From positions 601,960 through 665,959 of the forward strand of contig CAVQLU010000007.1 in assembly GCA_963713435.1 (NCBI GenBank): a stretch of 64,000 nt of DNA. The letters are read 5' to 3'. The DNA comes from an uncultured Actinomycetes bacterium. Its GTDB lineage: Bacteria > Actinomycetota > Thermoleophilia > Gaiellales > JALYLC01. Shown here in pieces: positions 1 through 64,000 of this stretch. Every line of letters starts with the position of its first letter. Position 1 is the stretch's first letter. Made by a program: the position numbers and the translations under genes. Below the pieces are notes generated by a model that had not been told where the DNA came from, ran no database searches, and saw only the letters and a list, made by a program, of their open reading frames with translations.

Positions 1-1168
1 CGCGAGCACCTCGCTGCCGTCGTCGCCCTGCCACACGAGCGTGTGGTGCTCGGGCCGGTTGAAGCGGTTCCAGGAGAGCTTCTGGGTGAGGAAGCGCGTG
101 ATGCCGGCCTCGCGCAGGATCTGCGGCAGCTGCCCCGCGTAGCCGAAGGCGTCCGGGCTCCAGAACTCGCGATGGCGCCGCCCGAACTCGCGCTCGAACC
201 AGCGCTGGCCGTACAGGAACTGGCGCGCGAGCGACTCGCCCGAGGGCAGGTTGCAGTCGGGCTCGACCCAGCTGCCGCCGACGGGGACGAACTGCCCCCG
301 CTCGACGGCGGCGCGGATCCGCTGCCAGAGATCGGGATTGCGCTCCTTGATCCAGGCGTACTGCTGGGCCTGCGAGCAGGCGAAGCGGTACTCGGGGTAG
401 TCCTCCATGTAGCGGAGCTGCGAGCTGAAGCTGCGCTGCATCTTGCGGTAGGTCTCGGCCAGCGGCCACAGCCAGGCGGTGTCGATGTGCGCATGCCCGA
501 TCGCCGCGAGCTCGTGCGCGTGCGAGGCGCGATGCGGTGCTCGTAGGAGCGCGGCCAGGATGGCCGGATCGCCCTCGTTGCAGAAGCGGTTCAGCTCCTC
601 GCGCAGCAGGCCCGACCAGGCCTCGTCGCGCGTCTCGACCTCGAGCGCGCGGAGCGTCTCGAAGTCGAAGTAGCGCTGTTGCGCCTCGGGATCGAAGAGT
701 GCGATGTCGCAGCGCTTCAGCTCGGGCGGCGCGTCCTGGGCGCCGAACATCCCGTTGCAGGCGAGCTCGATCTGCAGCTCGAGCGGCCCGGGCTCTGCAC
801 TCCGCGGCCAGCACGGCGTCGGGCCGCTCGCCGTCGCCGCCCGTGTTCAGCCCCTGCAGGATGCGGCCGTCGCGCCAGAGCGCCGCCTCGCACTGCGAGA
901 CGAAGAGCAGGTCGACGCGACGCCCGCGCCACTCCTCCGGCACGGTCGCGCGAACGCGGAACCAGTACGTCGCCCAGAGCGGCCCGAAGCGCTCGCCCAG
1001 CACGGCGGGCCGGTAGTCGAGCGCCTGCGCCTCCTCCCAGGAGATGCGGTCGACCGCCGCGCTCACGAGCACGTCGTCGGCGGGGCGCGATTCTGCATAG
1101 ATGCGCTCGCGCATGCGCTCCGAGATCTGCTCGAGCCGCTCGCGCGTGTAGCCGAGGTGGCGGATCAC
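1..1168 (-). pseudogene. GH38 alpha-mannosidase, N-terminal part. The gene runs off the window at position 1, and there is one frame switch near 790-800.
   Basis: Reverse-strand translation gives WATYWFRVRATVPEEW, then HAHIDTAWLWP, GGSWVEPDCNLPSGESL and FWSPDAFGY, which are GH38 catalytic-domain signatures. The GTG at 1168 overlaps the stop of the upstream GNAT (GTGA). It is absent from the ORF track because it has no stop inside the window. Confidence 0.8.
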
Positions 1169-1658
1169 GAGGGGAGTCCCGGGTTCGCGAGCACCACCGA
1201 GGTCTCGATCTGCCGCTCGGGGATATCCCAGTAGGTCTTCAGCAGGCGCGTCTTCTGCTCGGGCGTCACCAGCTCGAAGCCGTTGCGCCGGTAGAAGGCG
1301 ATCGCCCACTCGGCGGCCGCCCAGGTACCGACCAGCATGCGCCCCTCCGTCAGCTCCCGCAGGTGCGTCGAGCAGCGCGCCGCCGATGCCGCCGCCCTGG
1401 CGGCCGGGTCGCACGTAGGCGTGGCGGATGAGGTCGGCGTCGCCGACGCGCTGGATGCCCATCACGCCGATCAGCTCGCCGGCCGACTCGTAGCCCCAGA
1501 ACGCGACGCCGCTCGCGAGCTCGCCGTCGAGCTCCTCGGCGCCCATGTACGGCTCGTGCCAGCGATCGGCGGGGATCACGCCGCGGTAGGCCTCGGCGGC
1601 GGCGTTGATGATCTCGAGGACGGCCTCGCGCTCGTCGTCGCGGCACGGGCCGGATCAC
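1165..1658 (-). pseudogene. GNAT family N-acetyltransferase with two frame switches (about 1645 and about 1375).
   Basis: Blocks read VIRP / CRDDEREAVLEIINAAAEAYRGVIP ... IRHAYVRPGRQGGGIGGALL (acetyl-CoA motif RxxGxG), then HLRELTEGRMLVGTWAAAEWAIAFYRRNGFELV in another frame. Start and stop both overlap neighbours as GTGA. Confidence 0.75.
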
Positions 1659-2520
1659 GAGGAGCCCGCCATCACGCTCGTGATGCGCCGGTTGAGGAAC
1701 AGCGCGAGCAGGGCGGGCGGCAGCAGGGCGAGCACGCCGGCGGCCGCCAGGATCGGGTAGTTCGTCGTGTACTTGCCCACGTATTCGGTGATCAGCACGG
1801 TCACGGGCTTCGAGTTCGAGGTCGAGGTCAGGAGCAGCGGGATCAGGAACTCGCCCCAGACCGACAGCGCAACGATGGCAGCGACGGCGGCGATCGCCGA
1901 GCCCATCTGCGGCACGACGACGCGCAGGAACGCCTGCCAGCGCCGGCAGCCGTCGACCAGCGCGGCCTCCTCCGGCCCGGTGTCCATCTCGCGCACGTGG
2001 TTGTAGAGGAGCCAGGTCGCGAGCGGCGAGAGCGTCGCCAGGAAGACGAGCGTGAGGCCGCGCTTGGTGTCGATCAGGTGCAGGTCGGCCATGACCTGGA
2101 AGAGCGTCACGGCGACCACGAAGACCGGCACGAGCATCGTCGCGAGCACGGCGTAGAAGAGCGTCCGCCCGAGCCGGAAGCGCAGGCGGCCGAAGGCGTA
2201 CGCGGCCATCGTGGAGACGATCAGGATGAGGGCGGTCGCCATGGCCGCGACCTCGGTGCTCACCAGCATCGCGTGGCTGAAGACGCCTGCCTCGGTCACG
2301 GTGCCGCCCGCGCGCGCCGCCGCTCGTGCCCAGCAGGAGCTGCCGGTAGGCCTCCGTCGTCAGCTCGTGCGGCACCCAGCGCGCGGGCACCGCGCGCACG
2401 TCCTTCTGGCTCGAGAGGCTCGTGACGACCCCGATCACGATCGGGCCGAGCGACCAGGCCACGATCCAGAGGATCGAGACGCCACTTGACGATGCGCCCG
2501 GCGAGCGTCGGATCGTTCAC
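1655..2520 (-). pseudogene. Carbohydrate ABC transporter permease (CUT1, MalG-like) with two frame switches in the first 250 nt.
   Basis: VNDPTLAGRIVKWRL / SILWIVAWSLGPIVIGVVTSLSSQKD... / then the 214-aa ORF 1655..2299, which carries the EAA loop (PEEAALVDGCRRWQAFLRVVVP) and TM segments. Confidence 0.8.
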
Positions 2521-3399
2521 TCTCGTCGACCTCCGCAGGCCGATCACGTAGAACGTCCCGAGCACGGCCGTCGCGCCGGCGAGCAGGAACGCGAGCGCCG
2601 TGCCGTGCGCGAAGTCGGCCTCGACGAACGTGGTCGTGTAGACCTGGATCAGGATCGAGCGCGTGTTGAGCGCCGTGCCGTTGAGCACGTAGACCTCGTC
2701 GAAGATCGCGATCGCGAGCAGCGTGCCGATCGTCAGCGCGACGGCCATCGAGGGCCGCAGCAGCGGCAGCGTGATGTAGCGGAACTGGCGCCAGCCGCCC
2801 GCGCCGTCCACCGACGAGGCGTTGTAGAGCTCCTCCGGGATGCTCTGCAGGCCCGCCAGGAAGATCAGGCTGACCAGCGGCAGCACGCCCCAGACGTGCA
2901 CGATCGTGACGAACGCGATCGCCCAGCGGCCGCCCGCGAGCCAGACGTGCGGCTCGTTGATCAGGTGCAGGTGGATCAGGAGGCTGTTGAGCAGGCCGTT
3001 GTCGGGGTCGAAGACGCGCTTCCAGAGCACGCCGCTGACCACCGACGGCAGCGCCCAGGGCAGCACCAGGATCGCGAGCACGATGCCGCGCCCCGGGAAG
3101 ATGCGGCGCAGCGTGACCGCGATGAAGACGCCGAGCACGAGCTCCAGCGAGACCGCCAGCAGCACGTATTCGAACGTGTGCCGGATGGCGTCGATCGCCG
3201 TCGGGTCGTCGATGACCTGCCGGTAGTTGCGCAGGCCGACGTAGCGCTGCGGCTGGCCGAACTGGCCCGACGACATGACGCTCGTCTGGAAGCCCTTGAC
3301 GAGCGGGTAGACGATCAGCCCGCCGACCGCGACCACGGCCGGCAGCACCATCAGCAGTCCGAGTGCAGCCGACTCGTGGGCGCGGAACCAGCCCCTCAC
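2517..3399 (-). CDS. Carbohydrate ABC transporter permease (CUT1, MalF-like).
   Basis: The first roughly 295 aa of ORF 2296..3399 show six TM-like stretches and an EAA-type loop (ELYNASSVDGAGGWRQFRYITLPLLRP). The expected stop (TGA at 2517-2519, GTGA overlap with the next gene) is out of frame, so a late indel is likely. Confidence 0.8.
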
Positions 3400-3417
3400 G
3401 CGTTCAGAGGCAGACGG

Positions 3418-4727
3418 TCATGTGCCGGCGTGGATCATGCGCTGGCGTGCGTCTGTGGCCTTCTGCGCGAGCTGGTTGAGGGCGTCCGAGACGCTCATCT
3501 GGCCCTTCACCGCCGCGTTGAGCAGGCCCTGCGCGTCGGAGCTGAACTGCGAGTACCAGACCGGCGCGCCCTGCGGGAAGAGCGGCTTGACGACCTTCAG
3601 CTGCTGCGCCGAGCACCGGGCCGCCGGCCAGCTGGCCCGAGCCCGCGAGCTGCTTGATGACCGAGGCGCCGCAGGGCAGGTTGCCTTCCTTCTTGTAGAT
3701 CGGATCGCGTTGGCCGGCTTCTGCCACCACTCGATGAAGGCGGCCGCGGCGGCCTTGTGCTTGGCCGTGACCGGGATCGAGAGACCCTCGGGCAGGCCGA
3801 ACGACGCGTTCGGGCCGGTGGCGCCCGGCACGAGCGCGGCCGCCGCCGGAGCCGGCGATGCTCGACTCCTTCGGGTCGTTCGCCGTCACGAGGTTGCCGG
3901 GGCCGGTCGCGAGCACGATGGCGGTCTGGCCGGCGGTGAACTTGTCGAAGGCGGCGGCGTCGTCGAGCGAGACGGCGCCGGGCGAGACCCAGCCCTTCTT
4001 GACGGCCAGGGCCTCCCACTGCAGCGCCTTGTAGCCGGCCGAGCCGGGCTGCTGGAAGGTCGGCTTGAAGTTCTTGTCGAACAGCTGGCCGCCGTTGGCG
4101 AGCGTCAGCAGGTACCACGGCGTGACGCCGCCCTCGGTCGCCGCCATGGGGATCGAGAGCGGGTACTTGACGCCCGAGGCCTTGAGCTTCTCGGCGGCCT
4201 GCGCCGAGCCCGGCGAGCGTGGTCGGGAACTTCTTGATGCCCGCCTTGGCGAACATCTTCTTGTTGTAGATCGAGATGCGGAAGTCGTTGGAGAAGCAGG
4301 CCGCGTAGGTCTTGCCGCCCGACTTGAAGGCCGCGCCCGTGCTCGCGAGGTCCTTCAGCAGCGGCGCCGGGAGCAGCCCCTCGAGCGGCTCGACCCACTT
4401 GGCGCCGGCGAACTGGCCCGTGAACGACCAGTCGAACTCGGCCACGTCGGCGATGTAGGTGCGCGCGGTGTTGGCGACGACGAGCTTGGAGTGCGTCGCG
4501 TCCCAGCCGGTCACGACGTAGTTGACCTTGACGCCGGTCGCCTTCGTGAACGCCGCGATGACCTCGGGCGGAATCCGGTAGGGCACGAGCACGGTGATCG
4601 TCTGGCCGCGGATGTCCTCGCGGGCCCTCGTGTCCTTCGCGCCGGCGGTCGTGCCGCCGGTCACGGCGAGTACCGCGAGAACCGCCATCGCCGCCATCGC
4701 CGCCAAGCGACGCTGCAACCTGTTCAT
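3418..4727 (-). pseudogene. Extracellular solute-binding protein of the sugar ABC transporter, with about four frame switches.
   Basis: An ATG at 4727 follows GGAGGAAG. A signal peptide MNRLQRRLAAMAAMAVLAVLAVTGG is present. Conserved SBP blocks alternate between the frames of ORFs 3597..4985, 3404..4147 and 3418..3831. Confidence 0.8.
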
Positions 4728-4800
4728 TCTTCCTCCGCGCACACGCCTCTGCGAGCTCGTCGCAGGAGCCGCTGGGGTTGGTCCTGCTCGCTCGACGATT

Positions 4801-6776
4801 GTGGGTGGCGATACTACGAGAGCCTTGGAGGGAATACAACGGAACGGACCCGGCGTCCACCCGCTCGATCCGCTGACGGCGACGGAAGTCGCCGCGGTGT
4901 CGTCGATCGTGCGCTCGCACGCGGAGTTCGCAGCGCTCAGCGAGCGCACGCGCTTCATCTCCATCAGCCTGCGCGAGCCGCTCAAGGCTGACGTGCTGGC
5001 CTGGGCGGCCGGCGGCGAGGCCCCGCCCCGCGAGGCCGAGGTGGTGATCCTCGACCAGGGCGCCCAGGCGACGGTCGAGGCGCTGGTCGCGCTCGAGCCC
5101 GCCGCCGTGACCTCCTGGCGTGCGGCGGACCGACATCCAGCCGATGGCGGTCATCTCGGAGCTGATGGAGGCCGAGGAGCTCGTGCGGCTCCACCCCGAG
5201 TTCCAGGCAGCGATGGCGCGGCGCGGCATCACCGACTTCGACGCCATCCAGGTCGACGCCTGGCCCGCCGGGCACTTCGGCGCCGCGGAGGAGGACGGCC
5301 GGCGGCTCTCGCGCTGCGTCGCGTTCATCAAGCCGCACCCCGGCGACAGCGAGTGGGCGCGCCCGGTCGACGGCCTGATCGCCCTCGTCGACCTCAACCG
5401 GCTCGAGGTGCTGCGCGTCGACGACCACGGCGTCGTGCCGATCCCGGCCGAGAGCGGCAACTACGACGCGGCGGCCGGCGCGCCGCTGCGCGACGACATC
5501 GCGCCGCTCGAGATCACGCAGCCCGACGGGCCGGGCTTCGCGCTCGACGGCCGCGTGCTGTCGTGGCAGCGCTGGCAGGTGCACGTCGGCTTCACGCCGC
5601 GCGAGGGCCTCGTGCTCAACCAGGTCGCCTACGAGGACGACGGCCGGCTGCGCTCGATCCTCTACCGCGCCTCGCTCTCGGAGATGGTCGTGCCCTACGG
5701 CGATCCGAGCCCGAGCCACTACTGGAAGAACGCCTTCGACGGCGGCGAGAACGGCGTCGGCATCGCCGCCTCGCCGCTCACGCGCGGCTGCGACTGCCTG
5801 GGCGAGATCGTCTACCTCGACGCCGTCGTCTCGGACGCAGCGGGCGATCCGCTGCCCATCCCGAACGCGATCTGCATCCACGAGGAGGACGCCGGCGTGC
5901 TCTGGCGGCACATCGAGTGGCGCGACGGCTCGGGCGAGGTGCGGCGCTCGCGCAGGCTCGTCATCTCGTCGTTCTCGGCCATCGGGAACTACGACTACGG
6001 CTTCTTCTGGTACCTCTACCAGGACGGCACGATCGCCTTCGAGGTCAAGCTCACGGGCGTGCTCTCGACCGGCGCGGTGGCGCCGGGCGAGCGGCCGGCG
6101 CACGGCACGCTGGTCGCTCCCGGGCTCAACGCGATGGTGCACCAGCACTTCTTCAACATGCGCCTCGATCTCGACATCGACGGCCAGGCGAACGGCGTCG
6201 ACGAGGTCTGGACCGAGTCGCTGCCGCCGGGTCCCGGCAATCCCGTACGGCAACGCCTTCAGCCCGCGCCGGCGGCGGCTCGCGAGCGAGCTCGAGGCGC
6301 GGCGCCGGGTCGACACCGCCTCGGCGCGCTGGTGGGAGATCGTCAATCCGTCGATCCTCCACCGCCTCGGCGAGCCGATCGGCTACCGCCTCCTGCCGGG
6401 CGAGACGACGTTCGCCTTCGCGCAGCCCGACGCTCCCGTGAGCAAGCGCGCCGGCTTCATCCGCGAGCACCTGTGGGTCACGCCCTACCGGCCCGACGAG
6501 CGCTACGCCGCCGGCGAGTACCCGAACATGCACCCCGGCGGCGCCGGCCTGCCCGAGTGGACGAGCGCCGACCGGCCGATCGACGGCGAGGACGTCGTCG
6601 TCTGGTACACGTTCGGCCACCATCACGTCCCGCGGCCCGAGGACTGGCCGATCATGCCGGTCACGACCGCCGGCTTCCTGCTCAAGCCGGTCGGCTTCTT
6701 CGAGCGCAATCCGTCGCTCGACGTGCCGCCCTCCACGCCACATTCGGATCACTGCCAACCCGGGAGCAGCACGTGA
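4801..6776 (+). pseudogene. Copper-containing primary amine oxidase (TPQ cofactor). Frame switches lie near 5110 and 6245, and the start is uncertain.
   Basis: It is collinear with Arthrobacter-type amine oxidase. Matching blocks include the TPQ consensus SAIGNYDYGFFWYLY, VVPYGDPSP, the His ligands HQHFFNMRLD, and the C-terminal block HLWVTPYRPDERYAAGEYPN...WPIMPV (ORF 6438..6776). Confidence 0.85.
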
Positions 6777-7488
6777 GCACAGTCGAGGGGCGCGTCGCGC
6801 TCATCACGGGAGCCAGCAGCGGCATCGGCGCCGCGACCGCCGCGTCGCTCGCCGCGCAGGGCGCGAAGGTCGCGCTGGCCTCGCGCCGCGGCAGCGACGA
6901 GGGCATCGCCGGAGCGCTCGCGCGCTCCTGCGACGTGCGCGACCCGCAGCAGATCGAGCAGCTGGTGGCCGAGACCGTCGAGCGCTTCGGAGGCCTCGAC
7001 ATCGTCGTCGCGAACGCCGGCGTCGGCGCCTACGGCGACTTCCTCGACATCTCGCCCGAGCACCTCGAGGAGATGATCGACGTCAACGTGAAGGGCCTGC
7101 ATGTACACGGTGCGGGCCTGCCTGCCGCACCTGCTTGCAGAGCTCTGCGGCCGATCTCGTCCTGGTCGCCTCGATCGCAGGGCAGCGCGCGCCCGAGGGC
7201 GAGTCCGTGTACGCGGCGTCCAAGTTCGCGCAGGTCGGGTTCATGCGCTCGCTCGACCACGAGCTGCACCGGCGCGGCGTGCGCTGCTCGACGATCGCCC
7301 CCGGCGGCGTCTGGACCGAGTTCGCCATGGGCGAGGGCCGCGGGCGCACGCCCGAGGACGCCGACCTGCCGGGGATGATGCGCGCCCAGGAGATCGCCGA
7401 CGCCGTCGTGCACGCCGTCACGCGGCCGCGCACGCATCGCGTGCTGGAGGCGACGATCCTGCCCATGAGCGACGACTCGATGAACTGA
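6773..7488 (+). pseudogene. Short-chain dehydrogenase/reductase with two frame switches (7095-7140).
   Basis: TGASSGIGAATA (TGxxxGxG), NAGV and YAASK (YxxxK). The GTG overlaps the amine oxidase stop (GTGA). Confidence 0.8.
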
Positions 7489-7502
7489 AGCGAGAGGAAT
7501 CG

Positions 7503-8838
7503 ATGGGACCGAAGGTCACGATCATCGGCGGGGGCAGCAGCAGCTTCGTGCCGGTGCTGATCCGCCGCCTCATGCAGTCCGAGGCGCTCGAGGCTGCGCG
7601 GGTCTCGCTCATGGACATCGACGAGGGCCGACTGGGCGTGATGCAGGCGCTCGCCGACAAGCTGATCGCGAGCGAAGGCAGCGACATCCGGGTCACGAGC
7701 ACGCTCGATCAGCGCGAGGCGCTCGTGGGCGCCGACTTCGTGATCGCGGCGATCGCCGAGGGCGGCATGGACGCCTGGGCCAACGACCTCGAGATCCCGG
7801 GCCGCTACGGCATCGTCATGCACGTCGGCGACTCGATCGGGCCGGGCGGGATCATGCGCGCCTTCCGCAACGCGCCGGCGCTGGCGCAGGTCGCCCGCAA
7901 CGCGGCCGAGGTCGCGCCCGAACGCCTACATCTTCAACTACACGAACCCGGCGCCGATCGAGGCGCTCGCCATGCGCACCGCCGCCCCGGGCGTGAAGTC
8001 GTTCGGGCTCTGCTCCTGCGCCGCGCACGCCAGCAGCCGCGAGTGGCTGGCGAGCCAGGCGGGCGTCAAGCCCGAGGAGATCGCGATGCCGCCCGTCGTC
8101 GCGGGGATCAACCACTGCGCGTCGATCCAGTCGCTGCGGCTGCTGGACGGCACCGACGCCATGCCGCGCGTGCTGGCGCGCGCGACCCAGCCGGTCGTCA
8201 AGTGGGCGCTCGAGACCTACGGCGTGCTGCCCTACTGCTGGACGCACTGGACGGAGTTCTTCCCGCAGATGCAGCGGCTCGAGGAGCCCTACTCGGGCAC
8301 GGCCCAGGGCGTGAAGATGCGCTACGGCATCAGACGCACGACATGGACTACGAGCGCGCCCGCGTGGCCGGGACTCGAGGGCCTCGCCGCGGCCTGGACG
8401 GCGCCCGGCGCCGACCCGATCACGCTCGCCGACCTGCCCGTCGGCGACGAGGACGAGGGCATCGAGGTGATCGACATCATCGAGTCCATCGTGACCAACG
8501 GCAACATCACGCGCGTCGTGATCGCGCCCAACAACGGCGCGATCCCGAACCTGCCCGACGCCGCGATCGTCGAGGTCAACGCGCAGATCAACGCCTACGG
8601 CGTGCGGCCGATCCACACCGGGCCGCTGCCCGAGGCGCTGGCGGCCCACCTGCGCCACTACGTCAGCTTCCAGCAGCACGTCGTCAAGGCCGCGCTCTCG
8701 GGCGATCGCAAGGCGGCGCTGCACGCGTTCCTGCTGGATCCGACGACGCAGTCGCACCTCGACCTCGACCAGACGCAGGCGCTGCTCGACGAGATGCTCG
8801 AGGCGAACAGGCAGTACCTGCCGCTCTTCGAGCGCTAG
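7503..8838 (+). pseudogene. GH4 family NAD/Mn-dependent glycosidase. There is a frame switch near 7920 and possibly a short excursion near 8335.
   Basis: MGPKVTIIGGGSSSFVP is an N-terminal Rossmann motif. FNYTNPAP, GLCSC and the C-terminal half (ORF 7972..8838) follow. GAGAGGAA lies upstream of the ATG. Confidence 0.75.
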
Positions 8839-8847
8839 CCTGGCGCG

Positions 8848-9620
8848 GTGGACGCGCCGGATGCATGGGACGTCAACGCCGCGTACTGGGACGCCTACAT
8901 GGGCGACGACGGCAACGAATGGCACCTGCGGCTGATCCGCCCGGGGTCGAGCGGCTGCTCGGGCCGGTCGCGGGCCAGCGCGTGCTCGACGTCGCCTGCG
9001 GCAACGGGCTCTACGCGCGGCGGCTGATCGAGCTGGGCGCCGCGCACGTCACGGCGACCGACGTCTCGGAGCCGATGCTGGAGCACGCGCGTCGCCGCAG
9101 CACAGGGGCCGGCGCGGGCATCGAGTACCGGCGCTGCGACGTCACCGACGGCGAGGCGCTGCTCGCGCTCGGCGAGGGAGCGTTCGACGCGGTCGTCTGC
9201 AACATGGCCCTGATGGACGTCCCCGAGATCGCCCCGCTGGCGGCGTCCCTGCCGTCGCTCCTGGCGGCGAACGGCCGTTTCGTCTTCTCGATCACGCACC
9301 CCTGCTTCAACCGGCTCGCGACGCGGTTCGTGGCAGAGGCCGAGTACGAGGCCGGCGTCCTCGTGTCCCGTCACGGTGTCTTCATGTCCCGCTACCTGAC
9401 GGCGGAGAGCGGCGAGGGCGTGGCGATCCACGGGCAGCCCGCCAACCAGCTCTACTTCGACCGGCCGCTCTCGCAGCTGCTCGCGCCCTTCTTCGCGGCC
9501 GGCCTGGCGCTCGACGGGATCGAGGAGCCCGCCTTCCCGGAGGGCGAGGAAGCGGACGGCCTCGGCTGGAGGACGACTCCCGAGCTGCCTCCGTTCCTCG
9601 TCGCGCGGCTGCGCCGATGA
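8848..9620 (+). pseudogene. Class I SAM-dependent methyltransferase with one frame switch near 8940, in a G-run.
   Basis: VLDVACGNGLYARRL is SAM motif I, and DAVVCNMALMD is also present. The N-terminus VDAPDAWDVNAAYWDAYMGDDGNEWH is in a different frame. Confidence 0.75.
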
Positions 9621-10414
9621 GCTCGCTCACGGTCTGCATCTCGGGCGCGCTCGGAGCGATCGGGCGCGAGCTCGTCCCGGCCGTCGTGGCGGCCGACGAT
9701 TTCTCGCTGCAGTCGGCGGTCGCGCGGCGCGAGCTCGGCCGCGACATCGGCGAGGCGCTCGGCGGCGCGGCGCTCGGCGTGCCGATCGAAGACGACATCG
9801 AGCGAGCGCTGGATCGCCGCCCGGACGTGCTGATCGACTACACGCACCCGGCCGTCGTGCGCCGCCACGTCGCACTCGCGCTGGAGCGGCGCGTGCCCGT
9901 CGTGATCGGCACCACCGGCCTGTTCGACGACGACTTCGCCGAGATCGACGCGGCCGCTCGCGCGGCAGGCGTGGGCGTGGCGACGGGCAACTTCTCGCTC
10001 ACCGCGGCCCTCCTGCAGCACCTCGGCCGCATCGCGGCGCGCCACGTCCCGCACTTCGAGGTGATCGAGCAGGGAGCAGCAGCGAAGCCGGACGTGCCGA
10101 GCGGCACGGCCCGCGAGCTCGCGGAGATCCTCGCCCGCGAACGCGCATCACAACCCGCAGCCGGCCCCGATCTGATCGGCCCGCCCGAGGCGCGAGGAGC
10201 GGAGATCGCGGGCGTCCCGGTCCACTCCCTCCGCCTCCCCGGAACGAGCCCGACCGTCGAAGTGATCTTCGGAGCCCCCGGCGAACGCCTGACAATCCGC
10301 CACGAAGAACAAAACGACCCCTCGATCTTCGTAATGGGAACCCTCCTGGCAGCCCGCCGAGTCCAGACGAAGTCAGGCCTGACAAGAGGCCTCGACTCCC
10401 TCCTCTTCGAGTAA
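9617..10414 (+). CDS. Dihydrodipicolinate reductase (DapB) family protein, non-canonical.
   Basis: This is an intact 265-aa ORF. It has the N-terminal GALGAIGRE Rossmann motif, VVIGTTG and KPDVPSGTAREL (the DapB substrate-binding block, but without the usual HH pair). The ATGA start overlaps the upstream stop. Confidence 0.75.
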   Translation: MSSLTVCISGALGAIGRELVPAVVAADDFSLQSAVARRELGRDIGEALGGAALGVPIEDDIERALDRRPDVLIDYTHPAVVRRHVALALERRVPVVIGTTGLFDDDFAEIDAAARAAGVGVATGNFSLTAALLQHLGRIAARHVPHFEVIEQGAAAKPDVPSGTARELAEILARERASQPAAGPDLIGPPEARGAEIAGVPVHSLRLPGTSPTVEVIFGAPGERLTIRHEEQNDPSIFVMGTLLAARRVQTKSGLTRGLDSLLFE

Positions 10415-10436
10415 CGACCACGCTTTGAGTGCACAA

Positions 10437-10683
10437 CCAGGGTCTGGCGCGTCCAGGCGGGGTCTGACCCCAGGTGTACGGGTCTGACCCCGCCTGTCCG
10501 TTTTGGCCTCTAGGCCAGTCGGCATGCCGGAAATGCCGCCCCGGCGGCCACGCTGACGAGCGACGCGCCTCGATCGCCAGAACGAGCCGAACGGCCTCAA
10601 ACGGCTTGGTTAAGCGAAACGGACACCTGGGGTCAGACCCGTACACCTGGGGTCAGGCCCGGACTGGACGCGCCAGACCCCAG
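10437..10683. repeat. Palindromic non-coding element: roughly 63-bp inverted arms, each an array of three GGGTC(W)GACCC units at 20-bp phasing.
   Basis: Unit cores start at 10440, 10460 and 10480 on the left arm. They start at 10630, 10650 and 10670 on the right arm. The arms are about 85-90 percent reverse-complementary. The element fills the gap between convergent genes (stops at 10414 and 10692). Confidence 0.85.
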
Positions 10684-10691
10684 ATGTTCGG

Positions 10692-12055
10692 TCAGGAGGG
10701 GTCGATGTTGTGGTTGTGGTGGAAGACGTTTTCCGGGTCGTAGCGGCGTTTGGCGGCCAGGAGGCGTTCGTAGTTCGGGCCGTAGGCTGCCTTGACGGCG
10801 TTCGAGTCCTGGTCGTCGCCGAGGTAGTTCAGCCAGCGCCGCTCGCGAGGTGGGGTCGCAGGGCTGCGTGCGCCTCTTGCGTCCACCTGATGTTCTCGTC
10901 GGTCGCGGCCGGATCCATCCAGACGGACGGGATCAGGAAGTTCCAGCCCTCCTCGCGGTGCGGCACGGCCGTTGCGCTCACGGGGATGCGCGTGACCGCT
11001 CCGTGGAAGTGCTCCAGCAGCATCACCGTCATCGGGGAGGGCACCGTCGCGAAGTGCTCGGCCATGGCGTCGATCAGCCCGTCCGTCAGGCCGCTCGTGA
11101 AGCTCGAGAGCCAGTAGTTGAGCGCTCCCTTCGGATAGCCGGCGTCGAGCAGCGTGTTCATCACCGGGTAGGGCATCGGGCCGACCTGCACCGCCGCCGG
11201 CGAGCCCCAGCCCACGAACGGCGCCAGATCGCGCTCCGCCTGCTCGGGTGTGCCCGTGTGGAAGACGACCATCGCGGCCAGCTTCATCCCCGAGCCGTCC
11301 GGCGCGTGAACCAGCCCGGCGAAGACGGTCAGGTCGTCCGAGGCGCCGGCGACTGCGTCGCGGTAGAAGCGGAGCATCTCGGGCCCGCGCGTCGATCGGA
11401 TGGGCGATCAGGCCGCCGGTGACCATGCCCACGGGCTGCAGGCGGTAGGTGAAGGTCGTCACCACGCCGAAATTGCCGCCCCCGCCGCAGAGTGCCCAGA
11501 ACAGATCGGGATCGGAAGCCTCGGTGACGTCGCGCACCTCGCCCTCCGCGTCGACGAGCTCGAAGGCCAGCAGGTTGTCGGCGGCCAGGCCGTACTTGGC
11601 CATCAGCCAGCCGAGACCCCCGCCGAGCGTCAGCCCGGCGATGCCGGTCGTCGAGATCGCGCCACCGGTGACCGCCATGCCGTGCGCGGCGGTCGCATCG
11701 TTGAGCTCGCCCCAGCTGAGACCGCCCTCCGCTCGCACCGTGCGGGCCGACGGCATCGACCTCGATGCCCTTCATCTCGGCCAGGTCGATCATCGACGCC
11801 GCCCTCGGCGACGGCGCGCCCGGCCACGTTGTGGCCGCCGCCGCGGACGGAGATGTCGAGCCCGGCGGCCCGCGCGAAGCGCACGCCGGCCGACACGTCG
11901 GCAGCGTTCCTGCAGCGGATGATCACCGCGGGCGAGCGGTCGACGAGGCCGTTGTGCACGCGGCGCGCGTCGTCGAATGCGTCGTCCCCGGGGCGCAACA
12001 CGCGCCCGGACACCTGGCCGGCCAGGTCGTCGAGGAGTGCGGGGTCAGGAGACAT
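10692..12055 (-). pseudogene. FAD-linked oxidase with BBE-like C-terminus, with about four frame switches.
   Basis: VRGGGHNVAG (FAD_binding_4), GIAGLTLGGGLGWL and NYERLLAAKRRYDPENVFHHNHNI (BBE tail). The pieces lie in ORFs 11630..12055, 11329..11793, 10692..11756 and 10829..11377. Confidence 0.8.
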
Positions 12056-12167
12056 GGCGGACGTACCTCCGACTCTGCCGCGCCGTTATCGACACGGCGG
12101 CTGCGAGTCTAAGGCGTGCGCGCAGGAGGCGCGCGAGGGTCGGGAGCGCGACGAGCGACGTCGCGGC

Positions 12168-13771
12168 TCAGCCGAGGCGGACGTCGAGCAGGAGCGGCTC
12201 CGAGCGCGAGCGCAGCCCCGGCAGCACCTCGCCGAGCGTCGCCAGAAGCTCGTCGTGCGTGACGATGCGGCGCGACGGGCAGCCCATGCCCGCCGCCACG
12301 GTCGAGAGGTCGAGCGACTCGAAACCCGGCCAGGCGCCGGGAGCGCCGTGCGCACTCGCGAGCTGATCCATGACGGCGTAGCGCCCGTTGCCCATGATCA
12401 CGAAGACCACGCCGACGCCGTAGCGCGCCGCGCTCCAGAGCGCCTGGATCGAGTACGTCGACGAGCCGTCGCCGAGCAGCGCGAGCACGGGCCGATCGGG
12501 CAGCGCCATGCGCAGGCCGATCGAGGCCGGCGAGGCCGAAGCCGAGGGCGCCGTTGGCGACCGCGACGAAGCCGAGCGGCGCGCGCGTCGCGATGCGGGC
12601 GAGGATCTCGGGCCGGGCAGACGGCGCCTCCTCGACGAGGATCGCGTCCTCGGGCAGGCCCGCCGCGAGCGCGGCGATGACGTGTTCCGTGCGCAGCGGC
12701 TCGCCGGCCCCGGGCGGCGCCGGTGCGAGCGGGCCGCTCGAGCGCCGGGACCGCTCCGCTGCGCTGCGGCAGACTCGGCCGCGAGCGCCGAGCAGACCGT
12801 CGCCGGCGCCGCCAGCAGCGCGAGGTCGCACTGGCTCCGCAACACGTCGTCCGGGTCGTCGCCCACGACGGCGACGCGCGTCGTCGCCTCGACCAGCGAG
12901 GCCCGGGTCGTACATGGTAGAGCCGGAAGGCGGGCGTGCCGATGGCGAGCACGAGGTCGTGGCCCGCGAACAGCGCGCGCAGTTCGCTCCGCCGCCACGG
13001 CAGGTGCCCGGCGAACAGCCGGTGGTTCTCCGGGAAGCCGTGGCGACTCGAGAACGTGTCCTGCCAGACCGGGCACTCGAGGCGCTCGGCCAGCGCCACG
13101 ACCGCCGCCCAGCCCTCGGGCGTATCGGCGCCGGCGCCGACGACGAGCGCCGGGGACGACGAGGCGCGCGAACAGCGCGGCGAGCTCCGCCACCGCCGAG
13201 TCGTCCACCGCGGAGGAGGTCAGCAGGCGCGCAGGCGCCGCCGGGCCGGCCCACTCGTCGCCGAGCGGCTCCTCCCAGTCCCCCATGGGGACGACGACGA
13301 GCGCCGGGCCGCGGCGCACGGTCGCCTCGTGCCAGGCGCGGGCGATGGCGCCGGGCACCTCGGAGGCGTGCGCGGGCAGCGTCGACCAGACCGGATAGTC
13401 GCCGGCCAGGCGCTCCAGGTTGCGCCCCGTGAGGAACGGGCCCGAGCGCGAGCTGGCGGCGATCCTGCTGACCGACGACGATCACGAGCGGCACCCGGTT
13501 GTCGCGCGCGCAGACGATCGCGTTGACGGCATTGCCGAGCCCGGCGGCGGTGTGCAGGTTGACGAAGGCCGGCCGCCCCGTGCCGAGCGCGTAGCCGCTG
13601 GCCATGCCGACGACGGCGCCCTCGTGCAGACCCGAGCACGAACTCGAGGTCGTCGGGGAAGTCGGTCAGGAACGGGATCTCGGTCGATCCCGGATTGCCG
13701 AACACGCGCGTCATGCCGAGCCGGCGCATGAGCGCGAACGTCTCGTCCCGGACCGTGGAAGGCGAGCTCAT
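12168..13771 (-). pseudogene. Thiamine-diphosphate enzyme, benzoylformate decarboxylase-like, with about six frame switches.
   Basis: It is collinear with MdlC-type proteins. Matching blocks are VFGNPGSTEIPFL, AFVNLHTAAGLGNA, and the TPP motif LLGDGSSTYSIQALWSAARYGVGVVFVIMGNGRY. Confidence 0.8.
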
Positions 13772-13819
13772 GCCCGCCGTTGTAGCAACGGCCACGCCGC
13801 TGGGCGCCGCCTGCCGTGC

Positions 13820-14415
13820 CTATGCACCCTGCAGCCAGCCGGCTCCGCGCGCGTACAGGGCCTCGACCTCCGGCCCTTCGAGACCCGGCATGTCCGGCTT
13901 GACGTCGTAGCCGACCTGCGTCTGGAGATAGGCGAGATGCCGGTAGCCCTCGGGAAAGCGCGCGAGCAGCGCGGGATCGAGCGCCACCCGGGCGCGAGGG
14001 ATCGACCGGGTCGAGCCGGTCCTTCTCGTAGATCGGCTGTCGCAGCACGAGGCCCCAGCGGCCGTCCCGCCGCTCGAAGAAGTCGTAGAAGCGACCGGTG
14101 CAGACGACGTCGCAGAGGGCGCCGTGCACGTCGGCGCGCTGCGAGATCGTCATCTTGGTCTGGCTCACCGCGCGCTCGCCCGACACGTCGATCGAGCTGC
14201 CGCCGAGGAAGTGCAGGATGCGCACGCCGCGCGCCCAGCCCTGCTGGTTGGCCTCGATGAAGCCGTCGGCGCTGCCCTGGAACCACGTGGCCATCATGCG
14301 GCCGTCGTCGTGCCAGACGGTGCGCAGCCGCTCCCAGTCGCCGCGCGTCGCGCCAGAGCGCCCAGGACTCGACGAGCTCGCGGATCTCGCTGCGGGACTC
14401 GGAGTCGCCTGCCAT
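13820..14415 (-). pseudogene. SnoaL-like / NTF2-fold protein with two frame switches.
   Basis: MAGDSESRSEIRELVESWALWRDA, then GDWERLRTVWHDDGRMMATWFQG...GRFYDFFERRDGRWGL, then the tail ...GYDVKPDMPGLEG... ending at TAG 13820. Confidence 0.6.
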
Positions 14416-14635
14416 GGACGCGAGCCTAACCGCCCAGGTATCCGGCCTGGCGAACACGAGTGCCCGCCAGGCCCGGAGAACCATTCGTACGCGCTGTGCC
14501 TAGGTGTTCGTCGCCTTGCGACGACTGGCCAGCCAGCGGTCGAGCGTCTCACGAAGTCGCGCGAACATTCGCGCCCCCTTTGGGTAGGCCTCGAGTCTAT
14601 GTCCATACCGGCCGCGCCGCGGACCGGCGGGAGAC

Positions 14636-14855
14636 TCAGTCCGTGCGGTACGCGTAGCCGCGCGAGGTCAGCTCGTGGCAGCGCACGGCGGGGCAGTCCG
14701 CCGCCCGCCGGCTTCTCGCAGAGCTTGACGAACATGAAGCCATCCGCGCCCAGGCGATCCCAGACGGGGTCATCGGCGAGCGGCGTCGGCATGCGCCGCT
14801 GCAGCCCGCGAAGCGCGGCGAGCTCGGCCGGCGTCAGTCCGTCGGGGTTCACCAC
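14636..14855 (-). CDS. Small Cys-containing hypothetical protein of about 73 aa. It needs one frame switch near 14700.
   Basis: VNPDGLTPAELAALRGLQRRMPTPLADDPVWDRLGADGFMFVKLCEKPAGG, then ADCPAVRCHELTSRGYAYRTD*. No family was recognised. Confidence 0.3.
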
Positions 14856-14936
14856 GCAGCCAGCCTACGCCGATCTCAGCCCCGGCCTGCGCCTCCCGCC
14901 CTCCCGGACCGGCCGTCCAGTAGCATCGCGCACCAC

Positions 14937-15860
14937 ATGGCGAACGTCGTACGAGGCGACCAGCCCACCACTCCCGACGAGCTCACCGCAGCCGCGGCCG
15001 CGAGCTTCGACGGCGTGCAGCGACGAGCGGCTGCGCACGATCATGCAGGCCTTCGTGCGCCACCTGCACGCGTTCGCGAGCGAGGTCGGGCTGACGCAGG
15101 AGGAGTGGATGACGGCGATCGGCATCCTCACCGCGACGGGTCACATCACCGACGAGCGGCGCCAGGAGTTCATCCTCTGGTCGGACACGCTCGGGCTCTC
15201 GATGCTCGTCGACGCGCTCGCGCACCCGGCGCCCGCGCCGGCCGACCGAGTCGACGGTGCTCGGGCCGTTCTACGTACCCGGGTCGGCGCTGCGCGAATA
15301 CGGCGAGAACATCGCCGGCGAGCCCGCAGGCGAGCCCGCCTGGGTGCACGGGCGCGTGCTCGACCTCGACGGGCGGCCGATCGCCGATGCCGAGCTCGAC
15401 GTCTGGCAGAACGGCGTCGACCAGCTGTACGCGGTGCAGCGGCCCGAGGCGCCCGAGGATCACCTCCGCGGCCGCTTCCGCACGCGCCCCGACGGCAGCT
15501 TCGCGTTCCTCGCGGTGCGCCCGGTTCCGTACACGATTCCCGACGACGGCCCGGTGGGCTCGATGCTCGCCGCGACCGGCCGTCACCCCTGGCGCCCCGC
15601 GCACATCCACGTGATCGTGCGCGCGCCCGGCTATCGCACCGTCGCGACGCACATCTTCGACTCCGCCAGCGCCTACCTCGACTCGGACGCGGTGTTCGCG
15701 GTCAAGCAGTCGCTCCTGCGCGAGTTCGTCGCGCTTCCGCCAGACGATCCCGCCCGGCCCGAGGGCATCGAGGGCGATCTGCTGGACCGTCGAGACCGAC
15801 TTCGTCATCGTGCCCGACAGCCAGGCCGGCGAGCCCGTCGACCCGGGACGCACCGCATGA
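14937..15860 (+). pseudogene. Intradiol ring-cleavage dioxygenase (hydroxyquinol/catechol 1,2-dioxygenase type) with three frame switches.
   Basis: The N-terminal helical domain reads RLRTIMQAFVRHLHAFASEVGLTQEEW. The catalytic blocks read LGPFYVPGS and GRHPWRPAHIHVIV. The pieces lie in ORFs 14937.., 14098.. and 15257... Confidence 0.8.
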
Positions 15861-15881
15861 ATCCAACCCGGAGGTAGCGCC

Positions 15882-17419
15882 ATGACGCCTGCGCGTCCAA
15901 TCAACCGCGACGAGTACTTGGACAGCCTGCGGGACGGTCGCGAGGTCTGGATCCACGGCGAGAGGGTCGACGACGTGACGGCGCATCCGGCCTTCCGGAA
16001 CAGCGCGCGCAGCGTCGCCCGGCTCTACGACGCCCTGCACGATCCGGCGCACAAGGACGTGCTCACGGTCGAGACCGACACGGGCAACGGCGGCTTCACG
16101 CACCCCTTCTTCCGGGCGCCGACCTCGGCCGAGGATCTCGTGCGCGGGCGCGACGCGATCGCCGCCTGGCAGCGCCATGACATACGGCTGGATGGGCCGG
16201 ACGCCCCGACTACAAGGCGGCCTTCCTCGCCACCTACGGGCCGAACGCCGACTACTACGCGCCGTACCACGAGAACGCCGCCCGCTGGTACCGCGAGGCC
16301 CAGGAGCGCGTGCTCTTCATGAACCACACGCTCGTGAATCCGCCCGTCGACCGCAACAAGGACATCCACGAGGTCGACGACGTCTTCATCCACGCCGTCA
16401 AGGAGACGGACGAGGGCGTCGTCGTGCGCGGCGCCAAGATGGTCGCCACGGGCTCGGCCATCTCGAACTACAACTTCGTCTCCTACCACGGCGCCCTGCC
16501 GATCAAGAAGAGCGAGTACGCGCTCTCGTTCTTCGCGCCGATGAACCTCAAGGGCACGAAGCTGATCTGCCGCCCGTCCTACGAGTACATGGCGGCGACG
16601 ATCGGGAGCCCGTTCGACTACCCGCTCTCGAGCCGCTTCGACGAGAACGACGCGGTGCTCGTGTTCGAGGACGCGCTGATCCCGTGGGAGAACTTCCTGA
16701 TCTACGGGAACCTCGAGATCGCCAGCACCTACCACCTGACCGGCTTCATCTGGCGGGCGCTGCTGCAGGGCTGCACGCGGCTCGCGGTCAAGCTCGACTT
16801 CCTGGCCGGCCTCTTCATCAAGATGGTCGAGGCCACGGGAACGCTCGAGTTCCGCGGCATCCAGGCCTCCGTCGGCGAGATCCTCGCGTGGCGCAACATG
16901 TTCTGGTCGCTCACGGACGCGATGTGCCACAACCCCGTGCCGTCGGCCAACGGCTCGGTGCTGCCGAACATCGAGGCCGCCTCCGCCTATCGCGTGCTCT
17001 CCAACCAGGCCTATCCGGCGATCAAGGCGATCATCGAGAACCAGACCGGCGGCGCGCTGATCGCGCACCCGTCGAGCTCGCTCGACTGGAAGGACGAGGA
17101 GCTCCGTCCGCTGCTCGACCAGTTCTACCGCGGCTCGGCCGGATACTCCGCGGTCGACAAGATCAAGCTCGTCAAGCTGCTCTGGGACGCGATCGGCAGC
17201 GAGTTCGGCGGCCGGCACGAGCTGTACGAGCGCTCGTACTCGGGCAGCCACGAGCTGACCAAGCTCGAGTGCTACCTGATGGCCAACGGCGACGGCACGG
17301 TCGACCGGCTCAAGGGCTTCGCCGAGCAGTGCATGCAGGAGTACGACCTCGACGGCTGGACGGTGCCGGACATGATCGGCAACGACGACGTCCGCATCAT
17401 CGGCAAGCGCAAGGGGTAG
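15882..17419 (+). pseudogene. HpaB-family (4-hydroxyphenylacetate 3-monooxygenase-like) flavin-dependent aromatic monooxygenase, oxygenase component. Two frame switches lie at 16175-16205.
   Basis: GGAGGT lies 7 nt upstream of the ATG. MTPARPINRDEYLDSLRDGREVWIHGERV... and the 369-aa ORF 16310..17419 show typical HpaB N- and C-domain sequence. Confidence 0.85.
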
Positions 17420-20098
17420 CGCTCGTTCCGCGCTTCAGCGCGGCACCGCGAACCAGGCCTTCGCGCACGGCCACGGCCGCTGCTTCGCCGCGCGTGCGCG
17501 CCTCGAGCTTGCGCAGGAGCGCCGAGACGTGGTGGTCGACCGTCCGCCGCGAGACCACGAGGCGCTCGGCGATCTCGGCGTTCCGCTTGCCTTCCGCCAG
17601 GAGCGCGAGCACCTCGAGCTCGCGCGCGGTGAGATGCGCGGGGTTCTGCCGCGCGGCGCTGTTCGGCCCGCGCGGAACGTGCCGGACGCCGCGCTCGCGC
17701 AGCCGTGCGTGACGGCCGCGGCGGCCGCGCGGGCCCCGATGCGCTGCAGCTCCACCACCCCGCGCCGCGCTGCGTCGTCATCGTCGGCGTGCGCACAGCG
17801 CGAGCGCCGCCTCGTAGGGGCAGCTCGGCCTCGCTCCAGAGCTGCGCGGCGCGCTCCCAGTCGCCGGCGAACGCGCGCCGCATCGGCGCCGACCGCGCCC
17901 GGGACGTCATCTGCAGGCCGGCGCGGCGGCGCCAGCGGGCGAGCGCGCCGGCCTCGCGCCAGGCACTGACGCGCGACGGCGCGCTCGAACGGCGCGCCGG
18001 TCAGGCCGGCGATCAGTTCGGGCTGCCCCTGCAGCCAGGCCGACTCGGCGCGCGCCACGGCCACCATGTCCGTCACATGCACGAGCTCCTGCTGCGCGGC
18101 GCGGTCGGCGGCGCGCTCCAGCAGCTCGTTCGGCCCCTCGTTGCCCTGCCTCGCATCTGCCAGGGCGGCGACGACGAGCGCGTTCAGCGAGGGGATGACC
18201 GACGGGCCCGGATCGTGCAGGACGATCGCGGCGGCATTGCTCGCCTCGCCCCAGCGAGCGCGATCGAGCGCGCCGGGCGCCGGCCGCATACAGGTAGCGG
18301 GCGTAGATCTCGAGGTCGCGCTCGCCGCAGAACGCGAGGCCGGCCTGCGACGTAGGCGATCGACGTGGCGGAATGCGCATGGTGCCGCAGTCGCGACATG
18401 GGCCGCGCGCACCCAGATCGAGCACGCCTCCGCGTCGTAGCCCGCCTGCCAGCGCGGATCCGAGCACCTCCTCGAGCGGGCGCCGGCCTTCCTCGCTGGC
18501 GTCCCGGTAGGCGCGCTGCGACGCGACCTCGAGACGAGCCCGTAGCTGCATCTGCGCTGGTCGCCGAGCTGCTCGGCCAGCAGCCCCGGCGCGCGTCGCC
18601 AAGCGCGATGGCGTCGTCGGTGTGCTCCGCGACGATGGCGAGGTTCAGGTAGGCGAGCGCGGCCTCGCGTCCCGGCGCGAGACCCTCGAGCGCCTCCAGC
18701 GCATCGAGGCTCGCGCGCTTCGACGCCGCGAGCCGCCCTGGGCACCAGATCAGTCTCGGCGAGCGCACACAGCGCAGCTGCCTCGCGGCGACGATCGCCG
18801 AGTGCCCGGTAGCACTCGAGCGCGCGCTCCTGGGCGGCCACGGCGTCGTCGATCCGGTTCGTGAGATAGCACTCCTGGGCGTGCAGCTCGAGCAGCGCGG
18901 CCAGCTCGGCCGGCGGCAAGCCGCCCGCGAACCGCAGGGCGCGCTCGTACTGGGCGGCGGCCTCGCGGTGCGACCCCTGCGCCGCGGCGCGGGCCGCGGC
19001 CGCCGTGGCGTACTCGAGTGCCGCCGCGGCATCGCCCGCCGCGTCCGCGTGATGCGCGAGCTGCGCCAGGTCCGAGGGCGCGCCTTCCGGCGGGGCGCGC
19101 AGCGCTTCGAGCACGTGCCGGTGCAGGACAGCGCGCCGGTGCGGCCCGATCGACTGCTCGACCGCGAGGCGCGCCAGCTCGTGGCGGAACGACACCGTGC
19201 GGCCCTCGCCCTGCAGCATGCCGGCCTCCAGGCACGCGTCCACCTGCTCGACGCCGTCCCCCAGAACCTCATCCAGCAGCCAGATCTCCGCGCGGGGCGG
19301 CACGACCGCCACCGCTTCGAGTGCAGCCTGAGCAGAGGCGCCGAGCCGGCTCATGCGGCCGAGCACCGCGTCGCGAACCGTCGGCGGGACATCCGTGCCG
19401 CCTCCGGCGAGCACCTCGGTGACGAAGAACGGATTGCCGCAGGTCTTGACGTAGAGCTCCTCGGCATCCAACCCGTGCGAGCCCGCCAGCTGCTGCACGG
19501 CGGCGCGCGACAGCGGAGGCAGGCGCAGCTGCGTCACACCCGGCGCGGTGCCGAGCTCGCCGACCGCGAGGCGCACCGGGTGCGTGGCCGCGAGCTCGCT
19601 GTCCCGGTAGGTCACGACGACCAGCGCGCCCAGCGTCTCGGCGCGCCGGGCGAGCAGCCGCATGACATCGAGCGTCGCCTCATCGGCCCAGTGGAGATCC
19701 TCGATCACGGCGATCGTCGGTGAAGACTCCCGAAGCTCATCGACCAGGGCGACGAAGACCGCGTGCGGCTTCTCGCTCGCGCAGGCCGCGGCCAGCACAT
19801 CGCCTCGCGCCATCGCCGCGATGTCGGTCAGCGGGCCCAGGGGCCGTGGCGTCTGGAGCGCATCGCAGGCGCCCCAGAGCACGCGTGCGCTCGCATGGTG
19901 CGCGTCGCAGAAGTGCCGCACCAGAGTGCTCTTGCCGATTCCGGCCTCGCCCGAGACCAGCACGAGGCGACCGCCGCCGTCCTCCACGGCGGCCAGGGCG
20001 GCGTCCAGGGCCTCGGCGAACTCGGCGCGCTCGAGCAGGGCCGATCCGGCCTCGGCGCGCTCTCGCGCCTGAGCGGCGACGTGCCTCATGACCGGCAT
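17397..20098 (-). pseudogene. LAL-type (large ATP-binding LuxR family) transcriptional regulator with eight or more frame switches.
   Basis: Walker A VSGEAGIGKST and IEDLHWADEATLD, TPR-like repeats, and a C-terminal LuxR HTH LTARELEVLALLAEGKRNAEIAERLVVSRRTVDHHVSALLRKL (ORF 17397..17612). Confidence 0.8.
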
Positions 20099-20125
20099 CG
20101 TGCGCCGCTCGGCGAGCGAAATCAA

Positions 20126-20180
20126 GCCCCGCCTCGTGCGCGGGGCGATGGCCGCGAGCGGGGCGCCGGGCGCCCCGCTC
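20126..20180 (-). terminator. Two GC hairpins directly downstream of the 20194 stop.
   Basis: GCCCCGC-7nt-GCGGGGC lies at 20126-20146. A perfect 11-bp stem GAGCGGGGCGC-cgg-GCGCCCCGCTC lies at 20156-20180. There is no U-tract. Confidence 0.5.
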
Positions 20181-20193
20181 GCGTGAGTCGCAC

Positions 20194-20824
20194 TCAGTTG
20201 AACGCGTGCACGAGCGGATTCATGCTCGCGTACATGCCGGCCGGGTTCGGGTACCAGATCCAGACGTGCATGGTCACGAGCGCCGGATGCCAGAAGTTGA
20301 ACGCCGCACCCGACTGCGGGCTGGTCGTCGGGCAGGTGTCCTGGCTGGCCTCGGGAACGAACGTGCCGTCCTTGTAGTGGCAGGCCGCCGGGAAGGCGCC
20401 GTACGTCGCGCCCTTGAGCGGGGGCGTCGCCGGCTTCTTCGGGAAGACCCACTCGAGCGCGCCGAGCTGCCACTTCCCCCCGTGCTTCTCGTACACGAGG
20501 ATCGGCGGCTTGCTGACGTCGAAGCCCTTGACCGCCGGATTGATGAAGTGGTAGCCCATGCCGGCGATCTGCTGGGTGAGGATGCCGTACCCCGCCGCCT
20601 TGGCCGCGCCGAGGTCGTTGGAGTACTTGGCCGTGGCCAGGCGGGCGCGCGCGAGCTGCGCCGCCGGCAGGTCGGGGGCGGCCGCGTGACCGGCCATCGG
20701 CATGTCCATGCCCGCGGGCCATGCTCGCGCCCTGATGATGCTGGGTGCTCTTGACGGCCGCTCCCGCGACCGCCGCCCCCGTGAGGATCACGGCCATCGC
20801 CGCGATCATTCCGATGATTCGCAT
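20194..20824 (-). pseudogene. Secreted protein of unknown function with a His/Met-rich N-terminal motif, and one frame switch near 20712.
   Basis: AAGGAG lies upstream of the ATG at 20824. The signal peptide is MRIIGMIAAMAVILTGAAVAGAA. It is followed by HHQGASMA..MDMPMAGH and then the 171-aa ORF 20194..20709. Confidence 0.6.
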
Positions 20825-21005
20825 TGCTGCTCCTTCGCGTATGTGACAGAAGGAGGGTCGGGAAGCACAAGGGGCGCCGGGCCGGCACAGCCGGGCCTGC
20901 GTCCCTCGGGCCAGCCCCCTCCGGCGGGCCCGGCCCCGTCCCTCGGCGGCCACTGCGGCCACCGCAGTCAGAGTGCGCCGCAGCAGGGTGCCGCGTAACG
21001 GCAGC

Positions 21006-21039
21006 ACTACCTATCTCACACGCCGGCGACTACCTATCT
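21006..21039 (+). promoter_or_regulatory. Direct repeat ACTACCTATCT x2 (23-bp period), 25-58 bp upstream of the decarboxylase start.
   Basis: Exact 11-mers lie at 21006-21016 and 21029-21039. They sit in the most AT-rich stretch of the 20824-21064 intergenic region. Confidence 0.4.
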
Positions 21040-21063
21040 TTGCGCGTGTAGGCTTGCCGCCTC

Positions 21064-22962
21064 ATGCCGCCCGGCGACGGTTCTCCCCTTGCTCTCGATG
21101 CGGAGTCGATGCGCCGGCTGGGCTACCGCACGATCGACATGCTGGTCGACCGGATGACGGGTCCCGCGGGCCCGGTCGTGCGCTCCGCGACTCCGGCCGA
21201 GCTGCACGAGCGCCTGACGATGCCGCCGCCGGAGGGCCCTGCGTCGTTCGAGGAGATCCTCGGCGGCCTGGAGCGCGACGTCCTCCCGTTCGTCGCCCGC
21301 ATCAGCCATCCGGGCTACCTGGCGTTCATCCCGGGTGAGGGCACCTGGCCCGGCGCGCTCGGCGATCTGATCGCGAGCGCGCTCAACCTGGATACATGCT
21401 GGTGGCTGGGCGCGTCGGGTCCGAGCGCGCTCGAGCTCGTCGTGCTCGACTGGTTCCGGCAGTGGGTGGGCTTTCCCAGGGAGGCCGCCGGCGTGCTCGT
21501 CTCGGGTGGATCGGCCGCCAATCTGACGGCACTGGCGTGCGCGCGCGAAGCGCTCATCGGCGCGACGGACGACCGGGCGACCATCTACCTCTCCGACCAG
21601 ACGCACTCCTCGGTGGCCCGTGCGGTGCGCGCGCTCGGCTTCCGTCCCGATCAGGTGCGCGTGATCTCGAGCGACCCGCAGGCGCGCATCCGCCTCGACG
21701 GCCTGCGCGCTGCCATCGCCGCCGACCGGGGGGCCGGGCGGCGCCCGCTGGTCGTGGTCGCGAACGCAGGCAGCACCACGGCGGGCGCGATCGACCCGTT
21801 CCGCGAGCTCTCGGAGATCTGCCGCGCGGAGAAGATGTGGCTGCACGCGGACGGCGCCTACGGCGCCTTCGCCTGCCTCAGCGAGCGCGGCCGCGAGGCG
21901 CTCGCCGGCATCGAGCTGGCCGATTCCATCACCCTCGATCCGCACAAGTGGCTGTACCAGCCGGTCGAGCTCGGTGCACTCCTGGTGCGCGACGGGGCGG
22001 CGCTCCGTCGCGGCTTCGAGATCTCGTCCGACTACCTGGAGAACGCCGAGGCGGCCGAGCGGGAGGTGAACTTCTCGGATCTCGGGCTGCAGCTCACGCG
22101 CACGAGCCGTGCCCTCAAGCTGTGGATCTCACTGCGCTACTTCGGCGTCGGCGCCTTCCGGGATGCGATCGACCGCTGCATCGATCTCGCCCTGCATGCG
22201 CAGAGCCGCATCGAGGCCTCGCCCGAGCTCGAGCTGATGTCGCCCGCGTCGCTCGGCATCGTCACGTTTCGCCGGCATCCCCCAGGCGTCGACGACGAGG
22301 CTGTCCTGGAGCGCATCAACGCCGGCGTGGTGGAGCAGATCGAGCGCGGCGACGAGGTATTCGTCTCCATCGGGCGCGTGCGCGGGCGCTACGTCATCCG
22401 GCTCTGCGTGCTCAACCACTCCACCTCGCAGGCGGAGGTCGATCGCGCGCTCGAGCTGGCCGAGTCCCTGACTGCCGAGCCCGGAGCGCGACCGAGCCTC
22501 GCGGTGCGCGAGAGCTATCCGCCGCTCGAGGCCGGGTGGCTCCGCCGCACGCCGCTCGATGCCGAAGGCCTGCGCTCGCTGCCGCTCTTCGCAGGTCTCG
22601 ACGACGCGCAGTGCGAGCGCGTCCTGCTGGCCGCCTACGAGCATCACGCGCTGTCCGGGGAGGCCGTAGTGGAGCAGTGGCAGGTCAGCCGGGACCTCTT
22701 CGTCATCCTGCGCGGCGAGGTCGACGTCGTCTCGGACGCTCACAGCCTGCCGGCGCTCGGCCCCGGGGAGTTCTTCGGCGAGCTGGCCGCGATCAACTGG
22801 GGCGCGGGCTATGCGCGCACGCGCACCGCCACGGTCACGGCAACCGCGCCGACGCGTCTCCTCGTGCTCGACTGGGCGCTCGTCAACTGGCTGATGGCGG
22901 TCAGCCCGGGCTTCGGCGAGCAGCTCGAGAAGACCGCGCACATCCGTCTCAGCTCCCCCTGA
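21064..22962 (+). CDS. Group II PLP-dependent (aromatic-amino-acid-type) decarboxylase fused to a C-terminal cyclic-nucleotide-binding domain.
   Basis: This is an intact 632-aa ORF. HPGYLAFIP, SGGSAANL and the PLP lysine context SITLDPHKWLY are present. The C-terminal roughly 130 aa show a CAP_ED pattern (LPLFAGLDDAQ..., GEFFGELAAI...RTRTATVTA). Confidence 0.85.
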   Translation: MPPGDGSPLALDAESMRRLGYRTIDMLVDRMTGPAGPVVRSATPAELHERLTMPPPEGPASFEEILGGLERDVLPFVARISHPGYLAFIPGEGTWPGALGDLIASALNLDTCWWLGASGPSALELVVLDWFRQWVGFPREAAGVLVSGGSAANLTALACAREALIGATDDRATIYLSDQTHSSVARAVRALGFRPDQVRVISSDPQARIRLDGLRAAIAADRGAGRRPLVVVANAGSTTAGAIDPFRELSEICRAEKMWLHADGAYGAFACLSERGREALAGIELADSITLDPHKWLYQPVELGALLVRDGAALRRGFEISSDYLENAEAAEREVNFSDLGLQLTRTSRALKLWISLRYFGVGAFRDAIDRCIDLALHAQSRIEASPELELMSPASLGIVTFRRHPPGVDDEAVLERINAGVVEQIERGDEVFVSIGRVRGRYVIRLCVLNHSTSQAEVDRALELAESLTAEPGARPSLAVRESYPPLEAGWLRRTPLDAEGLRSLPLFAGLDDAQCERVLLAAYEHHALSGEAVVEQWQVSRDLFVILRGEVDVVSDAHSLPALGPGEFFGELAAINWGAGYARTRTATVTATAPTRLLVLDWALVNWLMAVSPGFGEQLEKTAHIRLSSP

Positions 22963-25900
22963 TCTCGTCCCTGAGCGCACGAGCCCGGGCGGCCGATTCG
23001 GTATTGCCCTTGAGATCGAAGCGGCCGGCCGCCTCGGTCGCCGCCAGCAGCGCCTCGTCGAGACGGCCGGCCATGCGCAGGACCTCGGCCAGGTCGATGT
23101 AGGCGTATCCCTGGGAGTCCGGATCCTGCGTCGCCTCGATGATGCGGATCGCGTCGTTCGCGAGCGCTTCCGCCTCGCCGAACGCGCCGCCGCGCGCCAG
23201 GAGCTTCGCCCGCACGCTCCGCCAGAGGTACTGCGTCGCGACGTCATCGGTCGCCGCGACCTGCTCGCTCTGCTCGGTCATCGCCAGCGCCTCCGGATCG
23301 CGGCCCTGGCGATAAAGGGCCTCCGCGAGGAAGCCTGCGGTGGTCGAGATGAAGTTGCGCTCGCCCATGGCCGCCAGCGCGTCGTAGTCGCGGCGCAGCT
23401 CGGCCTCGGCCGCCACCGCATCGCCCGCGATGAGCTCGACCGGGCCGGACGAGATGGCCGATGTGAGCGCTGCGTCGAGATGCCAGCCGAGCGCCTCGAA
23501 CGTCTCGCGACTCTGGCGGTACATCGCCCGCGCCTCGGGGAATCGCCCCCGCATCGCCTCGAGCACGGCCAGCGCGCGCAGCGTGTCGGCCTCGGACTTG
23601 CGATCGTCCTCCAGCTCGGCCAGCACGCCCTCGGCGATCGCGATCGCCTCGGGTACGGGCAGCGGCCCGAGCTGGGCGCAGATCGCCAGCACCGGGAGGG
23701 CCCGGAGCTCCATCGCGCGATCGCCGGCTCGGCGGGCGTGCTCGATCCGCTGCTGCGCCGCGACGGTCGCATCGAGATAGCGGCACCCCGCCAGGTGCAC
23801 GTTCGTGAGGATCCGCCAGGCGCGTGCCAGGCCGCGCTCGTCGCCGGCGGCCTCGAGCAGCGCGATCGCCGACTCGACTCCCGCGATCACCGCCGCCTCG
23901 GGCTCGTCGGCCTCCGTGATCTGGTGCAGGTAGATGAGGCCGAGCCGCGCGTTCGCCTCGTCGGCCGACGCCCCCAGCGCCGCTGCCTCCTGCCGCGCCG
24001 TCTCGAGCACGCGGTCGGCGTCGGCGAGCTCGCCGGCCTCCATCATCGCCTCGCCCGCCTCGATCAGGATGGCCGGGCGCGCCGGCGACCCGCCGGGCAG
24101 GGTCAGCGCGGCGCGCTGCAGGAGGTTGGCGGTCGCGGGCATGTCACCGCGCGCGAAGGCCCGCCGGCCGGCGGACGCGAGCCGCTCCGAAGCCCGCAAT
24201 CCGAGCCCGCGCCCGTGCTCGTCGAGCGGTCCGAGCTCGGCGAGCAGGCGATGGGCCTGCTCGAGGTGGTAGCCGAGGATCTCTTCGAACTCGAGGGCCC
24301 GACCGCGCTCGGCATTGACGCCGTCGGCCCACCCGACGAAGCGCTCGTGGAGCCCTGCGCGCGTCCGCTTGAGCTGGCCGTTGTAGGCGCTGTCGCGGAT
24401 CAGGAGATGGTGGAACCGGAAGATCTCCTCCCCGTCGGCACCGGGCGCCCAGGGGCGGATGAGCTGCTTGCGATCGAGGGCGCTCAGGTGGGTGGCGAGT
24501 GCCGGGCGCAGCGGCTCCGGAGAGAGGAAGCGAATGGCCGACTCCGGGAAGCTGACGCCGATGACCGACGCAGGCTCGAGCACCGAGCGCTCGTCGCCGG
24601 CGAGCCGGTCGAGCCGGGCGGCGACCAGCGCCTCGATCGTCGGCGGGATGCGGATCCGCGCCACGGCGGCAGCTCCTTGGCCCGCCACCCGCCATTCGCC
24701 ATCGACCACGGCCACCGTGCCGTCGTCGACGAGCATCGAGACGAGTTGCTCGACGAAGAGCGGGTTGCCCTCGGCCGCATCCGCCACGCGCGCGCGGATC
24801 TCGGCCATGCCCTGCGAGTGCCCGAGCAGGGCCTCGACGATGGCGCCGGCCTGATCCTCGGCCAGCGGAGCGAGGACGATGCGCTGCTCGCGCTCTCCCT
24901 GTCCCCACGCCTCGCGCTCCTCCAGGAGGTCGTGCCTGGTAGTGGCGATGACGAGCACCGGCACCTCCATGGCCGCGCCGGACACGTGCTCGATGAGGTC
25001 GAGGAGCGTCGGCTCGGCGAAGTGGATGTCGTCGATGACGAGGGCCAGCGGCCGGCGTTCGCTGAGGAATGCGATCAGCCGCTGGACGGCCCAGAACGTC
25101 TCCGCCAGCGGGAACGCAGCGGTGCTCAGGCCGGTCACCGACGCGAGCCGCTCTGCCACATCCTCGTCGCCGACGAGGCCGAGGATCTTGGCCTGGGCCC
25201 GGTCCGGGGTGTCGTCGTCGTCGATCTCGGCAGCCGCCCGCACGATCTCGAGGAGCGGCCAGAAGGTGATGCCGCGGCCGTACGGCAGGCAGCGCCCGAC
25301 GACGACGTAGGCCTCGTCGGCCAGGGACGCGAGGAACTCGCGGATCAGCCGCGACTTGCCGACGCCGGCGTCTCCGACGATCGTCACCGTTTGCAGGCTC
25401 CGCTGCCCCACCGCCGTGTCGAAGGCGCCGCGCAGGCGCTCGAGCTCCGCGCTGCGCCCCACCATCGGACTCGCGTCCGGGCCGACGTTGCGTGCCTGTG
25501 CCGCCTCGGGCCGCACGGAGAGCAGCCGGTAGGCGGGCACGCGCTCCTCCTTGCCCTTCAGCTCGAGCGGGGCGACCGGCTCGACATCGACGGCATGGCG
25601 CACGAGGCGATGGGTCAGCTCGCCGATCAGCGTCTCGCCGGGCGGCGCCGCCTGCTCGAGCCGCGCGGCCGTGTTGACGGGATCGCCGGTCACGAGCCGC
25701 TGCCCGCCCGCCGGATCGCCGGCCACGACCTCGCCCGTGAAGACGCCGGTGCGGCTGGCGAGCCGGATGCCCCACGCGAGGTCGAGCTCGTCGTTCAGCC
25801 GGGCGAGCGCAGCTTGCATGCCGGCTGCTGCGCGCACGGCGCGCAGGGCATCGTCCTCGTGGAGAACCGGCAGGCCGAAGACTGCCATGATGGCGTCGCC

Positions 25901-26167
25901 GATGTACTTCTCGATCGTGCCGCCATGGGCCTCGAGCTCTGCCCGCATGGCGTCGAAGTAGCGGGTCATCACCTCGCGCAGCGACTCGGAGTCGAGCCGC
26001 TCGCCGAGGTCGGTCGAGCCCCTGAGATCGGAGAAGACGATCGTGACGGTCTTGCGGATCTCGCGCGGTGTAGGCGCAGCTTCAGCCGGCGCGAGCGCGG
26101 TGCCGCAGTAGCCGCAGAGGCGGAAGCGGGGCGGATTCTCCTCCCCGCAGTTCGGGCAGATCTGCAC
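22949..26167 (-). CDS. Zn-ribbon / class III adenylate-guanylate cyclase / AAA(STAND-like) ATPase / TPR multidomain protein.
   Basis: This is an intact 1072-aa ORF. It has CPNCGEENPPRFRLCGYCG and a cyclase core (VTIVFSDLRGST, KYIGDAIMAVFG, GDPVNTAARLE). Walker A GDAGVGKSRL is followed by a long helical-repeat C-terminus with no HTH. Confidence 0.85.
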   Translation of the reverse strand: MQICPNCGEENPPRFRLCGYCGTALAPAEAAPTPREIRKTVTIVFSDLRGSTDLGERLDSESLREVMTRYFDAMRAELEAHGGTIEKYIGDAIMAVFGLPVLHEDDALRAVRAAAGMQAALARLNDELDLAWGIRLASRTGVFTGEVVAGDPAGGQRLVTGDPVNTAARLEQAAPPGETLIGELTHRLVRHAVDVEPVAPLELKGKEERVPAYRLLSVRPEAAQARNVGPDASPMVGRSAELERLRGAFDTAVGQRSLQTVTIVGDAGVGKSRLIREFLASLADEAYVVVGRCLPYGRGITFWPLLEIVRAAAEIDDDDTPDRAQAKILGLVGDEDVAERLASVTGLSTAAFPLAETFWAVQRLIAFLSERRPLALVIDDIHFAEPTLLDLIEHVSGAAMEVPVLVIATTRHDLLEEREAWGQGEREQRIVLAPLAEDQAGAIVEALLGHSQGMAEIRARVADAAEGNPLFVEQLVSMLVDDGTVAVVDGEWRVAGQGAAAVARIRIPPTIEALVAARLDRLAGDERSVLEPASVIGVSFPESAIRFLSPEPLRPALATHLSALDRKQLIRPWAPGADGEEIFRFHHLLIRDSAYNGQLKRTRAGLHERFVGWADGVNAERGRALEFEEILGYHLEQAHRLLAELGPLDEHGRGLGLRASERLASAGRRAFARGDMPATANLLQRAALTLPGGSPARPAILIEAGEAMMEAGELADADRVLETARQEAAALGASADEANARLGLIYLHQITEADEPEAAVIAGVESAIALLEAAGDERGLARAWRILTNVHLAGCRYLDATVAAQQRIEHARRAGDRAMELRALPVLAICAQLGPLPVPEAIAIAEGVLAELEDDRKSEADTLRALAVLEAMRGRFPEARAMYRQSRETFEALGWHLDAALTSAISSGPVELIAGDAVAAEAELRRDYDALAAMGERNFISTTAGFLAEALYRQGRDPEALAMTEQSEQVAATDDVATQYLWRSVRAKLLARGGAFGEAEALANDAIRIIEATQDPDSQGYAYIDLAEVLRMAGRLDEALLAATEAAGRFDLKGNTESAARARALRDEIRGS

Positions 26168-26179
26168 GCCGGCTCAGCC

Positions 26180-26229
26180 GCTCACGGCCGGCCGCATCCC
26201 GACGAGCGCGAATGCGGCCGGCCGTGAGC
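26180..26229 (-). terminator. Perfect 18-bp stem / 14-nt loop hairpin between the secreted-protein gene and the cyclase gene.
   Basis: GCTCACGGCCGGCCGCAT at 26180-26197 pairs with ATGCGGCCGGCCGTGAGC at 26212-26229. Confidence 0.6.
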
Positions 26230-26234
26230 GCGAG

Positions 26235-27572
26235 CTAGGCGCGGCCGCGCGGATCCCCCGCCGGAACGCTGAAGAGCAGGTAGACGTTGCCGTGCAGATC
26301 GAACCACTTGAGCAGGACGCACGGCCCACCGGACGGCCGATCGCAGTTCAAGAAGCACGACGGCAGGATACCCGCCTGCCCAGGCGCGATCGCGGCTCCG
26401 TACTTGTTCACGAACGACGAGTTCGGCGAGCTGAAGCACACCTCGTACTGGAACCACAGCTTGTTCACGGAGGCGGCCGCGATCTTGAGCGTCACGTTCG
26501 TGCGGCCGGTGGCGGGCGTGACGTCGAACGTCACCGTCGCGGACGTCGCGACGTAGTTGTGGTTCACGGCGTTGTTGCAGTCCACGTTGTCGAGCCCGAC
26601 CGAGACGGAGAGCACGCCCCCGTTGGAGTTGGCGTTGACGGTCGCGCTCGTGGTGCCGGACTGGCTGGTCGCCGAGCACGCACCCGAGCAGACGGTCGCG
26701 ACATCGCTGATGTTGAACGCGGCGGAGGTTGCCGACGTGATCCCCGCGCCGGCCGAGGCGACCAGCTTGTAGGCGTTCCCGGCGCGGTCGATCGTCGGCG
26801 CGAAGAGCGCCGTGCCGGCCGCTGAGGTCGGCGCCGAGGTCGTCCCGCCGAGCACGGCGGCGATGCTGCCGGTCCCGCTCGCGATCGCGAGGCCGATCGG
26901 CACGCCGCCGATGGCAGCCGGGTTGCCGTTGCCGTCGCGCAACTGCACGCCGACGGGCGCGCCCGCCGGGTTCGCAGGCTGGCTCGTGATGACCTTGCCG
27001 GCACCAGCCGCCGTCGGCTGTGCGCCGAAGGCCAGGCTGCAGGCGGCGACCTGCGCCGTCAGCGTGCTCGCAGGATCCTGCACGAGCGTCACGGCGTAGC
27101 TGTCGGTGAACTTGCTGGTGGAGTGGCCGACGACCTTCCAGAGCGCCGCTCCGGTGACACCGCACGGGATCGTCACCTGGAGGGTGACCGTGGCGGTCTT
27201 GCCTGCGTAGTCGAGGTTGAGGTTGTCGACCGTCGCCGCTCCCGCCGCGATGGCCACCGGCAGCGGATAGGTGCCGCGCGCGGCCGTGGCGCCCGTGAGC
27301 GTGAACCCGGCCGGCGGCGTGATGCGCACCGAGCCGAGCGGCTTGCCGTGCGACCAAGCATCGCCGACGAGTTGCGTGAGCGTGATCGTGGACGACGCGG
27401 CCGTGCCGGCCGCGAGCGCGGTGGGCGCGACCGCGGCTCGATAGCTCGGTCCGCTCGAGCTGGAACCTCCGGCCTGCGACAACGCGGGACTGGCAAGTGC
27501 CACAGCGGTCGCGAAGACGGCGAGAACGCCGATCAGCGCACCTCGTGGAGCGGGACGGCGAGACGGCGACAT
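26235..27572 (-). CDS. Secreted Ala/Thr/Gly/Ser-rich, Cys-containing protein of unknown function.
   Basis: GGAG lies 7 nt upstream of the ATG at 27572. The signal peptide is MSPSRRPAPRGALIGVLAVFATAVALASPALSQA. The 445 aa are beta-rich and low in complexity, and the C-terminal third carries 8 or more Cys. Confidence 0.65.
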   Translation of the reverse strand: MSPSRRPAPRGALIGVLAVFATAVALASPALSQAGGSSSSGPSYRAAVAPTALAAGTAASSTITLTQLVGDAWSHGKPLGSVRITPPAGFTLTGATAARGTYPLPVAIAAGAATVDNLNLDYAGKTATVTLQVTIPCGVTGAALWKVVGHSTSKFTDSYAVTLVQDPASTLTAQVAACSLAFGAQPTAAGAGKVITSQPANPAGAPVGVQLRDGNGNPAAIGGVPIGLAIASGTGSIAAVLGGTTSAPTSAAGTALFAPTIDRAGNAYKLVASAGAGITSATSAAFNISDVATVCSGACSATSQSGTTSATVNANSNGGVLSVSVGLDNVDCNNAVNHNYVATSATVTFDVTPATGRTNVTLKIAAASVNKLWFQYEVCFSSPNSSFVNKYGAAIAPGQAGILPSCFLNCDRPSGGPCVLLKWFDLHGNVYLLFSVPAGDPRGRA

Positions 27573-27732
27573 AGCGTGCTCCTGGATCAGGCTCGAGGCT
27601 CGCGGCAACGACCGGAACGCACGCCTCGAGTCGGGCGCTCCGGGGCGGCAAGCATACCCAGGTGTAGCGCATCGGTGATACGCGAACCGCACCCGGCGGC
27701 CCGGGACGGATTGGACGTACCCTTGCGCTGCG

Positions 27733-28527
27733 ATGCCCGACCGCAATTGCCACGAGGTGCAGGCAGTTCGCTACGGCACCCTGCAGACGACCCGGTCCGA
27801 GCTCTACTACCGCCACGAGAGCTACGGCGAGCCCGATGCCGAGCTCGAGATGGCGTACTACTTCTGGCTGCTTCGCCGCGGTCCCGAGACGATCGTCGTC
27901 GACTGCGGCTTCGACCCGGAGGTCGGTGCGCGGCGCGGTCGCACGTGCCTGTGGGCGCCGCTGGACGCGCTGCGGGCACTCGGGGTGGAGCCCGCCGACG
28001 TCTCCACCGTCGTGCTGACGCACCTCCACTACGACCACATCGGGAACCTCGCCGCGTTCCCCTCGGCAACGCTGATCGTGCCGCGCCTCGAGCTCGAGTT
28101 CTGGACGAGTCCGATGGCTGCGCGCTTCCACTACGCCTCGCACGTGGAAGCCGGCGAGATCGCGCACGTCGCCGCGGCTGCGGCCGACGGGCGCGTGCGC
28201 CTGATCGACGGCAGCGAGGAGATCGTCGACGGCGTCACCGCCGTGACCGTCGGCGGCCATTCGCCGGGCCAGCAGGTCATCGTCGTGCAGGCCTCCGCCG
28301 GGGAGGTGGTGCTCGCCTCGGATGCCGCGCATTTCTGCGACGAGCTCGAGCTCGAGCGGCCCTTCGCCGTCCTGCACGATCTCGCGCAGATGTACGCGGG
28401 GTACGACCTCCTCAAGCAGTACGCGCGCGCGGGCGCCACCGTCGTCCCGGGTCACGACCCGGACGTCGCGCGGCGTTTCAAGCCAGTCGCCACGGCAGGA
28501 GCCGGCTCGGCGGTCCACATCGGATGA
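27733..28527 (+). CDS. Metallo-beta-lactamase fold hydrolase, N-acyl-homoserine-lactonase-like.
   Basis: This is an intact 264-aa ORF with LTHLHYDHIGN (HxHxDH) and a downstream GGHSPG. Confidence 0.75.
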   Translation: MPDRNCHEVQAVRYGTLQTTRSELYYRHESYGEPDAELEMAYYFWLLRRGPETIVVDCGFDPEVGARRGRTCLWAPLDALRALGVEPADVSTVVLTHLHYDHIGNLAAFPSATLIVPRLELEFWTSPMAARFHYASHVEAGEIAHVAAAAADGRVRLIDGSEEIVDGVTAVTVGGHSPGQQVIVVQASAGEVVLASDAAHFCDELELERPFAVLHDLAQMYAGYDLLKQYARAGATVVPGHDPDVARRFKPVATAGAGSAVHIG

Positions 28528-28531
28528 TCGG

Positions 28532-29455
28532 ATGCAGATGACCGAGGCCCCGGGGGCCGGCAGCGGAATGATCGGCCTCGGCAACATGGGCGGCCGGATC
28601 GCTCGCCGGATCAAGGCTGCCGGACTGCCGGTGCAGGGCTACGATCGCAGCCCCTCGCAGAGCGCAGCAGCCGGCATCGCAATCGCCGGCTCGATCGCGG
28701 AGCTCGCGGCCGACAGCGACGTCGTGTTCCTCTCGCTGCCCGACTCCGAAGCCGTCGAGGCGGTCGTGTTCGGCGAGGGCGGGCTGCTCGAGAGCGCCCG
28801 GCCGGGGATCATCGTGATCGACCTCAGCACCGCGGCGCCGAGCTCGACCGTGAAGATCCACGCGGCCCTGGCCGAGCGCGGCGTGGACTTCGTCGACGCC
28901 GGCATCTCGGGCGGCGCCGCCGCGGCCGAGCAGGGCACACTCGCGCTCATGGCCGGGGGCTCGCAGCGGGCGCTCGCCGCGGCTGCGCCGCTGCTCGCGA
29001 CCTTCAGCGCCCACGTCTACCACATGGGCGAATCCGGCTCGGGGCACGTCGCCAAGCTGCTCAACAACTTCCTCAACGCGATCAGTCTGGCCGCGACGGC
29101 CGAGGTGATGGTCGCGGCGAAGCAGGCCGATCTCGACCTCGCGCAGTTCCTCGACGTCGTCAACCACTCGAGCGGCGTCAACTTCGCGACGCTCAACCGC
29201 TTTCCGAGGATCATCGAGGGCGACTACCTGGAAGGCGGCCTGACGAGCGCACTGATGGCCAAGGACGTGCGGCTCTACCTCGAGTACCTTCAGCAGGCCG
29301 GAGTCACGAGCTTCACCGGCCCCGCCTGTCTCGGAGCGTTCAATCTCGCCGGCGCACTCGGCTACGGCGATCAGATCAGCAACCGCGTGGTCGACGCGAT
29401 CGGCGATGTCGCCGGCGGCGTCCGCGTCCAGCAGAACCGGAGGACGGAATCGTGA
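28532..29455 (+). CDS. NAD(P)-dependent 3-hydroxyisobutyrate dehydrogenase family oxidoreductase.
   Basis: GMIGLGNMGGRIA is the Rossmann motif. DAGISGG and GSGHVAKLLNN are also present. The real start lies inside track ORF 28322..29455. Confidence 0.8.
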   Translation: MQMTEAPGAGSGMIGLGNMGGRIARRIKAAGLPVQGYDRSPSQSAAAGIAIAGSIAELAADSDVVFLSLPDSEAVEAVVFGEGGLLESARPGIIVIDLSTAAPSSTVKIHAALAERGVDFVDAGISGGAAAAEQGTLALMAGGSQRALAAAAPLLATFSAHVYHMGESGSGHVAKLLNNFLNAISLAATAEVMVAAKQADLDLAQFLDVVNHSSGVNFATLNRFPRIIEGDYLEGGLTSALMAKDVRLYLEYLQQAGVTSFTGPACLGAFNLAGALGYGDQISNRVVDAIGDVAGGVRVQQNRRTES

Positions 29456-29847
29456 GAATCGCCAAGGCCGGACGCATCGGCAAGCCGACCGAAGAGCGCG
29501 GACCGACGTTCACGGGCCAGGTCTGGGCCGACCCCGTGCTGGGCGGCGAGGACGGGATCATGGTCGCCAACGTGTTCTTCGAGCCCGGGTCGCGCACCCA
29601 CTGGCACACGCACGAGACGGCGCAGGTGCTGCACGTGCTCGCCGGCGAGGGCCGGTTGCAGTCGCGCGACGGGACGGGCGGGAAGCTCCAGGCCGGCGAT
29701 GTCGCGCACATCCCGGCGGGCGAGGAGCACTGGCACGGCGCCGCGCCCGGCAGCTATCTCCTGCACCTGGCCGTCTCGATCGGCTCGGTCGACTGGCTCG
29801 ATCCGGTGAGCGACGCCGACTACGCGAGCGCGACCGCCTCCGGCTAA
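29452..29847 (+). CDS. Cupin domain protein.
   Basis: This 131-aa ORF carries THWHTHETAQVLHVLAGEG...HIPAGEEHWHG (cupin motifs 1 and 2). Its start overlaps the upstream stop. Confidence 0.75.
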   Translation: MRIAKAGRIGKPTEERGPTFTGQVWADPVLGGEDGIMVANVFFEPGSRTHWHTHETAQVLHVLAGEGRLQSRDGTGGKLQAGDVAHIPAGEEHWHGAAPGSYLLHLAVSIGSVDWLDPVSDADYASATASG

Positions 29848-29887
29848 GTCGCCCGGCAGGGCGGCGAGGACCGCTGCCCGGTGCTTT

Positions 29888-30152
29888 CCGTGCACGCACG
29901 GGGTCTGGCCCGCAACGTGCGGGTCTGACCCCGAGCGTGCGGACCTGGCACCGACCCGTGCACGCGGCCGCAACCCCACTGGTCATGCGGGAAACCAGCG
30001 ACGCGGAACCGTGCGGAACTCCGTGCGGCGGTGGGCCTGAAGCGGCGCCAGGGCCGCAAAGCCCGATGGATAGGGCGATGCACGCACGGGGTCAGGTCCG
30101 CACGCACGGGGTCAGACCCGCAACGTGCGGGCCAGACCCCGAGCGTGCGGAC
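29888..30152. repeat. Second member of the GGGTC(W)GACCC phased-palindrome element family.
   Basis: Unit cores start at 29901, 29921 and (degenerate) 29941 on the left. They start at 30089, 30109 and 30129 on the right. The arms are related both as inverted and as roughly 46-bp direct repeats (29901-29946 vs 30109-30152). The element fills the convergent gap between stops at 29847 and 30153. Confidence 0.85.
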
Positions 30153-31127
30153 CTACCCGAGGGCGGTGGAGTCCGGTTCGTCGTCCTGCAGGGCGGCGAG
30201 GATGCCGTCGATCAGCGCTCGAGTGAGCATGAGCGACAGGAACTCCTCGATCCTCGGGACCCAGACCTCACGCTCCCCGGCCGGCGTGTCCGGCGCGAGC
30301 CAGGCCGCGATCCCCATCTCGCCGATGTGGCCGACCTGGGCAATCGCCATGGAGAAGTCGCCGCGCCGCGACACGCGGCCGGGACCGCCCGCCTCGACGT
30401 AGCTGCGGTACAGCGCGCGCGTGCGCGCCGCGTCATCCGCACCGAACTCGAACAAGGCGACCGCCAGCTCCTGGCTCCGGTCGGCCAGACCGCTGTTGTC
30501 CCAGTCGATCACGCACAGCCCGCCACCCGGCGTCGGCAGGACGTTGTCGGCCCACAGGTCGCGATGACAGGTCGCGAGGTCGCGGGGTGGCTCGAGCAAG
30601 CCCTCCAGCGCGATCAGCTCCTCGCAGCGAGCGGCCAGCATCGCCGCGCACGGCCCGCTCGCGGCGTCCATCGCATCGGCAAGCTCACGCCAACGCGTAG
30701 CGCCGACGGGATCCGTGTACCAGGGATCGAGGGGCATCGTCCCGGCGAAGCCGAGCAGGTGGATTGCGGCGAGAAGACGACCGACCGCCGCAGGATCGAC
30801 AAGGGGATCCGCCTTTCCGAGCTCGACCCACTCGTAGACGCGCACAGCGTCGCCGGCGCAGGCGAGCTGGATTTCCCCGTCCAGCGTCCGAACGACGCGA
30901 GGCGTCGGGATGCCGGCCAGCGTCGCTGCCTCCTGGATCGCGGCGGCCTCCACGGCCTCGCGTTCATCGAGCGGATCGAACGTCTCCTTGACGGCCCAAT
31001 CGCCCCGCTCCGTCTGCAGCCGCCACACCTGACCGACGACGCCGCGCGCCACCGGGCCGGTCAGCGAGAGTGCCTCGCCGAGGCCGTAGGCCGCTGCGAT
31101 CGCGTCCTGGTCGGCGGCCCGGAGCAC
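30153..31127 (-). CDS. Phosphotransferase (APH/choline-kinase-like) family protein.
   Basis: CHRDLWADNVL (HxDxxxxN) and VIDWDNSG are present. I place the GTG start at 31127, just after the upstream stop. The track ORF 30153..31589 is over-extended. Confidence 0.7.
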   Translation of the reverse strand: MLRAADQDAIAAAYGLGEALSLTGPVARGVVGQVWRLQTERGDWAVKETFDPLDEREAVEAAAIQEAATLAGIPTPRVVRTLDGEIQLACAGDAVRVYEWVELGKADPLVDPAAVGRLLAAIHLLGFAGTMPLDPWYTDPVGATRWRELADAMDAASGPCAAMLAARCEELIALEGLLEPPRDLATCHRDLWADNVLPTPGGGLCVIDWDNSGLADRSQELAVALFEFGADDAARTRALYRSYVEAGGPGRVSRRGDFSMAIAQVGHIGEMGIAAWLAPDTPAGEREVWVPRIEEFLSLMLTRALIDGILAALQDDEPDSTALG

Positions 31128-31138
31128 GACGCGGCGCC

Positions 31139-31975
31139 CTAGCCGAGCAGCGCTTCGGCCAGGGCCGTCCAGCCCCGGCGCGGAATTCCGTCCTCGCCCG
31201 TGACCTGCAGGACGACGTGATCGGCGCCTGCGCTGAAATGCGCCCGCGCAACGCCCGCGAGCTCCTCGGCGGTGCCGTGTGGCACTACGGCATCGATCAA
31301 GCGGTCGGAGCCTCCGTCGGCGATGTCGGTCTCGCTGAAGCCGAAGCGCAGCAGGTTGCTCGTGTAATTCGTCAGCCCGAGATAGATGCTTGCGAACTCG
31401 CGCGCGGCGACTCTCGCCCGCGCGCTGTCGCTGTCGACCACGACGGCGACCTCCGGAGCGACCAGCGGGCCGGGCCCGAGCTGCTCTCGCGCGGCTTTCG
31501 TGTGCTCGACCGGGACGAAGTACGGGATCGTGCCGAGCGAGCGCTCGGCGCTCAGCGCCAGCATCTTCGGCGCCAGCGCCGCGATGCACCGGCGCTCGGG
31601 TGGAATCGGCACGTCGGCCCCATCGAGGCCGTCGAGGAACGTCCGCATGGCGGTGAGCGGCCTCGTGTAGTCGCTCGTCGCCTCGGGATGGCCGGTTCCG
31701 ATGCCCACGAGCAGGCGTCCCGGGAAGTCCCGCTCGAGCACCGCGTACTCGGCCGCGAGCTCGGCGGGGTCATAGGCCCAGATGTTCACGATGCTCGTCG
31801 CGATCACGAGCTTCTCGGTCGCCTCGAGCAGCGGCCGCACGCTCGGCAGTCGCGGCGAGCCTCCCAGCCAGAACGTCGTGTAGCCGAGGTCTGCGACGAG
31901 GCTCGCGGCCTCCCCGGCATTGCTCTCGCCGATGCGGCGCCAGGTCGTCCAGATGCCGAGCTTCCCCAGTTCCAT
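31139..31975 (-). CDS. LLM-class F420-dependent oxidoreductase.
   Basis: This is an intact 278-aa ORF. The N-terminus MELGKLGIWT and the luciferase-like TIM-barrel pattern are typical of this class. Confidence 0.7.
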   Translation of the reverse strand: MELGKLGIWTTWRRIGESNAGEAASLVADLGYTTFWLGGSPRLPSVRPLLEATEKLVIATSIVNIWAYDPAELAAEYAVLERDFPGRLLVGIGTGHPEATSDYTRPLTAMRTFLDGLDGADVPIPPERRCIAALAPKMLALSAERSLGTIPYFVPVEHTKAAREQLGPGPLVAPEVAVVVDSDSARARVAAREFASIYLGLTNYTSNLLRFGFSETDIADGGSDRLIDAVVPHGTAEELAGVARAHFSAGADHVVLQVTGEDGIPRRGWTALAEALLG

Positions 31976-31984
31976 GCGCGCAGG

Positions 31985-33508
31985 CTACCCCCGCGCGTTC
32001 TGGCCGCGAATCAACTCGGCGAGCCGCTCGGCGACCATCAGCGTCGGGATGTGCGTGTTCGCGGACGGAATGTCGGGCATGACGGACGCATCCGCGATGC
32101 GCAAACGGTCGATCCCGTGCACGCGCCCGCACTCGTCGACCACTGCTGACGGGTCCGAGGCGGCGCCCATGCGGCACGTGCCGACGGGGTGGTGGTACGT
32201 CCAGCAGGACCGGCGCATCCAATCGCGCCGGTCGGCGCGACCCGGCGCCCGGCGACGGCGCGGTCCGCCTTTGCCGAGCAGGCGCAGCTCGGGCTGAGCC
32301 GCGAGCCCTTCGGCCAGCTCGAGCCCCTCCTCCAGGCGCTCGAGGTCGCAGGGCTCGCGGAAGGTGCCGAGGTCGATGCGCGGCGCCTCGGTAGCACGCC
32401 CCGAACGCAGGGAGATTCTCCCGCGCGAGCGCGGCTTCAGGAGCGCCGCGACCACCCTGAACGTCGCGGGCGCAGCGCCGACCGGCGTATCGGGGACGAA
32501 GGCGATGAGCTGGAGGTCGGGTGGACTGCCGGCCACCGCCTGTGAGCTGTGCAGCGTCGCTACCGCCTGCGCAAGCGGAGCCGGAGCCGGGTCCGGCGCG
32601 TGTGGCGACGCCAGGGCCACGGCGGTGTGGTCGGCGAGGTTCGCTCCCACGCCGGCCAGATCGGCGCTGATCGTGATTCCCAGGTCGCTGAGCTGCGACG
32701 CCGGGCCGATGCCCGAGCGGAGCAGGAGCAGCGGCGAGCCGTAGGCACCGGAGCTGAGGACGACGCACCCGGCGTGCACGATCTCGCCGCCCGCCAACCG
32801 GACTCCCAGTGCCCGGCCTCGCTCCACCACGAGGTCGACCACCTCGCAATCGCAGCGAATGGCGAGGTTCGGCCGATCGCCCGGGCGCGGCAGGTACGTG
32901 TGGGCGGCGCTCAGCCGGATCCCGTCGAGGCAGTTGACGGGGAGCAGGCCCGCACCCACCGCTCCCGGTGCGTTGTGGTCTTCCACCGGCGTGATTCCCA
33001 TGCCCGCGAACCCAGCGAGGCTTGCAGCCGCGACATCCGACAGCTCGCCGGGTCGATAGCGCCGGATCGGCACGGGGCCTGCGCTCCCGTGCCACGGACG
33101 GTCGCCGAAGTCGAGGTCGCGCTCGAGCCGCGTGAAGGATGGCAAGACATCCGAGAACGACCAACCGGGGTTGCCGCTGCTCGCCCAGCCGTCGTAGTCG
33201 GCGGGCGAGCCGCGTAGCGCGAACGTCGCGTTGGTCGACGAGCAGCCACCGAGCAGCCGTCCGCGAGGGAGTGCGCGCGTAACCCCGGCCTCATCGGGTT
33301 CGCTCGTATAGCCCCAGTCGAAGCTGCGCGTCGGCTGCCAGCCGAGCCGCACATCGTCGGGCGGCGACTCGCGCAGGTCGGGTCCCGCCTCGATCAGGAC
33401 TACCCGGCAGCTCGGATCCTCGCTCAGCCGCGTCGCGACGACGCAGCCCGCCGCGCCCCCGCCCACGACGAGCACATCTGGAGCGCCGGCTGCAGCGGCG
33501 TCCGCCAC
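31985..33508 (-). CDS. GMC family oxidoreductase (choline-dehydrogenase-like).
   Basis: This is an intact 507-aa ORF with DVLVVGGGAAGCVVATRLSED, GGCSSTNA and a C-terminal HPVGTCRMG. Confidence 0.85.
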   Translation of the reverse strand: MADAAAAGAPDVLVVGGGAAGCVVATRLSEDPSCRVVLIEAGPDLRESPPDDVRLGWQPTRSFDWGYTSEPDEAGVTRALPRGRLLGGCSSTNATFALRGSPADYDGWASSGNPGWSFSDVLPSFTRLERDLDFGDRPWHGSAGPVPIRRYRPGELSDVAAASLAGFAGMGITPVEDHNAPGAVGAGLLPVNCLDGIRLSAAHTYLPRPGDRPNLAIRCDCEVVDLVVERGRALGVRLAGGEIVHAGCVVLSSGAYGSPLLLLRSGIGPASQLSDLGITISADLAGVGANLADHTAVALASPHAPDPAPAPLAQAVATLHSSQAVAGSPPDLQLIAFVPDTPVGAAPATFRVVAALLKPRSRGRISLRSGRATEAPRIDLGTFREPCDLERLEEGLELAEGLAAQPELRLLGKGGPRRRRAPGRADRRDWMRRSCWTYHHPVGTCRMGAASDPSAVVDECGRVHGIDRLRIADASVMPDIPSANTHIPTLMVAERLAELIRGQNARG

Positions 33509-33559
33509 ACGACGAGCGTAGAGAGAACCGGTCCGGAACGCCAGACACGGCGGGCGCTC

Positions 33560-34381
33560 TCAGCCGCCGCCACCGTCGATCCGGTCGCGCATGAAGTGAT
33601 CGGATGCGACCTCGCCGATGAGATCGGCCACGGAGTCGACGATCAGCGACGGCCGGTAGGGGAAGCGCTCGGCGGTCTCCCGCGTGCTGATTCCGGTGAG
33701 GACCAGGATCGTGCGCAACCCCGCCTCCATGCCCGCCACGACGTCGGTGTCCATCCGGTCGCCGACCATCGCGGTCGCCTCGGAATGCGCGCCGATCACC
33801 CGCAGCGCCTCGCGCATCATGAGCGGGTTCGGCTTGCCGACGAAGTACGGCTCCACGCCCGTCGCCTTCGAGATCAGCGCCGCCACGGAGCCGGTCGCGG
33901 GCAGGATCCCCTCCGGCCCGGGGCCCGTCGTGTCGGGATTGGCGGCGATGAAGCGCGCCCCGGCGGCGATCAGGCGGATGCCGCGCGTGATGCGCTCGAA
34001 GCTGTAGGTGCGCGTCTCGCCGAGCACGACGTAGTCGGGATCGCGCTCGACGAGCACGTAGCCGGCCTCGTGCAGCGCCGTCGTCAGCCCCGCCTCGCCG
34101 ATCACATAGGCGCTGCCGCCGGGCCGCTGCTCGGCCAGGAACCGCGCGGTGGCGAGAGCGGCCGTCCAGATCGAGCTCTCCGGCACCTGCAGGCCGCTCG
34201 CCGCGAGCCGCGCCGTGAGATCTCTCGGCGTGTAGAGCGAGTTGTTGGTCAGCACGAGGAAGCGCCGTCCGGCCTCCTGCAGCGCCTGGATGAAGCGGTC
34301 GGCGCCGGGAATCATCCGCTCCTCGGAGATGAGCACGCCGTCCATGTCGATCAGGTAGTTCTCGATCAGGTCGGCGCTCAT
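33560..34381 (-). CDS. HAD-IIA (NagD-like) phosphatase.
   Basis: YLIDMDGVL (DxDG), LTNNS, GKPNP and VGDRMDTD are present. The ATG at 34381 lies inside the longer track ORF. Confidence 0.8.
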
Positions 34382-34466
34382 GCGCGAACGGTACCGGCGC
34401 CGCTTCGGCGAGGCACGCGGAGATCGGCAACTCTTCCGACTATCCGACCGGAAGAGGCGAGCGATC

Positions 34467-34901
34467 TTGAGCAAGAGCGAAGGCCAGAGCTTCAACGCGC
34501 AGACGATCGAGGAATTCCGTTCCACCGGCGGCCGCGTGGAGGCGTTCGGAGACGGTCCGCTGCTGCTGCTCACGACGATCGGAGCGAAGTCGGGCCTTCA
34601 GCGCACGACCCCCCTCATGTACCTCGCGGATGAAGGCCGGGACGGTCGCGTGTACGTGTTCGCCTCGGCCCGCGGCGCCGATGACGACCCCGCCTGGTTC
34701 CGCAATCTCAGCGCCAACCCGCACGACGTCACGGTCGAGATCGGCGAGAGCTCGGCGAAGGCCGATGCCGAGGTCGTGGCCGAGCCGCTCCGCGGAAAGC
34801 TCTACGCGGAGCAGGCCGAGCGCTTTCCCGTCTACGCCGGATACGAGACCAAGACCTCGCGCGCCATCCCCGTCGTCGCACTGACCCTGCGCGACGCGTG
34901 A
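34467..34901 (+). CDS. Deazaflavin (F420H2)-dependent nitroreductase/quinone reductase (DDN) family protein.
   Basis: [28 protein letters not shown] and DPAWFRNL are present. I choose the TTG start after GGAAGAGG. Confidence 0.7.
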
Positions 34902-35488
34902 CCGACGACGCGGTCCCGGCGGCCGGGTCGTCGGGAACGGCGCTGCCCCCCATCCGGACGCCGCGACTCGTGATCAGGCCGCTCGGCGATGACGACCGAG
35001 ACGCCTCCCGCGCCGTCCTCGACCCGGCTGACGACGCTGCCTTCCGCCGCTGGTTCAGCTGGGCCGTGGCAGCCCCGCCGGCACTCGCCGACCTGCTGCA
35101 GCCGCCCTTCGGCGAGCGCGCCGTGATTCTCGTGGAGAGCGACGAGCTGATCGGGTTGGTTGGCCTCGTGCCCTCGCTCGGCCCGTTCGCGCAACTCGAG
35201 GGCGCTCCGGCCGGCGGCCCGTGGACGCTCGAGCCCGGGCTCTACTGGGCGCTCTCCCCCGGACATCGGGGGCACGGATACGCCACCGAAGCCGCTGCAG
35301 CGCTCTGCCGTGAGCTCTTCACCGTGCTCAATCCCGTGCGGCTGATCGCGATGACCGAGCACACGAATCTCGCCTCGCAGGCGGTCATGCGGCGCCTCGG
35401 CATGCGGATGCTCGAGAACCCGCATCCGAAGCCCGCCTGGCTCCAGGTCGTCGGGGTCCTCGACAGCGCGCCCGGCGACGCTCGCTGA
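34898..35488 (+). CDS. GNAT (RimJ/RimL-like) acetyltransferase.
   Basis: This is an intact 196-aa ORF with RLVIRPLGDDD and GHRGHGYATEAA. The GTGA start overlaps the upstream stop. Confidence 0.7.
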   Translation: MTDDAVPAAGSSGTALPPIRTPRLVIRPLGDDDRDASRAVLDPADDAAFRRWFSWAVAAPPALADLLQPPFGERAVILVESDELIGLVGLVPSLGPFAQLEGAPAGGPWTLEPGLYWALSPGHRGHGYATEAAAALCRELFTVLNPVRLIAMTEHTNLASQAVMRRLGMRMLENPHPKPAWLQVVGVLDSAPGDAR

Positions 35489-35543
35489 CGGCCCACCTGC
35501 AACGCGGACCCTTCTCAGGTCCCTCTCAGAATCAGCCACTAGG

Positions 35544-36740
35544 TTGAGATACGTGGATCGCATCGACACCGCAGTCATCGGCGCGGGGCCCTTCGGGCTG
35601 TCGGTCGCCGCGCACCTCGCGCGCCGCAGCAGCGCCCGGACCTACGGCGAGCCCATGCGCACCTGGCGCACGCTGATGCCTCCCGACATGCGGCTTCGCT
35701 CCGGCTGGCGGACCACCAGCCTCTCGGCCCCCGGCGGCGCCGGCACGCTCGATGCGTGGACGCGCAGTGGAGAGGGCGAGCGCATCGAGCCGCTTCCGCT
35801 GCAGCACTTCCTGCGCTACTCGGACTGGTTCAGGCGCACGTTCGTGCCGGAGCTCGATCCGAGCGACGTCACGCGCATCGAGCTCGCCGACGGCGGCGTG
35901 CGGGTGGCGACGGCGGCCGGCGACGAGGTTCAGGCCAAGCACGCCGTACTCGCGCTCGGTGTGACGCCGTTCCCGCGCGTACCCGCGGTATTCGCATCCT
36001 CCGACGATCCGCGCATTCGCATCGTGCTCGAGCGCAGCGAATACGGTGACCTGGCCGGCAAGCGCGTCGCGGTGATCGGGGCGGGCAACAACGGCGTCGA
36101 GAGCGCGCTGCTCGCACACCGAGCCGACGCACGCGTCGAGCTGCTCGCCCGATCGAGCGTGCACTGGTTCACGGAGCACGAGCCGCACACCAAGCGCAGC
36201 CCGTTGCAGCAGCGTCTCTACGACCTGGCCTATCCCGTCGTCGGCTTCGGCCCGCCGGGCATCAATCGCTTCGCGCTGCATCCGGATGCATTCGCCCGCC
36301 TCCCCCATGCCGTGCGTCACCGCCTCAGCGCACGTCTGCTGCGACCGGGCGCGGCGCCCTGGCTGCGCGAGCACGTCGAGGGCGTCATCCCGATCAGCGA
36401 GAACGTGGAGGTGCGCAAGGTGGAATCGCGCCCCGACGACCTCGTGCTGCGGCTGAGCGACGGGACGACGCGCGAGGTCGACGTCTGCATCGTGGCCTGC
36501 GGCTTCGCATTCAGTCGCGACGGCCTGACGGCGCTCGCGCCGGAGCTGCGCTCGCGCATCGAGATGCAGGGCGGCTGGCCGCTGCTCGACCGGTGGTTCC
36601 GCTCGAGCGTCCCGCAGATCTCCCTCGTCGGCTTCCCGGCCGAAGGTCGCTTCGGGGCGATCGCCCGCTTCGTCGGCGGCGCCGCGTTCGCCGCCGAGCG
36701 CGTCGCCGAGGTGCTCGCCGCGCTCTCGCTCTCGGTCTAG
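35544..36740 (+). CDS. FAD/NAD(P)-binding oxidoreductase (flavin monooxygenase / pyridine-nucleotide-disulfide-like).
   Basis: This is an intact 398-aa ORF with two dinucleotide motifs, AVIGAGPFG and VAVIGAGNNG. The start could instead be the GTG at 35553. Confidence 0.7.
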   Translation: MRYVDRIDTAVIGAGPFGLSVAAHLARRSSARTYGEPMRTWRTLMPPDMRLRSGWRTTSLSAPGGAGTLDAWTRSGEGERIEPLPLQHFLRYSDWFRRTFVPELDPSDVTRIELADGGVRVATAAGDEVQAKHAVLALGVTPFPRVPAVFASSDDPRIRIVLERSEYGDLAGKRVAVIGAGNNGVESALLAHRADARVELLARSSVHWFTEHEPHTKRSPLQQRLYDLAYPVVGFGPPGINRFALHPDAFARLPHAVRHRLSARLLRPGAAPWLREHVEGVIPISENVEVRKVESRPDDLVLRLSDGTTREVDVCIVACGFAFSRDGLTALAPELRSRIEMQGGWPLLDRWFRSSVPQISLVGFPAEGRFGAIARFVGGAAFAAERVAEVLAALSLSV

Positions 36741-36839
36741 CCGCCCCGGGTCCTGCGACCGCAGGTTCGCGGCTTTCCCGCTCGCCGGATACGAGCCCAC
36801 CCCGATGAGCGGACGGCGCCTGCGAGGCAGGCTGCAGTC

Positions 36840-37319
36840 GTGTTAGGCGACCTGACGCCCGAGGAGATCGAACGCTTGCTGCGCAGCGAGGCGATCGGGC
36901 GAATCGGCTGCTACGGGTTCGGGCGCCCCTACGTCGTCCCCGTCACCTACGCCTATGACGGCGTTGCCGTCTACTGCCACTCGCGCGAGGGCCTCAAGCT
37001 GCGCATGATGAGGAACCACCCGACCGTCTGCTTCGAAGTCGACCGCGTGGACGGCGTGTCGGACTGGCAGTCCGTGATCGCGACCGGGAGATTCTCCGAG
37101 CTCGAGGCGATGGAGGCCGAGCTCGCGATGCAGTTGCTCGGGCGGCGCCTCGCCCCACTCGTCCCGAGCGCCACGAGCCGGCCGGACAGCCGCATCCACT
37201 CCTCGGGCCACCCGTGGTCGGTCTTCCGCATCCTGCTGGCGGAACGAACGGGCCGCTTCGAGCGGCCGGACTCGCGAGACGAGGAGATCCGACGTGGCGT
37301 TGAAGCACCCGAAATCTGA
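36840..37319 (+). CDS. Pyridoxamine 5'-phosphate oxidase family (flavin/F420-binding split-barrel) protein.
   Basis: This is an intact 159-aa ORF with LTPEEIERLLRSEAIGRIGC...PYVVPVTYAYDG...VYCHS. Confidence 0.7.
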   Translation: MLGDLTPEEIERLLRSEAIGRIGCYGFGRPYVVPVTYAYDGVAVYCHSREGLKLRMMRNHPTVCFEVDRVDGVSDWQSVIATGRFSELEAMEAELAMQLLGRRLAPLVPSATSRPDSRIHSSGHPWSVFRILLAERTGRFERPDSRDEEIRRGVEAPEI

Positions 37320-37554
37320 ACGGACCTCGAGACAGGATCTGGCACCGTCGCCGATCTTCGGCCTCGAGGGCATGCGCATCCCGCGCCGCACGTTGCGGCA
37401 GGGACCGATTCCGCCGGACGTTGCCTATCGGGTGATCCACGACGAGCTGATGCTGGACGGTAACGCTCGCCTCAACGTTGCGACCTTCGTGCGCCGAGGA
37501 GCAGGGCTTCCACCACTGAAGGCCGCACATTCGGCGGCAACCACTGCGGCGTGA
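37294..37554 (+). pseudogene. Remnant of a glutamate decarboxylase gene; only about 50 N-terminal codons of homology remain.
   Basis: Positions 37339-37491 encode ...MRIPRRTLRQGPIPPDVAYRVIHDELMLDGNARLNVATFV, which matches the GAD N-terminus (..IHDELxLDGNxRxNLATFV). Homology stops abruptly after ATFV, and the PLP domain is absent. Confidence 0.7.
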
Positions 37555-37612
37555 CGACAGCCGGCGCGTGGCTGAGCCCACTTCCCGATCGGCGCCGAGG
37601 CTCGCCAAGAGA

Positions 37613-37640
37613 CGGCCGCCCCGGTGCCCCGGGGCGGCCG
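37613..37640. terminator. Perfect 12-bp GC stem / 4-nt loop hairpin between convergent genes.
   Basis: CGGCCGCCCCGG-tgcc-CCGGGGCGGCCG. Confidence 0.6.
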
Positions 37641-37653
37641 ATCTACCAGGACC

Positions 37654-38100
37654 TCAGGCCCCCGCGGCAGCCGGGACGGCTGCCTTGCGGACGATCGTGA
37701 CCGGCACCGGCGACTGCCGGATGAGCGCGTGGGAGACGCTCCCGAGCATCACGCCGGCGATTGCGCCATGCCCGCGCGAGCCGACGACCAGCAGGTCGAC
37801 GCCGAGCTCGTGCACAGCGGACACGATGTTGTCCACCACAGGGCCGCGAGCCGTGTGGGGCGTCGCCTCCACCCCGGCTTCCCTCGCACGCTCCGCGGCG
37901 GCCGCTGCGATGCGCTCGGCGCCATGCTCCTCATCGACTTCGAGGACGGCAGGACTGGGTCCGGTGTGGCCCACCGGCAATGGCGGCCGTACCGCAACCA
38001 CCTGCAGCGACGCGCCCAGCTCGCGGGCCAGTTCGATGGCGACCTCGAGCGCCTGCTCTGCAGATTCGCTGCCGTCGGTGGCGATCATGATGTTCTTCAT
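37654..38100 (-). CDS. Universal stress protein (UspA family).
   Basis: This is an intact 148-aa ORF with MKNIMIATDGSESA and VVGSRGHGAIAGVMLGSVSHALIRQSPVPV. Confidence 0.9.
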   Translation of the reverse strand: MKNIMIATDGSESAEQALEVAIELARELGASLQVVAVRPPLPVGHTGPSPAVLEVDEEHGAERIAAAAAERAREAGVEATPHTARGPVVDNIVSAVHELGVDLLVVGSRGHGAIAGVMLGSVSHALIRQSPVPVTIVRKAAVPAAAGA

Positions 38101-38120
38101 GACATCTCCTCTCGGTGGCG

Positions 38121-38142
38121 CCTCGAACGTCCGGGTTCGAGG
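38121..38142 (-). promoter_or_regulatory. Perfect 8-6-8 palindrome in the USP 5' leader, just upstream of the SD.
   Basis: CCTCGAAC-gtccgg-GTTCGAGG lies 21-42 nt upstream of the ATG at 38100. Confidence 0.4.
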
Positions 38143-38191
38143 CTCCTGCCGAGCATCGCGCGATCCGGCCGCAGCGGCATCGGGGAGATCG

Positions 38192-38217
38192 GCGGAAACC
38201 GCATTCGGCTTTCCCGC
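38192..38217. promoter_or_regulatory. Imperfect palindrome GCGGAAACCGCATTCGGCTTTCCCGC, a candidate operator about 105 bp upstream of the USP start.
   Basis: Both halves match a recurring CGG(G)AAA(N)CCGC half-site seen upstream of other operons in the 36.8-60 kb region. Confidence 0.4.
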
Positions 38218-38235
38218 ACTTCCCGGACCGGGCCG

Positions 38236-40900
38236 CTACCAGGTCTTGAGGCGCGCCGTGCCGCCGCCGCGACGCACGCGGATGCGGCGATCGATCGCGA
38301 CGCACCCGGTGCTCGTGGCGAGAACCGGATTGAGATCGAGCTCGCAGACTTCGGGCAGGTCGAGCGCCAGAGCCGAGAGACGATGGAGAAGATCTGCCAG
38401 CGCTGCCGCGTCGAGCGGAGCCTTGCCACGGAAGCCGGCGACGAGCCGTCCGACGGCACCACCGGTCACGAGCTCGTCGGCATCGACGTCCGTCAGCGGC
38501 GCAATGCCGATCGCGACGGCCGAGACGAGCTCGGCGAAGATGCCGCCGAGACCGAGGGCCACGAGCGGACCGAAGACGGGATCGTGGACGACGCCCGCGA
38601 TCAACTCGGTGCCCTCGAGCATCGGCTGCACGAGCACGCTTCCACCGATACGCGTGGCGGCAGCTCGCACGGCGGCCGCGTCACGGAGATCGAGTGCCAC
38701 GCCACCGGTCTCGGTCTTGTGTGCACCTGCGACCGCCGACTTGACCACGACCGCCCCGCCCAAGGATTCGGCTGCGAGCACCGCGTCGCGCGGTCCTTCT
38801 GCGAGTACCTCGGAGGCGAGCGGGATGCCGTAGGCCTCGAGCAGTCTCCTGCTCTGCCGGACATCGAGCCACGCCTCATCTGTGGCGCGGAGCGCCGTCA
38901 CGACGATGGCGCGAGCGGCCGCGCGGTCGACTCCGGTCAGTGTCGGTACGACACCTTCGCGCCGCCGCAGCCAGGCGGTCCTCTTCGCAGCTACGCCGAG
39001 CGCGGCTGCGGCACTCTCGGGAGAGGCGAACGTCGAGGCATTGACGAGCGGCTCATAGGCATCCGAGCCGGCATCCGCGAGCAGCACTGCGACCACGGGC
39101 TTCGTTCGTCCGGCCACGCCGGCAGCGCGGTCGATCACGTGTGCGACGTCCGTCGCGGTGGCGAGCACCGGACGTACGAACAGGATGCAGACGGCATCGA
39201 AGGCGGCATCCGCGAGGACGAGCGGCAACACGGCCTCGAAGGTCTCCGCGGTCGCCGAGCCAAGCAGATCGATGGGATTGGCGCGGCTGCTCTCGGCCGG
39301 CAAGACCGCCCTCAGCGCCTCGGCCGTCGCACGCGAGGGCGCGGGCAGCACCAGGCCCTGGCCTGCGCATGCGTCGGCAAAGAGGATGCCGAGGCCGCCG
39401 GCATTCGTCACGACGGCGACATTGGGGCCGAGCGGGAGCGGTTGCGACGAGAGCAGGGCGGCGGCGTCGAGGAATTCCGAAAGCGTCTTGACGCGGAGGA
39501 CGCCGGCCTGATGGAAGAGCGCGTCGACGGCCGCGTCGGAGCTCGCGAGCGCCGCCGTGTGGGAGGCGGCTGCACGTGCCCCTGCGGCGGTCGCGCCGCC
39601 TTTGAGCGCCAGCACGGGCTTCCTCCGCGCCACCCGGCGGGCGACGCGCCCGAAGCGGAGAGGATTGCCGAAGCTCTCGAGATACAACGCCACGACCGCG
39701 GTGGCCCCATCGTCCTCCCAGTACTCCAACAGGTCATTGGAGCTCACGTCGGCCTTGTTGCCGAGAGACACGAAATCCGAGAGACCGAGTCCGCGCGCAC
39801 GGGCCTGCTCCACGACGGCGAGGCCGAGCGCCCCGCTCTGGGAGGCGAATCCCACATCGCCGGGCGGAAGCGGGCCGGCGGCGAACGTGGCGTTGAGCTG
39901 GTGCGCGGATGAAGCGACACCGAGGCAGTTCGGGCCGATGAGGCGCCCGCCGTGAGCCCGCACGGCGTCCATCAGCGCCTTCTGTCGAGCGGCGCCCTCG
40001 GGTCCCACCTCGGCGAAGCCGGCGGAGATGACGCAGACAGAGCGAACGCCCGCCGCGAGCGCGTCATGCGCGGCGGCGAGCACCCCGTCGGCCGGCACGC
40101 AGATGAGCGCGAGATCGACCCGCGGACTCGCATCCGCGAGAGTGGTCGCTCCCGGCACTCCCCCCACGGCCTCCCCGCGCAGGTTGACCGGAACGACGGG
40201 TCCGGGAAAGTGCCCTGCGAGCACGTTCCTGAAGAGCTCGCCTCCGATCGTGCCTCGGCGCGCCGACGCGCCATACACGGCGATCCCCGCGGGCGCGAGG
40301 AATGCACGAAGGGAAGCTGCGACACCGACGTGATCGCGATCGTCAACCCGTTCGACGTAGTCACGCGTCGGCTCGATCGACATCGTCGCCTCGATCACCC
40401 CGCGAGTCGCCCGCTGTTCCACGGAGAAGCCCGAGCCTGCCACCACTCCGAGCATCTGACGGTTGCCGTGCAGGATCTCGAAAACGAGTCGCTGGATCCC
40501 TGCTGCGGCAGCGCGCCCGGCGAGTTGCTCGAGGAGCCGTGTCCCGACCCCGATGCCCTGCATCTCGTCGGAGACGGCGAATGCCACCTCGGCAGCACGT
40601 GGCATCGCGCAAGCGGTCGAAGCTCGCGAGAGCCACCACGCGTTCGTCACCGCCCTCGCCGAGCACGCCGATCAGCGCCCCGCGGGAACTCCAGTCGGGT
40701 TCGAGAAATGGCTCGATCAGGCTTGCTCGGGCCTGCACGGTCGCGTGAAAGCGCTGGGACATGCTGTGTGGCGAGAGCGCCGCGAGGAATGCCGTCAGCG
40801 CGTCGCGATCGGAACGGCACGGCTCCCGCAGGCGAAGCGTCCGGCCATCGCGCAGGATCACGTCGGCAACGACGCGATTCGAGCGTTCAGCAGTAGACAC
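38236..40900 (-). pseudogene. Pat-like protein: an N-terminal GNAT acetyltransferase fused to an NDP-forming acyl-CoA synthetase-like region (CoA-binding + ATP-grasp). One frame switch lies near 40590-40600.
   Basis: The N-terminus VSTAERSNRVVADVILRDGRTLRLREP... comes from ORF 40361..40900. AEVAFAVSDEMQGIGVGTRLLEQL (GNAT motif A), GIAVYGAS, IGPNCLG and FVSLGNKAD then follow in ORF 38236..40650. Confidence 0.8.
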
Positions 40901-41073
40901 AGGACCAGCCGTGCGCGGCGACGCCGATGAGCGTCCCCGCCTTGGCGCATGTGCCTAGATCCTCCCGGCTGCCTCTCATATGTCGAGGATGCCGTGGCAG
41001 AGGCCGGATGCCATCAGTGCCTGCACGCGTCGAGACTACGGGTGTCCCGCACTGCTGTATCGTCGGCGGCGGC

Positions 41074-41691
41074 GTGATCAAGGTCATCCTCGTCGACGAC
41101 CACCAACTCGTCCGCAGCGGCGTTCGTCGAGTGCTGGAGGCGACCGAGCGCTTCGACATCGTCGGCGAGGCGTCCGGCGTCCGTGAGGCGCTCGACCGTG
41201 CACGGGTCCTGCGCCCTGATGTGGTTGTGCTCGACCTGGGGCTGCGCGACGGTTCCGGACTCGATGCGATCGCGACGTTGCGCGAGGGTGGCGCACGCGT
41301 TGTGATCCTGTCGATGCAGGACGAGCCTGCCTACGCGCGCAAGGCCTTCGAGCTCGGTGCACAGGGCTATGTCATCAAAGACGCCGCCGACGAGGAGCTG
41401 GCGGGGGCCATCGACGCGGTACTCGCCGATCGCATCTATGTGCACCCGGCGCTGGCCGCCCGCCTGGTGATGAACGAGCCCGAGGACGATCTGACCGAGC
41501 GCGAGCGGCAGATTCTGCGCCTGATCGCGCTCGGCTACACGAACCAGGAAATCGCTGGGCAGCTGTATCTGAGCGTCCGGACGATCGAAGCTCATCGCCG
41601 GCACATCCTCGACAAGCTCCGGCTCTCCACGCGAGCCGACCTTGTCCGCTACGCGCTCGAGCACCGCATCGTCGAGCTCGCATCACCCTGA
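41074..41691 (+). CDS. NarL/LuxR-family response regulator (DevR/DosR-like).
   Basis: VILVDDHQLVR, DVVVLDLGL (phospho-acceptor Asp), VVILSMQDE and GYVIKD are present. The C-terminal HTH is LTERERQILRLIALGYTNQEIAGQLYLSVRTIEAHR. I choose the GTG start at 41074. Confidence 0.85.
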   Translation: MIKVILVDDHQLVRSGVRRVLEATERFDIVGEASGVREALDRARVLRPDVVVLDLGLRDGSGLDAIATLREGGARVVILSMQDEPAYARKAFELGAQGYVIKDAADEELAGAIDAVLADRIYVHPALAARLVMNEPEDDLTERERQILRLIALGYTNQEIAGQLYLSVRTIEAHRRHILDKLRLSTRADLVRYALEHRIVELASP

Positions 41692-41761
41692 GCCGAACAC
41701 ATCGCCGAGGCGGCAGCAGAGTGTGCGCAGGCAGCAGGCGTCACGACGACGCCTTCGGCTT

Positions 41762-41785
41762 CGGGAAAACCGCAGAGAGGTTTCG
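41762..41785 (+). promoter_or_regulatory. CGGGAAAACCGCAGAGAGGTTTCG, a candidate operator about 100 bp upstream of the USP/ATPase/xfp operon.
   Basis: It shares a half-site with 38192-38217, 53693-53708 and 60039-60053. Confidence 0.35.
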
Positions 41786-41873
41786 ATGTCCTCCCCGATG
41801 TTGGCCAAGCCATCGCTCAGGGATGCTCTCGGCATACCCGAGTCGAGCTCGGGACATTCGAGAGGAAGACGTC

Positions 41874-42347
41874 ATGAAGAAGATCATGGTTGCCACCGAC
41901 GGCAGCGAATCCGCCGCCGCTGCGGAGGATGCAGCGATCGAGCTCGCGCAGCAGATGGGAGCGAAGCTTCACGTGCTCGCCGTGCGTCCGCCGGTCGTAC
42001 ACGGGCGAGCAGGCTCGGGCCCGGCCATGACCGAGATCGAGGAATTGCACGGCTCCGACCACATCGCCGAGGAAGCGGCTCGACGCGCCCGCGCAAGCGG
42101 CGTGGAGGCAGTGCCGCACGCCAGTCATGGATCGACGGCAGAGGGCATCGTCCCGGCCACGGTGGCAGAGCGCATCGTCCAGGTGGCGACCGAGCTCGGA
42201 GTTGAGCTGATCGTGGTCGGGTCGCGCGGAATGGGCGCCATCCACGGCGCGCTCGTCGGCAGCGTTTCCCACGCCCTCGTGAGCCGTTCGCCGGTTCCGG
42301 TCATGATCGTGCGTCACACGGCCGTTCCGGCTGCCGTCCAGTCGTGA
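41874..42347 (+). CDS. Universal stress protein (UspA family).
   Basis: GAGAGGAAG lies upstream of the ATG. MKKIMVATDGSESA and VVGSRGMGAIHGALVGSVSHALVSRSPVPV are present. Confidence 0.9.
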   Translation: MKKIMVATDGSESAAAAEDAAIELAQQMGAKLHVLAVRPPVVHGRAGSGPAMTEIEELHGSDHIAEEAARRARASGVEAVPHASHGSTAEGIVPATVAERIVQVATELGVELIVVGSRGMGAIHGALVGSVSHALVSRSPVPVMIVRHTAVPAAVQS

Positions 42348-42360
42348 GTCGAGACGCCCG

Positions 42361-45075
42361 GTGGCCGGTTCCGGCATGTTGTCGCCTCCGGCCTCGGGTC
42401 GTCCGGTAACGCCATCCCGTGGGGCGACGGAGATCGCGGCGGCACCTGGCGGGCTGGACGCCGCAACCGCGGCACACCTGCCGATCCCGGAAGTTCTTTC
42501 CCTGCTCGCGAGCAGCGGCCATGGCCTGAGCGACGCAGAAGCCGCCGTGAGGCTCCGCAGCGTCGGGCGGAACGCGCTCGCCGTGCGGCGAGTCTCGGCC
42601 ATCGCCGTGTTCATGCGCCAGGTGCGGAACCCGTTGCTCCTGCTGCTCCTGGCCGCGGCGGCGGTCTCGGGCCTCACGGGCGACCCCACGGACGCCGCGA
42701 TCATCGCCGCGATCGTGGTGCTGAGCGTCGGCCTGAGCTTCTTCAACGAGTACCGAGCCGCGAACGCCGTCGCCGCGCTGCATCGCGACCTGCATCACAT
42801 GGCGCTCGTGTGGCGCGGGGGCGCACAGATCTCGATCGACGTGACCGATCTCGTGCCGGGCGACATCGTCGCGCTCCGCGTCGGCGACATCGTTCCTGCA
42901 GACCTGCGCTTGCTCGACGTGACGCAGCTCGAATGCGACGAGGCAGTGCTCACGGGTGAGTCGCTCCCGGTCGAGAAGACGACCGCGGCCTCGGCAGGCG
43001 ACTCGCCGCTGGATCTGCCGTCGTGCGCGTTCATGGGAACGGTCGTGCACCAGGGCGCGGGACGCGGCGTCGTCGTCTCGACGGGCAAGGCGACCGCCTT
43101 CGGCGCGATTGCCGCAGGGCTCTCCGAACGGCAGGCCGAGACGGCGTTCCAGGTTGGCCTGCGCGACTTCTCGAGCCTGCTCGTGAAGGTCGCCGGCGTT
43201 CTCTGCGTGTCGATCTTCATCATCAACGTCGCGCTCGCGCGACCGCTGGTCGAAGCGCTGCTGTTCTCGCTCGCGATCGCAATCGGCATCACCCCCCAGC
43301 TGCTGCCGGCCATCGTCTCGGTCAGCCTCGCGAGCGGGTCGCGCCGGCTGGCGCGCAAGCGCGTGCTCGTGAAGCGCCTCGTCACGATCGAGGATCTCGG
43401 CAACATCGAGATCCTCTTCACCGACAAGACCGGAACCCTGACCGAGGGCGCAATCACGTTCCGCGAGGCGCTCGATTGCGCGGGGGCTGCGAGCGCGAGC
43501 ACGCTCGCGTACGGCCTGCTCTGCAACGAGACGACGATGACCGATGCCGGCCCCGTCGGCGGCAATGCGCTCGATCTCGCGCTCGTCTCGGCGCCGGAGG
43601 CCGCCTCCCCGCTGGTCGCGGCCGGCGCGAGTGCCTGTCAGCGCCTGGGCCTCCTGCCATTCGACCACGAGCGTCAGCTCGCCTCCGTCGTCGTCCGCTC
43701 GGCGGGAGGCGTCACTCTGGTCACCAAGGGCGCTCCCGAGGCGGTGCTGGCGCGCTGTGCCGATGTGCCGGCGGCCGCCCACCGCGTGCTCGAGCAGCTC
43801 TTCGCCGACGGCGCGCGCGTGGTCGCCGTGGCGACGCGTCCGGCGCCTGGGCTCGGAGCACCGGCGCCGGAGGATGAACGCGATCTGCACCTCGAAGGGT
43901 TTCTCAGCTTCGTCGATCGCCCGAAGCCCGATGCCGGCCAAGCGGTCGGCGAGCTCGCGAGCCTCGGCATTGCAGTCAAGATCATCACCGGGGACAACGG
44001 CACCGTGGCCGGCAAGGTCTGCCGCGACATCGGCATCGCGGTCGACGGCACCCTGACAGGAGGCGAGGTCGATCACCTGAGCGACGACGAGCTTGCCGCG
44101 GCGATCCCGTCGACGACGATCTTCGCGCGTGTCGGGCCCGATCAGAAGTCGCGGCTGATCAGGATCGCGCGGCGCACGGGCGCCGACGTCGCCTTCCTCG
44201 GAGATGGAGTCAACGACGCCGTTGCTCTGCACGCCGCAGACGTCGGCATCTCGGTCGACTCGGCGACCGAGGTCGCGAAGGATGCGGCCGACATCGTGCT
44301 GCTCGACAAGGACCTCGGCGTGCTGGCCGACGGCGTGCGCGAAGGGCGGCGCATCTTCGCCAATACCCTCAAGTACGTCCTCATGGCGACGTCGTCGAAC
44401 TTCGGCAACATGTTCAGCGCAGCGGGCGCGTCGCTCTTTCTCTCGTTCCTGCCGATGCTCCCGTCGCAGATCCTGCTCAACAACCTGCTCTACGACGTCG
44501 GTCAGATGGCGATCCCGAGCGACCGGGTCGACCCCGAGACCGTTACGCGCCCAGCGGCCTGGGACATCGGGTTCGTGCGCAAGTTCATGATGGTCTTCGG
44601 GCCCGTCAGCTCGATCTTCGATTTCGCGACGTTCTTCGTGATGCTCGTGATCCTGAACGCCGGCCACAGCGAGTTCCGGAGCGGCTGGTTCGTGGAGTCG
44701 CTGGCGACGCAGACGCTCGTGATCTTCGTCATCCGCACCCGGCGTGTTCCGTTCCTGCGCAGCCGTCCGAGCCGCCTGATGATCATCCTTCCGATCAGCT
44801 GCGCGACGATCGGCGCCCTCCTGCCCTTCACGCCGATCGCCTCTGCGCTCGGCTTCGCCGCGCTCCCGCTCGCCTTCTTCCTGATCCTGCTCGGCATGAT
44901 CGCCACCTATCTCGTGCTCGTCGAACTCGTCAAGGCGCGCTTCTACGCTGCGCACGAACGGCCGCGGCGGCAGCGCCCGACCAGTGAGCAGAAACGGCAC
45001 CGTCACATCCACCGCCGCGCGCGGCGCTTCACACATCACGCGTCCTTCGCACCGGCACTGAGGAGTCAGCCATGA
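42361..45075 (+). CDS. Cation-transporting P-type ATPase, MgtA-like.
   Basis: This is an intact 904-aa ORF with TGESLPV, DKTGTLT, TGDN and [10 protein letters not shown]. About 10 TM segments are visible. Confidence 0.85.
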
Positions 45076-47463
45076 GCCGCACGAGCGAACCGAGCGCCAC
45101 GGAACCCCTGACTGCCGACGACCTTGCCCGGCTCGACGCCTGGTGGCGCGCGGCCAACTACCTCGCGGTCGGGCAGATCTACCTGCTCGCCAACCCGCTG
45201 CTGCGCGAGCCCTTGCGCCCCGAGCACATAAAGCCCCGCCTGCTCGGCCACTGGGGAACGACACCCGGCCTCAATCTGCTCTACGCGCATATCAACAGGC
45301 TCATCCGGCTGCACGATGCGGACGCGTTGTTCATCGCCGGGCCCGGGCACGGCGGCCCGGCGATGTGCGCAAGCACATGGCTCGAGGGCTCCTACACGCA
45401 GCACTGGCCCTCGGTCACGCAGGACGAGGCCGGCATGCAGAAGCTCTTCCGGCAGTTCTCGTTCCCGGGCGGAGTGCCGAGCCATGTCGCGCCCGAGACT
45501 CCGGGATCGATTCACGAGGGCGGAGAGCTCGGCTACGCGCTCAGCCACGCCTATGGCGCCGCTCTCGACAACCCGGATCTGCTCGTCGCCTGCGTGATCG
45601 GCGACGGCGAGGCAGAGACGGGCCCGCTTGCGGCCAGCTGGCACGCGAACAAGTTCCTCGATCCGGCGACCGACGGAGCGGTGCTGCCGATCCTGCATCT
45701 GAACGGCTGGAAGATCGCCAATCCGACCGTGCTCGCCCGCATCGGCGACGACGAGCTCGCCGACCTGCTGCGCGGCTACGGGCATCGCGCGATCTTCGTC
45801 AGCGGCGACGAGCCCGCGCGTGTTCATCAAGCGCTGGCGGCGGCGATGGACGAGGCCTACGCAGACATCCGCCGGTTCCAGCGCGAGGCGCGCGAGCACG
45901 GCACGAGCGAGCGCCCGCGCTGGCCGGCAATCATCCTGCGCACGCCAAAAGGCTGGACCGGGCCCGCGAAGGTCGACGGAGTCCAGGTCGAGGGCACGTG
46001 GCGCGCACACCAGGTACCGCTGGCGGGCACGCGTGAGAACCCCGAGCACCTCGCAGCTCTGGAGCGCTGGATGCGGACCTACCGGCCGGAGGAGCTCTTC
46101 GACGACGACGGCCGCCCTGTTGCGGCGATCCGCGCGCTCGCCCCGGGCGAGCCGAAGCGCATGGGCTCGAGCCGGCACGCGAACGGCGGGGAGCTCCTGC
46201 GCGAGCTCGACCTCCCCGACTTCCGCGAGTTCGGGGTCGCGGTGGCGCAGCCGGGAGGCGCGACGAGCGAGGCGACGCGCGTCCTCGGAAGCTACCTCCG
46301 AGAGGTCATGCGACGGAGCTCCGAGGCGCGCAACTTCCGCCTCGTCGGCCCCGACGAGACGGTCTCCAATCGCCTCGGCGCGGTGCTCGAGGTGACGAGC
46401 CGGGCCTGGATGGGCGAGCGGTCTGCGACTCGACGAGGGCCTCGCAGCCGACGGGCGCGTGATGGAGATCCTCTCCGAGCACGTCTGCCAGGGGTGGCTC
46501 GAGGGCTATCTCCTCACCGGCCGCCACGGCATGTTCTCCTGCTACGAGGCGTTCATCCACATCGTCGACTCCATGTTCAATCAGCACGCGAAATGGCTCA
46601 AGGTCACGCGCGGCATCCCGTGGAGGCAGCCCATCGCGTCGCTCAACTATCTGCTCACCTCACATGTCTGGCGCCAGGATCACAACGGCTTCTCACATCA
46701 GGATCCCGGCTTCATCGACCACGTCATGAACAAGAAGGCCGAGGTGATTCGCGTCTACCTGCCGCCCGACGCGAACTGCCTGCTCTCCGTCGCCGATCAC
46801 TGCCTGCGCAGCCGCAACTACGTCAACGTCATCGTGGCCGGCAAGCAGCCGGCACCGACCTGGCTGACGATCGAGGCGGCTGCCGATCATTGCGCGCGCG
46901 GGCTCGGCGTGTGGGACTGGGCATCCTGCGAGGGCGAAGAGGATCCCGACCTCGTCATGGCCTGCGCCGGCGACGTCCCCACGCTCGAGACGCTGGCCGC
47001 CGTGAGCATGCTCCGCACGCGCTTTCCGCAGCTTCGGGTGCGCGTCGTGAACGTGGTCGATCTCATGCGCCTGCAACCGGCGGGCGAGCACCCGCACGGT
47101 CTCTCGGACGCCGATTTCGACGCCATCTTCACGACCGACAAGCCGGTGATCTTCGCCTATCACGGGTATCCGTGGCTGATCCACCGCCTCACCTACCGCC
47201 GCACGAATCACGGCAACTTTCACGTTCGCGGCTACAGGGAGGAAGGCACGACGACCACGCCGTTCGACATGGTCATGCTCAACGAGCTCGACCGCTTCCA
47301 TCTCGTGATGGACGCGATCGATCGCGTGCCGCAGCTCGGCGGCCACGCGGTGGTCGACCGCCAGGCGATGGTCGACGCGCGCGCCGAGGCACGGCGCCAT
47401 ACGCGAGAGACCGGCGCGGACATCGCGGAGGTCACCGATTGGTCGTGGTCGCCGACGGGCTGA
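45072..47463 (+). pseudogene. xfp: Xylulose-5-P/fructose-6-P phosphoketolase with a single frame switch near 46421-46430.
   Basis: [30 protein letters not shown] and GDGEAETG are present. After the switch come [24 protein letters not shown] and FSHQDPGF (ORF 46459..47463). The ATGA start overlaps the ATPase stop. Confidence 0.9.
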
Positions 47464-47478
47464 GCCCGTCGGCGGTAC

Positions 47479-49119
47479 TCAGGCGCCGGTGAGGTCGCGG
47501 CGTTCGAACAGCGCGATCGACGCAGCGACCGCGAGCGCCGCGATGGCGAGCATGGCGGCCGCCGCAGGCAGCCTGAAGGCGTGGATCGGGACGAGCCCGA
47601 CATGCTGGAACGGCGAGAGCCCGAGCGTCCAGGCCGGCGCGCCGAGCAGCTCGCCCAGGAGGTTCCAGATGAACGCCGCGACCACGACGCCATACGCGAC
47701 GGTCGTCGTCGCCCGCGGGATCACCGCGAATGCCAGGCAGGCCAGCGCCAGGAAGAGGATGGCCGCAGGCAGGCAGTTCGCACCTGCCTCGAGCATCCGG
47801 GCAAGCGAGACGTCGGCACTCTGCGACGCGGCTCCCGCCCAGGCCAGCGCCCCGGCCGCCAGCGCGAGCGCGCTCGCGCCGCCGATCGCGAGCAGGAGTC
47901 GGCCGACGAGCCAGCGACGACGGCTGACCGGGCTCGCGAACAGCGTCTCGAGCCGCTGCTCGGCCTCCTCGTGTCGTGCGGCAACGATCTGCGCGCTCAT
48001 GAACAGGCTGATCACGAGCACGAAGAAGACGAAGTAGAAGCTGAGGGCGCCTGTGGCCGAGAGCAGCGACGCGCCACCGAGCTTCGCGAGGTCGTGCTGC
48101 ATCTTGCTGGACAGTCCCGACGCGAACGAATCCGAGATGACGCCCACCACGAACGCGAACAGCCCGACGCCCGCCAGCCAGGCGATCAGCGTGCCGACCT
48201 CACCGCGCAAGGCCTGGGCGAGCGGTGAGGACAGCAGCGCGAGCCTCGGCTCGGATGCGTCACGCGTCTGCAGGACACCGGAGCCGACATCGCGCCGGAG
48301 AGCGATGGCCATCGCGACAGCCAGGAGGGCGATGGCGACGCACGGCGAGAGCATCAGCACGACGGGTCGCGGCCCTGCGAACGCCCGCAACTCCTCGACC
48401 CATCCGAGCGGCGTCGCCCAGCGGAGCCAGCCTGTCCCCGTCGTGGTGTCGGCGATCACGCGCAGCGCGAAGGCGATCCCGACCACCGACAGCGACAGCG
48501 ACAGCGCGAGGCGCCGGTTTGGCGCGAGCTGACTTGCGAGCGCACCCACGCCGACGAAGACGGGGATCGGCGACACGACGGCGAGCGCGAGGAACGCCGC
48601 TCCTTGCAGCGGAAGTCGTGTCAGGGCGAGCCCGGCGAACATCGCACACCAGAGGATCGCAGCGCCGATCGCGATGGCGGCGAGGGCGGAGAGAAACACC
48701 CGCCGGCGGCTGACCGGGCCTGCCAGCAGCAGCTCATGGCGTCCCGTGTCCTCTTCCGAACGCAGGGCGCGAAGGGCCGCGAGCACGCCCCAGATCGCCG
48801 CGAACAGCGACATGAAGCCGCCGACGCGCCAGCTGACGTAGCCGCCGACGCTGAGCAGATCGTGCGGGACGCCGTAGAAGAGCCGGACGGCGTTGTTGTC
48901 GCCGAACGTGCGAGCGAACGCGATGCGGTCGGCACGCGTGGGATACGAATCGCGGTAGCCGACAACCTGCGCCGCGGCGACCGCGGCGAACAGGAGCGCG
49001 AACGATGCCGTGCGGGCACGCGAGTCGGCGAGCGCGCGCACCGTCAGCGCGCTAGTCGCGGACATCGTCCGCGCGTGAATCGTAATGATGGATGAAGATC
49101 TCCTCGAGCGACGGCTCAC
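47479..49119 (-). CDS. ABC transporter permease, ABC-2-like, with about 12 TM segments.
   Basis: This is an intact 546-aa hydrophobic ORF. Its start overlaps the upstream ATPase-subunit stop. Confidence 0.7.
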
Positions 49120-49958
49120 GGCTCGTCAGCGCACGCCACGGGGTACGCTGCGAGCGCCGCGATCAGCGGGCCGACGCTCCCCGTCACCTCGCAGCGGAGG
49201 GCGTTCGCACCCGCGGCGATGACGTGCACACCTGGAAGCGGCGGAAGACTGGGCGCCGGCCCCTCGAAGGCGACCTCCACGGTCTGGGCGACGAGGTGCC
49301 GGAGGTCGGCCAGCGTGCCCTCGTCGACGAGGCGTCCCTCGCGCAGAATGCCGACGCGGTCGCAGAGCGCCTCGACCTCGCTGAGGATGTGCGACGAGAG
49401 AAACACCGTCTGGCCGCGCCCCTTCGCCTCGAGCACCGTCTCGCGAAAGGCCATTTCCATGAGCGGATCGAGCCCGGCCGTCGGCTCGTCGAGAATCAGG
49501 AGTTCGGCGCGGGTGGCGAACGCAGCGACGAGCTGCACCTTCTGCCGGTTGCCCTTCGAGAGCGCTCGCACCTTTTTCCGGGTGTCGAGCTGGAACCGCT
49601 CGACGAGCACGTCACGATAGGCCGTGTCGGTCCCCCCGCGCACCTTCGCCATGAACTCGAACGTCTCGGCGCCGGTCAGGCTCGGCCAGAGCATCGGCTC
49701 TCCCGCGACATACGCCACCCGGCGATGCGCAGCCACCGCTTCGCTCCAGGCATCCAGGCCGAAAACCTCAGCGCGGCCGGCGCTCGGGCGATGCAATCCG
49801 AGCAGGAGCCTGATGGTCGTGGTCTTGCCCGCTCCGTTGGGTCCGAGGAAGCCGTAGACCTCGCCCGCCGCGATGGAGAGCTCGAGCGAATCGAGCGCGA
49901 GCGTGCCCCCGTAACGCTTCGAGAGTCCGTGCGCGGTGATCGCATCCACGTCAGGCAA
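49116..49958 (-). CDS. ABC transporter ATP-binding protein.
   Basis: Walker A GPNGAGKTT, the signature LSKGNRQKV and Walker B LLILDEP are present. Confidence 0.9.
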   Translation of the reverse strand: MPDVDAITAHGLSKRYGGTLALDSLELSIAAGEVYGFLGPNGAGKTTTIRLLLGLHRPSAGRAEVFGLDAWSEAVAAHRRVAYVAGEPMLWPSLTGAETFEFMAKVRGGTDTAYRDVLVERFQLDTRKKVRALSKGNRQKVQLVAAFATRAELLILDEPTAGLDPLMEMAFRETVLEAKGRGQTVFLSSHILSEVEALCDRVGILREGRLVDEGTLADLRHLVAQTVEVAFEGPAPSLPPLPGVHVIAAGANALRCEVTGSVGPLIAALAAYPVACADEP

Positions 49959-51876
49959 GCTTCGCAGCTCGCCATGCTCGGTTCACCGGGAAGCGGCGGC
50001 GCGTGCCCTGCTGCGGACCGTGCAGCGCACGCAGGGCATTGAGGATGGCTGCGACATCGATGACCTCCTGGGCGATCGCGCCCTGCAGCGGCGTGATTCC
50101 GCCGAACGCGGCGATGACCATCAGCACCGCGCTGAGACCCATGCCGATGACGATGCCGGTGCGGGCGATCGACAGGGTGTCCCGCCCGATCTCGAGCGCC
50201 TCGGCGACGCGCCCCAGATCGTCGACCAGCACGACCGCGTCCGCCGCATCGGACGAGATCGTGCTGCCCGTGGCACCGAGCGCGATTCCGACATCGGCTG
50301 CTGCGAGCGCAGGCGCGTCGTTCAGTCCGTCGCCCACCATCACGACCGTCTCGCCCGAGCGGCGCAGCGAGCCCACCACCTGGGCCTTCGACTCCGGCGT
50401 CGCCTCGGCGCGGACGTCGTCGATGCCGGCCGCCCGGCCGACCTCGTTCGCCACCGCCGTGGAGTCGCCCGTCAGCAGCACCGGGCGCGAGCCCGTGCGT
50501 CGAATGCGGTCGACGACGAGAGGCGCGTCTTCTCGCAGGCGATCGGAGCAACGGATGACGCCCGAACGCCCGCCGTCCACCGAGACCCACACCTCGGCCA
50601 TCCCGGGCGACGCCGGCCCATCAGGCTCGAGGCCCACGAACGACGCGCTCCCCACACGCGTCCGCCTGCCGCCGACGATTGCCTCCACGCCATCGCCGTA
50701 GCTCTCGTGGAACTCAGCGGCCGGTTCGAGGGCCAGCCCCCGCACGACCGCCTCGGCGCGAATCGCCGCAGCCAGCGGATGCGCCGATTGCTGCTCGGCC
50801 GCCGCGGCTGCAGCCAGCAGGTCGGCCGGCGCCTCGATGACGCGAGGATGGCCGGTGGTGAGCGTGCCGGTCTTGTCGAACACCACGACCGTCGCCGCGC
50901 CGAGCCGCTCGAGTGGAGTGCCGCCCTTGACGACGATGCCGCGCCGAGCCGCACGCGCCAGACCCGAGACGAACGCGATGGGCGTAGCCAGGATGAGTGG
51001 ACACGGCGTCGCGACGACGAGCACGGCAAGCGCGGCGACAGGCGAGCCGGAGATGATCCACCCGAGCGCCGCAACGGCCAGGGTGATGGGCAGGAAAACA
51101 ACTGCGGCCCGATCCGCCAGGCGCGCCGTGCGCGGCCTATCGGCCTCGGCGCTCTCGACAAGGCGCACGATGCGCGCGTACGTCGACGAGTCGGCGGCGC
51201 GCAGGGCGCGAACCTCGATCGCCTCGCCGACGACACTCGCGCCGCTGCGGATCTCATCGCCCCGCTCGCGACCCACAGGGAGCGGCTCGCCTGTCAGAGC
51301 GGCCTCGTCGAGCACCGCGCGCCGGCTCGCGAGCGTGCAGTCCACCGGCACGATCTCACCGGCGAAGACGAGCAGATCGTCACCCGCGACGACCTGACCG
51401 GCCGGCACGTCCACGGTGCCGGCGTCCCTGCGCATGTGGGCTACCGCAGGCGCACGCGCCGCGAGCGCGGCGAGCTCGCTGCGGGCACGACGGAAGGCGC
51501 GCTCGTCGAGCAGCTCGCCTCCCGACAGCATCAGCGCGACCACGAGGCCTGCAAGCAGTTCACCCAGGAGCAGGGCACCCACCATCGCCAGCAGCGCGAT
51601 GACGTCGGCTCCCAGCTGGCCGTGCAGCATGCGGCGCGCCACCGCGTAGGCAAGCGGCCCGACAACGGCAATCAGGGCGATTGTCCAGACGATCTCGGCG
51701 GCCTGCGTCTCACCGACGGCGGTCAGCACGAGACCGGTGACGAGCGCCAGCGCGACAGCAGCCGGGACGAGGAGGCTTCTCACCTCCCCATCCTCGGTCG
51801 GCGCGAAGCTGCACGCATCGGCGGCCGCCCGACAGCGACTAGGTAGGAATCCGCAGCGCGATCGCGAGGTTCTCAC
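49951..51876 (-). CDS. Heavy-metal (P1B-type) P-type ATPase without an N-terminal metal-binding domain, carrying a TM motif TPCP.
   Basis: TGEPLPV, VATPCPLILATP, DKTGTLT, SAHPLA and GDGLNDAPAL are present. The start is either the GTG at 51876 (GTGA overlap with an upstream open frame) or the GTG at 51783. Confidence 0.8.
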   Translation of the reverse strand: MRTSRSRCGFLPSRCRAAADACSFAPTEDGEVRSLLVPAAVALALVTGLVLTAVGETQAAEIVWTIALIAVVGPLAYAVARRMLHGQLGADVIALLAMVGALLLGELLAGLVVALMLSGGELLDERAFRRARSELAALAARAPAVAHMRRDAGTVDVPAGQVVAGDDLLVFAGEIVPVDCTLASRRAVLDEAALTGEPLPVGRERGDEIRSGASVVGEAIEVRALRAADSSTYARIVRLVESAEADRPRTARLADRAAVVFLPITLAVAALGWIISGSPVAALAVLVVATPCPLILATPIAFVSGLARAARRGIVVKGGTPLERLGAATVVVFDKTGTLTTGHPRVIEAPADLLAAAAAAEQQSAHPLAAAIRAEAVVRGLALEPAAEFHESYGDGVEAIVGGRRTRVGSASFVGLEPDGPASPGMAEVWVSVDGGRSGVIRCSDRLREDAPLVVDRIRRTGSRPVLLTGDSTAVANEVGRAAGIDDVRAEATPESKAQVVGSLRRSGETVVMVGDGLNDAPALAAADVGIALGATGSTISSDAADAVVLVDDLGRVAEALEIGRDTLSIARTGIVIGMGLSAVLMVIAAFGGITPLQGAIAQEVIDVAAILNALRALHGPQQGTRRRFPVNRAWRAAKLA

Positions 51877-52147
51877 CGATGGGTGGGAGCGCGCCGTCCT
51901 TCAAGCTGGGTGAACATGCAGACCGCCTCCCCCGACCACTGCGCGACCAATGCCGTCCTGCTGGGATCCGAGCAGTCCACCGGCAGCCGGGCGACGATCG
52001 AGGGCACGACCGGAACCTTGCTGTGCACCGAACACGGAGTCGCTGTCCACATCTGGAGCGAGATCGGCACTCCAGGTAGAAGCGAGTCGCGGCCGCACGC
52101 TGCGACAAGCCCGTTCTCGAGTGGCACGTGGCCGGAGGCGTTCGCGC

Positions 52148-52170
52148 GTAGGAATCCGCAATCGGATTGA
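52148..52170. promoter_or_regulatory. GTAGGAATCCGCAATCGGATTGA, containing the perfect 6-4-6 palindrome AATCCG-caat-CGGATT, about 78 bp upstream of the USP start.
   Basis: The 13-mer GTAGGAATCCGCA is repeated exactly at 51843-51855. The core is 13/16 identical to the core of the 38192-38217 site. Confidence 0.4.
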
Positions 52171-52237
52171 GCGTGCGCCCCGATGGTCGCCGACAGCGAC
52201 GTTTCTACGGTGCTGGAAACACGAGGAAGGTACGCTT

Positions 52238-52744
52238 GTGAACACGGTCGAGACCCACCCCATCCTGCTCTGCTACGACGGCTCGCCGGGCGCCAAGCAC
52301 GCGATCGAGACGGCGGGCGCGATGTTCCCTGGCCACGCGGCAGTCGTGTTGCACGTCTGGAGCCCCGTCGCACTCATCGTGAGCAGGTACGGCGGCCTGG
52401 CGACGATGTCGACGTACGACGACTCAGAGCTCCAGGAGGCGGCAATGGAGTTGGCCGCGCGAGGTGCTCGCGCCGCTTCGGATGCAGGCCTCTCCGCAAG
52501 TGCAGAAGCCTGCGAGACAACGTACGCCGGCACTGCACATGACATCCTCGCGGCGGCCGACCGGCATGACGCCGCGCTGATCGTGCTCGGTGCGCGCGGC
52601 CTCTCCACGTTCAGGGCGATGGTGCTCGGCTCGGTGTCCCACGGCGTCGCACAGCACGCTCACCGGCCCGTGCTGATCGTTCCGCCGGCCACCCGCGACG
52701 AACCGACTCCCGCGTCGGCCGAGCGCTCGCACGCGTCCGTCTAG
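52238..52744 (+). CDS. Universal stress protein (UspA family).
   Basis: A GTG follows GAGGAAGG. ILLCYDGSPGAKHA and VLGARGLSTFRAMVLGSVSHGVAQHAHRPV are present. The track ORF 51950..52744 is over-extended. Confidence 0.85.
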   Translation: MNTVETHPILLCYDGSPGAKHAIETAGAMFPGHAAVVLHVWSPVALIVSRYGGLATMSTYDDSELQEAAMELAARGARAASDAGLSASAEACETTYAGTAHDILAAADRHDAALIVLGARGLSTFRAMVLGSVSHGVAQHAHRPVLIVPPATRDEPTPASAERSHASV

Positions 52745-52747
52745 CCC

Positions 52748-53680
52748 ATGAGGGTCGTCGCAGCGCTGGGAGGGAACGCACTTGCGCGTCGCGGCGAGCC
52801 GATCTCGGCAGACGTGCAGCGGCGCAATCTGGCCGTCGCGGCAGCCGCGCTCGCGCCGATCGCGCGCGATCACGAGCTGGTGCTGACCTTCGGCGACGGA
52901 CCGCAGATCGGGCACCTCCTGCTCGAGAGCGAAGCCGACGCAAGCGCCCCGCCATCGCCGCTCGATGTGGTCGGCGCGGAGGCCGTCGGGATGATCGGCT
53001 ACCTGCTGGAGCAGGCACTGCTCCAGCAAGATCCGGCTCTCCGCGTCGTCATCCTCGTGACCCAAACGCTCGTGGCCGACGATGACCCGGCTTTCTCATC
53101 GCCCTCGAAGCCCATCGGTCCGACGTACGACCAGGCAACAGCTGAAGAGCTGAAGCGCACCCGCGGCTTCAGCGTCGCGCAAGACGGAAGCGCATGGCGG
53201 CGCGTGGTGCCCTCACCGGAACCGCGTGGCCTGCTCGAGGCCGATGCGGTGCGTACCCTCGTCGACCACGGGTTCCTGGTGGTCGCAAGTGGCGGCGGCG
53301 GCATGCCCGTGGTGCTCGACGCCGGCGGCCGGCCGCGCGGGATCGAGGCGGTCGTCGACAAGGATCTCGCAGCCGTCGTGCTCGCAGCGGCAGTGGGCGC
53401 CGAACGCTTGCTCCTCCTGACCGACGTCGATGGTGTCTACCGCGGGTTCGGGAGCGAGCATCCCGAGTTCCTGGGACACCTCTCTCCTGGCCAGGCGAGG
53501 GCCATGGCCGAGAGCGGAGAGCTCGGGCGCGGAAGCATGCTCCCGAAGGTCGAGGCTGCGGCGCGCTTCGCCGAAAACGGCGGCACCGCATGCATTGCCG
53601 CTCTGTCGGATGCGGGCGCTGCATTGGAGGGGCGCGCAGGCACGACGATCGCCCGCACTCACTTGCGCGCGGCAACGTAG
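52748..53680 (+). CDS. arcC: Carbamate kinase.
   Basis: This is an intact 310-aa ORF with MRVVAALGGNALARRGE, FGDGPQIG, VASGGGGMPV and GSMLPKVEAA. Confidence 0.9.
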   Translation: MRVVAALGGNALARRGEPISADVQRRNLAVAAAALAPIARDHELVLTFGDGPQIGHLLLESEADASAPPSPLDVVGAEAVGMIGYLLEQALLQQDPALRVVILVTQTLVADDDPAFSSPSKPIGPTYDQATAEELKRTRGFSVAQDGSAWRRVVPSPEPRGLLEADAVRTLVDHGFLVVASGGGGMPVVLDAGGRPRGIEAVVDKDLAAVVLAAAVGAERLLLLTDVDGVYRGFGSEHPEFLGHLSPGQARAMAESGELGRGSMLPKVEAAARFAENGGTACIAALSDAGAALEGRAGTTIARTHLRAAT

Positions 53681-53795
53681 GCCCCACTCCACCGCGGAAA
53701 AGCCGCACGACGCGCGCGGGGCACCGCCGATGCGGGGGGCGCGTCCACCGGCGAAGCTCGTTCCAGCAAGCCACGTCAACGAAGGAGGGGTCGTC

Positions 53796-54152
53796 ATGAA
53801 ACTCAGTCCGAAAGACAGCACCGTCGCCGCACTCGCCGTGCTCATCGTCGGCGTCTTCGTCGTCGCCTACGCCAGCTGGAACGTCCCGCTCATCGGCGAC
53901 AGCAACCGCTGGGCGGCGGTCGTCATCATCGCTCTAGGCCTGCTCGCCGGCTACCTCGCGTCCCCCGGTTCGGAGGCCCGTTCGTATCTCCTCGCGGGCC
54001 TCGTGATCGTGGCGTTCCTGTTCGCGGTGATCGCCCTTGCGTCCGCCTCGCTGACCGCTCTGGCGCTCCTCGTCGTCGCGCTCCTCGCTCTCATCGTCGC
54101 GTACACGACGCGGCACGCGGTGCACGACGGCGAACGGCATCTCGCGACATGA
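53796..54152 (+). CDS. Small integral membrane protein of unknown function (about 4 TM).
   Basis: GAAGGAGGGG lies upstream of the ATG. The 118-aa ORF is hydrophobic. Confidence 0.6.
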   Translation: MKLSPKDSTVAALAVLIVGVFVVAYASWNVPLIGDSNRWAAVVIIALGLLAGYLASPGSEARSYLLAGLVIVAFLFAVIALASASLTALALLVVALLALIVAYTTRHAVHDGERHLAT

Positions 54153-54155
54153 GCA

Positions 54156-55151
54156 TCAGGGCACGAGCACCGCAGCTCCGGCCACGCTGCCGTCTGCAAC
54201 TCTCTGCAACGCACGGTTCGCGTCGGCGAGGGGATGGATCTCCACGTCGGCGCGCACCGGAATCGACGCGGCCTGCTGCAGGAACTCGGCCGCATCCCGC
54301 CGCGTGACATTCGCGACACTGCGGATGCTGCGTTCCCACCAGAGCAGGTCGTAGGGGAACTCCGGGACGCGATCGAGGTGGATCGCGTTGACCGCCACAG
54401 TCCCGCCGCGCTCGAGTGCGCGCAACGCCGCGACCACGACGGCCCCGGACGGCGCGAAGGTGATCGCGGCGTCCAGCAATTCGGGCGGTGGATCGTCGTA
54501 GCCACCGGCCCAGCTGGCACCGAGCTCCAGCGCCCGCGCGCGTTCCGCGTCCGACCGGGTGCACACGAACACGGAGCAGCCCCAGTCGACGGCCACCTGG
54601 ATCGCGCAGCGCGCGGACGCACCGAACCCGAAGAGCCCCAGCCGGCCACCGGGCTCGATGCCGCAGACCCGGAGGGAGCGGTAGCCGATGACGCCACCGC
54701 AGAGCAGGGGCGCTGCGGCCACGTCGGCGATGGCATCCGGCAGCCGAGTCGCGAAGCGCGCACGCACCGTCACGTATTCGGCGAAGCCGCCATCTCGGTC
54801 CCAGCCCGTGAAGGTCGCCTGACTGCACAGGTTCTCGCGACCTTCGCGGCAGCGCGGGCAGATGCCGCAGGCGCCCGCGAGCCACGTGACGCCCGCCCGA
54901 TCGCCGGGGTTCCAGTCCTCGACTTCGACACCCATCGATTCGACACGGCCGACGATCTGGTGGCCGGGAATGAGCGGCAGCGTCCGGGCCGCGAGATCGC
55001 CTTCGGCGATCTGCAGGTCGGTCCGGCAGACGCCGCACGCCGAGACGCGCAGCAGGAGCTCGTCCGCGGCGGGCGATGGCAGAGGTACGTCACGGGCCGC
55101 GAGCGGGCCATCGGCTACCGGACACGGCCGATCGAGGACGAGTGCACGCAT
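54156..55151 (-). CDS. Zinc-dependent alcohol dehydrogenase family protein.
   Basis: CGVCRTDLQI, GHQIVGRV, the structural-Zn Cys cluster CGICPRCREGRENLC, and GFGASA are present. Confidence 0.85.
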   Translation of the reverse strand: MRALVLDRPCPVADGPLAARDVPLPSPAADELLLRVSACGVCRTDLQIAEGDLAARTLPLIPGHQIVGRVESMGVEVEDWNPGDRAGVTWLAGACGICPRCREGRENLCSQATFTGWDRDGGFAEYVTVRARFATRLPDAIADVAAAPLLCGGVIGYRSLRVCGIEPGGRLGLFGFGASARCAIQVAVDWGCSVFVCTRSDAERARALELGASWAGGYDDPPPELLDAAITFAPSGAVVVAALRALERGGTVAVNAIHLDRVPEFPYDLLWWERSIRSVANVTRRDAAEFLQQAASIPVRADVEIHPLADANRALQRVADGSVAGAAVLVP

Positions 55152-55165
55152 GCGAAGAGCCCACG

Positions 55166-55621
55166 CTACTCGGCCGACGCGCGCGGGCGTACAGACCGCG
55201 AGGCGAACCAGCCGAGCACAAGCGCCGGTGCAACAACGAACGTTGCGACGAGGATGAGTTGCGGCGTTCCGCGCCACCCCAACGTGACAGTCTCGATGAC
55301 ACCCCACGCGGCCAGGACGACGGCCATGGCGCCCGCCGCGAGCCCGGCATATCGCGGGGCAAAAAGCGTTACAGCGGCCGCCGCGAGCATGCCTCCCCCG
55401 ATCACGAACAGCAGAAAGAATCCGGGAACCGTGTAATCGGGAAAGACACTTCCCTCGAGCCATGCTTGCTTCGCTCCCAACCCCTCCGCGTCGTTGAGCA
55501 AGCCGTAGCCGCCGAAGATCGCGCCGAGGCCCACGACCAGCTCGATTGCAGCGATCGTGCAGCGAATTCTGCGGGGCGGCGGGGCGGCGTTTCGTGGGAT
55601 GGCGTGTGCGGCGGCGTTCAT
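55166..55621 (-). CDS. Membrane protein of unknown function (4 TM).
   Basis: AGGAGGG lies upstream of the ATG at 55621. The 151-aa ORF is hydrophobic and is probably co-transcribed with the ADH. Confidence 0.55.
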   Translation of the reverse strand: MNAAAHAIPRNAAPPPRRIRCTIAAIELVVGLGAIFGGYGLLNDAEGLGAKQAWLEGSVFPDYTVPGFFLLFVIGGGMLAAAAVTLFAPRYAGLAAGAMAVVLAAWGVIETVTLGWRGTPQLILVATFVVAPALVLGWFASRSVRPRASAE

Positions 55622-55812
55622 GGATTCCCTCCTGTCAATGCAGAGGAGAATCCCGCTCCGGGAACCCGGTCTCATCAGGGGAGCCGCGGAAGGCGACCGC
55701 GTAGTTTCCCGTCGCTCTCCGCGGGCCAACGCGGATGAGAGCGGCGCGCGCGCTGCTGATAGTTGTGCTGCGGCCGATGGCGGTCGCGACCCAGCGAAAG
55801 GAGACGCGCGCC

Positions 55813-57291
55813 ATGTCCATTTCCATGCCGGCCACGACTGCGCCGGCAGCCAGTGCGACCGAAACTCCGGCCCGGCCAAAGCTCAAGCGCTCGCTCGGCC
55901 TGTCGATGGCCACCGCGCTCGTGATCGGGAACATGGTCGGATCGGGAGTCTTCGGGCTGCCGTCGTCTCTTGCGGCCGTGGGACCGATCTCGCTGCTGGC
56001 CTGGGGCTTCACCGGCATCGGAGCGCTCCTGCTGGCGCTCGTCTTCGCCAATCTCGGTCGAGCCTATCCGCAGACCGGCGGACCCTACGCCTTCACGCGG
56101 CGCGCGTTCGGCGACTTCGCGGGCTTCTGGACGGCCTGGGGCTACTGGATCGCCGCCTGGGCGGGGAACGCCGCAATCGCAGTCATCTTCGTCAGCTACG
56201 GATCCGTCTTCTGGTCGAGTCTCGCAACCAACAACGTCCTCGCATTCGCAGTCGGGCTCTCCGTGATCTGGCTGCTCACACTCGTGAACGTCGCGGGCGT
56301 ACGCCAGTCGGGGCTGGTCCAGCTCGTGACGACGATCCTCAAGTTCGTGCCGCTGCTACTGATCGGCGTGATCGGGCTCTTCTACATGAACCGCGGCAAT
56401 TTCACGCCGTTCGACCCGAATCACGTCTCGCTCGTCGGTCACTGGCATGCGATCTCGTTCGCGGCGACGCTCACTCTGTGGGCGTTCCTCGGTCTCGAGT
56501 CGGCCACGGTGCCGGCTGAGGAAGTCAAGGACGCGGAGCGCACGATCCCGCGCGCCACCATGATCGGCACGCTCGCCACGACCGGCCTGTACGTGATTGC
56601 CACCGTCGCGATCATGGGCATCCTGCCCGCGGCCACGCTGGCGAAGTCGAACGCTCCGTTCGCCGACGCGGCCCAGTCGATCTTCGGCTCCTCCATCCTC
56701 GGCATGTCGCCTGCCAAGATCGTCGCGGCCATTGCGATGATCTCGACGTTCGGCGCGCTCAACGGCTGGATCCTGATTCAGGGCCGCGTGCCGCTGGCGG
56801 CCGCTCAGGACGGGCTCTTCCCGCGTCAGTTCGCGCAGGTCAGCGGCTCGCGCAAGACGCCCGTCGTCGGCCTCGTCGCATCGTCGGTCCTGCTGAGCAT
56901 CTTGCTCGGCATGAACTACCAGTCGTCGCTGACGGACACGTTCACGAAGATCATCATCCTCGCGACGCTCACGACGCTCGTGCCATACGCCTTCGCGGCG
57001 GCCGCTCAGCTGATGCTGATGTTCCGCGAGCCCGAGCGCTTCAGCGGCCGGCGCCTCGCGCTCGACGCGACGATCGCCGTGCTCGCCTTCGCCTACTCCT
57101 TCTGGATGATCTATGGCGCCGGACAGGAGTACATCGCGCAGGGCTTCCTCCTGCTGATGGCCGGCATCCCCGTGTACGTCTACATCAAGTGGCACCAGGC
57201 GAGGGCCGAGAAGGCCGGGATCGCCGTGGTCGCCAACCCCGAGCTCACGAGCAACGGCAGCGACCGGCCGCTCGTGAAGGCGGGGATCTAG
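55813..57291 (+). CDS. arcD: APC-family amino-acid permease, arginine/ornithine antiporter-like.
   Basis: AAAGGAG lies upstream of the ATG. The 492-aa ORF has about 12 TM segments and the motif [13 protein letters not shown]. It lies directly upstream of arcA. Confidence 0.8.
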
Positions 57292-57293
57292 CC

Positions 57294-58547
57294 ATGTCCA
57301 CCCGTACTCGCCAATCGGTGGCCGCCCGCGAGGCGGCCACCGAGAGCGTCTTCGGCGTCCACTCGGAGGCAGGGGTCCTGCACACGGTGCTCGTGCACCG
57401 GCCCGGGCTCGAGCTCGAACGCCTCACGCCGCGCAACAAGGATGACCTGCTCTTCGACGACGTCATCTGGGTCAAGCGCGCCCGGCAGGAGCACGACGCG
57501 TTTGCCGATGCGCTCGCCGACCGCGGCGTTGAGGTTCTCGAGGTACGGCACCTTCTCAGCGAGACGCTCGACCAGGCCGTGGCGCGCACCGATGTGATCG
57601 GCCGCACCATCAGCGCGGCAGGGCTCGGCCCGCGCCTCGGCCCCGCACTCGCGGAGTGGTTCCATGATCTGCCCTCCAGCGAACTGGCCGACCGGCTCAT
57701 CGGCGGCGTCGCCTACGACGAGCTGCCGTTTCCCGACACATCTCTGAGCGCGCTCGCCAGGCGCGGAGACTTCGTCCTCACGCCGCTCCCGAACCAGCTC
57801 TTCACGCGTGACACATCGGCCTGGGTCTACGGGGGCGTCTGCGTCAACCACATGGCGAAGCGCGCCCGCGTGCGTGAGGCGGTGCACATGAGCGCCATCT
57901 ACCGCCATCACCCGCGCTTTGCCGGAGGCGAGTTCTCGTACTGGAGCGAAGGGCATGCCGACGACCCGTCGCTCGAGGGCGGCGACGTGCTCGTCATCGG
58001 CAACGGCTGCGTGCTCGTCGGCATGGGCGAACGCACGCGACCGGCCGGCGTCGAGATGCTGGCGGATCGCCTCTTCGCCGCCGGCGCCGCGCACCTCGTG
58101 ATCGCGCTCGACCTTCCAGAGCGCCGCTCCGCCATGCACCTCGACACGGTCATGACGATGGTCGACGAGGACGCCTTCACGATCTACCCGGATGTCCGCG
58201 CAGGCCTGACCGCTTACGAGCTGCGGCCAGGGACGCACGGAGCCGTGGCCGAACGCGCCAATGACGCTCTTGCGAGCATCGCCGCCGCGCTCGACGTGCC
58301 GAAGTTGCGGCTCTTCGAGACCGGCGGCGACCGCTTCGAGGCCGAGCGCGAGCAGTGGGACGACGGCAACAACGTGCTCGCACTGGCACCGGGCGTCGTC
58401 GTCGCCTACGAGCGCAACGTCGCCACCAACACCCTGCTCCGCCGCAATGGCATCGAGGTCATCACCATCGCCGGCTTCGAGCTCGGACGCGGGCGCGGCG
58501 GTCCGCGCTGCATGTCCTGCCCGATCCTTCGCGATCCCGTCCGATGA
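57294..58547 (+). CDS. arcA: Arginine deiminase.
   Basis: [36 protein letters not shown] and the catalytic-Cys context [10 protein letters not shown] are present. Confidence 0.92.
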
Positions 58548-58570
58548 CCGTCGAGAGGAGGGACAGCACG

Positions 58571-59578
58571 ATGAGCACCGTGAGCAGCCTACGAGGACGA
58601 AACTTCCTGACACTCGCAGAGTTCTCCGGCGACGAGCTCACCTATCTACTCGATCTCGCCGCCGATCTGAAGAGCGCGAAGCGACAGCACTGCGAGGAGA
58701 AACAACTCGCCGGCAAACAGATCGCGCTGATTTTCGAGAAGGACTCCACGCGCACGCGCTGCGCCTTCGAGGTCGCCGCCCACGACCAGGGCGCGCACGT
58801 GACGTACATCGGCCCTGGCGGTTCGCACATGGGACACAAGGAGACCGTCAAGGACACTGCGCGCGTGCTCGGGCGCATGTACGACGCGATCGAGTATCGC
58901 GGCTTCGGAGAGGCCGTCGCCGACGAGCTCGCCGCATGGGCAGGTGTGCCCGTCTACAACGGCCTCACCGACGAGTGGCACCCAACGCAGATCCTCGCCG
59001 ACTTCCTGACGCTGCGCGAGCACATCGACAAGCCGCTCGCGGACATCTCGTTCTGTTACCTGGGCGACGCGCGCTTCAACATGGCCGACTCCTACCTGGT
59101 CGGCGGCGCCAAGCTCGGCATGGACATCCGCATCGCGAGCCCACGACAGCTCTGGCCGGATCAGTCGTACGTCGATCTCGCGCACTCGCTGGCGGAGGAG
59201 TCCGGCGCCACCATCACGATCACGGAGAGCATCGAGGACGCCGTTTGCGGCTGCGACGCGCTCGCCACGGACGTCTGGCTCTCGATGGGCGAGCCCGAGA
59301 ATGCGTGGGCCGAGCGAATCCGTCTCCTCCTGCCCTACCAGGTCAACGCGGGCGTGCTCGAGCTCACCGGCAACCCCGGCGTGAAGTTCCTCCACTGTCT
59401 TCCGGCCTTTCACAGCGCCGACACCGCAGTGGGCGCGACCATCCAGAAGCGCTTCGGCCTCGACGCACTCGAGGTCACCGACGACGTCTTCGAATCGCCT
59501 GCATCAGTCGTCTTCGACGAAGCCGAGAACCGGCTGCACACCGTCAAGGCCGTGCTCGTAGCAACGCTCGGCCGCTAG
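58571..59578 (+). CDS. arcB: Ornithine carbamoyltransferase (catabolic context).
   Basis: [24 protein letters not shown] and the FLHCLPAF (HCLP) motif are present. Confidence 0.92.
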
Positions 59579-59614
59579 TCCCGGCCTCCCACCCGACGAC
59601 GACAGGAGACACCC

Positions 59615-60010
59615 ATGAAAACCATCGTGGTTGCCACAGACGGCTCCGAGGGGGCAGGCGCCGCGCTCGAACTCGCAGCGCAATTCGCAGGCGAGACCGG
59701 CGCCCAACTCTGCTGCGTGAGCGTGGATGATTCACTCGACACCACCGGCATCGATCCCGCGCCCGAGCAGCGAGCGAGAGCCGGAGCGCAGCTGGCCCGC
59801 GAGTCCGGGCTCAAGGCAGAAGCCGTGGCAAAGGTCGGCCCGGCGGTCGAACGCATCATCGAGGTCGCGGACGAACGCGACGCCGACCTGATCGTCGTCG
59901 GGTCGCGCGGACATGGCGCGATCGTAGGCACGGTTCTCGGCAGCGTCTCCATGGGCCTCGTCCGGACGAGCCGGCGGCCCGTGTTGGTCGTGAAGAGCAG
60001 CGACGTCTGA
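59615..60010 (+). CDS. Universal stress protein (UspA family), short form.
   Basis: AGGAGA lies upstream of the ATG. MKTIVVATDGSEGA and VVGSRGHGAIVGTVLGSVSMGLVRTSRRPV are present. Confidence 0.88.
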   Translation: MKTIVVATDGSEGAGAALELAAQFAGETGAQLCCVSVDDSLDTTGIDPAPEQRARAGAQLARESGLKAEAVAKVGPAVERIIEVADERDADLIVVGSRGHGAIVGTVLGSVSMGLVRTSRRPVLVVKSSDV

Positions 60011-60142
60011 GCTGAGCTGCGTCGCAGCACCCGGCCCTTCGGAAAATCCGCAGACACGGGTGGGCGGCCGCACCGATGAGGTCGGAGCCGGAGCACGCGA
60101 TGCTGGGGGAATGGGCGCAGACACCATCCAGCAGGTCGTTGC

Positions 60143-60556
60143 ATGAGAGCGCCCGCGAAAGCTCTGGAAGTTCCGCGGTGTGCGCGCATCCGCGTCGTCA
60201 TAGCCTTGCCGCACACGCGGTTGCGCGAGGCGGTGTCGACCGCTCTGCACTCGACGCCCGCAATCCTCGTGGTTGCGCAGACCGTGGACGTCGGACGCGC
60301 GATCGAGTCCGCGCGCACCACCAGGCCCGACGTCGTCCTGCTCGGCACCTCGCTGCTCGCAGGAGACGTGGCCGAGGGCGTCGTCGAGATCGCCCGCGCG
60401 CTCGACGGCGTTCCCCTGGTCATGGCCGGTCACGAGGACAGCGTCGCGTACGTGACCGCCGTCATGGCCGCCGGCGCTGCCGCGTACGTCCCGCTGCAAG
60501 GCGACGCGGACACATTGGCACAGGTACTCCGATGCGCCGCGGAAATGCACCCGTAG
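60143..60556 (+). CDS. Stand-alone receiver-like domain lacking the phospho-acceptor residues (pseudo-receiver).
   Basis: The 137-aa ORF has a CheY-like beta/alpha periodicity. The acidic pair reads AL (RVVIALPH). The acceptor position reads G (DVVLLGTSL). The conserved Lys position reads P (AAYVPL). Confidence 0.55.
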   Translation: MRAPAKALEVPRCARIRVVIALPHTRLREAVSTALHSTPAILVVAQTVDVGRAIESARTTRPDVVLLGTSLLAGDVAEGVVEIARALDGVPLVMAGHEDSVAYVTAVMAAGAAAYVPLQGDADTLAQVLRCAAEMHP

Positions 60557-60581
60557 CGACCTGGCAGGCAAGCGGCCGACC

Positions 60582-62360
60582 ATGTGCGCGCCCGACCCGG
60601 TGGTGGCGCCCACGGCGTATACACTCGCTTGCTCAGTGTCTCATTCGCCGCTGGATGAGCCGCGCCTGCGGAGGTTGCTCGACGTTGGCCGTGCTCTTGT
60701 CGCCGAGCTCGACCCCGACTCGGTCCTGCGCACGGTTCTCGACGCCGCGTGCGAGCTCACGGGCGCCCGCTACGCAGCGATCGGCATCCTGACCGCCGAT
60801 CGGATGTCGCTCGAGCGCTTCGTGACCCGCGGCATCGACGCGGAAACCCAGCGCGAGATCGGGGATCTGCCGCGTGGAAGAGGCGTCCTCGGCGTGCTGA
60901 TCGACGATCCGAGACCGCTGCGGCTGGCGGATGTCGGCCAGCATGCGAAGTCCTACGGCTTTCCGATCGGGCATCCGCCCATGAAGAGCTTCCTCGGTGT
61001 CCCGCTGGTGATCCGCGGGGAAGCCTGGGGCAACCTGTACCTCACCGAGAAAGCCGAGGGCGAGTTCGACGAAGCGGACGAGGAAGTGATCCTCGCCCTC
61101 GCCGGCTGGGCTGCGACCGCAATCGAGAATGCACGCCTGCACCGCAGCGAGCGCGCACGCCGCGACGAGTTGGAACGTGCTGTGCGTGGTCTCGAGGCCA
61201 CGACGGAGATCGCCCGCGCGGTTGGCGGCGAGACGCGCCTCGACCGGGTGCTCGAGTTGATCGTCAAGCGCGGCCGTGCGCTGGTCGAGGCTCGTGGCAT
61301 GGTGATCATGCTGGCCGAGGCCGACGACCTCGTCATCACCGCCGTGGCCGGCCAGATCGACGGCGCGCTCGTGGGAACTCGCCTCGCCGTTGCGGATTCG
61401 GCGGGCGGAGCCGTGTTGCGTTCCCGCAAGCCGGAACGGATCACGGACGCCTCGTCGCGGCTGCGGTTCGCCCTCGCCGAGATGGCCGATGCCGAAGCCG
61501 GGCTGATCGTCCCGCTGGTCTTCCACGGCCGGGCGGTCGGCGTGCTCGAGGCGTTCGACCGGCTCAGTGGTGGGCCCGCGTTCTCGAGCGAGGACGAGGC
61601 GCTCATGGGGGCCTTCGCCGCGAGCGCCGCCACGGCGGTCGCCACCGCCCAGAACGTCGCGGCCCAGACCTTGCGACGAAGCATCGACTCTTCCGAGCGA
61701 GAACGCGCTCGCTGGGCGCGCGACCTGCACGATGAGACGCTGCAGGAGCTGAGCGCGCTCAAGATCGCACTCAGTTCCGGCCAGCGCACGCCGGACGCCG
61801 AAGCCCTGCGAGCATCTATCGCCACGGCGATCGAGTACAGCGAGCACGCCATCAGGGGACTGCGGGAGATCATCAGCGACCTGCGCCCGGCCGCTCTCGA
61901 TGCGCTCGGCACCCAGGCTGCCGTCGAGACGCTCGTCGAGCGCGCCCGCTCGCGCTCCGGCCTTGCGATCGAATGCACGATCGAGCTGGAGTACGAGTCC
62001 GGGCGAGCCGCCACGCGGCATACCGAGGCGCTCGAGGCCGGGATCTACCGAGTCACTCAGGAAGCCATCAGCAACGCCGTCAAGCACGCTCACGCGTCGC
62101 ACCTGGCGATCAGCCTCAGCGAGGATGGCGAGGTCGTCGCGCTCTCCGTCGAGGACGACGGCTGCGGGTTTGACATCGCCGAACAGGATGCTGCGGGCTT
62201 CGGGCTGGTCGGCATGCGGGAGCGAGTCGAGTTGCTCGGGGGCACGCTCCAGGTGACGTCGCGCTTGCAGAGCGGAACGCGGATCGACGTCGCAGTGCCG
62301 GTGCGGCGGCGGAATGCGGAGGCAGCCGAAGCCCCGTCTTCGGAGCGCGCCATCAGTTAA
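60582..62360 (+). CDS. GAF-GAF-HisKA_3-HATPase sensor histidine kinase (DevS/DosT-like).
   Basis: GAF-A block: HAKSYGFPIGHPPMKSFLGVPL..GNLYLTEK..F. A second GAF domain follows. The H-box is WARDLHDETLQEL, and the ATPase blocks are QEAISNAVKHA and DDGCGF...GFGLVGMRERV. Confidence 0.88.
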   Translation: MCAPDPVVAPTAYTLACSVSHSPLDEPRLRRLLDVGRALVAELDPDSVLRTVLDAACELTGARYAAIGILTADRMSLERFVTRGIDAETQREIGDLPRGRGVLGVLIDDPRPLRLADVGQHAKSYGFPIGHPPMKSFLGVPLVIRGEAWGNLYLTEKAEGEFDEADEEVILALAGWAATAIENARLHRSERARRDELERAVRGLEATTEIARAVGGETRLDRVLELIVKRGRALVEARGMVIMLAEADDLVITAVAGQIDGALVGTRLAVADSAGGAVLRSRKPERITDASSRLRFALAEMADAEAGLIVPLVFHGRAVGVLEAFDRLSGGPAFSSEDEALMGAFAASAATAVATAQNVAAQTLRRSIDSSERERARWARDLHDETLQELSALKIALSSGQRTPDAEALRASIATAIEYSEHAIRGLREIISDLRPAALDALGTQAAVETLVERARSRSGLAIECTIELEYESGRAATRHTEALEAGIYRVTQEAISNAVKHAHASHLAISLSEDGEVVALSVEDDGCGFDIAEQDAAGFGLVGMRERVELLGGTLQVTSRLQSGTRIDVAVPVRRRNAEAAEAPSSERAIS

Positions 62361-62365
62361 CGGAG

Positions 62366-62389
62366 CACGGGGGGCGCGCGCCCGCCGTG
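62366..62389. terminator. GC-rich hairpin between the convergent kinase and cydB genes.
   Basis: CACGGGGGGCGC/GCGCCCGCCGTG is self-complementary with one mismatch. Confidence 0.5.
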
Positions 62390-62458
62390 ACTCGCCTACG
62401 GCGAGGAGCAGCAGGTCCGCCGCCGGTCGCAGGCCGCAGAGCCGGCGTCTTCCGGCGA

Positions 62459-63548
62459 TCACTCGCCGGTCGTGGCACTCGGAGCGTCCGGTGCGACCGG
62501 AGAGCAGGTCGATGGGGCTCTTGAGCGGAGCGAGATCGTCGCGGCCGATCCGGTGACGGAAGACGTGGTACGTCCAGCCCTGATACACCAGGACGACCGG
62601 CGTCAGGGCGAGTGCCACGATCGTCATCACGACGAGCGTGTAGTGGGTGGAACTCGTCGACCAGATCGTCAGGCTGTAGGCCTTCCTGGTCGAGGACACG
62701 AGCACCCGCGGGTACAGATTGAGGAAGATCGTGAGTGTCACGAGCGCGATCGTGAGGGCCGTCGCGGTGAAGGCGAGGCCGTCCTGGGCGCGCCGCACGA
62801 GGAACGGCACCGCGATCGCCAGGCCGAGGGCCGTCAGCGGAATCACGCCGGGAACGAGCCCCTTGTCATGGGCAGACTCAGCGTTCAGATAGGTCCAGAA
62901 GAGAAAGACGAACACAAGGGCTGCGGCCACGACCGAGAGCCGCCGGGCCGCTCGGCGCGAACGCTCCAGCATCTCGTCCTTCGTCTTGAGCGAGAGATAG
63001 ACGGCGCCGTGCAGCGTGAAGACCGCGAGGGTCATGAGGCCCCCGAGGAGCGCGTACGGGTTGAGCAGCGTCAGCAGCGTGCCGGTGTACTCCCCGTGCG
63101 CGTCGATCGGCACGCCTTGCAGCATGTTCGCGAACGCCACACCCCAGAGCAGCGCAGGAAGAGCGGAGCCGAAGAAGATCGCGCGATCCCACCACGCCCG
63201 CCAGCGCGCCGAATCACGCTTGCCGCGGTACTCGAAGGCGACACCGCGCACGATGAGCGCGACGAGGATCAGGAACAGCGCGAGGTAGAACCCCGAGAAC
63301 AACGTGGCGTACCAGCCGGGGAAGGCAGCGAAGGTCGCGCCGCCGGCCGTGAGGAGCCACACCTCGTTGCCGTCCCAGACCGGCCCGATCGTGTTGATCA
63401 TCACCCGCCTGTCGGTGTCGTCCTCGGACAGAAACGGCAGCAGCGTTCCGACGCCGAAATCGAATCCCTCGAGCACGAAGTAGCCGATCCAGAGGATGGC
63501 GATCAACGCGAACCACAGGACTTCCAGGTGCCAGTAGCCGGTTGGCAT
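62459..63548 (-). pseudogene. cydB: Cytochrome bd ubiquinol/menaquinol oxidase subunit II. There is no in-frame stop; the nearest plausible stop needs a frame switch near 62490.
   Basis: The first roughly 340 aa of ORF 60633..63548 read MPTGYWHLEVLWFALIAILWIGYFVLEGFDFGVG...GPVWDGNEVWLL...VYQGWTYHVFRHRI. The frame then runs on for about 1.8 kb antisense to the kinase. Confidence 0.8.
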
Positions 63549-63558
63549 CGTCGCCGCC

Positions 63559-64000
63559 TCAGTACGCCATGGAGAAGTCGTGGGCGGGCTCGGACGACGC
63601 CGGGTCGTGCGGACCGCCGGGTGCGGGCGGCTCGCTGCGCGCGTAGCGGAACATGAGCCACCCGTCGACGGCGGCCAGCAGGCCGTACAACAAGGTGAAG
63701 CCGGCGAGCGTCAGCCCGACCTCCCAGGCCGACACGCTCGGCGAGACGGCATTCGACGTCTTCAGCAGGCCCTGGACGACCCACGGCTGACGGCCCATCT
63801 CCGTGAAGATCCAGCCGCTCGCGTTCGCGAGCAGCGGCAACGCGATCGCGGCCGTCGCGACGCGCAGGTAGCGCCGCGAGGTCGCGAGGCGCCCGCGCCA
63901 GAGCAGGAGCATGCCGAGGGCCGTGATGGCGACCATCAGGAAGCCGATTCCCGTCATGATCCGGAACGTCCAGTAGGTGACGCCAACGATCGGCGCGTAG
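63559..64000 (-). CDS. cydA: Cytochrome bd oxidase subunit I, C-terminal part; the gene continues beyond the window.
   Basis: The sequence reads ...WIFTEMGRQPWVVQGLLKTSNAVSP...LLYGLLAAVDGWLMFRYA and stops at 63559, 10 nt upstream of the cydB start. Confidence 0.85.
   Translation of the reverse strand, partial: YAPIVGVTYWTFRIMTGIGFLMVAITALGMLLLWRGRLATSRRYLRVATAAIALPLLANASGWIFTEMGRQPWVVQGLLKTSNAVSPSVSAWEVGLTLAGFTLLYGLLAAVDGWLMFRYARSEPPAPGGPHDPASSEPAHDFSMAY

Follow-up and report, generated by a model that had tools for sequence, protein, structure and literature searches.

Dense single-base frame disruptions in a Thermoleophilia-type soil contig and their probable origin in consensus error

Introduction

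In the window, the 64,000-nt stretch of DNA analyzed here, nearly every gene within the first 20,824 nt (the left block) changes reading frame at least once, while the genes beyond approximately 21 kb are largely read through. The locus therefore raises the question of whether these disruptions are lesions in the DNA of the organism or errors in the deposited sequence. Four related contigs from ENA soil metagenomes (L081/L085, L082, L083, and L084) served as comparators.

Frame disruption on either side of 21 kb

Ab initio codon-usage Viterbi analysis divided positions 1-20,818 into approximately 60 short coding segments and the remainder of the window into segments of roughly 1 kb. With junctions classed by stop and start context, approximately 32 intragenic frame switches fall in 1-20,824, as compared with two to three in the remaining 43 kb (binomial P = 5e-13), bearing out the jump in disruption density that the original prediction had placed at about 20.8-21.0 kb. 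Within the left block, the stitched segments yield stop-free proteins, and Pfam domains continue over the junctions.

Alignment to the relatives resolved these switches into at least 59 robust private indels of 1-2 nt, nearly all of a single nucleotide, within the 18.8 kb to which relatives align, at 3.1 per kb, of which 49 are insertions and 10 are deletions; approximately three more, near 790, 1366, and 8940, come from Viterbi or Pfam evidence alone. The high density first described thus stands, but the total of roughly 40 or more was too low. Some apparent −1 switches are in fact pairs of close +1 insertions (e.g., 7101 with 7135, and 16175 with 16202). The features of the left block are as follows:

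1-20824, unstranded: indel-dense zone, approximately 3 private single-base indels per kb (Viterbi, junction classes, alignments to L081, L082, L083, and L084); may extend past the left edge of the window
1-1171, minus strand: 5' part of a GH38 alpha-mannosidase that continues past the window edge; a single frame switch at approximately 783-800, beyond coverage by relatives, with Pfam Ams1-like_1st crossing the junction
1174-1642, minus strand: GNAT acetyltransferase, not in L081; frame switch at 1366/1367, crossed by Acetyltransf_7
1658-3399, minus strand: two ABC sugar-transport permeases, with bases inserted at 2318, 2480, and 2521 (tblastn with L081 proteins and gap list); permease 1 (2521-3399) reads through uninterrupted
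3454-4727, minus strand: extracellular solute-binding protein; events at 3452, 3610, 3703 (deletion), 3847, and 4203, with SBP_bac_1 crossing junctions
4783-6773, plus strand: copper amine oxidase; insertions at 5119 and 6242, with positions 2-407 of 407 of the Cu_amine_oxid profile matched over a junction
6773-7485, plus strand: short-chain dehydrogenase; insertions of A at 7101 and T at 7135, spaced 34 nt
7503-8835, plus strand: family 4 glycosyl hydrolase, with insertions at 7921 and 8373 and a deletion at 8332
8842-9611, plus strand: SAM methyltransferase, not in L081; probable frame switch at approximately 8940, less certain, as it comes from Viterbi alone with no Pfam domain over the site
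9617-10414, plus strand: DapB-like reductase, the sole undamaged gene of the left block (single tblastn HSP, 265/265 residues, 93% identity)
10695-12055, minus strand: FAD/BBE oxidase; events at 10846 (deletion), 11388, approximately 11746, and approximately 11798
12171-13795, minus strand: thiamine-pyrophosphate enzyme, benzoylformate decarboxylase-like; eight private insertions (12522, 12726, 12775, 12896, 12915, 13166, 13437, 13634), called against L081, L082, and L084; once stitched, 97-100% of its length aligns to intact homologues of 517-534 aa
13826-14855, minus strand: SnoaL-like protein and a 72-aa ORF; insertions at 13993, 14343, and approximately 14692
14937-15875, plus strand: catechol-type intradiol dioxygenase; insertions at 15014, 15244, and 15777, with another just upstream at 14879
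15882-17419, plus strand: 4-hydroxyphenylacetate 3-hydroxylase (HpaB); insertions at 16175 and 16202, the other 1.2 kb being free of insertions
17454-20134, minus strand: LAL/LuxR-type regulator (AAA_16 and GerE); approximately 16-20 events, all within 17449-18754 (four-way alignment); N-terminal 475 codons (18743-20167) clean
20197-20824, minus strand: secreted 209-aa protein; last private insertion of the left block, at 20714-20720

The gene order of all four relatives matches that of the window, including over the boundary, and in the clean relatives L081 and L083 every gene is intact. L082 (approximately 98-99% identical adjoining the left block) and L084 (approximately 95%) lack every one of the window's insertions. 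In a five-way alignment, the window carries 32 private single-column insertions and two deletions at 11.2-20.8 kb, versus no insertions and one deletion at 21.1-29.8 kb; over the same columns, L081 and L083 each have zero to one private single-base indels. L084, about equally diverged from the window on either side of the boundary, gives 39 small insertions at 11.2-20.8 kb and three at 21.1-30.0 kb (P = 1e-8), and none of those three is an isolated intragenic change. Indel density is thus not similar on the two sides, and alignment to relatives identified no gene-breaking private indels at 21-30 kb.

Error patches appear elsewhere in the other assemblies, in L082 at 11-16 kb and 25-30 kb and in L084 in the LAL gene and a cyclase regulator. 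Three related contigs (contig_8184, contig_81433, and contig_28253) belong to one sample (ERZ25039488), where related strains thus occur together. Further comparators were sought with several queries. Searching genome contigs with HpaB matched Thermoleophilia/Gaiellales MAGs, in which synteny was limited to the dioxygenase-HpaB pair and was of little use for indel mapping; the plasmid collection returned distant HpaB matches and nothing closer. A concatenated HAD and carbamate kinase query for the right flank of a relative recovered only homologues at 74-81%, and the members of the thiamine-pyrophosphate enzyme cluster included none that could serve as another comparator over the far-left 9.5 kb.

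Substitution pattern and gene integrity

Once indels are removed, no premature stop occurs in 6,051 aligned codons, in keeping with the earlier observation that in-frame stops are absent; amino acid identity is 91%, and the same codons hold 1,098 synonymous versus 525 non-synonymous differences. Taken together, these values speak strongly against natural decay. Third codon positions hold 64-80% of differences, and the substitution pattern indicates that the left-block genes are otherwise under purifying selection. The proposed comparison of indels with substitutions and nonsense mutations in orthologues accordingly gives a left block with many private indels, no nonsense, and mostly synonymous change.

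These data bear on the possibility that the indels are real, such that a strain-variable catabolic island of 20 kb was recently inactivated by dozens of +1 insertions. Gene content does vary among the relatives (L082 lacks HpaB, a GT2 gene occurs in L081 alone, and the methyltransferase and GNAT genes occur in the window alone), so the locus could be dispensable. However, the third-position bias and the absence of stops speak against inactivation, as do the near-absence of private single-base indels from the same genes of L081 and L083 and the lack of any of the insertions in the nearest relatives, L082 and L084. Additionally, bacterial indel mutation favors deletions and simple repeats, the opposite of the insertion-rich, homopolymer-avoiding spectrum of the window. 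Real inactivation is therefore very improbable, and the block of simultaneously inactivated catabolic genes that the original prediction had offered as its alternative is not supported. Programmed ribosomal frameshifting was also considered and rejected, as the shift site is not conserved: in L081, L083, and L084, each orthologue is encoded by one continuous ORF.

Spectrum of the insertions

Insertions outnumber deletions 49:10 (P = 3e-7). The inserted base is identical to a neighbor in only 10 of 48 cases, as compared with an expected 45-53% (P = 5e-4); the claim that indels are not limited to homopolymers thus holds in a stronger form, the insertions being depleted there. A comparison of homopolymer spectra between the two sides of the window revealed no difference.

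Of 32 testable private insertions, 24 add the allele carried by a relative at the adjacent polymorphic column, where chance predicts 4.0 +/- 1.9 (3,000 simulations, maximum 12). An earlier version of this test with three relatives gave 16/31 versus 3.6 +/- 1.8. Both-alleles testing covers 11.2-20.8 kb; the far-left 9.5 kb has a single relative. At 17822, for example, AGCT in the window is AGC (L081, L083) merged with GCT (L082); at 18754 the window reads GT against G or T in relatives, and at 18581 it reads CA against C or A. The consensus here holds both alleles of a SNP in tandem, a pair X/Y becoming XY. The private insertions of L082 itself are of this type in 9 of 34 cases, significantly fewer than in the window (Fisher P = 2e-4). 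Consensus errors of this tandem both-alleles kind were also sought in the literature, and no published account of them was found.

Substitutions follow a different pattern in the two assemblies. Singletons number 10 and 8 in the window versus 65 and 57 in L082, and where the two differ, the window allele is mostly common to other relatives. Such a scarcity of private substitutions is expected if majority alleles win. At the end of the L082 contig, by comparison, substitutions are even by codon position (80/70/72) and accompany 46 insertion and 30 deletion columns.

The predominance of both-alleles insertions, together with the avoidance of homopolymers, suggests that reads of diverged haplotypes were collapsed during polishing. 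We consider it probable (roughly 0.6), judging from these alignments, that the left block is a stretch of a long-read metagenome contig that was polished with reads of at least two co-occurring haplotypes, diverged by a few percent, and that this produced the consensus errors. The haplotypes could be strains or two copies of a variable catabolic locus. Reads over the left block would then be a mixture of haplotypes, and the right side would have been built from one. If missing bases incur little penalty in long-read error models, a consensus carrying two alleles may outscore either allele, at the cost of one additional base; this polisher route is our own reasoning, for which no published source was found.

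Two observations count against such a mixture. All four relatives remain homologous to the window through the decarboxylase and, with gaps, further, and a mixture does not account for errors that stop at 18.8-20.8 kb. Additionally, the stretch most divergent from L082 (10.75-12 kb) has few events, so that density does not simply track divergence; the idea that insertions follow divergence from L082 holds only in part.

A different technical origin is possible, though we consider it unlikely: the left block may be low-depth or unpolished, for instance because very few long reads (perhaps only one) underlie it or because the polisher passed over it, and so retain ordinary read errors. An indel rate of approximately 0.3% fits weakly polished long-read sequence, a single long read would span about 20 kb, and L082 demonstrates that low-quality patches occur in such contigs. 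The MFD paper reports that low-coverage MAGs lose coding density through errors (PMC12313526), and R10.4 consensus requires approximately 40-fold coverage (PMC9262707). However, random errors should yield substitutions and many deletions, as at the end of L082, while the window has almost no singletons and an insertion excess of 5:1; nor would they be expected to copy a neighboring allele in 75% of cases. Nanopore consensus errors are, moreover, described as mainly homopolymer-linked (Sereika et al., 2022, PMC9262707), and the insertions of the window avoid homopolymers.

The mixed-haplotype consensus may also be set against a biological reading of the same tandem alleles. If the extra bases were real, a mutational or recombinational process in this lineage would have to insert the allele of a homologous donor copy beside the resident allele, for example where heteroduplexes formed by two diverged island copies are repaired incorrectly, inactivating approximately 17 genes almost at once. 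We know of no mutational process that places an alternative allele beside the resident one, and we regard this as the least probable of the explanations considered.

The boundary region

Four features bear on the boundary and on the sequence to its right:

20825-21063, unstranded: divergent intergenic region at the reported boundary, with two copies of CTACCTATCT, at 21007-21016 and 21030-21039
21064-22962, plus strand: PLP-dependent decarboxylase fused to a cNMP-binding domain, 632 aa; the first long intact gene, with 0 private indels, 99% identical to P0241
40593-40598, minus strand: isolated frameshift, a C inserted at 40598 in a GNAT/ADP-forming acyl-CoA synthetase
46418-46429, plus strand: isolated +1 frameshift in a phosphoketolase, with the XFP domain continuous over the junction

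Of the three suspect sites first proposed on the right side, those at 40.6 kb and 46.42 kb are true frameshifts; the one at 62.49 kb leaves a complete CydB domain, with a 53-residue tail as the sole oddity. The edge itself is softer than the original prediction implied. While the last insertion does lie at 20,714-20,720, in agreement with the last disruption reported near 20712 and the intact ORF from 21064, the dense part already ends at 18,754 and the next 1.96 kb are clean. A search for a tRNA or other landmark at the boundary found none.

An abrupt change in error density along one contig might indicate a chimeric join, in which a left block from another organism or contig was misjoined at approximately 20.8-21.0 kb. 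GC is slightly higher at left (0.70-0.75 versus 0.67-0.73), and divergence from L082 shifts at approximately 18.75 kb, which also suggested a strain switch there. That shift, however, stems from the many singleton differences of L082 itself, and the candidate switch was rejected on this basis. The adjacency over the boundary (LAL regulator, 209-aa protein, decarboxylase) is present in identical order in L081/L085, L082, L083, and L084. Additionally, L084 and the window stay collinear over 11.2-30 kb, and their divergence is even, with 19-77 mismatches per kb both left and right of the boundary. A join to foreign DNA is thus improbable; of the assembly join originally suggested, what survives is a difference in consensus quality between the two sides, although sequence of two strains from one population may have been joined.

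Discussion

Because the indels are private, the clean orthologues are intact, nonsense mutations are absent, and insertions place alleles in tandem, comparison of these sequences indicates that the disruptions almost certainly arose as errors of the deposited consensus and do not reflect damage to the DNA of the organism. Together with the third-position bias, this evidence upholds the initial preference for uneven consensus quality over decay. Read literally, the record would imply approximately 17 false pseudogenes and a wrong catabolic capacity for this Thermoleophilia-type soil bacterium, with the sugar ABC transporter, alpha-mannosidase, copper amine oxidase, benzoylformate-decarboxylase-like enzyme, catechol dioxygenase, HpaB, and LAL regulator among the genes affected. 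Almost certainly an artefact, the left-block disruption is also useful for quality control: error-dense patches in long-read MAGs can be recognized without reads, by indels that are private with respect to close relatives and by inserted bases that copy a neighboring polymorphic allele. The neighboring-allele test separates strain-collapse errors from low-depth errors.

Natural pseudogene-rich regions occur in reducing genomes, such as those of Mycobacterium leprae and recent host-restricted symbionts. The left block resembles them in having many neighboring genes with broken frames. Natural decay, however, is accompanied by nonsense mutations, by deletions large and small, by an increase in non-synonymous change, and by lesions common to related isolates, and the left block displays none of these.

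Another parallel is found in the errors of Nanopore-only genomes and MAGs (PMC9262707; MFD-LR, PMC12313526), in which single-base indels likewise fragment gene calls while protein blocks remain conserved, and which depend on coverage and are uneven among and within MAGs. Contigs of the relatives are named in the style of Flye. Among named genomes, the closest are Nanopore-only MAGs of the MFD-LR catalogue, for which Flye --meta assembly was followed by one round of Medaka (PMC12313526). The left block differs from such errors in its spectrum, with only 10 of 48 insertions beside an identical base, insertions in excess 5:1, and 75% copying the neighboring allele. Flye is also known to collapse close strains into consensus contigs (Strainberry paper, PMC8302730), so that one contig represents a population consensus, much as the left block has very few private substitutions. 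That study describes collapse and loss of identity, as distinct from the tandem insertion of both alleles observed here, from which collapse in the window would follow.

Frame disruption and shape of the boundary

The window has a G+C content of ~71%, and no tRNA genes were found in its 64 kb. The named genomes nearest to it are metagenome-assembled genomes of Thermoleophilia/Gaiellales, many of which come from 'MFD', a Danish long-read survey of soils. Frame disruption was assessed independently of homologues with a seven-state Viterbi model (six coding frames plus non-coding), using codon usage trained on the window itself; same-strand junctions were sorted by the presence or absence of a stop in the upstream frame at the junction. 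Positions 1-20,818 resolved into ~60 short coding segments, and the remainder of the window into segments of ~1 kb. Intragenic frame switches numbered ~32 in the left block (1-20,824), against two clear cases (40.6 and 46.42 kb) and one doubtful case to its right (binomial P = 5e-13). Concatenated, the left segments yield proteins without stops, with Pfam domains continuous over the junctions (SBP_bac_1; Cu_amine_oxid, 2-407 of 407; adh_short; Glyco_hydro_4; three TPP domains; FAD_binding_4/BBE; Dioxygenase_N/C; HpaB_N/C; AAA_16/GerE). The gene list of the original prediction, and its sense that these genes are damaged, were therefore right.

Indels were catalogued by combining pairwise alignments to related ENA soil-metagenome contigs; events were retained if seen against at least two relatives, and isolated events were accepted where there was one relative only, as in the far-left 9.5 kb with its single comparator. 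The 18.8 kb covered contains 59 robust events (48 one-base insertions, 1 two-base insertion, and 10 one-base deletions), with 3 more supported by Viterbi/Pfam only; several seeming -1 shifts resolve into two +1 insertions each. Event density along the left block is uneven:

9617-10414, DapB: no events
12171-13795 (-), thiamine-pyrophosphate (TPP) enzyme: eight events
HpaB, last 1.2 kb: no events
17449-18754, C-terminal half of the LAL/LuxR-type regulator gene (17454-20134, -): ~16-20 events

Beyond 18,754, 1.96 kb is clean and is followed by one insertion at 20,714-20,720, after which alignments to the relatives show no gene-breaking indels as far as 30 kb. With the dense zone ending at 18,754 and this lone insertion following, the abrupt boundary originally placed at ~20.8-21.0 kb therefore does exist, but it is less sharp than described.

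Related contigs across the boundary

The stitched TPP enzyme matches intact homologues of 517-534 aa over 97-100% of its length. Its best match lies on ENA contig_8184 of sample ERZ25039488 (L081, extended as L085), which contains the complete left block with unchanged gene order and all genes intact, and runs on into the decarboxylase gene to the right of the boundary. Querying with the decarboxylase identified three further contigs, L082 (ERZ25039580) and L083 and L084 (both ERZ25039488); L082 is 98-99% identical to the window adjoining the boundary. The order LAL regulator, 209-aa secreted protein, decarboxylase is kept in four of four relatives, and a foreign-DNA join at 20.8-21.0 kb is therefore excluded. 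All relatives are still homologous to the window past 18.8-20.8 kb, where the patch ends.

The comparison of indels on both sides of the boundary, as proposed with the original prediction, was run with L084, which is collinear with the window over 11.2-30 kb and diverges evenly from it (19-77 mismatches per kb, left and right alike). Relative to L084, the window has 39 small insertions to the left of the boundary and 3 to its right (P = 1e-8), and none of the latter is an isolated intragenic change.

Projecting the window onto the L081 reading frames, with indels dropped, gave 6,051 comparable codons. These contain no premature stops, in agreement with the earlier claim that in-frame stops are absent; the one stop that was counted belongs to HpaB itself and comes a few codons early. 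The encoded proteins share 91% of their amino acids, the differing codons comprise 1,098 synonymous and 525 non-synonymous changes, and third codon positions hold 64-80% of the differences from every relative, the right side being alike. In these columns, the clean relatives L081 and L083 have 0-1 single-base indels of their own; such changes are therefore foreign to the normal variation of the clade. Judged from these sequence comparisons, the left-block damage is not decay, and real lesions in the organism's DNA are a very improbable source of it.

Indel and substitution spectrum

Insertions exceed deletions by 49 to 10 (P = 3e-7), and the inserted bases are C (18), G (13), T (9), and A (8). 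The inserted base is identical to a neighbour in 10 of 48 cases, where random insertion would give 45-53% (P = 5e-4), bearing out the remark that the indels are not limited to homopolymers. Private substitutions are few (10 and 8 in the window, 65 and 57 in its nearest relative, L082), and at sites differing from L082 the window allele is nearly always present in another relative. The insertion bias, the deficit of neighbour matches, and the scarcity of private substitutions speak against ordinary error from low depth or homopolymers. How low-depth consensus looks in such data is seen near L082's own contig end, with substitutions even by codon position (80/70/72) and 46 insertion and 30 deletion columns. 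Technical causes other than a mixture of haplotypes are a less likely source of the left-block disruptions.

Consensus quality seems to be commonly uneven in these assemblies. L082 has error patches at ~16700-19628 (window 27.7-30.7 kb) and at 1-6300, with random substitutions and numerous insertions and deletions at its contig end; L084 has them at 6376-9124 and 11886-14537, where the genes for its LAL regulator and cyclase are broken up.

Tandem alleles

In a four-way alignment, the extra bases adjoin polymorphic columns and repeat the other allele, so that both alleles of a neighbouring SNP are written in succession:

17822: window AGCT; relatives AGC or GCT
18754: window GT; relatives G or T
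18581: window CA; relatives C or A
18447: window CT; relatives C or T

The five-way alignment shows this pattern in 24 of 32 private insertions, where random placement gives 4.0 ± 1.9 (maximum 12 in 3,000 simulations); with three relatives, the figures are 16/31 and 3.6 ± 1.8. Among L082's private insertions the pattern occurs in only 9 of 34 (Fisher P = 2e-4 versus the window). The backbone allele is usually as in L084 or L082, and the inserted allele more often as in L081 or L083.

Frameshifts right of the boundary

The original prediction named three suspect sites in the right part, two of which are genuine frameshifts with Pfam domains continuous over the site; at the third, 62.49 kb, the CydB domain is complete.

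40,598 (window 40593-40598), GNAT/ADP-forming acyl-CoA synthetase: inserted C
46,418-46,429, phosphoketolase: +1 shift

Sporadic right-side events represent the background rate of the same record, ~0.05 per kb, and these two isolated shifts are probably consensus errors of the same kind at that rate. In CydB (cytochrome bd subunit II; window 62400-62560), the full Pfam domain is followed by an arginine-/alanine-rich tail of 53 residues, seemingly out of frame, which may reflect a late frameshift or the loss of a stop codon. One base present in both L082 and L084 is missing from the window at 27573, directly before the ATG of a secreted protein of 435 aa without a Pfam match (26268-27572, minus strand); no reading frame is affected, and this may be real variation.

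Decarboxylase neighbourhood and variable gene content

Two genes follow the boundary on the right, tail-to-tail with a 14-nt overlap:

21064-22962 (+), PLP-dependent decarboxylase fused to a C-terminal cNMP-binding domain, 632 aa
22949-26167 (-), 1072-aa protein with zinc ribbon, class III adenylate/guanylate cyclase domain, AAA_16, and TPR

The decarboxylase-cNMP fusion has hundreds of 70-80% homologues in soil metagenomes, and L081/L085 and L083 lack the cyclase gene. The two proteins could form a cyclic-nucleotide producer/sensor pair. The direct repeat (C)TACCTATCT occurs in two copies (21007-21016 and 21030-21039), 23 nt apart and ~25-55 nt upstream of the decarboxylase start; its counterparts lie at L081 646-677, L082 9945-9976, L083 8391-8422, L084 9945-9976, and L085 9903-9934. 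Repeat and spacing are kept in all relatives while the flanking intergenic DNA diverges, and the repeat is a candidate operator or promoter element.

Gene content of the locus differs among close relatives:

1174-1642, GNAT gene: window only
8842-9611, methyltransferase: window only
15882-17419, HpaB: missing in L082
22963-27730, 4.8-kb segment with cyclase regulator and secreted protein: absent from L081 and L083
L081 7974-9938, GT2/PilZ glycosyltransferase, 654 aa: L081 only

Proposed origin

We consider the left-block frame disruptions an artefact (probability about 0.9), and somewhat favour haplotype collapse, with an inferred mixture, as its form. The left block would then represent mixed haplotypes merged into one consensus, with both alleles retained at some SNPs. 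A polisher that works on likelihoods or pileups and is tuned to reads prone to deletions might score both bases above either allele where the mixture is near even; no description of such behaviour was found in the papers searched. An edge to the patch would be accounted for by the collapse of a segment present in two copies, or by a branch point in the assembly graph. The setting fits haplotype collapse because gene content at the locus is variable and other assemblies have error patches of their own elsewhere. It fits also because three related versions of the locus co-occur in a single sample (ERZ25039488), because Flye is known to collapse close strains (PMC8302730), and because the MFD pipeline combines Flye (--meta --nano-hq) with one Medaka round and without short-read polishing (PMC12313526).

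Follow-up and report, generated by a model that had tools for sequence, protein, structure and literature searches.

A palindromic element in the dapB/BBE-oxidase gap of a Gaiellales genome: a probable member of a RAYT-linked, REPIN/BIME-type repeat family

Introduction

In the 64-kb stretch of Gaiellales DNA analysed here (the window), the gap between the convergent genes for DapB and an FAD-binding/BBE oxidase is filled by a long inverted repeat, each arm of which is a phased array of short palindromes. The locus raises the question of what such a structure is for: whether it serves the two genes that it separates, as a bidirectional terminator, or whether it is a REP/BIME-type element that happens to lie between them. 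Both readings were put forward in the initial annotation.

REPIN-RAYT systems are the best-studied case of a population of non-autonomous elements kept over the long term by a single-copy, vertically inherited transposase. To our knowledge, what is known of them comes almost entirely from Proteobacteria.

Results

Two copies of the element in the window

The features of the two loci are as follows.

9617..10414, + strand: DapB, 4-hydroxy-tetrahydrodipicolinate reductase, Pfam-supported; left border of the gap, outside the element
10426..10694, - strand (family orientation): element copy A, whole (two inverted arms and centre), 269 bp; fills the dapB/BBE-oxidase intergenic gap
10426..10503, no strand: copy A arm 1, with units at 10440 (degenerate, GGGTCTGGCGC), 10460 and 10480 (exact, GGGTCTGACCC) in 20-bp phase
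10504..10616, - strand: copy A centre, 113 nt, non-coding, with the directional motifs of the family
10617..10694, no strand: copy A arm 2, with units at 10630 (exact), 10650 (1 mismatch) and 10670 (degenerate, GCGCCAGACCC)
10692..11756, - strand: FAD-binding/BBE oxidase, Pfam-supported; outside the element
29452..29847, + strand: cupin, flanking copy B
29892..30148, - strand: element copy B, whole; second cluster of motif matches in the window
30153..31589, - strand: APH-family kinase, flanking copy B

The initial annotation described a palindrome of 247 bp at 10437-10683. The inverted repeat is real, but its arms reach about 10 nt further out: a repeat search gives two arms of 78 nt each, 85% complementary and 113 nt apart. 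Within them the motif GGGTCWGACCC is exact at 10460, 10480 and 10630 and has one mismatch at 10650, and all six units, including the degenerate outer ones at 10440 and 10670, keep the 20-bp register that had been described. The mirrored 9-nt spacers are likewise present (CAGGTGTAC / GTACACCTG), and the convergent genes with stops at 10414 and 10692 are both supported by Pfam, the oxidase ORF having an apparent frameshift near 10829-10847.

The centre of copy A had been called unique and without an ORF. A codon log-odds gene caller found no coding signal in it, in keeping with the second part of this description; the first part does not hold, since the centre carries directional motifs that are conserved across the family described below. 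The sequence GGCATGCCGGAAA at 10521-10533 is the reverse complement of TTCCGCATGCC, and GGCTTGGTTAAGCG at 10603-10616 is the reverse complement of CGCTCAACCA; on the basis of these two motifs copy A is assigned the - orientation.

Allowing up to one mismatch, GGGTCWGACCC occurs 8 times in the window, compared to 1.42 +/- 1.16 times in shuffled sequences (maximum 4; 0 of 100 shuffles reach 8), and all 8 matches are confined to two clusters. A chance origin of these clusters is excluded. The second cluster, copy B, also fills a gap between convergent genes, here those for the cupin and the APH kinase. Its arms (29892-29953 and 30087-30148) are 62 nt long and 89% complementary, with units at 29901, 29921 and 29941 (degenerate) and at 30089, 30109 and 30129, and its centre contains GGTCATGCGGGAAA at 29981-29994. 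The two copies have their palindromes and architecture in common and differ in spacers and centre, copy B belonging to the GCAACGTGC spacer subfamily.

A dispersed extragenic family with a directional centre

We scanned a collection with one genome per species for the pattern GGGTCTGGCNC-N9-GGGYCTGACCCC, which is satisfied by all four arms in the window. Matches were found at no fewer than 79 loci. Among the matches listed, 76 come from metagenome-assembled genomes (MAGs) with the label Gaiellales, Actinomycetes or Actinomycetota, and at many loci a + match is separated from a - match by 206-233 bp. In these loci, 116 of the spacings between units measure exactly 20 bp, and the arm-to-arm distance is 188-193 bp. 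The DapB of the window has counterparts of 93-94% identity on contigs of Gaiellales type, which places the window in this lineage. The 616 kb of related loci hold at least 64 full-size copies, which together with copy B bears out the view that the feature is of the REP/BIME type. All are extragenic: among the matches listed, 0 of 64 full-size copies overlap a gene. The family pattern had 0 matches in viral contigs, and thus no link to phage is seen. An Rfam search of the region returned only sub-threshold matches to generic hairpins (miRNA models), the best being MIR918 with 35 bits where 268 are needed. Phased arrays of the same core, with different spacers, also occur in a Bacteroidaceae MAG and in a Woeseiaceae chromosome.

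For a closer description, 58 elements (among the matches listed) were oriented by their centres and aligned end to end. The repeating unit is an 11-nt palindrome, GGGTC(W)GACCC, followed by a 9-nt spacer, from which the 20-bp phase follows; arms of the window copies have three units, those of other copies three to five. From outside to inside, an arm consists of GGGGTCTGGCyC, a near-invariant middle unit GGGTCTGACCCC, and a degenerate inner unit GGAsCCTGrCmCC, and the unit GGGGTCAG / GGGGTCTG is found in every arm. Elements measure 240-265 bp across the family. In the centre, of about 110 nt, about 80 variable nucleotides separate CGCTCAACCA, which adjoins one arm, from TTCCGCATGCCTA..GG.TTTG.GG, which adjoins the other. 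The element is thus directional, by virtue of its asymmetric centre motifs, and both window copies are in the - orientation. The tetranucleotide CTAC is found in the centre only, and in one subfamily only. CRISPR-like and iteron readings were set aside, because the units are palindromic and number only three to five per array, and because the arms are inverted.

The palindrome core is much better conserved than the spacers, which define three subfamilies: the CGCCAGGTG type, the GCAACGTGC type, and a type shared by copy A and locus L080 (GCGCGkCCAGGCG). Changes in the spacers run on both arms together. The long hairpin formed by pairing of arm with arm has 39 consensus pairs, 17 of which show compensatory double-sided changes. 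In addition, the two spacers that flank the middle unit, the best-conserved one, are reverse-complementary, and each arm can therefore form an imperfect, REP-like hairpin of about 33 nt, in which a lower stem is followed by an internal mismatch, an upper stem of GGGT/ACCC and a loop of CWG. In the alignment, 86% of the cells of these arm hairpins are paired, compared to 67% in shuffles and 24-50% in slid controls, and their covariation is 0.42 against 0.15 in shuffles (0 of 500 reach 0.42). The local arm hairpins of copy A are weak (-5 kcal/mol, z about 0); those of copy B, folded as 33-nt DNA, have energies of -10.3 and -12.0 kcal/mol (z = -2.7 and -3.1).

The same repeats flank RAYT-family transposase genes

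The initial annotation had suggested looking for a partner gene of the RAYT/TnpA_REP kind. Related genomes do have such a gene, and the phased arms described above flank it at 8 of 8 RAYT loci examined, in at least six related assemblies.

L061, L022, L055 (partial), L080-82, L083, L084 and L089: RAYT gene with flanking arms of phased GGGTCWGACCC units

At L061 the arms lie 909 bp apart, with an ORF of 252 aa between them. The ORF matches Pfam Y1_Tnp (E = 7.9e-9) and NCBIfam REP_Tyr_transpos (NF047646), the latter at 72.5 bits, which is below the curated equivalog cutoff of 80. Its single sequence match in the PDB is 4ER8, E. coli TnpA_REP (E = 4e-5), in an alignment that places an HSH motif on H59-M60-H61 and a tyrosine on the catalytic Y115. 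Towards the C-terminus there are weak matches to HTH_23 and HTH_38-like domains, under the Pfam cutoffs. A tblastn search over all loci gave two further RAYT genes, at L022 and (partial) at L055, both abutting arms and with a neighbour gene in common; by tblastn there is none in the 64-kb window. A protein search returned 1,864 homologues, with source names such as 'REP element-mobilizing transposase RayT' and 'REP-associated tyrosine transposase [Gaiellales bacterium]'. The gene family is therefore not new, as automated annotation already names it.

The RAYTs of the relatives are 230-250 aa long, and several of their genes share a chromosomal position. In L080-82 the gene has mreB and argG as its neighbours, and the same 1.28-Mb contig encodes a DapB 79% identical to that of the window; the gene of L084 is again at the mreB-argG position, as is that of L089, where the cassette is inverted. 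Residues H60, H62, Y119 and N123 are invariant in 31 RAYT homologues. An AlphaFold2 model of a Gaiellales RAYT (pLDDT 88) has 4ER8 as its best fold match in the PDB (E = 2.7e-7, TM 0.71), and ranks 2-18 are nearly all ISDra2, IS608 and IS200 transposases. The invariant residues and the TnpA_REP-like fold identify an HUH/Y1 transposase; it would probably act on these repeats. At the C-terminus the Gaiellales RAYTs have about 80 additional residues, predicted to form three to four helices, and in the model residues 196-240 make up an additional helical domain.

Assembly GCA_035696365.1 encodes two RAYTs that differ from each other, at L061 and at L089; the arms around each gene belong to a separate spacer subfamily and have the core palindrome in common. 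The same arrangement would naturally account for the two subfamilies represented by copies A and B in the window.

We also considered whether the element is an internal-deletion derivative of the RAYT cassette, with the stretch ...GATGCCTA... of the centre as a vestige of the start codon (ATGCCTAGA in L022). This is unsupported: the RAYTs of L080 and L084 start otherwise, and the 5' leaders of the RAYT genes are otherwise unlike the centres of the elements.

Mobility and turnover

In one MAG, MFD05942, copies that lie on separate contigs and differ in their flanks show, pair by pair, 99.2%, 97.5% and 97.1% identity across arms and centre, which indicates that the whole unit of about 240 bp was copied recently. 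Filled and empty states of orthologous sites are also seen: L018 has the element where L062 has only a 28-bp terminator-like hairpin, and L025 has a full element where L030, from another species, has a single REP-like hairpin. Copy A itself is present at the orthologous dapB-BBE site in L085 and L086, whose DapB proteins are 93-94% identical to that of the window, and this retention at one site in two relatives points to slow mobility. Both of these sites are filled, and the more distant L087 and L088 are without synteny. The spacers of copy A and of its orthologues in L085 and L086 differ on both arms (for example GTAC / GGAC-GTCC / GGCG-CGCC), an apparent exchange of spacer subfamily at this site.

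Within a genome, arms are 91-92% identical and the variable centre 44-57%. Conserved arms around a drifting centre are not what neutral decay of a dead MITE would leave; alternatively, the conservation of the arms could reflect a function for the host. The outer ends carry 15-nt tandem duplications of a half-unit in 9 of 58 elements on the left and 7 of 58 on the right (among the matches listed), and the number of these duplications varies among three near-identical strains at the RAYT locus. This pattern suggests that the outermost palindrome breaks, or slips, at its centre.

A conventional MITE, that is, an internally deleted derivative of a DDE-transposase IS with long terminal inverted repeats, would be of the same size (240-265 bp) and equally extragenic and multi-copy, with long inverted arms; near-identical copies and an empty site would be expected of it as well. 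We nevertheless consider this origin highly improbable. No target-site duplication was found at the borders in the 58-copy alignment (among the matches listed), in the orthologous copies or in the L018/L062 pair; the sole type of gene found between such arms encodes a Y1/HUH transposase; and the arms remain conserved around a centre whose divergence approaches that of unrelated sequences.

Genomic context and the terminator reading

Gene strands and contexts were assigned with a self-trained codon log-odds caller, validated on Pfam-supported genes. Among the matches listed, 52 copies could be classified, of which 17 are in convergent, 20 in tandem and 15 in divergent contexts; the background (n = 510) is 84 convergent, 346 tandem and 80 divergent. 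The bias to convergent 3' ends expected from the window is thus not exclusive: convergent contexts are about two-fold enriched (17/52 among the matches listed against 84/510), and the enrichment of the family follows the availability of intergenic space, not 3' ends in particular. Relative to co-directional flanking genes, 13 elements are in the opposite and 6 in the same orientation, which is not significant.

These numbers bear on the proposal that the element is a bidirectional terminator or an mRNA-stabilising hairpin selected by the host, in which convergent transcripts fold into a long RNA hairpin and are stopped or protected. Apart from the enrichment just given, it draws on the position of both window copies, which fill gaps between convergent genes, and on the very favourable folding of the RNA from either strand (copy A, -187 kcal/mol, z = -12.1 on the + strand; -185 kcal/mol, z = -9.6 on the - strand). 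A survey of REP sequences (PMC3733652) also reports effects of classical REPs on termination and mRNA stability. However, 35 of the 52 classifiable copies (among the matches listed) are tandem or divergent. A promoter and terminator scan found no promoter, no U-tract and no terminator-like site inside copy A; the sole match of the intrinsic-terminator scan, at 10688-10705, covers the oxidase stop codon at the outer limit of arm 2. The cupin gene beside copy B already has a terminator-like hairpin of its own, at 29852-29881, 3' of the gene. The association with RAYT, the strict 20-bp phasing and the conserved directional centre would all be left unexplained. Given the mixed contexts and the lack of a U-tract, a dedicated bidirectional terminator finds no support as the role of the family, and we think this explanation unlikely; an effect on the two convergent transcripts at this locus is possible, at best as a local side effect.

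Phased dyads as possible duplex binding sites

The phasing could also be read, as the initial annotation allowed, as an array of sites in duplex DNA for a dimeric protein, either the RAYT through its putative HTH or a nucleoid or regulatory protein of the host, the palindromes then recurring every two turns on the same helical face. Each 11-bp unit is a perfect dyad, and the 116 exact spacings noted above (matches listed) fit such an array, as do the far better conservation of the palindrome core than of the spacers, the additional helical C-terminal region of the Gaiellales RAYTs with its HTH_23/HTH_38-like matches, and the recurrence of the same phased core with different spacers in unrelated phyla. 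On the other hand, those HTH matches fall below the Pfam cutoffs, and the covariation of the spacers preserves hairpins, which is a need of a single-stranded substrate rather than of duplex binding. As the whole explanation we hold a duplex array to be quite improbable. It is compatible with a RAYT-linked mobile element, and the two readings are not exclusive; the two-turn phasing may also serve the extra HTH domain in binding duplex DNA cooperatively.

Comparison with known systems

Among known systems we compared the family with REPIN-RAYT, represented by the REP doublets of P. fluorescens SBW25 and by E. coli REP/BIME with TnpA_REP (4ER8). The likeness extends to many short imperfect palindromes in extragenic positions, to inverted pairs able to form a hairpin, and to the same repeats flanking a gene for an HUH/Y1 transposase. 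It also includes a conserved chromosomal position of this gene (mreB-argG in L080, L084 and L089), and the coexistence in a genome of repeat subfamilies each tied to its own RAYT (L061 and L089 in one assembly). The orientation of the spacers alternates within a Gaiellales arm, which resembles the alternating Y and Z REP types of E. coli BIMEs.

The differences are as clear. The Gaiellales repeats lack the 5' GTAG tag, the flanks of their arm hairpins being subfamily-specific spacers; instead of a single REP, each arm has three to five units phased at exactly 20 bp; and the element is 240-265 bp long with a directional centre of about 110 nt, whereas the REPINs of SBW25 are reported to be roughly 100 bp or less (Bertels and Rainey 2011). 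The transposase, with about 240 aa and a predicted C-terminal HTH, is longer than that of E. coli (165 aa), and its NCBIfam score is under the equivalog cutoff. The host belongs to an actinobacterial order. Since neither the GTAG tag nor the NCBIfam cutoff was matched, we regard the family as a divergent relative rather than as a canonical REP.

A second comparison is with TIRtrons. In the parts of Di Nocera et al. (2013; PMC3733652) that deal with them, TIRYTs are RAYT-like genes flanked by terminal inverted repeats (TIRs) and not by GTAG REPs, and some of these TIRs share the motif GGGGWSAS. The sequence GGGGTCAG of the Gaiellales unit matches GGGGWSAS exactly, so that the consensus alone, as given in those parts of PMC3733652, would suggest a TIR-type identity. 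The same parts describe copies of TIRs dispersed as dimers or clusters, and transposases longer than classical RAYTs, both of which are seen here. In contrast, the TIRs that they describe are mainly at transposase genes, in 'moderately abundant' families of few genomes, and neither 20-bp phased multi-unit arms nor a conserved directional centre is among the features listed there (PMC3733652).

IS200/IS605 transposases such as the TnpA proteins of IS608 and ISDra2 have the Y1 HUH fold, give no target duplication, and recognise sub-terminal imperfect hairpins as single-stranded DNA, which the Gaiellales enzymes presumably do with their repeats. The ends of IS200/IS605 elements are distinct left and right hairpins, whereas the ends in Gaiellales are symmetric inverted arrays. 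The closest match of the Gaiellales RAYT in both sequence and fold is TnpA_REP, not an IS transposase, and its gene is found at syntenic housekeeping loci in several relatives, apparently not in multiple copies. MITEs with long TIRs, for example Correia elements, are alike in size class, inverted ends, intergenic location and hairpin-forming transcripts; the Gaiellales element differs from them in having no target-site duplication and no DDE partner, and in its arms of phased palindromes.

Discussion

We conclude that the feature is, with good probability, a copy of a multi-copy, extragenic, non-autonomous family of Gaiellales, of the REPIN/BIME or 'TIRtron' type and linked to RAYT. In related genomes these repeats also flank the gene for a REP-associated tyrosine transposase, and for this reason we take the element to be, most likely, a known type of passive mobile element rather than a terminator built for the purpose.

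How such an element would move can be modelled on what is established for TnpA_REP and the IS200/IS605 enzymes (PMC3479197), namely action in trans, recognition of hairpins in single-stranded DNA, and cleavage. A RAYT transposase, probably encoded elsewhere in the genome from which the window comes, would recognise the arm hairpins in single-stranded DNA and would cut and rejoin near the outer units, so that a unit of 240-265 nt is copied or moved into other intergenic sites. The two arms together could form one long hairpin around the directional centre of about 110 nt. Selection or homogenisation tied to the RAYT would hold the arms constant, while the centre drifts.

Several observations count against this conclusion: the 64-kb window has no RAYT gene, the RAYT of L061 scores 72.5 bits where the cutoff is 80, the repeats have no 5' GTAG, the element has two to three times the length of a classical REPIN, the arm hairpins of copy A are weak, and copy A has kept its site in two relatives.

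A wider proposal, doubtful but worth stating, is that the two-turn-phased palindrome of 11-12 nt, GGGG(T/C)C(W)G(A/G)CCCC, is a cross-phylum recognition module for a distinct RAYT-like clade, in which the repeats are read partly as duplex DNA through the C-terminal HTH. If this were true, it would mean a mechanistically different coupling of a domesticated Y1 transposase to a population of repeats, and the first persistent, vertically inherited partnership of the REPIN type described in Actinomycetota. A literature search found no paper that brings together RAYT, REPIN and Actinobacteria. The phyla named in the available text of the REP survey PMC3733652 are others than Actinobacteria, and the word 'Actinobacteria' is absent from the text of the REP surveys searched, that one among them.

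What is new here is the grammar of the repeats and the actinobacterial lineage of the host; the gene family was already known. The phasing of several units per arm by two helical turns, the directional centre of about 110 nt and the C-terminal HTH suggested for the transposase are unusual features. In practical terms, Gaiellales MAGs call for masking or annotation of the elements, as these gap-filling and very stable hairpins can mislead predictions of terminators, sRNAs and ORFs.

For the biology of these bacteria, the finding would mean that the logic of REPIN-RAYT operates in Gaiellales, a deep-branching and largely uncultured order of soil actinobacteria, with a different repeat grammar of phased short-dyad arrays, a directional centre and a putatively HTH-bearing enzyme. 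The family is therefore a candidate for studying how a population of repeats persists, with arms about 91% conserved against centres near the level of unrelated sequences, spacer changes on both arms at orthologous sites, and distinct subfamilies with distinct RAYTs in one genome.

Variation at the element ends and RAYT orientation

Tandem duplications of a 14–16-nt half-unit plus spacer (e.g., GCAAGATCGGGGTCT ×2 and AGACCCCAACTGGCG ×2) were observed at the outer ends of the REPIN-like elements. Among 58 elements, these affect the left end in nine (e.g., loci L027, L051, and L056) and the right end in seven (e.g., L045, L052, and L063). Half-unit copy number also varies downstream of RAYT, the REP-associated transposase gene, across L080, L081, and L082, which are three samples in which the RAYT itself is identical. 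The half-unit duplications suggest that the outermost palindrome is broken or slipped at its centre.

At L063:319–616, a full element has upstream of it two directly oriented left-arm-type matches spaced by 57 bp (319+ and 376+); this doubled left arm represents either a partial duplication of the arm or an insertion of nested or tandem type.

The mreB–argG interval holds a RAYT in several genomes. In L089 (1–3364) the RAYT is oriented opposite to those of L080 (1767–5844) and L084 with respect to mreB and argG, an inversion that recombination between the inverted arms of the RAYT would produce.

A second palindrome adjoining the elements

A 35-bp perfect palindrome, GGCCAAGTGGCACTCGCnGCGAGTGCCACTTGGCC, which is unrelated to the element, directly adjoins one or both element ends at many loci:

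L044:1452–1500 and 1745–1790, GGCCAAGTGGCACTCGCnGCGAGTGCCACTTGGCC, as examples of many loci of MAG MFD05942
L018:2990–3030, variant CAAATGGCAC...GTGCCATTTGG, as an example from AFD bin29

We counted 73 half-sites of this palindrome across 25 loci; it was not found beside window copies A and B. Candidate explanations are that it is a module mobilised together with the elements, that it serves as a preferred target, or that it represents a second REP family.

Phased palindromes beyond Gaiellales

The palindrome of the elements, at 20-bp phase, was found also in loci from outside Gaiellales:

L016:7929–8000, at least four direct GGGG(T/C)CAGACCC units with identical spacer (TGCACACC), Bacteroidaceae MAG; the array reaches the edge of the 8-kb locus
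L077:4445–4535, five phased units, of which one is framed by GTAG...CTAC, Woeseiaceae chromosome OZ245060.1
L048:3610–3810, irregular cluster of GGGGCCAGACCC, unclassified MAG

A RAYT gene is absent from all three 8-kb loci.

Interrupted reading frames in the window

Four long ORFs of mixed third-position GC are split by the codon model into pieces in differing frames:

7101–9620, fused GH4 and methyltransferase domains; in the relative L085 the GH4 gene is intact and separate
10692–11756
12109–13605
30153–31589

This fragmentation likely reflects indel errors of long-read assembly, or pseudogenes.

Insertion sites

Between the stop codon of the cupin gene and element B, window positions 29852–29881 hold a hairpin that resembles a terminator, CCCGGCAG...CTGCCCGG, with TGCTTTCC after it. 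In the orthologous pair L018 (filled) and L062 (empty), the empty site likewise has a small hairpin (CTGCG-TTTT-CGCAG), so the elements may insert next to 3′ hairpins that were already present.

The gap between dapB and the BBE-oxidase gene carries orthologous copies in the window and two relatives:

window 10415–10691, spacer type GCGCGkCCAGGCG
L086:3140–3407, spacer type GCGCGkCCAGGCG
L085:3299–3548, spacer type CGCCAGGTG / GGAGGCTGGCACC

The difference in spacer subfamily between orthologous copies implies that a copy at this fixed site was replaced, converted, or inserted anew, rather than having diverged simply by point changes.

Follow-up and report, generated by a model that had tools for sequence, protein, structure and literature searches.

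The second of the two phased-palindrome elements in the window (the whole 64-kb stretch of DNA analysed), hereafter E2, is probably a non-autonomous, transposase-less member of the dispersed TIRYT/TIRtron family, in the RAYT/TnpA_REP branch; we put the chance that this assignment is right at roughly 80%. E2 is filed as a transposase-less TIRYT dimer because GGGGTCAG fits GGGGWSAS. Di Nocera et al. (2013) described RAYT-like genes lying within inverted repeats with GGGGWSAS as TIRYT/TIRtrons, and the TIR repeats themselves are dispersed as singles, dimers and clusters (PMC3733652). Most TIRYT genes were assigned by Quentin et al. (2018) to TnpA_Y1 subclass 2.1, which is characterized by a C-terminal HTH_23/HTH_28 domain and is found without canonical REP (PMC6006769).

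E2 occupies positions 29890–30148 of the window and is composed of two 62-nt arms and a 133-bp centre. Each arm contains three GGGTCWGNCCC units with a spacing of exactly 20 bp. The features of the locus, together with the related element 1 (E1), are:

10431–10689, + strand: element 1 (E1), same family and orientation as E2; between dapB and a BBE/FAD oxidase gene
29452–29847, + strand: cupin-domain gene, left neighbour of E2 (Pfam Cupin_2, 3.5e-12)
29820–29870, no strand: left target-duplication copy, ~51 bp; aligns with 30153–30202, 39 identical positions
29871–29889, + strand: left outer extension of the insert, 19 nt, CCGCTGCCCGGTGCTTTCC; missing at empty sites
29890–29953, + strand: arm A, made up of three 20-bp units (cores 29901, 29921 and 29941)
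29954–30086, + strand: polar centre, variable in its middle
30087–30148, + strand: arm B, made up of three 20-bp units (cores 30089, 30109 and 30129); inverted relative to arm A
30153–30202, no strand: right target-duplication copy; carries the kinase 3' end
30153–31127, − strand: APH-family kinase gene, right neighbour of E2 (Pfam APH, 7e-19)

The unit starts given in the preliminary description at 29901, 29921, 30109 and 30129 are exact on one or other strand and that at 30089 has one mismatch. The unit it had placed in brackets, at 29941, is degenerate (GGACCTGGCAC) and holds the 20-bp phase; this innermost arm A core has the family-typical form CCTGGCACC. A direct repeat across the element had also been described and is borne out over 55 nt (29892–29946 versus 30100–30154, 93% identity), as is the pairing of the arms as inverted repeats (29892–29953 versus 30087–30148, 89% complementary over 62 nt). 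On the top strand of both arms, the spacers GCACGCACG, GCAACGTGC and CGAGCGTGC follow in one order, in agreement with the same-orientation spacers reported earlier. The E2-type spacer is GCAACGTGC and the E1-type spacer CCAGGYG. The inner part of the left extension, GCTTTnnGTGCAC, is common to E2 and E1, and the pattern GTGCACN3CNGGGTCTGGCNCG matches only these two elements within the window.

The A side of the polar centre carries the motif GGTCATGCGGGAAACC at 29981–29996 and the B side GATGGATAGGGCGAT at 30065–30079. The 'CGGRAAA' that had been noticed in the centres of both elements falls within a motif conserved across the family (..TAGGCATGCGGRAA..). As a single strand, E2 is predicted by RNA folding to form one long hairpin (−196 kcal/mol, z-score −10.5). 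Throughout the 64 kb, the two-unit pattern GGGTCTGGCNCG-N8-GGGYCTGACCCC matches the four arms of the two elements only, with 0 matches expected in shuffled sequence. The exact palindrome has no occurrence in the window outside the elements, and hence is not frequent inside genes. The G+C content of the window is ~71%.

E1 and E2 were originally judged to be the same kind of element, and indeed they are homologous over their full length, beyond a short shared palindrome. A nhmmer profile of ~265 positions, built from non-window copies only, matched the window at 10431–10689 (130 bits, E 3e-39) and at 29897–30147 (126 bits, E 6e-38), with no third site. Both matches are full length and on the + strand, an orientation that beats − by ~50 bits at each site. 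The dispersed repeat family proposed from this pair is likewise real: the fetched loci contain 32 full copies, mostly 244–289 bp as bounded by the profile, and ~90 solo arms, their hosts being mostly Gaiellales-like Actinomycetota MAGs. In a genome collection, a relaxed two-unit pattern matched at least 97 stretches, many of those listed having a +/− arm pair ~210 bp apart. Most of the matches listed belong to uncultured soil Actinomycetota MAGs ('Actinomycetes' MFD bins, Gaiellales, Thermoleophilaceae and Actinomycetota AFD bin29). The proteins nearest to the window's DapB are named as from Gaiellales or an Actinomycetota MAG (69–81% identity), which makes that group the probable origin of the window; in a relative with 94% DapB identity, the E1 site is occupied by a member of a different subfamily.

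Aligning the genomic copies, a check suggested at the outset, gave common three-unit arms and a polar interior in 23 pairs, one interior side reading ..CCTGGCACCGACC..TAGGCATGCGGRAA.. and the opposite side ..GGCNTGGTTGAGCGGAT... RNAalifold applied to 29 copies found no conserved secondary structure in the centre, pairing being confined to the arms, and a structured RNA was dropped as a candidate since the consensus pairs the arms alone. A coding centre was also rejected, an ORF (ATGCCCAAGAAG..) that is present in some copies having in-frame stops in others, as was a centre derived by deletion from the transposase gene region, for which inspection by eye revealed no convincing similarity. Rfam returned nothing at gathering thresholds for the window and four loci with copies. 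A phage origin was considered as well, and there were 0 pattern matches among 2.9 million viral contigs. Literature searches on the core sequence retrieved unrelated papers only.

The preliminary description assigned E2 an arm topology distinct from that of E1, and this does not hold: the E2 state is that of the family majority, and the difference comes down to a near-palindromic spacer being flipped. When the arms are set in inverted register, 16 of 20 copies, E2 among them, have a 'direct' outer spacer and the other four, which include E1, an 'inverted' one. Each arm is near-palindromic, its core, spacer and core all being close to self-complementary, so that only the spacer centres distinguish a direct from an inverted reading. 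Loci L098 and L099, which have an identical transposase, differ solely by such a flip (GCACGTTGC versus GCAACGTGC). The topology difference is a frequent flip of the segment between inverted cores, not a separate architecture.

Longer versions of the element in related genomes contain a gene. Locus L066 (positions 5653–6557; MAG MFD05942) is a 905-bp version in which the same arms enclose a 241-aa ORF. The encoded protein matches Pfam Y1_Tnp (3.6e-10) and, at residues 204–237, HTH_23 (3.9e-5) and HTH_38 (9e-5), both below gathering thresholds; the NCBIfam model REP_Tyr_transpos scores 75.1 bits against a curated cutoff of 80. A PDB sequence search identified E. coli TnpA_REP (4ER8, 3.3e-5), and in the alignment of the two proteins HSH/HMH and the catalytic Tyr line up. 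The AlphaFold model of P0010 (pLDDT 85.9) also has 4ER8 as its nearest structure (E 2.6e-8, TM 0.73), followed by the IS200, IS608 and ISDra2 transposases, and has three C-terminal helices at 203–238. There are 359 homologues of the L066 protein, of ~240 aa, and H60, H62 and Y119 are invariant in 40 transposase homologues. Source names for many homologues are RayT or REP-associated tyrosine transposase, several being from Gaiellales, and PF13384 is precomputed for many. Many also lie on contigs of only ~900 bp with the transposase gene alone, as expected if assembly breaks at flanking repeats.

Five more transposase loci lie in phased arms: four on longer contigs (L098/L099, L100/L101, L102 and L103) and the degraded L002. 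In all six loci (L066, L002, L098/L099, L100/L101, L102 and L103), GGGGTCAG / CTGACCCC is present in both arms. These arms are made of 3–4 phased units in inverted orientation, the unit being GGGGTC-W-GACCCC plus a 7–9-nt spacer in 20-bp phase, and the stop codon of the gene lies inside the innermost right unit. An aconitase-family gene is located shortly upstream of the transposase gene in L066, L098 and L100, and the same abhydrolase gene lies downstream in L098 and L100; these shared neighbours fit a vertically inherited single-copy gene. Alongside its intact L066 gene, MAG MFD05942 holds at least seven dispersed copies of the same spacer type (L005, L045, L065, L076, L087, L093 and L096). 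The ~240–290-bp copies, E2 and E1 included, keep both arms, and a short polar centre replaces the gene. Scanning metagenomes with the window-specific left end gave 93 stretches, of which three were real copies, and 0 transposase genes. An exact look-up of the window's cupin protein returned no record.

The cupin stop at 29847 and the stop of the minus-strand kinase at 30153–30155 lie where they were first placed, and the gap between the two genes in the window is 305 bp. Three kinase orthologues define occupied and empty versions of this site:

P0121 (locus L105): 97% identity, 324 aa; occupied, 305-bp gap with element
P0122 (locus L104): 83% identity, 316 aa; empty site
P0123 (locus L106): 80% identity, 327 aa; empty site

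Cupin orthologues adjoin the same kinase gene in L104 and L106, and at these empty sites the convergent kinase and cupin genes overlap by 4 bp. Comparison with them shows that E2 arrived at a site of original 4-bp overlap between the cupin and kinase genes. A check for target-site duplications, also suggested in the preliminary description, proved positive in an unexpected form: ~51 bp brackets E2. The sequence ..CTACACGAGCGCGGTGGAATCCGGTTAGTCGCCGGCCAGGGCGGCGAGAA.. is single-copy at the empty sites and occurs twice, in direct orientation, in the window, and each of the two duplication copies can be aligned with its lone counterpart in L104 and L106. The inserted DNA spans ~29871–30149, including the 19-nt left extension.

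The two copies have different contents. The left copy holds the functional cupin 3' end with its stop, the last ~9 cupin codons lying within the copy, and beyond that stop a remnant of the kinase 3' end that is non-coding. In the right copy, the ancestral kinase stop is lost (TTA to TTC) and the kinase ORF runs eight codons further (EPDSTALG), into a relic of the cupin end, terminating at the TAG at 30153–30155. Loss of the old stop and the eight-codon extension explain why the window kinase and its 97% relative are 324 aa long; most other orthologues among the matches listed are 312–316 aa. With ~51 bp of target on both sides of E2, both genes thus kept a usable 3' end.

Long flanking duplications are found elsewhere in the family. 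When 260-nt flanks of 31 copies were compared against mismatched flank pairs (95th percentile score 14), duplications of 28–125 bp were found in nine copies, among them:

L026: 125 bp, 88% identical; unique gene-end sequence
L071: 116 bp, 90% identical; unique gene-end sequence
L091: 67 bp, 91% identical; unique gene-end sequence
L062: at least 28 bp; locus ends within the duplication
E2: ~51 bp; checked against two empty sites
L005: 43 bp, perfect; target is the second hairpin repeat GCCAAGTGGCACTCGCCGCGAGTGCCACTTGGC
L076: 35 bp, perfect; target is the second hairpin repeat GCCAAGTGGCACTCGCCGCGAGTGCCACTTGGC
L096: 33 bp, near-perfect; target is the second hairpin repeat GCCAAGTGGCACTCGCCGCGAGTGCCACTTGGC

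No short fixed-length target duplication was detected across the 31 copies. IS200/IS605 elements make no target repeats (PMC3333891, PMC2817692), and in our literature search no paper reported long target duplications at REP/TIR repeats. The long duplications can be read in two ways. They may be the normal product of insertion, later decayed, or they may be rare events, which alone survive an insertion into gene ends that abut.

The element borders carry scars of their own. At 110 element ends we found 10 tandem duplications of the outer spacer plus a half core, and for nine of these the junction can be placed exactly at GGGGTC^W, where the outermost core has its dyad centre. One border duplication is polymorphic between the near-identical metagenome loci L131 and L152, its junction lying one base further in. 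From this small sample, it seems that DNA is broken and rejoined site-specifically at the centre of the palindrome. Borders are also ragged, with extra half units and the 19-nt outer extension.

A possible, if rather doubtful, account of these observations is that the TIRYT family does not insert by the 'peel-and-paste' route of IS200/IS605: a nick at the dyad centre, akin to the nicking of a hairpin loop by rolling-circle Rep proteins, would be coupled to integration through widely staggered breaks, replication or repair, leaving long and variable duplications (28–125 bp) that could save both 3' ends where convergent genes overlap. In the main reading, copies are probably mobilised in trans by a cognate transposase encoded elsewhere in the genome. 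As tblastn found no transposase homologue within the 64-kb window, trans mobilisation of E2 is an inference and its cognate enzyme is assumed. Such an enzyme may recognise the phased palindromic cores, possibly on double-stranded DNA by way of its HTH, and might cleave at or beside the dyad centre (GGGGTC^W). Widely staggered breaks or a replication-coupled step could then duplicate tens of bp of the target. A host role, for instance in keeping convergent transcripts apart or insulated, would be putative and secondary. To our knowledge, trans mobilisation of TIRYT repeats has never been demonstrated experimentally. Other points count against the main reading too: long target duplications are not predicted by the single-strand mechanism of Y1 IS200/IS605-type elements (PMC3333891, PMC2817692), no more than 9 of 31 copies have flanking duplications, and the NCBIfam and HTH scores of the L066 protein fall below their cutoffs. 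The mechanism of spread has been called unknown even for REP/RAYT systems (PMC3333891).

The preliminary description proposed a preference for convergent gene ends. The 27 classifiable full copies, counted approximately with a simple codon-position G+C gene caller, uphold the enrichment (13 convergent) but not the rule, eight copies being in tandem and six in divergent contexts; none is intragenic (0/27). This caller recovered the Pfam-supported genes beside E2 and mis-called the oxidase gene beside E1. Between 29600 and 30400, neither a promoter or terminator consensus nor a terminator-like T tract was found.

Explanations other than a TIRYT origin would have to accommodate the same data. Host replication or repair could spread the element with no transposase involved, by template switching, break-induced copying or end joining: a stalled fork or broken end would copy the hairpin-prone element and re-enter the template upstream of its exit, producing variable long duplications. 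Duplications that vary from 28 to 125 bp do fit template switching or overhang fill-in better than a fixed stagger. The ragged borders, with their extra half units and 19-nt extension, point the same way, and the different subfamily member at the E1 site of a close relative suggests copy replacement by recombination. We nonetheless consider this improbable. Every examined transposase gene of the clade sits within the same arms, and spacer type co-varies with transposase lineage, which would be difficult to account for were the enzyme to play no part. The copies, moreover, have well-defined common ends (profile of ~265 positions), and their border junctions cluster at the dyad centre of the outermost core, suggesting site-specific cleavage.

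It is less probable again that E2 is maintained by host selection, as a bidirectional terminator, an RNA-stabilising hairpin or a set of phased sites for a dimeric DNA-binding protein. Its predicted hairpin is very stable (−196 kcal/mol, z −10.5), the core palindrome is perfect and its 20-bp phase corresponds to two helical turns on one DNA face; binding of IHF and gyrase by E. coli REPs, and effects on termination and mRNA stability, have been reported (PMC6006769). No copy is intragenic and 13 of 27 have convergent neighbours, but half of the copies are outside convergent contexts, and relatives thrive with the genes overlapping and the element absent. A terminator-like T tract and a promoter consensus are both missing from 29600–30400, Rfam gives no match, and the arms alone pair, with compensatory changes that track the two spacer subfamilies, as in concerted inverted repeats. 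We give hardly any credence to a third origin, as a classical MITE from a DDE-type insertion sequence with long terminal inverted repeats, despite the long inverted arms, the ~260-bp length and the many intergenic copies. Between termini of this kind, the sole coding elements found specify a Y1 HUH enzyme, and in place of a simple TIR each arm is an array of a palindromic unit; the Y1 partner enzyme, with no short fixed-length target duplication, in effect excludes this origin.

The assignment of E2 to the TIRYT family has several implications. REP-type repeats and domesticated tyrosine transposases are abundant in bacteria, and their spread is still described as unknown. The E2 locus constitutes a natural before-and-after pair, two sites being empty and two occupied, with exact borders, and it bears on a poorly studied TIRYT branch in uncultured soil Actinomycetota. 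Insertion can come with target duplications of tens of bp and can remodel gene ends, here adding eight residues to the kinase and pulling two overlapping genes apart. The border scars at the palindrome centre provide a testable prediction of the cleavage site. For annotation, the family accounts for a recurrent 'phased palindrome' feature and for ~900-bp metagenome contigs with only a transposase gene. If a nick at the core dyad centre is indeed coupled to integration, the duplication footprints would be the first concrete handle on how REP/TIR-type repeats spread.

Among known systems, TIRtrons/TIRYTs resemble the present family in that the partner protein is a RAYT-like Y1 HUH enzyme carrying an HTH_23-type domain at its C terminus, the gene lies within inverted repeats with GGGGWSAS (here GGGGTCAG), the repeats are dispersed as singles, dimers and clusters, and there is no GT[AG]G-footed REP hairpin. 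They differ in host, which here is Gaiellales-like Actinomycetota whereas published hosts are Stenotrophomonas, Acidobacteria and others; 'Actinobacteria' does not appear in the main text of the published TIRYT and subclass 2.1 descriptions (PMC3733652, PMC6006769). Target duplications of 28–125 bp, present in several copies here, are likewise not in these two papers (PMC3733652, PMC6006769). The arms in our family, in addition, are strict 20-bp-phased arrays of 3–4 perfect 13-bp palindromes, and the dispersed unit is a ~240–290-bp dimer with a polar, partly conserved centre.

The REPIN-RAYT and REPtron-BIME systems are reportedly those of Nunvar (2010), Bertels and Rainey (2011) and Ton-Hoang (2012). 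They too have a single-copy Y1 gene flanked by the repeats that it putatively spreads. The REPIN-RAYT likeness extends to extragenic inverted doublets able to form a long hairpin (the E2 arms are 62 nt, 89% complementary) and to TnpA_REP (4ER8) as the nearest solved structure of the partner protein. Unlike in REPIN-RAYT systems, the protein here is ~75 aa longer and has an HTH, and the elements are 2–3 times longer than typical REPINs. Canonical REPs differ more: across the subfamilies of our family there is no conserved GT[AG]G tetranucleotide foot and no imperfect 20–40-nt hairpin, the units being short perfect palindromes, GGGGTC-W-GACCCC, that are phased and separated by spacers such as GCAACGTGC. 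Because it has no GT[AG]G-footed hairpin, E2 falls outside the canonical REP definition; it works like a REPIN.

IS200/IS605 elements and PATEs, their non-autonomous derivatives, share the Y1 HUH core (Pfam Y1_Tnp), and the partner protein has structural similarity to the IS200, IS608 and ISDra2 transposases. IS200/IS605 elements are, however, without terminal inverted repeats or target duplication, whereas E2 has 62-nt arms and a ~51-bp duplication. Bacterial MITEs such as Correia, ERIC and RUP derive from or are moved by DDE transposases and have short fixed duplications, such as TA. These MITEs are similarly small, non-coding, intergenic and present in many copies with inverted ends, but our family is paired with a Y1 enzyme, and its duplications are long and differ in length. 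Hence, dispersal of repeats by a REP/TIR-associated tyrosine transposase is already known; what is new here is the host lineage, the strictly phased multi-unit arms, the polar-centre dimer (~260 bp in E2) and the long target duplications.

The element-1 site (element 1 being the homologue of E2 at window 10431-10689) was compared with its counterpart in a relative, L107, whose DapB is 94% identical and whose coding DNA on the flanks is nearly identical to that of the window.

Window 10380-10740 versus L107 3264-3600: element-1 site compared
Window 10692-11756, minus strand: BBE/FAD oxidase ORF adjoining element 1, partial FAD_binding_4 match

L107 carries a member of another subfamily in place of element 1. 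The spacers of the two copies are unlike in both arms, their centres do not align, and the L107 copy lacks the 19-nt left extension. These differences speak for replacement in situ or for independent re-insertion at the site rather than for ordinary divergence. The adjoining oxidase gene may be truncated or frameshifted: its FAD_binding_4 match is confined to the N-terminus, the gene caller favours a different frame at window 10829-11377, and the L107 orthologue as called has only 244 aa.

Family copies also carry marks at their borders, where tandem duplications of the outer spacer plus half of the outermost core account for 10 events among 110 ends. Their junctions lie at the palindrome centre, GGGGTC^W, or at most one base away, and one such duplication is polymorphic between the near-identical metagenome loci L131 and L152.

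L003, L018, L026, L055, L062 (both ends), L076, L083: border tandem duplications
Window 29808-29830 versus 30140-30160: likeness at the E2 borders

At E2 itself, the final right-arm spacer, CGAGCGTGCG, is similar to GAGCGACGCC in the target directly upstream of the duplicated segment, and this leaves the right border uncertain by a few bases. This likeness could be chance, or microhomology exploited at insertion.

In MFD MAGs many family copies are adjoined, frequently on both flanks, by a second repeat, a near-perfect hairpin of 33 bp (GCCAAGTGGCACTCGCCGCGAGTGCCACTTGGC).

L005 978-1020 and 1286-1328: hairpin on both sides of the copy
L076 2433-2467 and 2747-2781: hairpin on both sides of the copy
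L096 2487-2519 and 2806-2838: hairpin on both sides of the copy
L087 and L093: hairpin likewise present

The hairpin may be a favoured target, or a distinct REP-like family clustered in the same gaps.

The Y1 transposase gene occupies one shared chromosomal position in different MAGs (L066, L098/L099 and L100/L101), which suggests that it is single-copy and vertically inherited. All three have an aconitase-family gene shortly upstream of the transposase gene; on its downstream side, L098 and L100 have the abhydrolase, HMGL-like and NAD-binding dehydrogenase genes.

L002 6640-7362, minus strand: degraded, frameshifted transposase gene copy

Arms can still be recognised on both flanks of the L002 copy (6543-6620 and 7440-7500), which exemplifies a TIRtron in decay.

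The core GGGGTCWGACCCC is arrayed in unrelated phyla too, in tandem or inverted, and the period is frequently about 20 bp.

L004, L006, L008: Lachnospiraceae, about 40% G+C
L019: Halomonas
L025: Acidobacteriota
L040: Burkholderiales
L047: Woeseiaceae
L052: Bacteroidaceae

A Firmicute of low G+C content is among the hosts. L012 has a GGGGTCWGACCCC pair and, at a distance of 4 kb, a fragmentary Y1 transposase homologue. The occurrence of these arrays across phyla fits the broad spread of GGGGWSAS-type TIR families.

Follow-up and report, generated by a model that had tools for sequence, protein, structure and literature searches.

The described systems closest to the locus reported here are the DosS (DevS)/DosT-DosR (DevR) system of Mycobacterium tuberculosis and, in parts, NreB/NreC of staphylococci, the arcDABC operon of Pseudomonas aeruginosa, the actinobacterial acetyltransferase Pat, and OsdK/OsdR of Streptomyces coelicolor. 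The NreC palindrome is TAGGG-N4-CCCTA. Anaerobically induced arcDABC operons, such as that of P. aeruginosa, are under ANR/ArgR control; there the arginine deiminase (ADI) pathway is an oxygen-independent ATP source, and the oxygen-responsive activator, an FNR-family Fe-S protein with the box TTGAT-N4-ATCAA, sits near -41. Actinobacterial Pat is represented by the Streptomyces PatA architecture, and mycobacterial Pat acetylates a universal stress protein (USP). The adjacent, DevSR-like genes for OsdK and OsdR (SCO0203/SCO0204) lie amid USP genes, a Zn-dependent alcohol dehydrogenase (Zn-ADH), and other stress genes (PMC5069765). OsdR autoregulates via a palindrome and binds AGGGCCGATCGGCCCT and mycobacterial DosR targets (PMC5069765).

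The window analysed here is a 64-kb stretch of a 679-kb contig from an uncultured soil actinobacterium. Genes were called by GC3 frame analysis and checked against Pfam and NCBIfam. Every gene that the original prediction had claimed for a 27-kb block of the window (36764-64000) was found where it had been placed (Table 1), so that stress, ATP-yielding, and respiratory genes lie together in 27 kb. The four UspA-family genes all match Pfam Usp (E-values 1.5e-21 to 3e-33), and the PNPOx-family flavoprotein, the two P-type ATPases, the ABC exporter, and cytochrome bd (cydB, frameshifted, and the 3' part of cydA) were likewise recovered. For the predicted ADI pathway, arcC, arcA, and arcB were found, while the antiporter could be placed in the basic amino acid/polyamine antiporter subfamily only, scoring under all equivalog cut-offs with an arginine/agmatine antiporter as the best model. 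The Zn-ADH, two small membrane proteins (53796, 55166), and a pseudo-receiver (60143) had been missed. A glutamate-decarboxylase (GAD) remnant lies at 37300-37491, the gene being full length in the close relative L081. No nitroreductase, nitrate reductase/narK2, or alpha-crystallin genes were seen in the island.

Table 1. Genes and promoter elements of the 27-kb block
Feature	Positions	Strand	Evidence or sequence
Pyridox_ox_2 (PNPOx-like) flavoprotein	36840-37319	+	Pfam PF12900, E=1.7e-21
Usp1, universal stress protein	37654-38100	-	Pfam Usp, E=3.3e-33
Pat-like gene: N-terminal GNAT + NDP-forming acyl-CoA-synthetase-like domain	38236-40891	-	Pfam, NCBIfam
Orphan NarL-family response regulator (REC+GerE)	41074-41691	+	
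Usp2	41874-42347	+	Pfam Usp, E=4.3e-27
P-type ATPase, magnesium-translocating (IIIB, MgtA-like)	42361-45075	+	TIGR01524, 731.8 bits (cut-off 610.75)
Phosphoketolase (xfp)	45072-47463	+	Pfam XFP_N
ABC-2 type permease	47479-49119	-	Profile match
ABC ATPase	49116-49958	-	Profile match
P-type ATPase, P1B heavy-metal	49951-51876	-	TIGR01525, 483 bits, above its cut-off
Usp3	52238-52744	+	
Carbamate kinase arcC	52748-53680	+	E=3e-106; 355 bits vs 361-bit cut-off
118-aa conserved membrane protein, no known family	53796-54152	+	
Zn-dependent alcohol dehydrogenase	54156-~55151	-	TIGR02822, 362 bits
151-aa membrane protein preceding Zn-ADH	55166-55621	-	
arcD-like APA-family antiporter	55813-57291	+	
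Arginine deiminase arcA	57294-58547	+	
Ornithine carbamoyltransferase arcB	58571-59578	+	
Usp4	59615-60010	+	
Pseudo-receiver, REC-like, 137 aa	60143-60556	+	
GAF-GAF-HisKA_3-HATPase_c sensor kinase, DosT/DevS family by sequence	60582-62360	+	
cydB	63548 to ~62460	-	
cydA, 3' part, cut by window end	63559-64000	-	
Composite element, PNPOx	36767-36809	+	TCGCGGCTTTCCCGCTC then CCGATGAG; 32 nt 5' of gene; L081 orthologous site 3695
Composite element, Usp1	38176-38219	-	Minus strand GTGCGGGAAAGCCGAAT ...CCCCGATG; L081 orthologous site 7194
Box, Pat-like side	41010-41052	-	CTACGGGTGTCCCGCAC, GATG toward Pat
Composite element, Usp2-ATPase-xfp	41759-41802	+	CTTCGGGAAAACCGCAG ...CCCCGATG; L081 orthologous site 10706
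Variant box, Usp3-arcC	52145-52189	+	CGCGTAGGAATCCGCAA then CCCCGATGG
Composite element, 118-aa membrane protein	53692-53734	+	CCGCGGAAAAGCCGCAC ...GCCGATG; orthologous sites in L081/L085/L086
Divergent control region, membrane protein-ADH and arcD-arcA-arcB-Usp4	55668-55741		Variant half-box GCGTAGTTTCCCGTCGC at 55699-55715
Composite element, pseudo-receiver-kinase	60037-60080	+	CTTCGGAAAATCCGCAG ...CACCGATGAG; orthologous sites L085 9388, L087 9381

Three genes carry one frameshift each compared with intact orthologues in a close relative. The predicted phosphoketolase is present as a gene, but as written it has no intact ORF, being broken between 46424 and 46429 (L081 orthologue intact, 800 aa). 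The Pat-like acetyltransferase is similarly recognisable as a GNAT/synthetase-like gene but frameshifted near 40602/40604, with the main ORF at 38236-40650 and the N-terminal 96 aa in another frame at 40604-40891 (L081 orthologue intact, 886 aa). In cydB, the frameshift lies ~10 codons ahead of the stop. Because all three are intact in the close relative, these are likely assembly indels. The synthetase-like domain of the Pat-like protein has the His of the SHT motif, which makes an ADP-forming acetyl-CoA synthetase activity possible.

The synteny comparison suggested with the original prediction was run, and the gene order of the island was found to recur in a close relative (L081+L085). An MgtA-like ATPase between Usp2 and xfp is particular to this genome and absent there in L081, and Usp and Pat share one operon in L082/L083. 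As to the claim that ADI and xfp are embedded in the island, both recur, together with Pat, ATPases, and USPs, around DosT/DevS-like kinases across Thermoleophilia.

About eight transcription units of the island have a common promoter architecture, apparently undescribed so far, which connects at least eight promoters. It consists of a palindrome of 15-17 bp, T(G/T)CGG-N5-CCG(C/A)A with an A/T-rich core, followed 19-21 nt on by C(C/G)GATG. The pattern CATCSG-N18-23-CGGNWWWNCCG has five exact matches in the window, where dinucleotide-preserving shuffles predict 0.01; each of them lies upstream of island genes, and no match was observed in the first 36 kb of the window. A weight matrix built on the five window sites alone gave 19 matches over 567 kb of Thermoleophilia-type loci, 10 of them with GATG at 19-23 nt (0-1 in shuffles), while in loci of other phyla GATG had that spacing in 1 of 43 matches. 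The ATPase-ABC operon (51876-47479) showed no such element. If the GATG element is the -10 region, the palindrome centre lies near -41, a class II activator position.

Close relatives (L081, L085, L086, L087, and L082-84) have the element at orthologous promoters, with variant boxes unchanged amid diverged flanks; that of Usp3-arcC is invariant in four genomes. Orthologues of the 118-aa membrane protein lie downstream of the same box in L081, L085, L086, and L082, and the cydA promoter of L085 carries the composite element. In distant relatives, arcD, a P1B ATPase, USPs, and a kinase operon are among the genes that follow the element. Exact matches also occur in soil metagenomes, ahead of Zn-ADH, Usp, cytochrome bd, Fe-S, FMN-reductase, and Pat-like genes. 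The Pat-side box, kept in L081, has a position suited to driving the Pat-like gene; 22 nt separate its end from the start codon of the regulator, and on that side lies a -10-like hexamer, TATCGT (41058-41063). The half-box between the two divergent operons is flanked by GATGAG-type elements, CTCATC (reverse-complemented, within 55668-55681) on the left and CGCGGATGAGAG (55730-55741) on the right. The block is a real, conserved, and apparently co-regulated island.

We interpret the block, with a probability of roughly 55%, as a regulon for low-oxygen/redox stress, with a kinase-regulator-palindrome circuit, in a Thermoleophilia actinobacterium that probably belongs to Gaiellales. We infer both the low-oxygen (hypoxia) signal and the link from the kinase (60582) to the regulator (41074). 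The soluble haem-GAF kinase would sense O2, NO, or CO as DosT does, autophosphorylate on its H-box His (~residue 383), and phosphorylate Asp54 of the orphan NarL-family regulator, whose dimer would bind the palindrome and switch the promoters on. With the kinase operon among the targets, positive feedback would arise, and the regulator may also damp its own promoter by binding the box that ends 22 nt short of its start codon. The predicted output comprises USPs, flavoproteins, a protein acetyltransferase/acyl-CoA synthetase-like enzyme, ion pumps, and cytochrome bd, with substrate-level ATP from arginine (carbamoyl phosphate) and phosphoketolase (acetyl phosphate), and an ADH that would regenerate NAD+. 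The conserved pseudo-receiver, directly 5' of the kinase and co-transcribed with it, has no DD pocket, phospho-Asp (Gly instead), Thr/Ser, or Lys; it probably modulates the kinase by binding, because it cannot be phosphorylated.

The predicted DevS/DosT-like, heme-type GAF-GAF kinase was upheld at the level of sequence: the architecture agrees, and GAF-A is about 50% identical to that of DosT (E=7e-43), keeping the proximal His (HPPM) and distal Tyr (NLYLTEK) that would serve haem binding. At the position that sets DosT (Gly) apart from the two DevS mutant entries 2y8h/2y79, which we take to be residue E87, the window kinase has Gly. Automated annotations call the homologues of this kinase 'DevS'. 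It is possible, though on balance doubtful, that the kinase does not signal to the 41074 regulator, acting instead with the pseudo-receiver and an unseen regulator elsewhere, while the orphan regulator owes its activation to a different kinase or to acetyl phosphate from phosphoketolase. The regulator's 90%-identical orthologues share an operon with a different GAF-GAF haem kinase, only 36% identical to the window kinase, which is therefore not the ancestral partner. In the four genomes compared from the kinase's own clade (window, L085-87), the conserved neighbour is the pseudo-receiver (4/4) and never an adjacent regulator (0/4), which counts against the proposed circuit. The description of the two genes as split DevR/DevS components accordingly holds for their separation, which is conserved (19 kb here, 16 kb in the nearest relative), but not as one DevRS pair pulled apart. 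OsdR was phosphorylated by acetyl phosphate in vitro (PMC5069765). Signalling between the two is favoured by the kinase operon having the same box as the other units, which places it in the same circuit, and by Solirubrobacterales kinases of this clade, which adjoin regulators of the 41074 family and helix type. The 41074 regulator is also the sole DNA-binding protein in the island, and no further regulators or kinases of these families were found in the window; others may exist elsewhere on the contig or in the genome. A comparison of the DHp and alpha-1 specificity segments gave no diagnostic partner signal.

We consider it unlikely that the island is co-regulated by something other than the 41074 regulator, such as an alternative (ECF/general-stress) sigma promoter or a regulator encoded elsewhere, answering to general stress, energy starvation, or acid, with the kinase and regulator as members of the regulon rather than its masters. 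C(C/G)GATG is conserved more strongly than a typical -10 and is unlike the TANNNT usual in actinobacteria, which counts against the proposed circuit and would allow the composite to be a promoter that an alternative sigma factor recognises. ADI, an antiporter best matched by the arginine/agmatine model, and glutamate decarboxylase are classical acid-resistance functions, and the regulator's ancestral kinase partner is missing. However, the upstream box is dyad-symmetric, with both arms conserved and the A/T core in either orientation, and apparently serves divergent promoters in two places (window 55699 and L017 9409), which fits a dimeric DNA-binding protein and not a -35 element; the ~21 nt from right arm to CGATG exceed the spacing of a -35/-10 pair. 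The box also co-occurs with the 41074 regulator family (helix SVRTVE[ST]HRAHI), whose members lie directly beside such kinases in box-bearing relatives, and in L082-84 it lies among the control sequences of the HK-RR operon (in front of the operon in L082/L084).

It is highly improbable that the island is orthologous to the DevR/DevS (DosR) regulon and differs only in having the two genes apart. The similarity of GAF-A to DosT/DevS, the 'DevS' labels, and a USP-rich content like that of Mycobacterium and Streptomyces DevR/OsdR neighbourhoods (PMC5069765) speak for it, but sequence comparison already contradicts it at the level of regulator and box. The predicted DevR/DosR-like regulator does belong to the NarL family, with Asp54 kept and the recognition helix YLSVRTIEAHRRHILDKL, but the likeness to DevR goes no further: identity is 37%, DevR scores under VraR and NarL in comparison with PDB, and the DNA-contact positions K179, K182, and N183 are R, E, and A. 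GGGACN4GTCCC gave 37 matches against 65 expected, neither the wider DosR consensus GGGHCNWWNGDCCC nor the OsdR form GGGNCN4GNCCC has an intergenic match in the island, and a different palindrome is conserved instead. Identity, contact residues, and the lack of DosR/OsdR boxes rule the regulator out as a DevR orthologue. The KEGG label on its homologues, an automated one, is NreB/NreC. The mixed strands and rearrangement (an ATPase inserted; GAD, ABC, and ATPase genes deleted) might suggest that unrelated stress and metabolic genes became neighbours by chance. This reading is rejected: gene order is kept in L081+L085, the composite motif is shared far beyond expectation, and in many Thermoleophilia the kinase is surrounded by the same families.

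Compared with described systems, the island shares with DosS/DosT-DosR a soluble tandem-GAF kinase of the haem type with a HisKA_3 core, a NarL-family regulator with Asp54, and a palindromic putative activator site that overlaps the -35 position and serves multiple USP genes, flavoproteins, and a P-type ATPase. It differs in its box (TGCGG-N5-CCGCA vs GGGAC-N4-GTCCC), in the identity and recognition helix of its regulator, in a kinase that is not adjacent to the regulator and has a pseudo-receiver partner, and in having ADI, phosphoketolase, Zn-ADH, a Pat-like enzyme, and cytochrome bd. The predicted parallel with the mycobacterial regulon holds for USPs, flavoproteins, and a P-type ATPase and fails for regulator and box. 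OsdK/OsdR are similar as DevSR-like components amid USPs, Zn-ADH, and other stress genes, but AGGGCCGATCGGCCCT is absent from the island, and nitrate reductase, rather than ADI and xfp, is at the centre of the Streptomyces island (PMC5069765). NreC, which answers oxygen limitation, is likewise a NarL-family regulator with a GC-rich pentamer palindrome, whereas NreB is a PAS/Fe-S kinase rather than a haem-GAF one, and the NreB/NreC targets are nitrate/nitrite respiration genes. The ADI pathway and a putative activator site near -41 recall P. aeruginosa arcDABC, but arcC is separate here, behind a Usp, and control is apparently via a two-component regulator box. The Pat-like protein resembles actinobacterial Pat in its N-terminal GNAT fused to an NDP-forming acyl-CoA-synthetase-like domain and in its direct Usp linkage, and differs from the actinobacterial types in having no cAMP-binding domain. 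With its conserved promoter motif, DosT-like haem kinase, and orphan regulator, the block appears to be a distant, rewired relative of the dormancy regulon of M. tuberculosis and not a copy of it.

Genes were called by third-position GC and then checked with Pfam and NCBIfam, since raw ORF lists are noisy at the ~70% G+C of the window. Every gene named in the original prediction of a hypoxia or dormancy island was recovered at its stated position, and the table below adds a Zn-alcohol dehydrogenase (ADH), a conserved membrane protein, and a receiver-like protein (the pseudo-receiver) that had not been listed. The left boundary drawn earlier was right, because the first 36 kb encode unrelated functions (sugar transport, amine oxidase, aromatic catabolism, and STAND NTPases). 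A Pyr_redox_2 gene at 35544-36740 was considered as a regulon member and rejected; it is not homologous to the box-linked oxidoreductases of relatives and has no box (the promoter element described below) upstream, so the island begins at the 36767 box. A signalling-gene cluster unrelated to the island was also observed at 17435-26167, where a 1190-aa STAND/AAA_16 NTPase is joined by a fusion of a PLP decarboxylase with a cyclic-nucleotide-binding domain (21064-22962) and by an adenylate/guanylate cyclase-AAA_16-TPR protein (22949-26167).

Genes and promoter boxes of the island (boxes are named by start coordinate)
Feature	Position	Strand	Remark
Pyridox_ox_2 flavoprotein (PNPOx)	36840-37319		
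Universal stress protein Usp1	37654-38100	-	
Usp2	41874-42347		
Usp3	52238-52744		
Usp4	59615-60010		
GNAT/acyl-CoA-synthetase-like fusion (Pat-like)	38236-40891	-	
Regulator	41074-41691		REC+GerE
P-type ATPases (two)			magnesium-type (IIIB) and heavy-metal (P1B)
ABC-2 pair	island		
Phosphoketolase (xfp)	island		
Carbamate kinase (arcC)	island		
APA-family antiporter (arcD), arginine deiminase (arcA), ornithine carbamoyltransferase (arcB)	island		in this order
Conserved 118-aa membrane protein	53796-54152		
Zn-alcohol dehydrogenase	54156-55621	-	with small membrane protein
137-aa receiver-like protein	60143-60556		directly 5' of kinase
Kinase	60582-62360		GAF-GAF-HisKA_3-HATPase_c
cydB and end of cydA			right edge of window
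Box	36767		upstream of PNPOx
Box	38203	-	upstream of Usp1
Box	41759		upstream of Usp2-ATPase-xfp
Box	53692		upstream of 118-aa protein gene
Box	60037		upstream of pseudo-receiver-kinase pair
Sixth box	41036		faces Pat-like gene; ends 22 nt before regulator start codon
Variant box	52145		shared GCGTAG; before Usp3-arcC
Variant box	55699		shared GCGTAG; between ADH and arcDAB-Usp4 units; GATGAG-type elements on either side

The suggestion that the 60582 kinase resembles DevS/DosT was borne out. Along its 592 aa, Pfam placed GAF/GAF_2 (43-182), GAF_3 (220-354), HisKA_3 (374-439), and HATPase_c (485-575), in the order of the family and with no membrane segments called. The first GAF domain (GAF-A) is ~50% identical to the solved haem-binding GAF-A domains of DosT and DevS (E=6.8e-43 against the DosT structure 2vzw and ~4e-39 against DevS entries). 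The alignment keeps 'GHPPM' and 'GNLYLTEK', with the proximal His (DevS H149/DosT H147) and the distal Tyr (Y171/Y169), and has Gly where DosT also has Gly; the kinase core is a generic HisKA_3. Judged by sequence, the protein is a DevS/DosT family member, and it would be expected to bind haem and to sense O2, NO, or CO. The gene adjoining it encodes the pseudo-receiver, not a DevR-type regulator, and the nearest regulator is 19 kb off. Regulator adjacency is not strictly defining for these kinases, given that M. tuberculosis DosT is also an orphan. Automated pipelines tag homologues of the kinase and the regulator as 'DevS' and 'NreC'. Among species-representative genomes, the nearest kinase relatives (50-66% identity) are in MAGs of Solirubrobacterales, Capillimicrobium, and other Thermoleophilia. 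One Thermoleophilia MAG (contig CAVXTB010000006.1, loci L001 and L017) carries three paralogous DosT-like kinases in ~25 kb, and a regulator adjoins each of two of these kinases. A second regulator family, with the helix LSVRA[IV]EVNRAKLLEKL, is convergent and just 3' of the kinase in many Solirubrobacterales loci (L007, L010-L014, L022, and L034), often followed by arcC; no member of it was found within the window.

The island had also been described as holding split DevR/DevS components. The kinase and regulator do lie apart, but they are not one pair pulled apart, because the regulator's 90% identical relatives are encoded with another kinase and the window kinase's clade keeps its pseudo-receiver. 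In those relatives (L082-84), the regulator gene and the end of a GAF-GAF kinase gene overlap; in the window and the nearest relative, the regulator has accordingly lost its former operon partner. The L082-84 kinase is just 36% identical to that of the window, and a box precedes its start by 22 nt, the same placement as before the regulator in the window. Among orthologues of the window kinase (L085-87, 74-82% identical), a regulator gene is never adjacent, and a small protein always lies just before the kinase. This pseudo-receiver is NarL-type and receiver-like, and the acidic pocket, the phospho-acceptor Asp (now Gly), the Thr/Ser, and the Lys have all been lost, as verified in three aligned orthologues; by profile search it was found in this kinase clade only (window and L085-87). 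The island therefore carries an orphan regulator and, separately, a kinase accompanied by a pseudo-receiver. That the 60582 kinase signals to a target elsewhere is a possibility, at well under even odds; its orthologues never adjoin a regulator. Comparison of DHp helix-1 and receiver alpha-1 segments for kinase-regulator specificity was set aside, as the segments are family-typical and non-diagnostic.

Reading the intergenic regions, we found a composite element consisting of a palindrome, T(G/T)CGG-N5-CCG(C/A)A with an A/T-rich centre, and C(C/G)GATG 19-21 nt on. The pattern CATCSG-N18-23-CGGNWWWNCCG has five matches in the window against 0.01 expected from dinucleotide-preserving shuffles, and the first 36 kb are free of boxes. 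With a weight matrix made from these five window sites only, 19 matches were obtained in 567 kb of Thermoleophilia-type loci. GATG was at the right distance in 10 of these, compared with 0-1 in shuffles and 1 of 43 matches in loci from other phyla. Close relatives keep the box at orthologous promoters, and L085 also has it ahead of cydA; both variant boxes and the Pat/regulator control region are invariant amid diverged flanks. In distant relatives, the genes 3' of the box include arcD, a P1B ATPase, tandem USPs, an oxidoreductase, and a kinase operon. An exact-pattern metagenome scan, run without a negative control and with some redundant contigs, returned mostly soil contigs of 65-76% G+C, on which the first ORFs 3' of the box were Zn-ADH (11), a 218-aa membrane protein (6), Usp (3), 4Fe-4S proteins (3), and also oxidoreductases, FMN reductases, CBS proteins, cytochrome bd subunit I, and a Pat-like gene. 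These ORFs often begin 32-35 nt past GATG, like PNPOx in the window. At L017 9409, a single box with GATG on both sides appears to serve divergent Usp and oxidoreductase genes.

It is unlikely, in our estimation, that the composite is read by another regulator or an alternative sigma factor, with general or acid stress as the signal. An acid signal would fit the arginine deiminase (ADI) pathway and a glutamate-decarboxylase remnant in the island. By inspection, sigma-28/WhiG-type (TAAA-N15-GCCGATAA), ECF-type, and SigF-type promoters were rejected as the main reading of the composite, though retained as a rival, given that the box is dyad-symmetric and that neither the 25-nt spacing from the A-tract nor the ~21-nt spacing from the right arm fits. 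An Rfam scan of 34-64 kb matched none of the known RNA families, which means that the conserved leaders do not represent an established riboswitch. One such leader block, GATAGTTGTGCTGCGG ahead of arcD (55758-55773), is invariant in three genomes and may represent either the actual -10/discriminator region or an additional regulatory site, for example an arginine-responsive one.

The regulator itself has REC and GerE domains (Pfam), and BLASTP aligns its Asp54 with VLD54 of DevR (sequence confirmed against 3c3w), to which it is 37% identical. Among PDB entries, VraR (119 bits), NarL (105), and DesR (101.5) all rank ahead of DevR (100); the best NCBIfam model, MctR, scored under its cut-off. 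The recognition helix reads LSVRTIEAHRR against LAEKTVKNYVS in DevR, placing R, E, and A opposite K179, K182, and N183, the base-contacting residues of DevR. DosR/OsdR boxes, searched in the window with published consensuses (GGGHCNWWNGDCCC or GGGNCN4GNCCC; PMC5069765, PMC2947987), were found 37, 3, and 2 times against 65, 4.6, and 3.4 expected, with none intergenic within the island. The regulator is best classed, on its sequence, as a NarL-family protein with Asp54 that is not specifically DevR-like. The earlier DevR/DosR assignment was not upheld, and a strict DosR-orthologue reading is contradicted by the identity, the contact residues, and the box counts. The protein belongs to a Thermoleophilia family (helix SVRTVE[ST]HRAHI) that adjoins a DosT-like kinase gene in several genomes, and homologues 84-95% identical occur in many soil metagenomes, one of them labelled Gaiellales. 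Together with the kinase relatives, these homologues assign the window to an uncultured lineage of Thermoleophilia, probably Gaiellales, and not to Mycobacterium or Streptomyces. A TATCGT (TANNNT-type) hexamer within 41056-41066, kept in relatives, follows the 41036 box at a distance of 5 nt and precedes the regulator GTG by 10 nt. This placement suggests a near-leaderless mRNA with a promoter overlapping the box, which would permit negative autoregulation.

The claim that these genes belong together held on two independent grounds, synteny and the shared cis-element, and chance co-location is excluded by both. On one contig of a close relative (L081 and L085), whose regulator is 95% and kinase 82% identical to those of the window, the order is nearly identical: PNPOx, Usp, Pat, regulator, Usp, xfp, ABC, P1B ATPase, Usp, arcC, 118-aa protein, ADH, arcD, arcA, arcB, Usp, small protein, kinase, and, further on, cydBA. 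In distant Thermoleophilia loci found via the kinase, arcC, arcA, arcB, arcD, xfp, Pat-like, both ATPase types, the ABC pair, cydAB, and Usp genes recur within 10 kb. Differences from the close relative show that the island has been recently rearranged. An MgtA-type ATPase (42361-45075) sits between Usp2 and xfp in the window only (compared with L081 10818-13725), and three MacB-type ABC genes with another cation ATPase, between kinase and cydB at L085 11908-18805, are missing from the window. The possibility that the 42361 ATPase is the relative's cyd-linked ATPase relocated was rejected; at just 35% identity, it is a different gene. At 37300-37491, we observed a 64-aa N-terminal remnant, 80% identical, of a glutamate-decarboxylase-type PLP enzyme. 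In L081 the complete gene encodes 462 aa, and a YrhK-like gene comes after it; the window has lost both by deletion between PNPOx and Usp1.

The proposed ADI pathway stood in its enzymes and less firmly in its transporter. We found arcA (539 bits, cut-off 414, NF002381) and arcB (385 bits, cut-off 281, TIGR00658) above their NCBIfam cut-offs, and arcC just under its own (355 bits, cut-off 361, NF009008; E=3e-106). Arginine deiminase, ornithine carbamoyltransferase (catabolic or anabolic, which sequence does not separate), and carbamate kinase are all present. The antiporter fell under every cut-off, with 340 bits for the APA subfamily model TIGR00905 (cut-off 409), 309 for the arginine/agmatine model, and 226 for the arginine-ornithine model; its arginine/ornithine role is putative and assigned from operon context. 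The phosphoketolase matched XFP_N at E=9e-169, but its ~800-aa XFP_N-XFP-XFP_C frame is broken between 46424 and 46429, while the L081 orthologue is intact. In the Pat-like gene, GNAT, CoA_binding, Succ_CoA_lig, and ATP-grasp_5 domains were all detected, and the sequence fits acetyltransferase or synthetase activity alike.

Besides xfp, the Pat-like gene and cydB each have a single frameshift relative to intact orthologues of the close relative. The first 96 aa of the Pat-like protein, within GNAT, are encoded in another frame (40604-40891, shift ~40603), and cydB loses its frame ~10 codons before the stop (~62490). A 971-aa antisense ORF overlapping the kinase (60633-63548) was rejected as a gene, being cydB read through past this frameshift. 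Related contigs from the same studies likewise contain split genes, and the likeliest explanation is assembly or sequencing indels. Domain matches are also only partial for many genes of the first 36 kb. Several genes outside the island (5120-7378, 7972-8838, 12168-13358, 16310-17419, and 31139-31975) show such partial matches or odd fusions: a Cu amine oxidase with a short-chain dehydrogenase, only the C-terminus of a GH4 or a TPP enzyme, HpaB with the N-terminal half missing, and an incomplete luciferase-like domain. These suggest that the whole contig is rich in indel errors.

From the common promoter architecture, conserved synteny, and family assignments, we infer a model whose steps are given in order of falling confidence. 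The box-bearing units would form one regulon; the palindrome would be a dimeric-activator site with its centre near -41, provided that GATG corresponds to the -10 region; the activator would be the 41074 regulator, since it is the only DNA-binding protein in the island; the 60582 kinase would phosphorylate it on falling O2, or on NO or CO; and the pseudo-receiver would modulate the kinase. The predicted output would suit survival without respiration: carbamoyl phosphate and acetyl phosphate would supply ATP and the alcohol dehydrogenase would regenerate NAD+, alongside a high-affinity oxidase, USPs, ion pumps, and a Pat-type enzyme whose gene is linked to that of a USP. In this Gaiellales-like lineage, reciprocal decay may have produced the arrangement as a hybrid three-part unit: the kinase's own regulator would have been left as the conserved, unphosphorylatable pseudo-receiver co-transcribed with it, a paralogous kinase-regulator operon would have lost its kinase, and the remaining kinase would drive the orphan regulator, with the pseudo-receiver as adaptor or brake. 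The unit would use a new promoter code, TGCGG-N5-CCGCA + CCGATG, widespread in uncultured soil Thermoleophilia, for fermentative and micro-oxic survival (ADI, phosphoketolase, ADH, and cytochrome bd). We give this joint reading a probability of roughly 0.3.

Few soil actinobacteria are as abundant, or as rarely cultured, as the Thermoleophilia (Gaiellales and Solirubrobacterales), which are regarded as aerobic. If true, the model would bear on how they survive water-logging and oxygen fluctuations, tie oxygen sensing to substrate-level ATP from arginine and phosphoketolase in such a group, and provide a predicted regulon with a searchable promoter code that can be read straight from metagenomes and metatranscriptomes. 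It would also imply that the known partners of the DosT-type haem sensor module, DevR and the DosR box, are much younger and less portable than the module itself, and offer a natural example of two-component partner re-assortment with a pseudo-receiver. A non-exhaustive search found no literature on such a system in Thermoleophilia, or on the box. DosR-like regulons have been described from Mycobacterium, Rhodococcus, and Streptomyces (PMC5069765, PMC2947987). Compared with these systems, the sensor module and logic are alike, whereas the regulator specificity, box, wiring, and gene content of the window differ.
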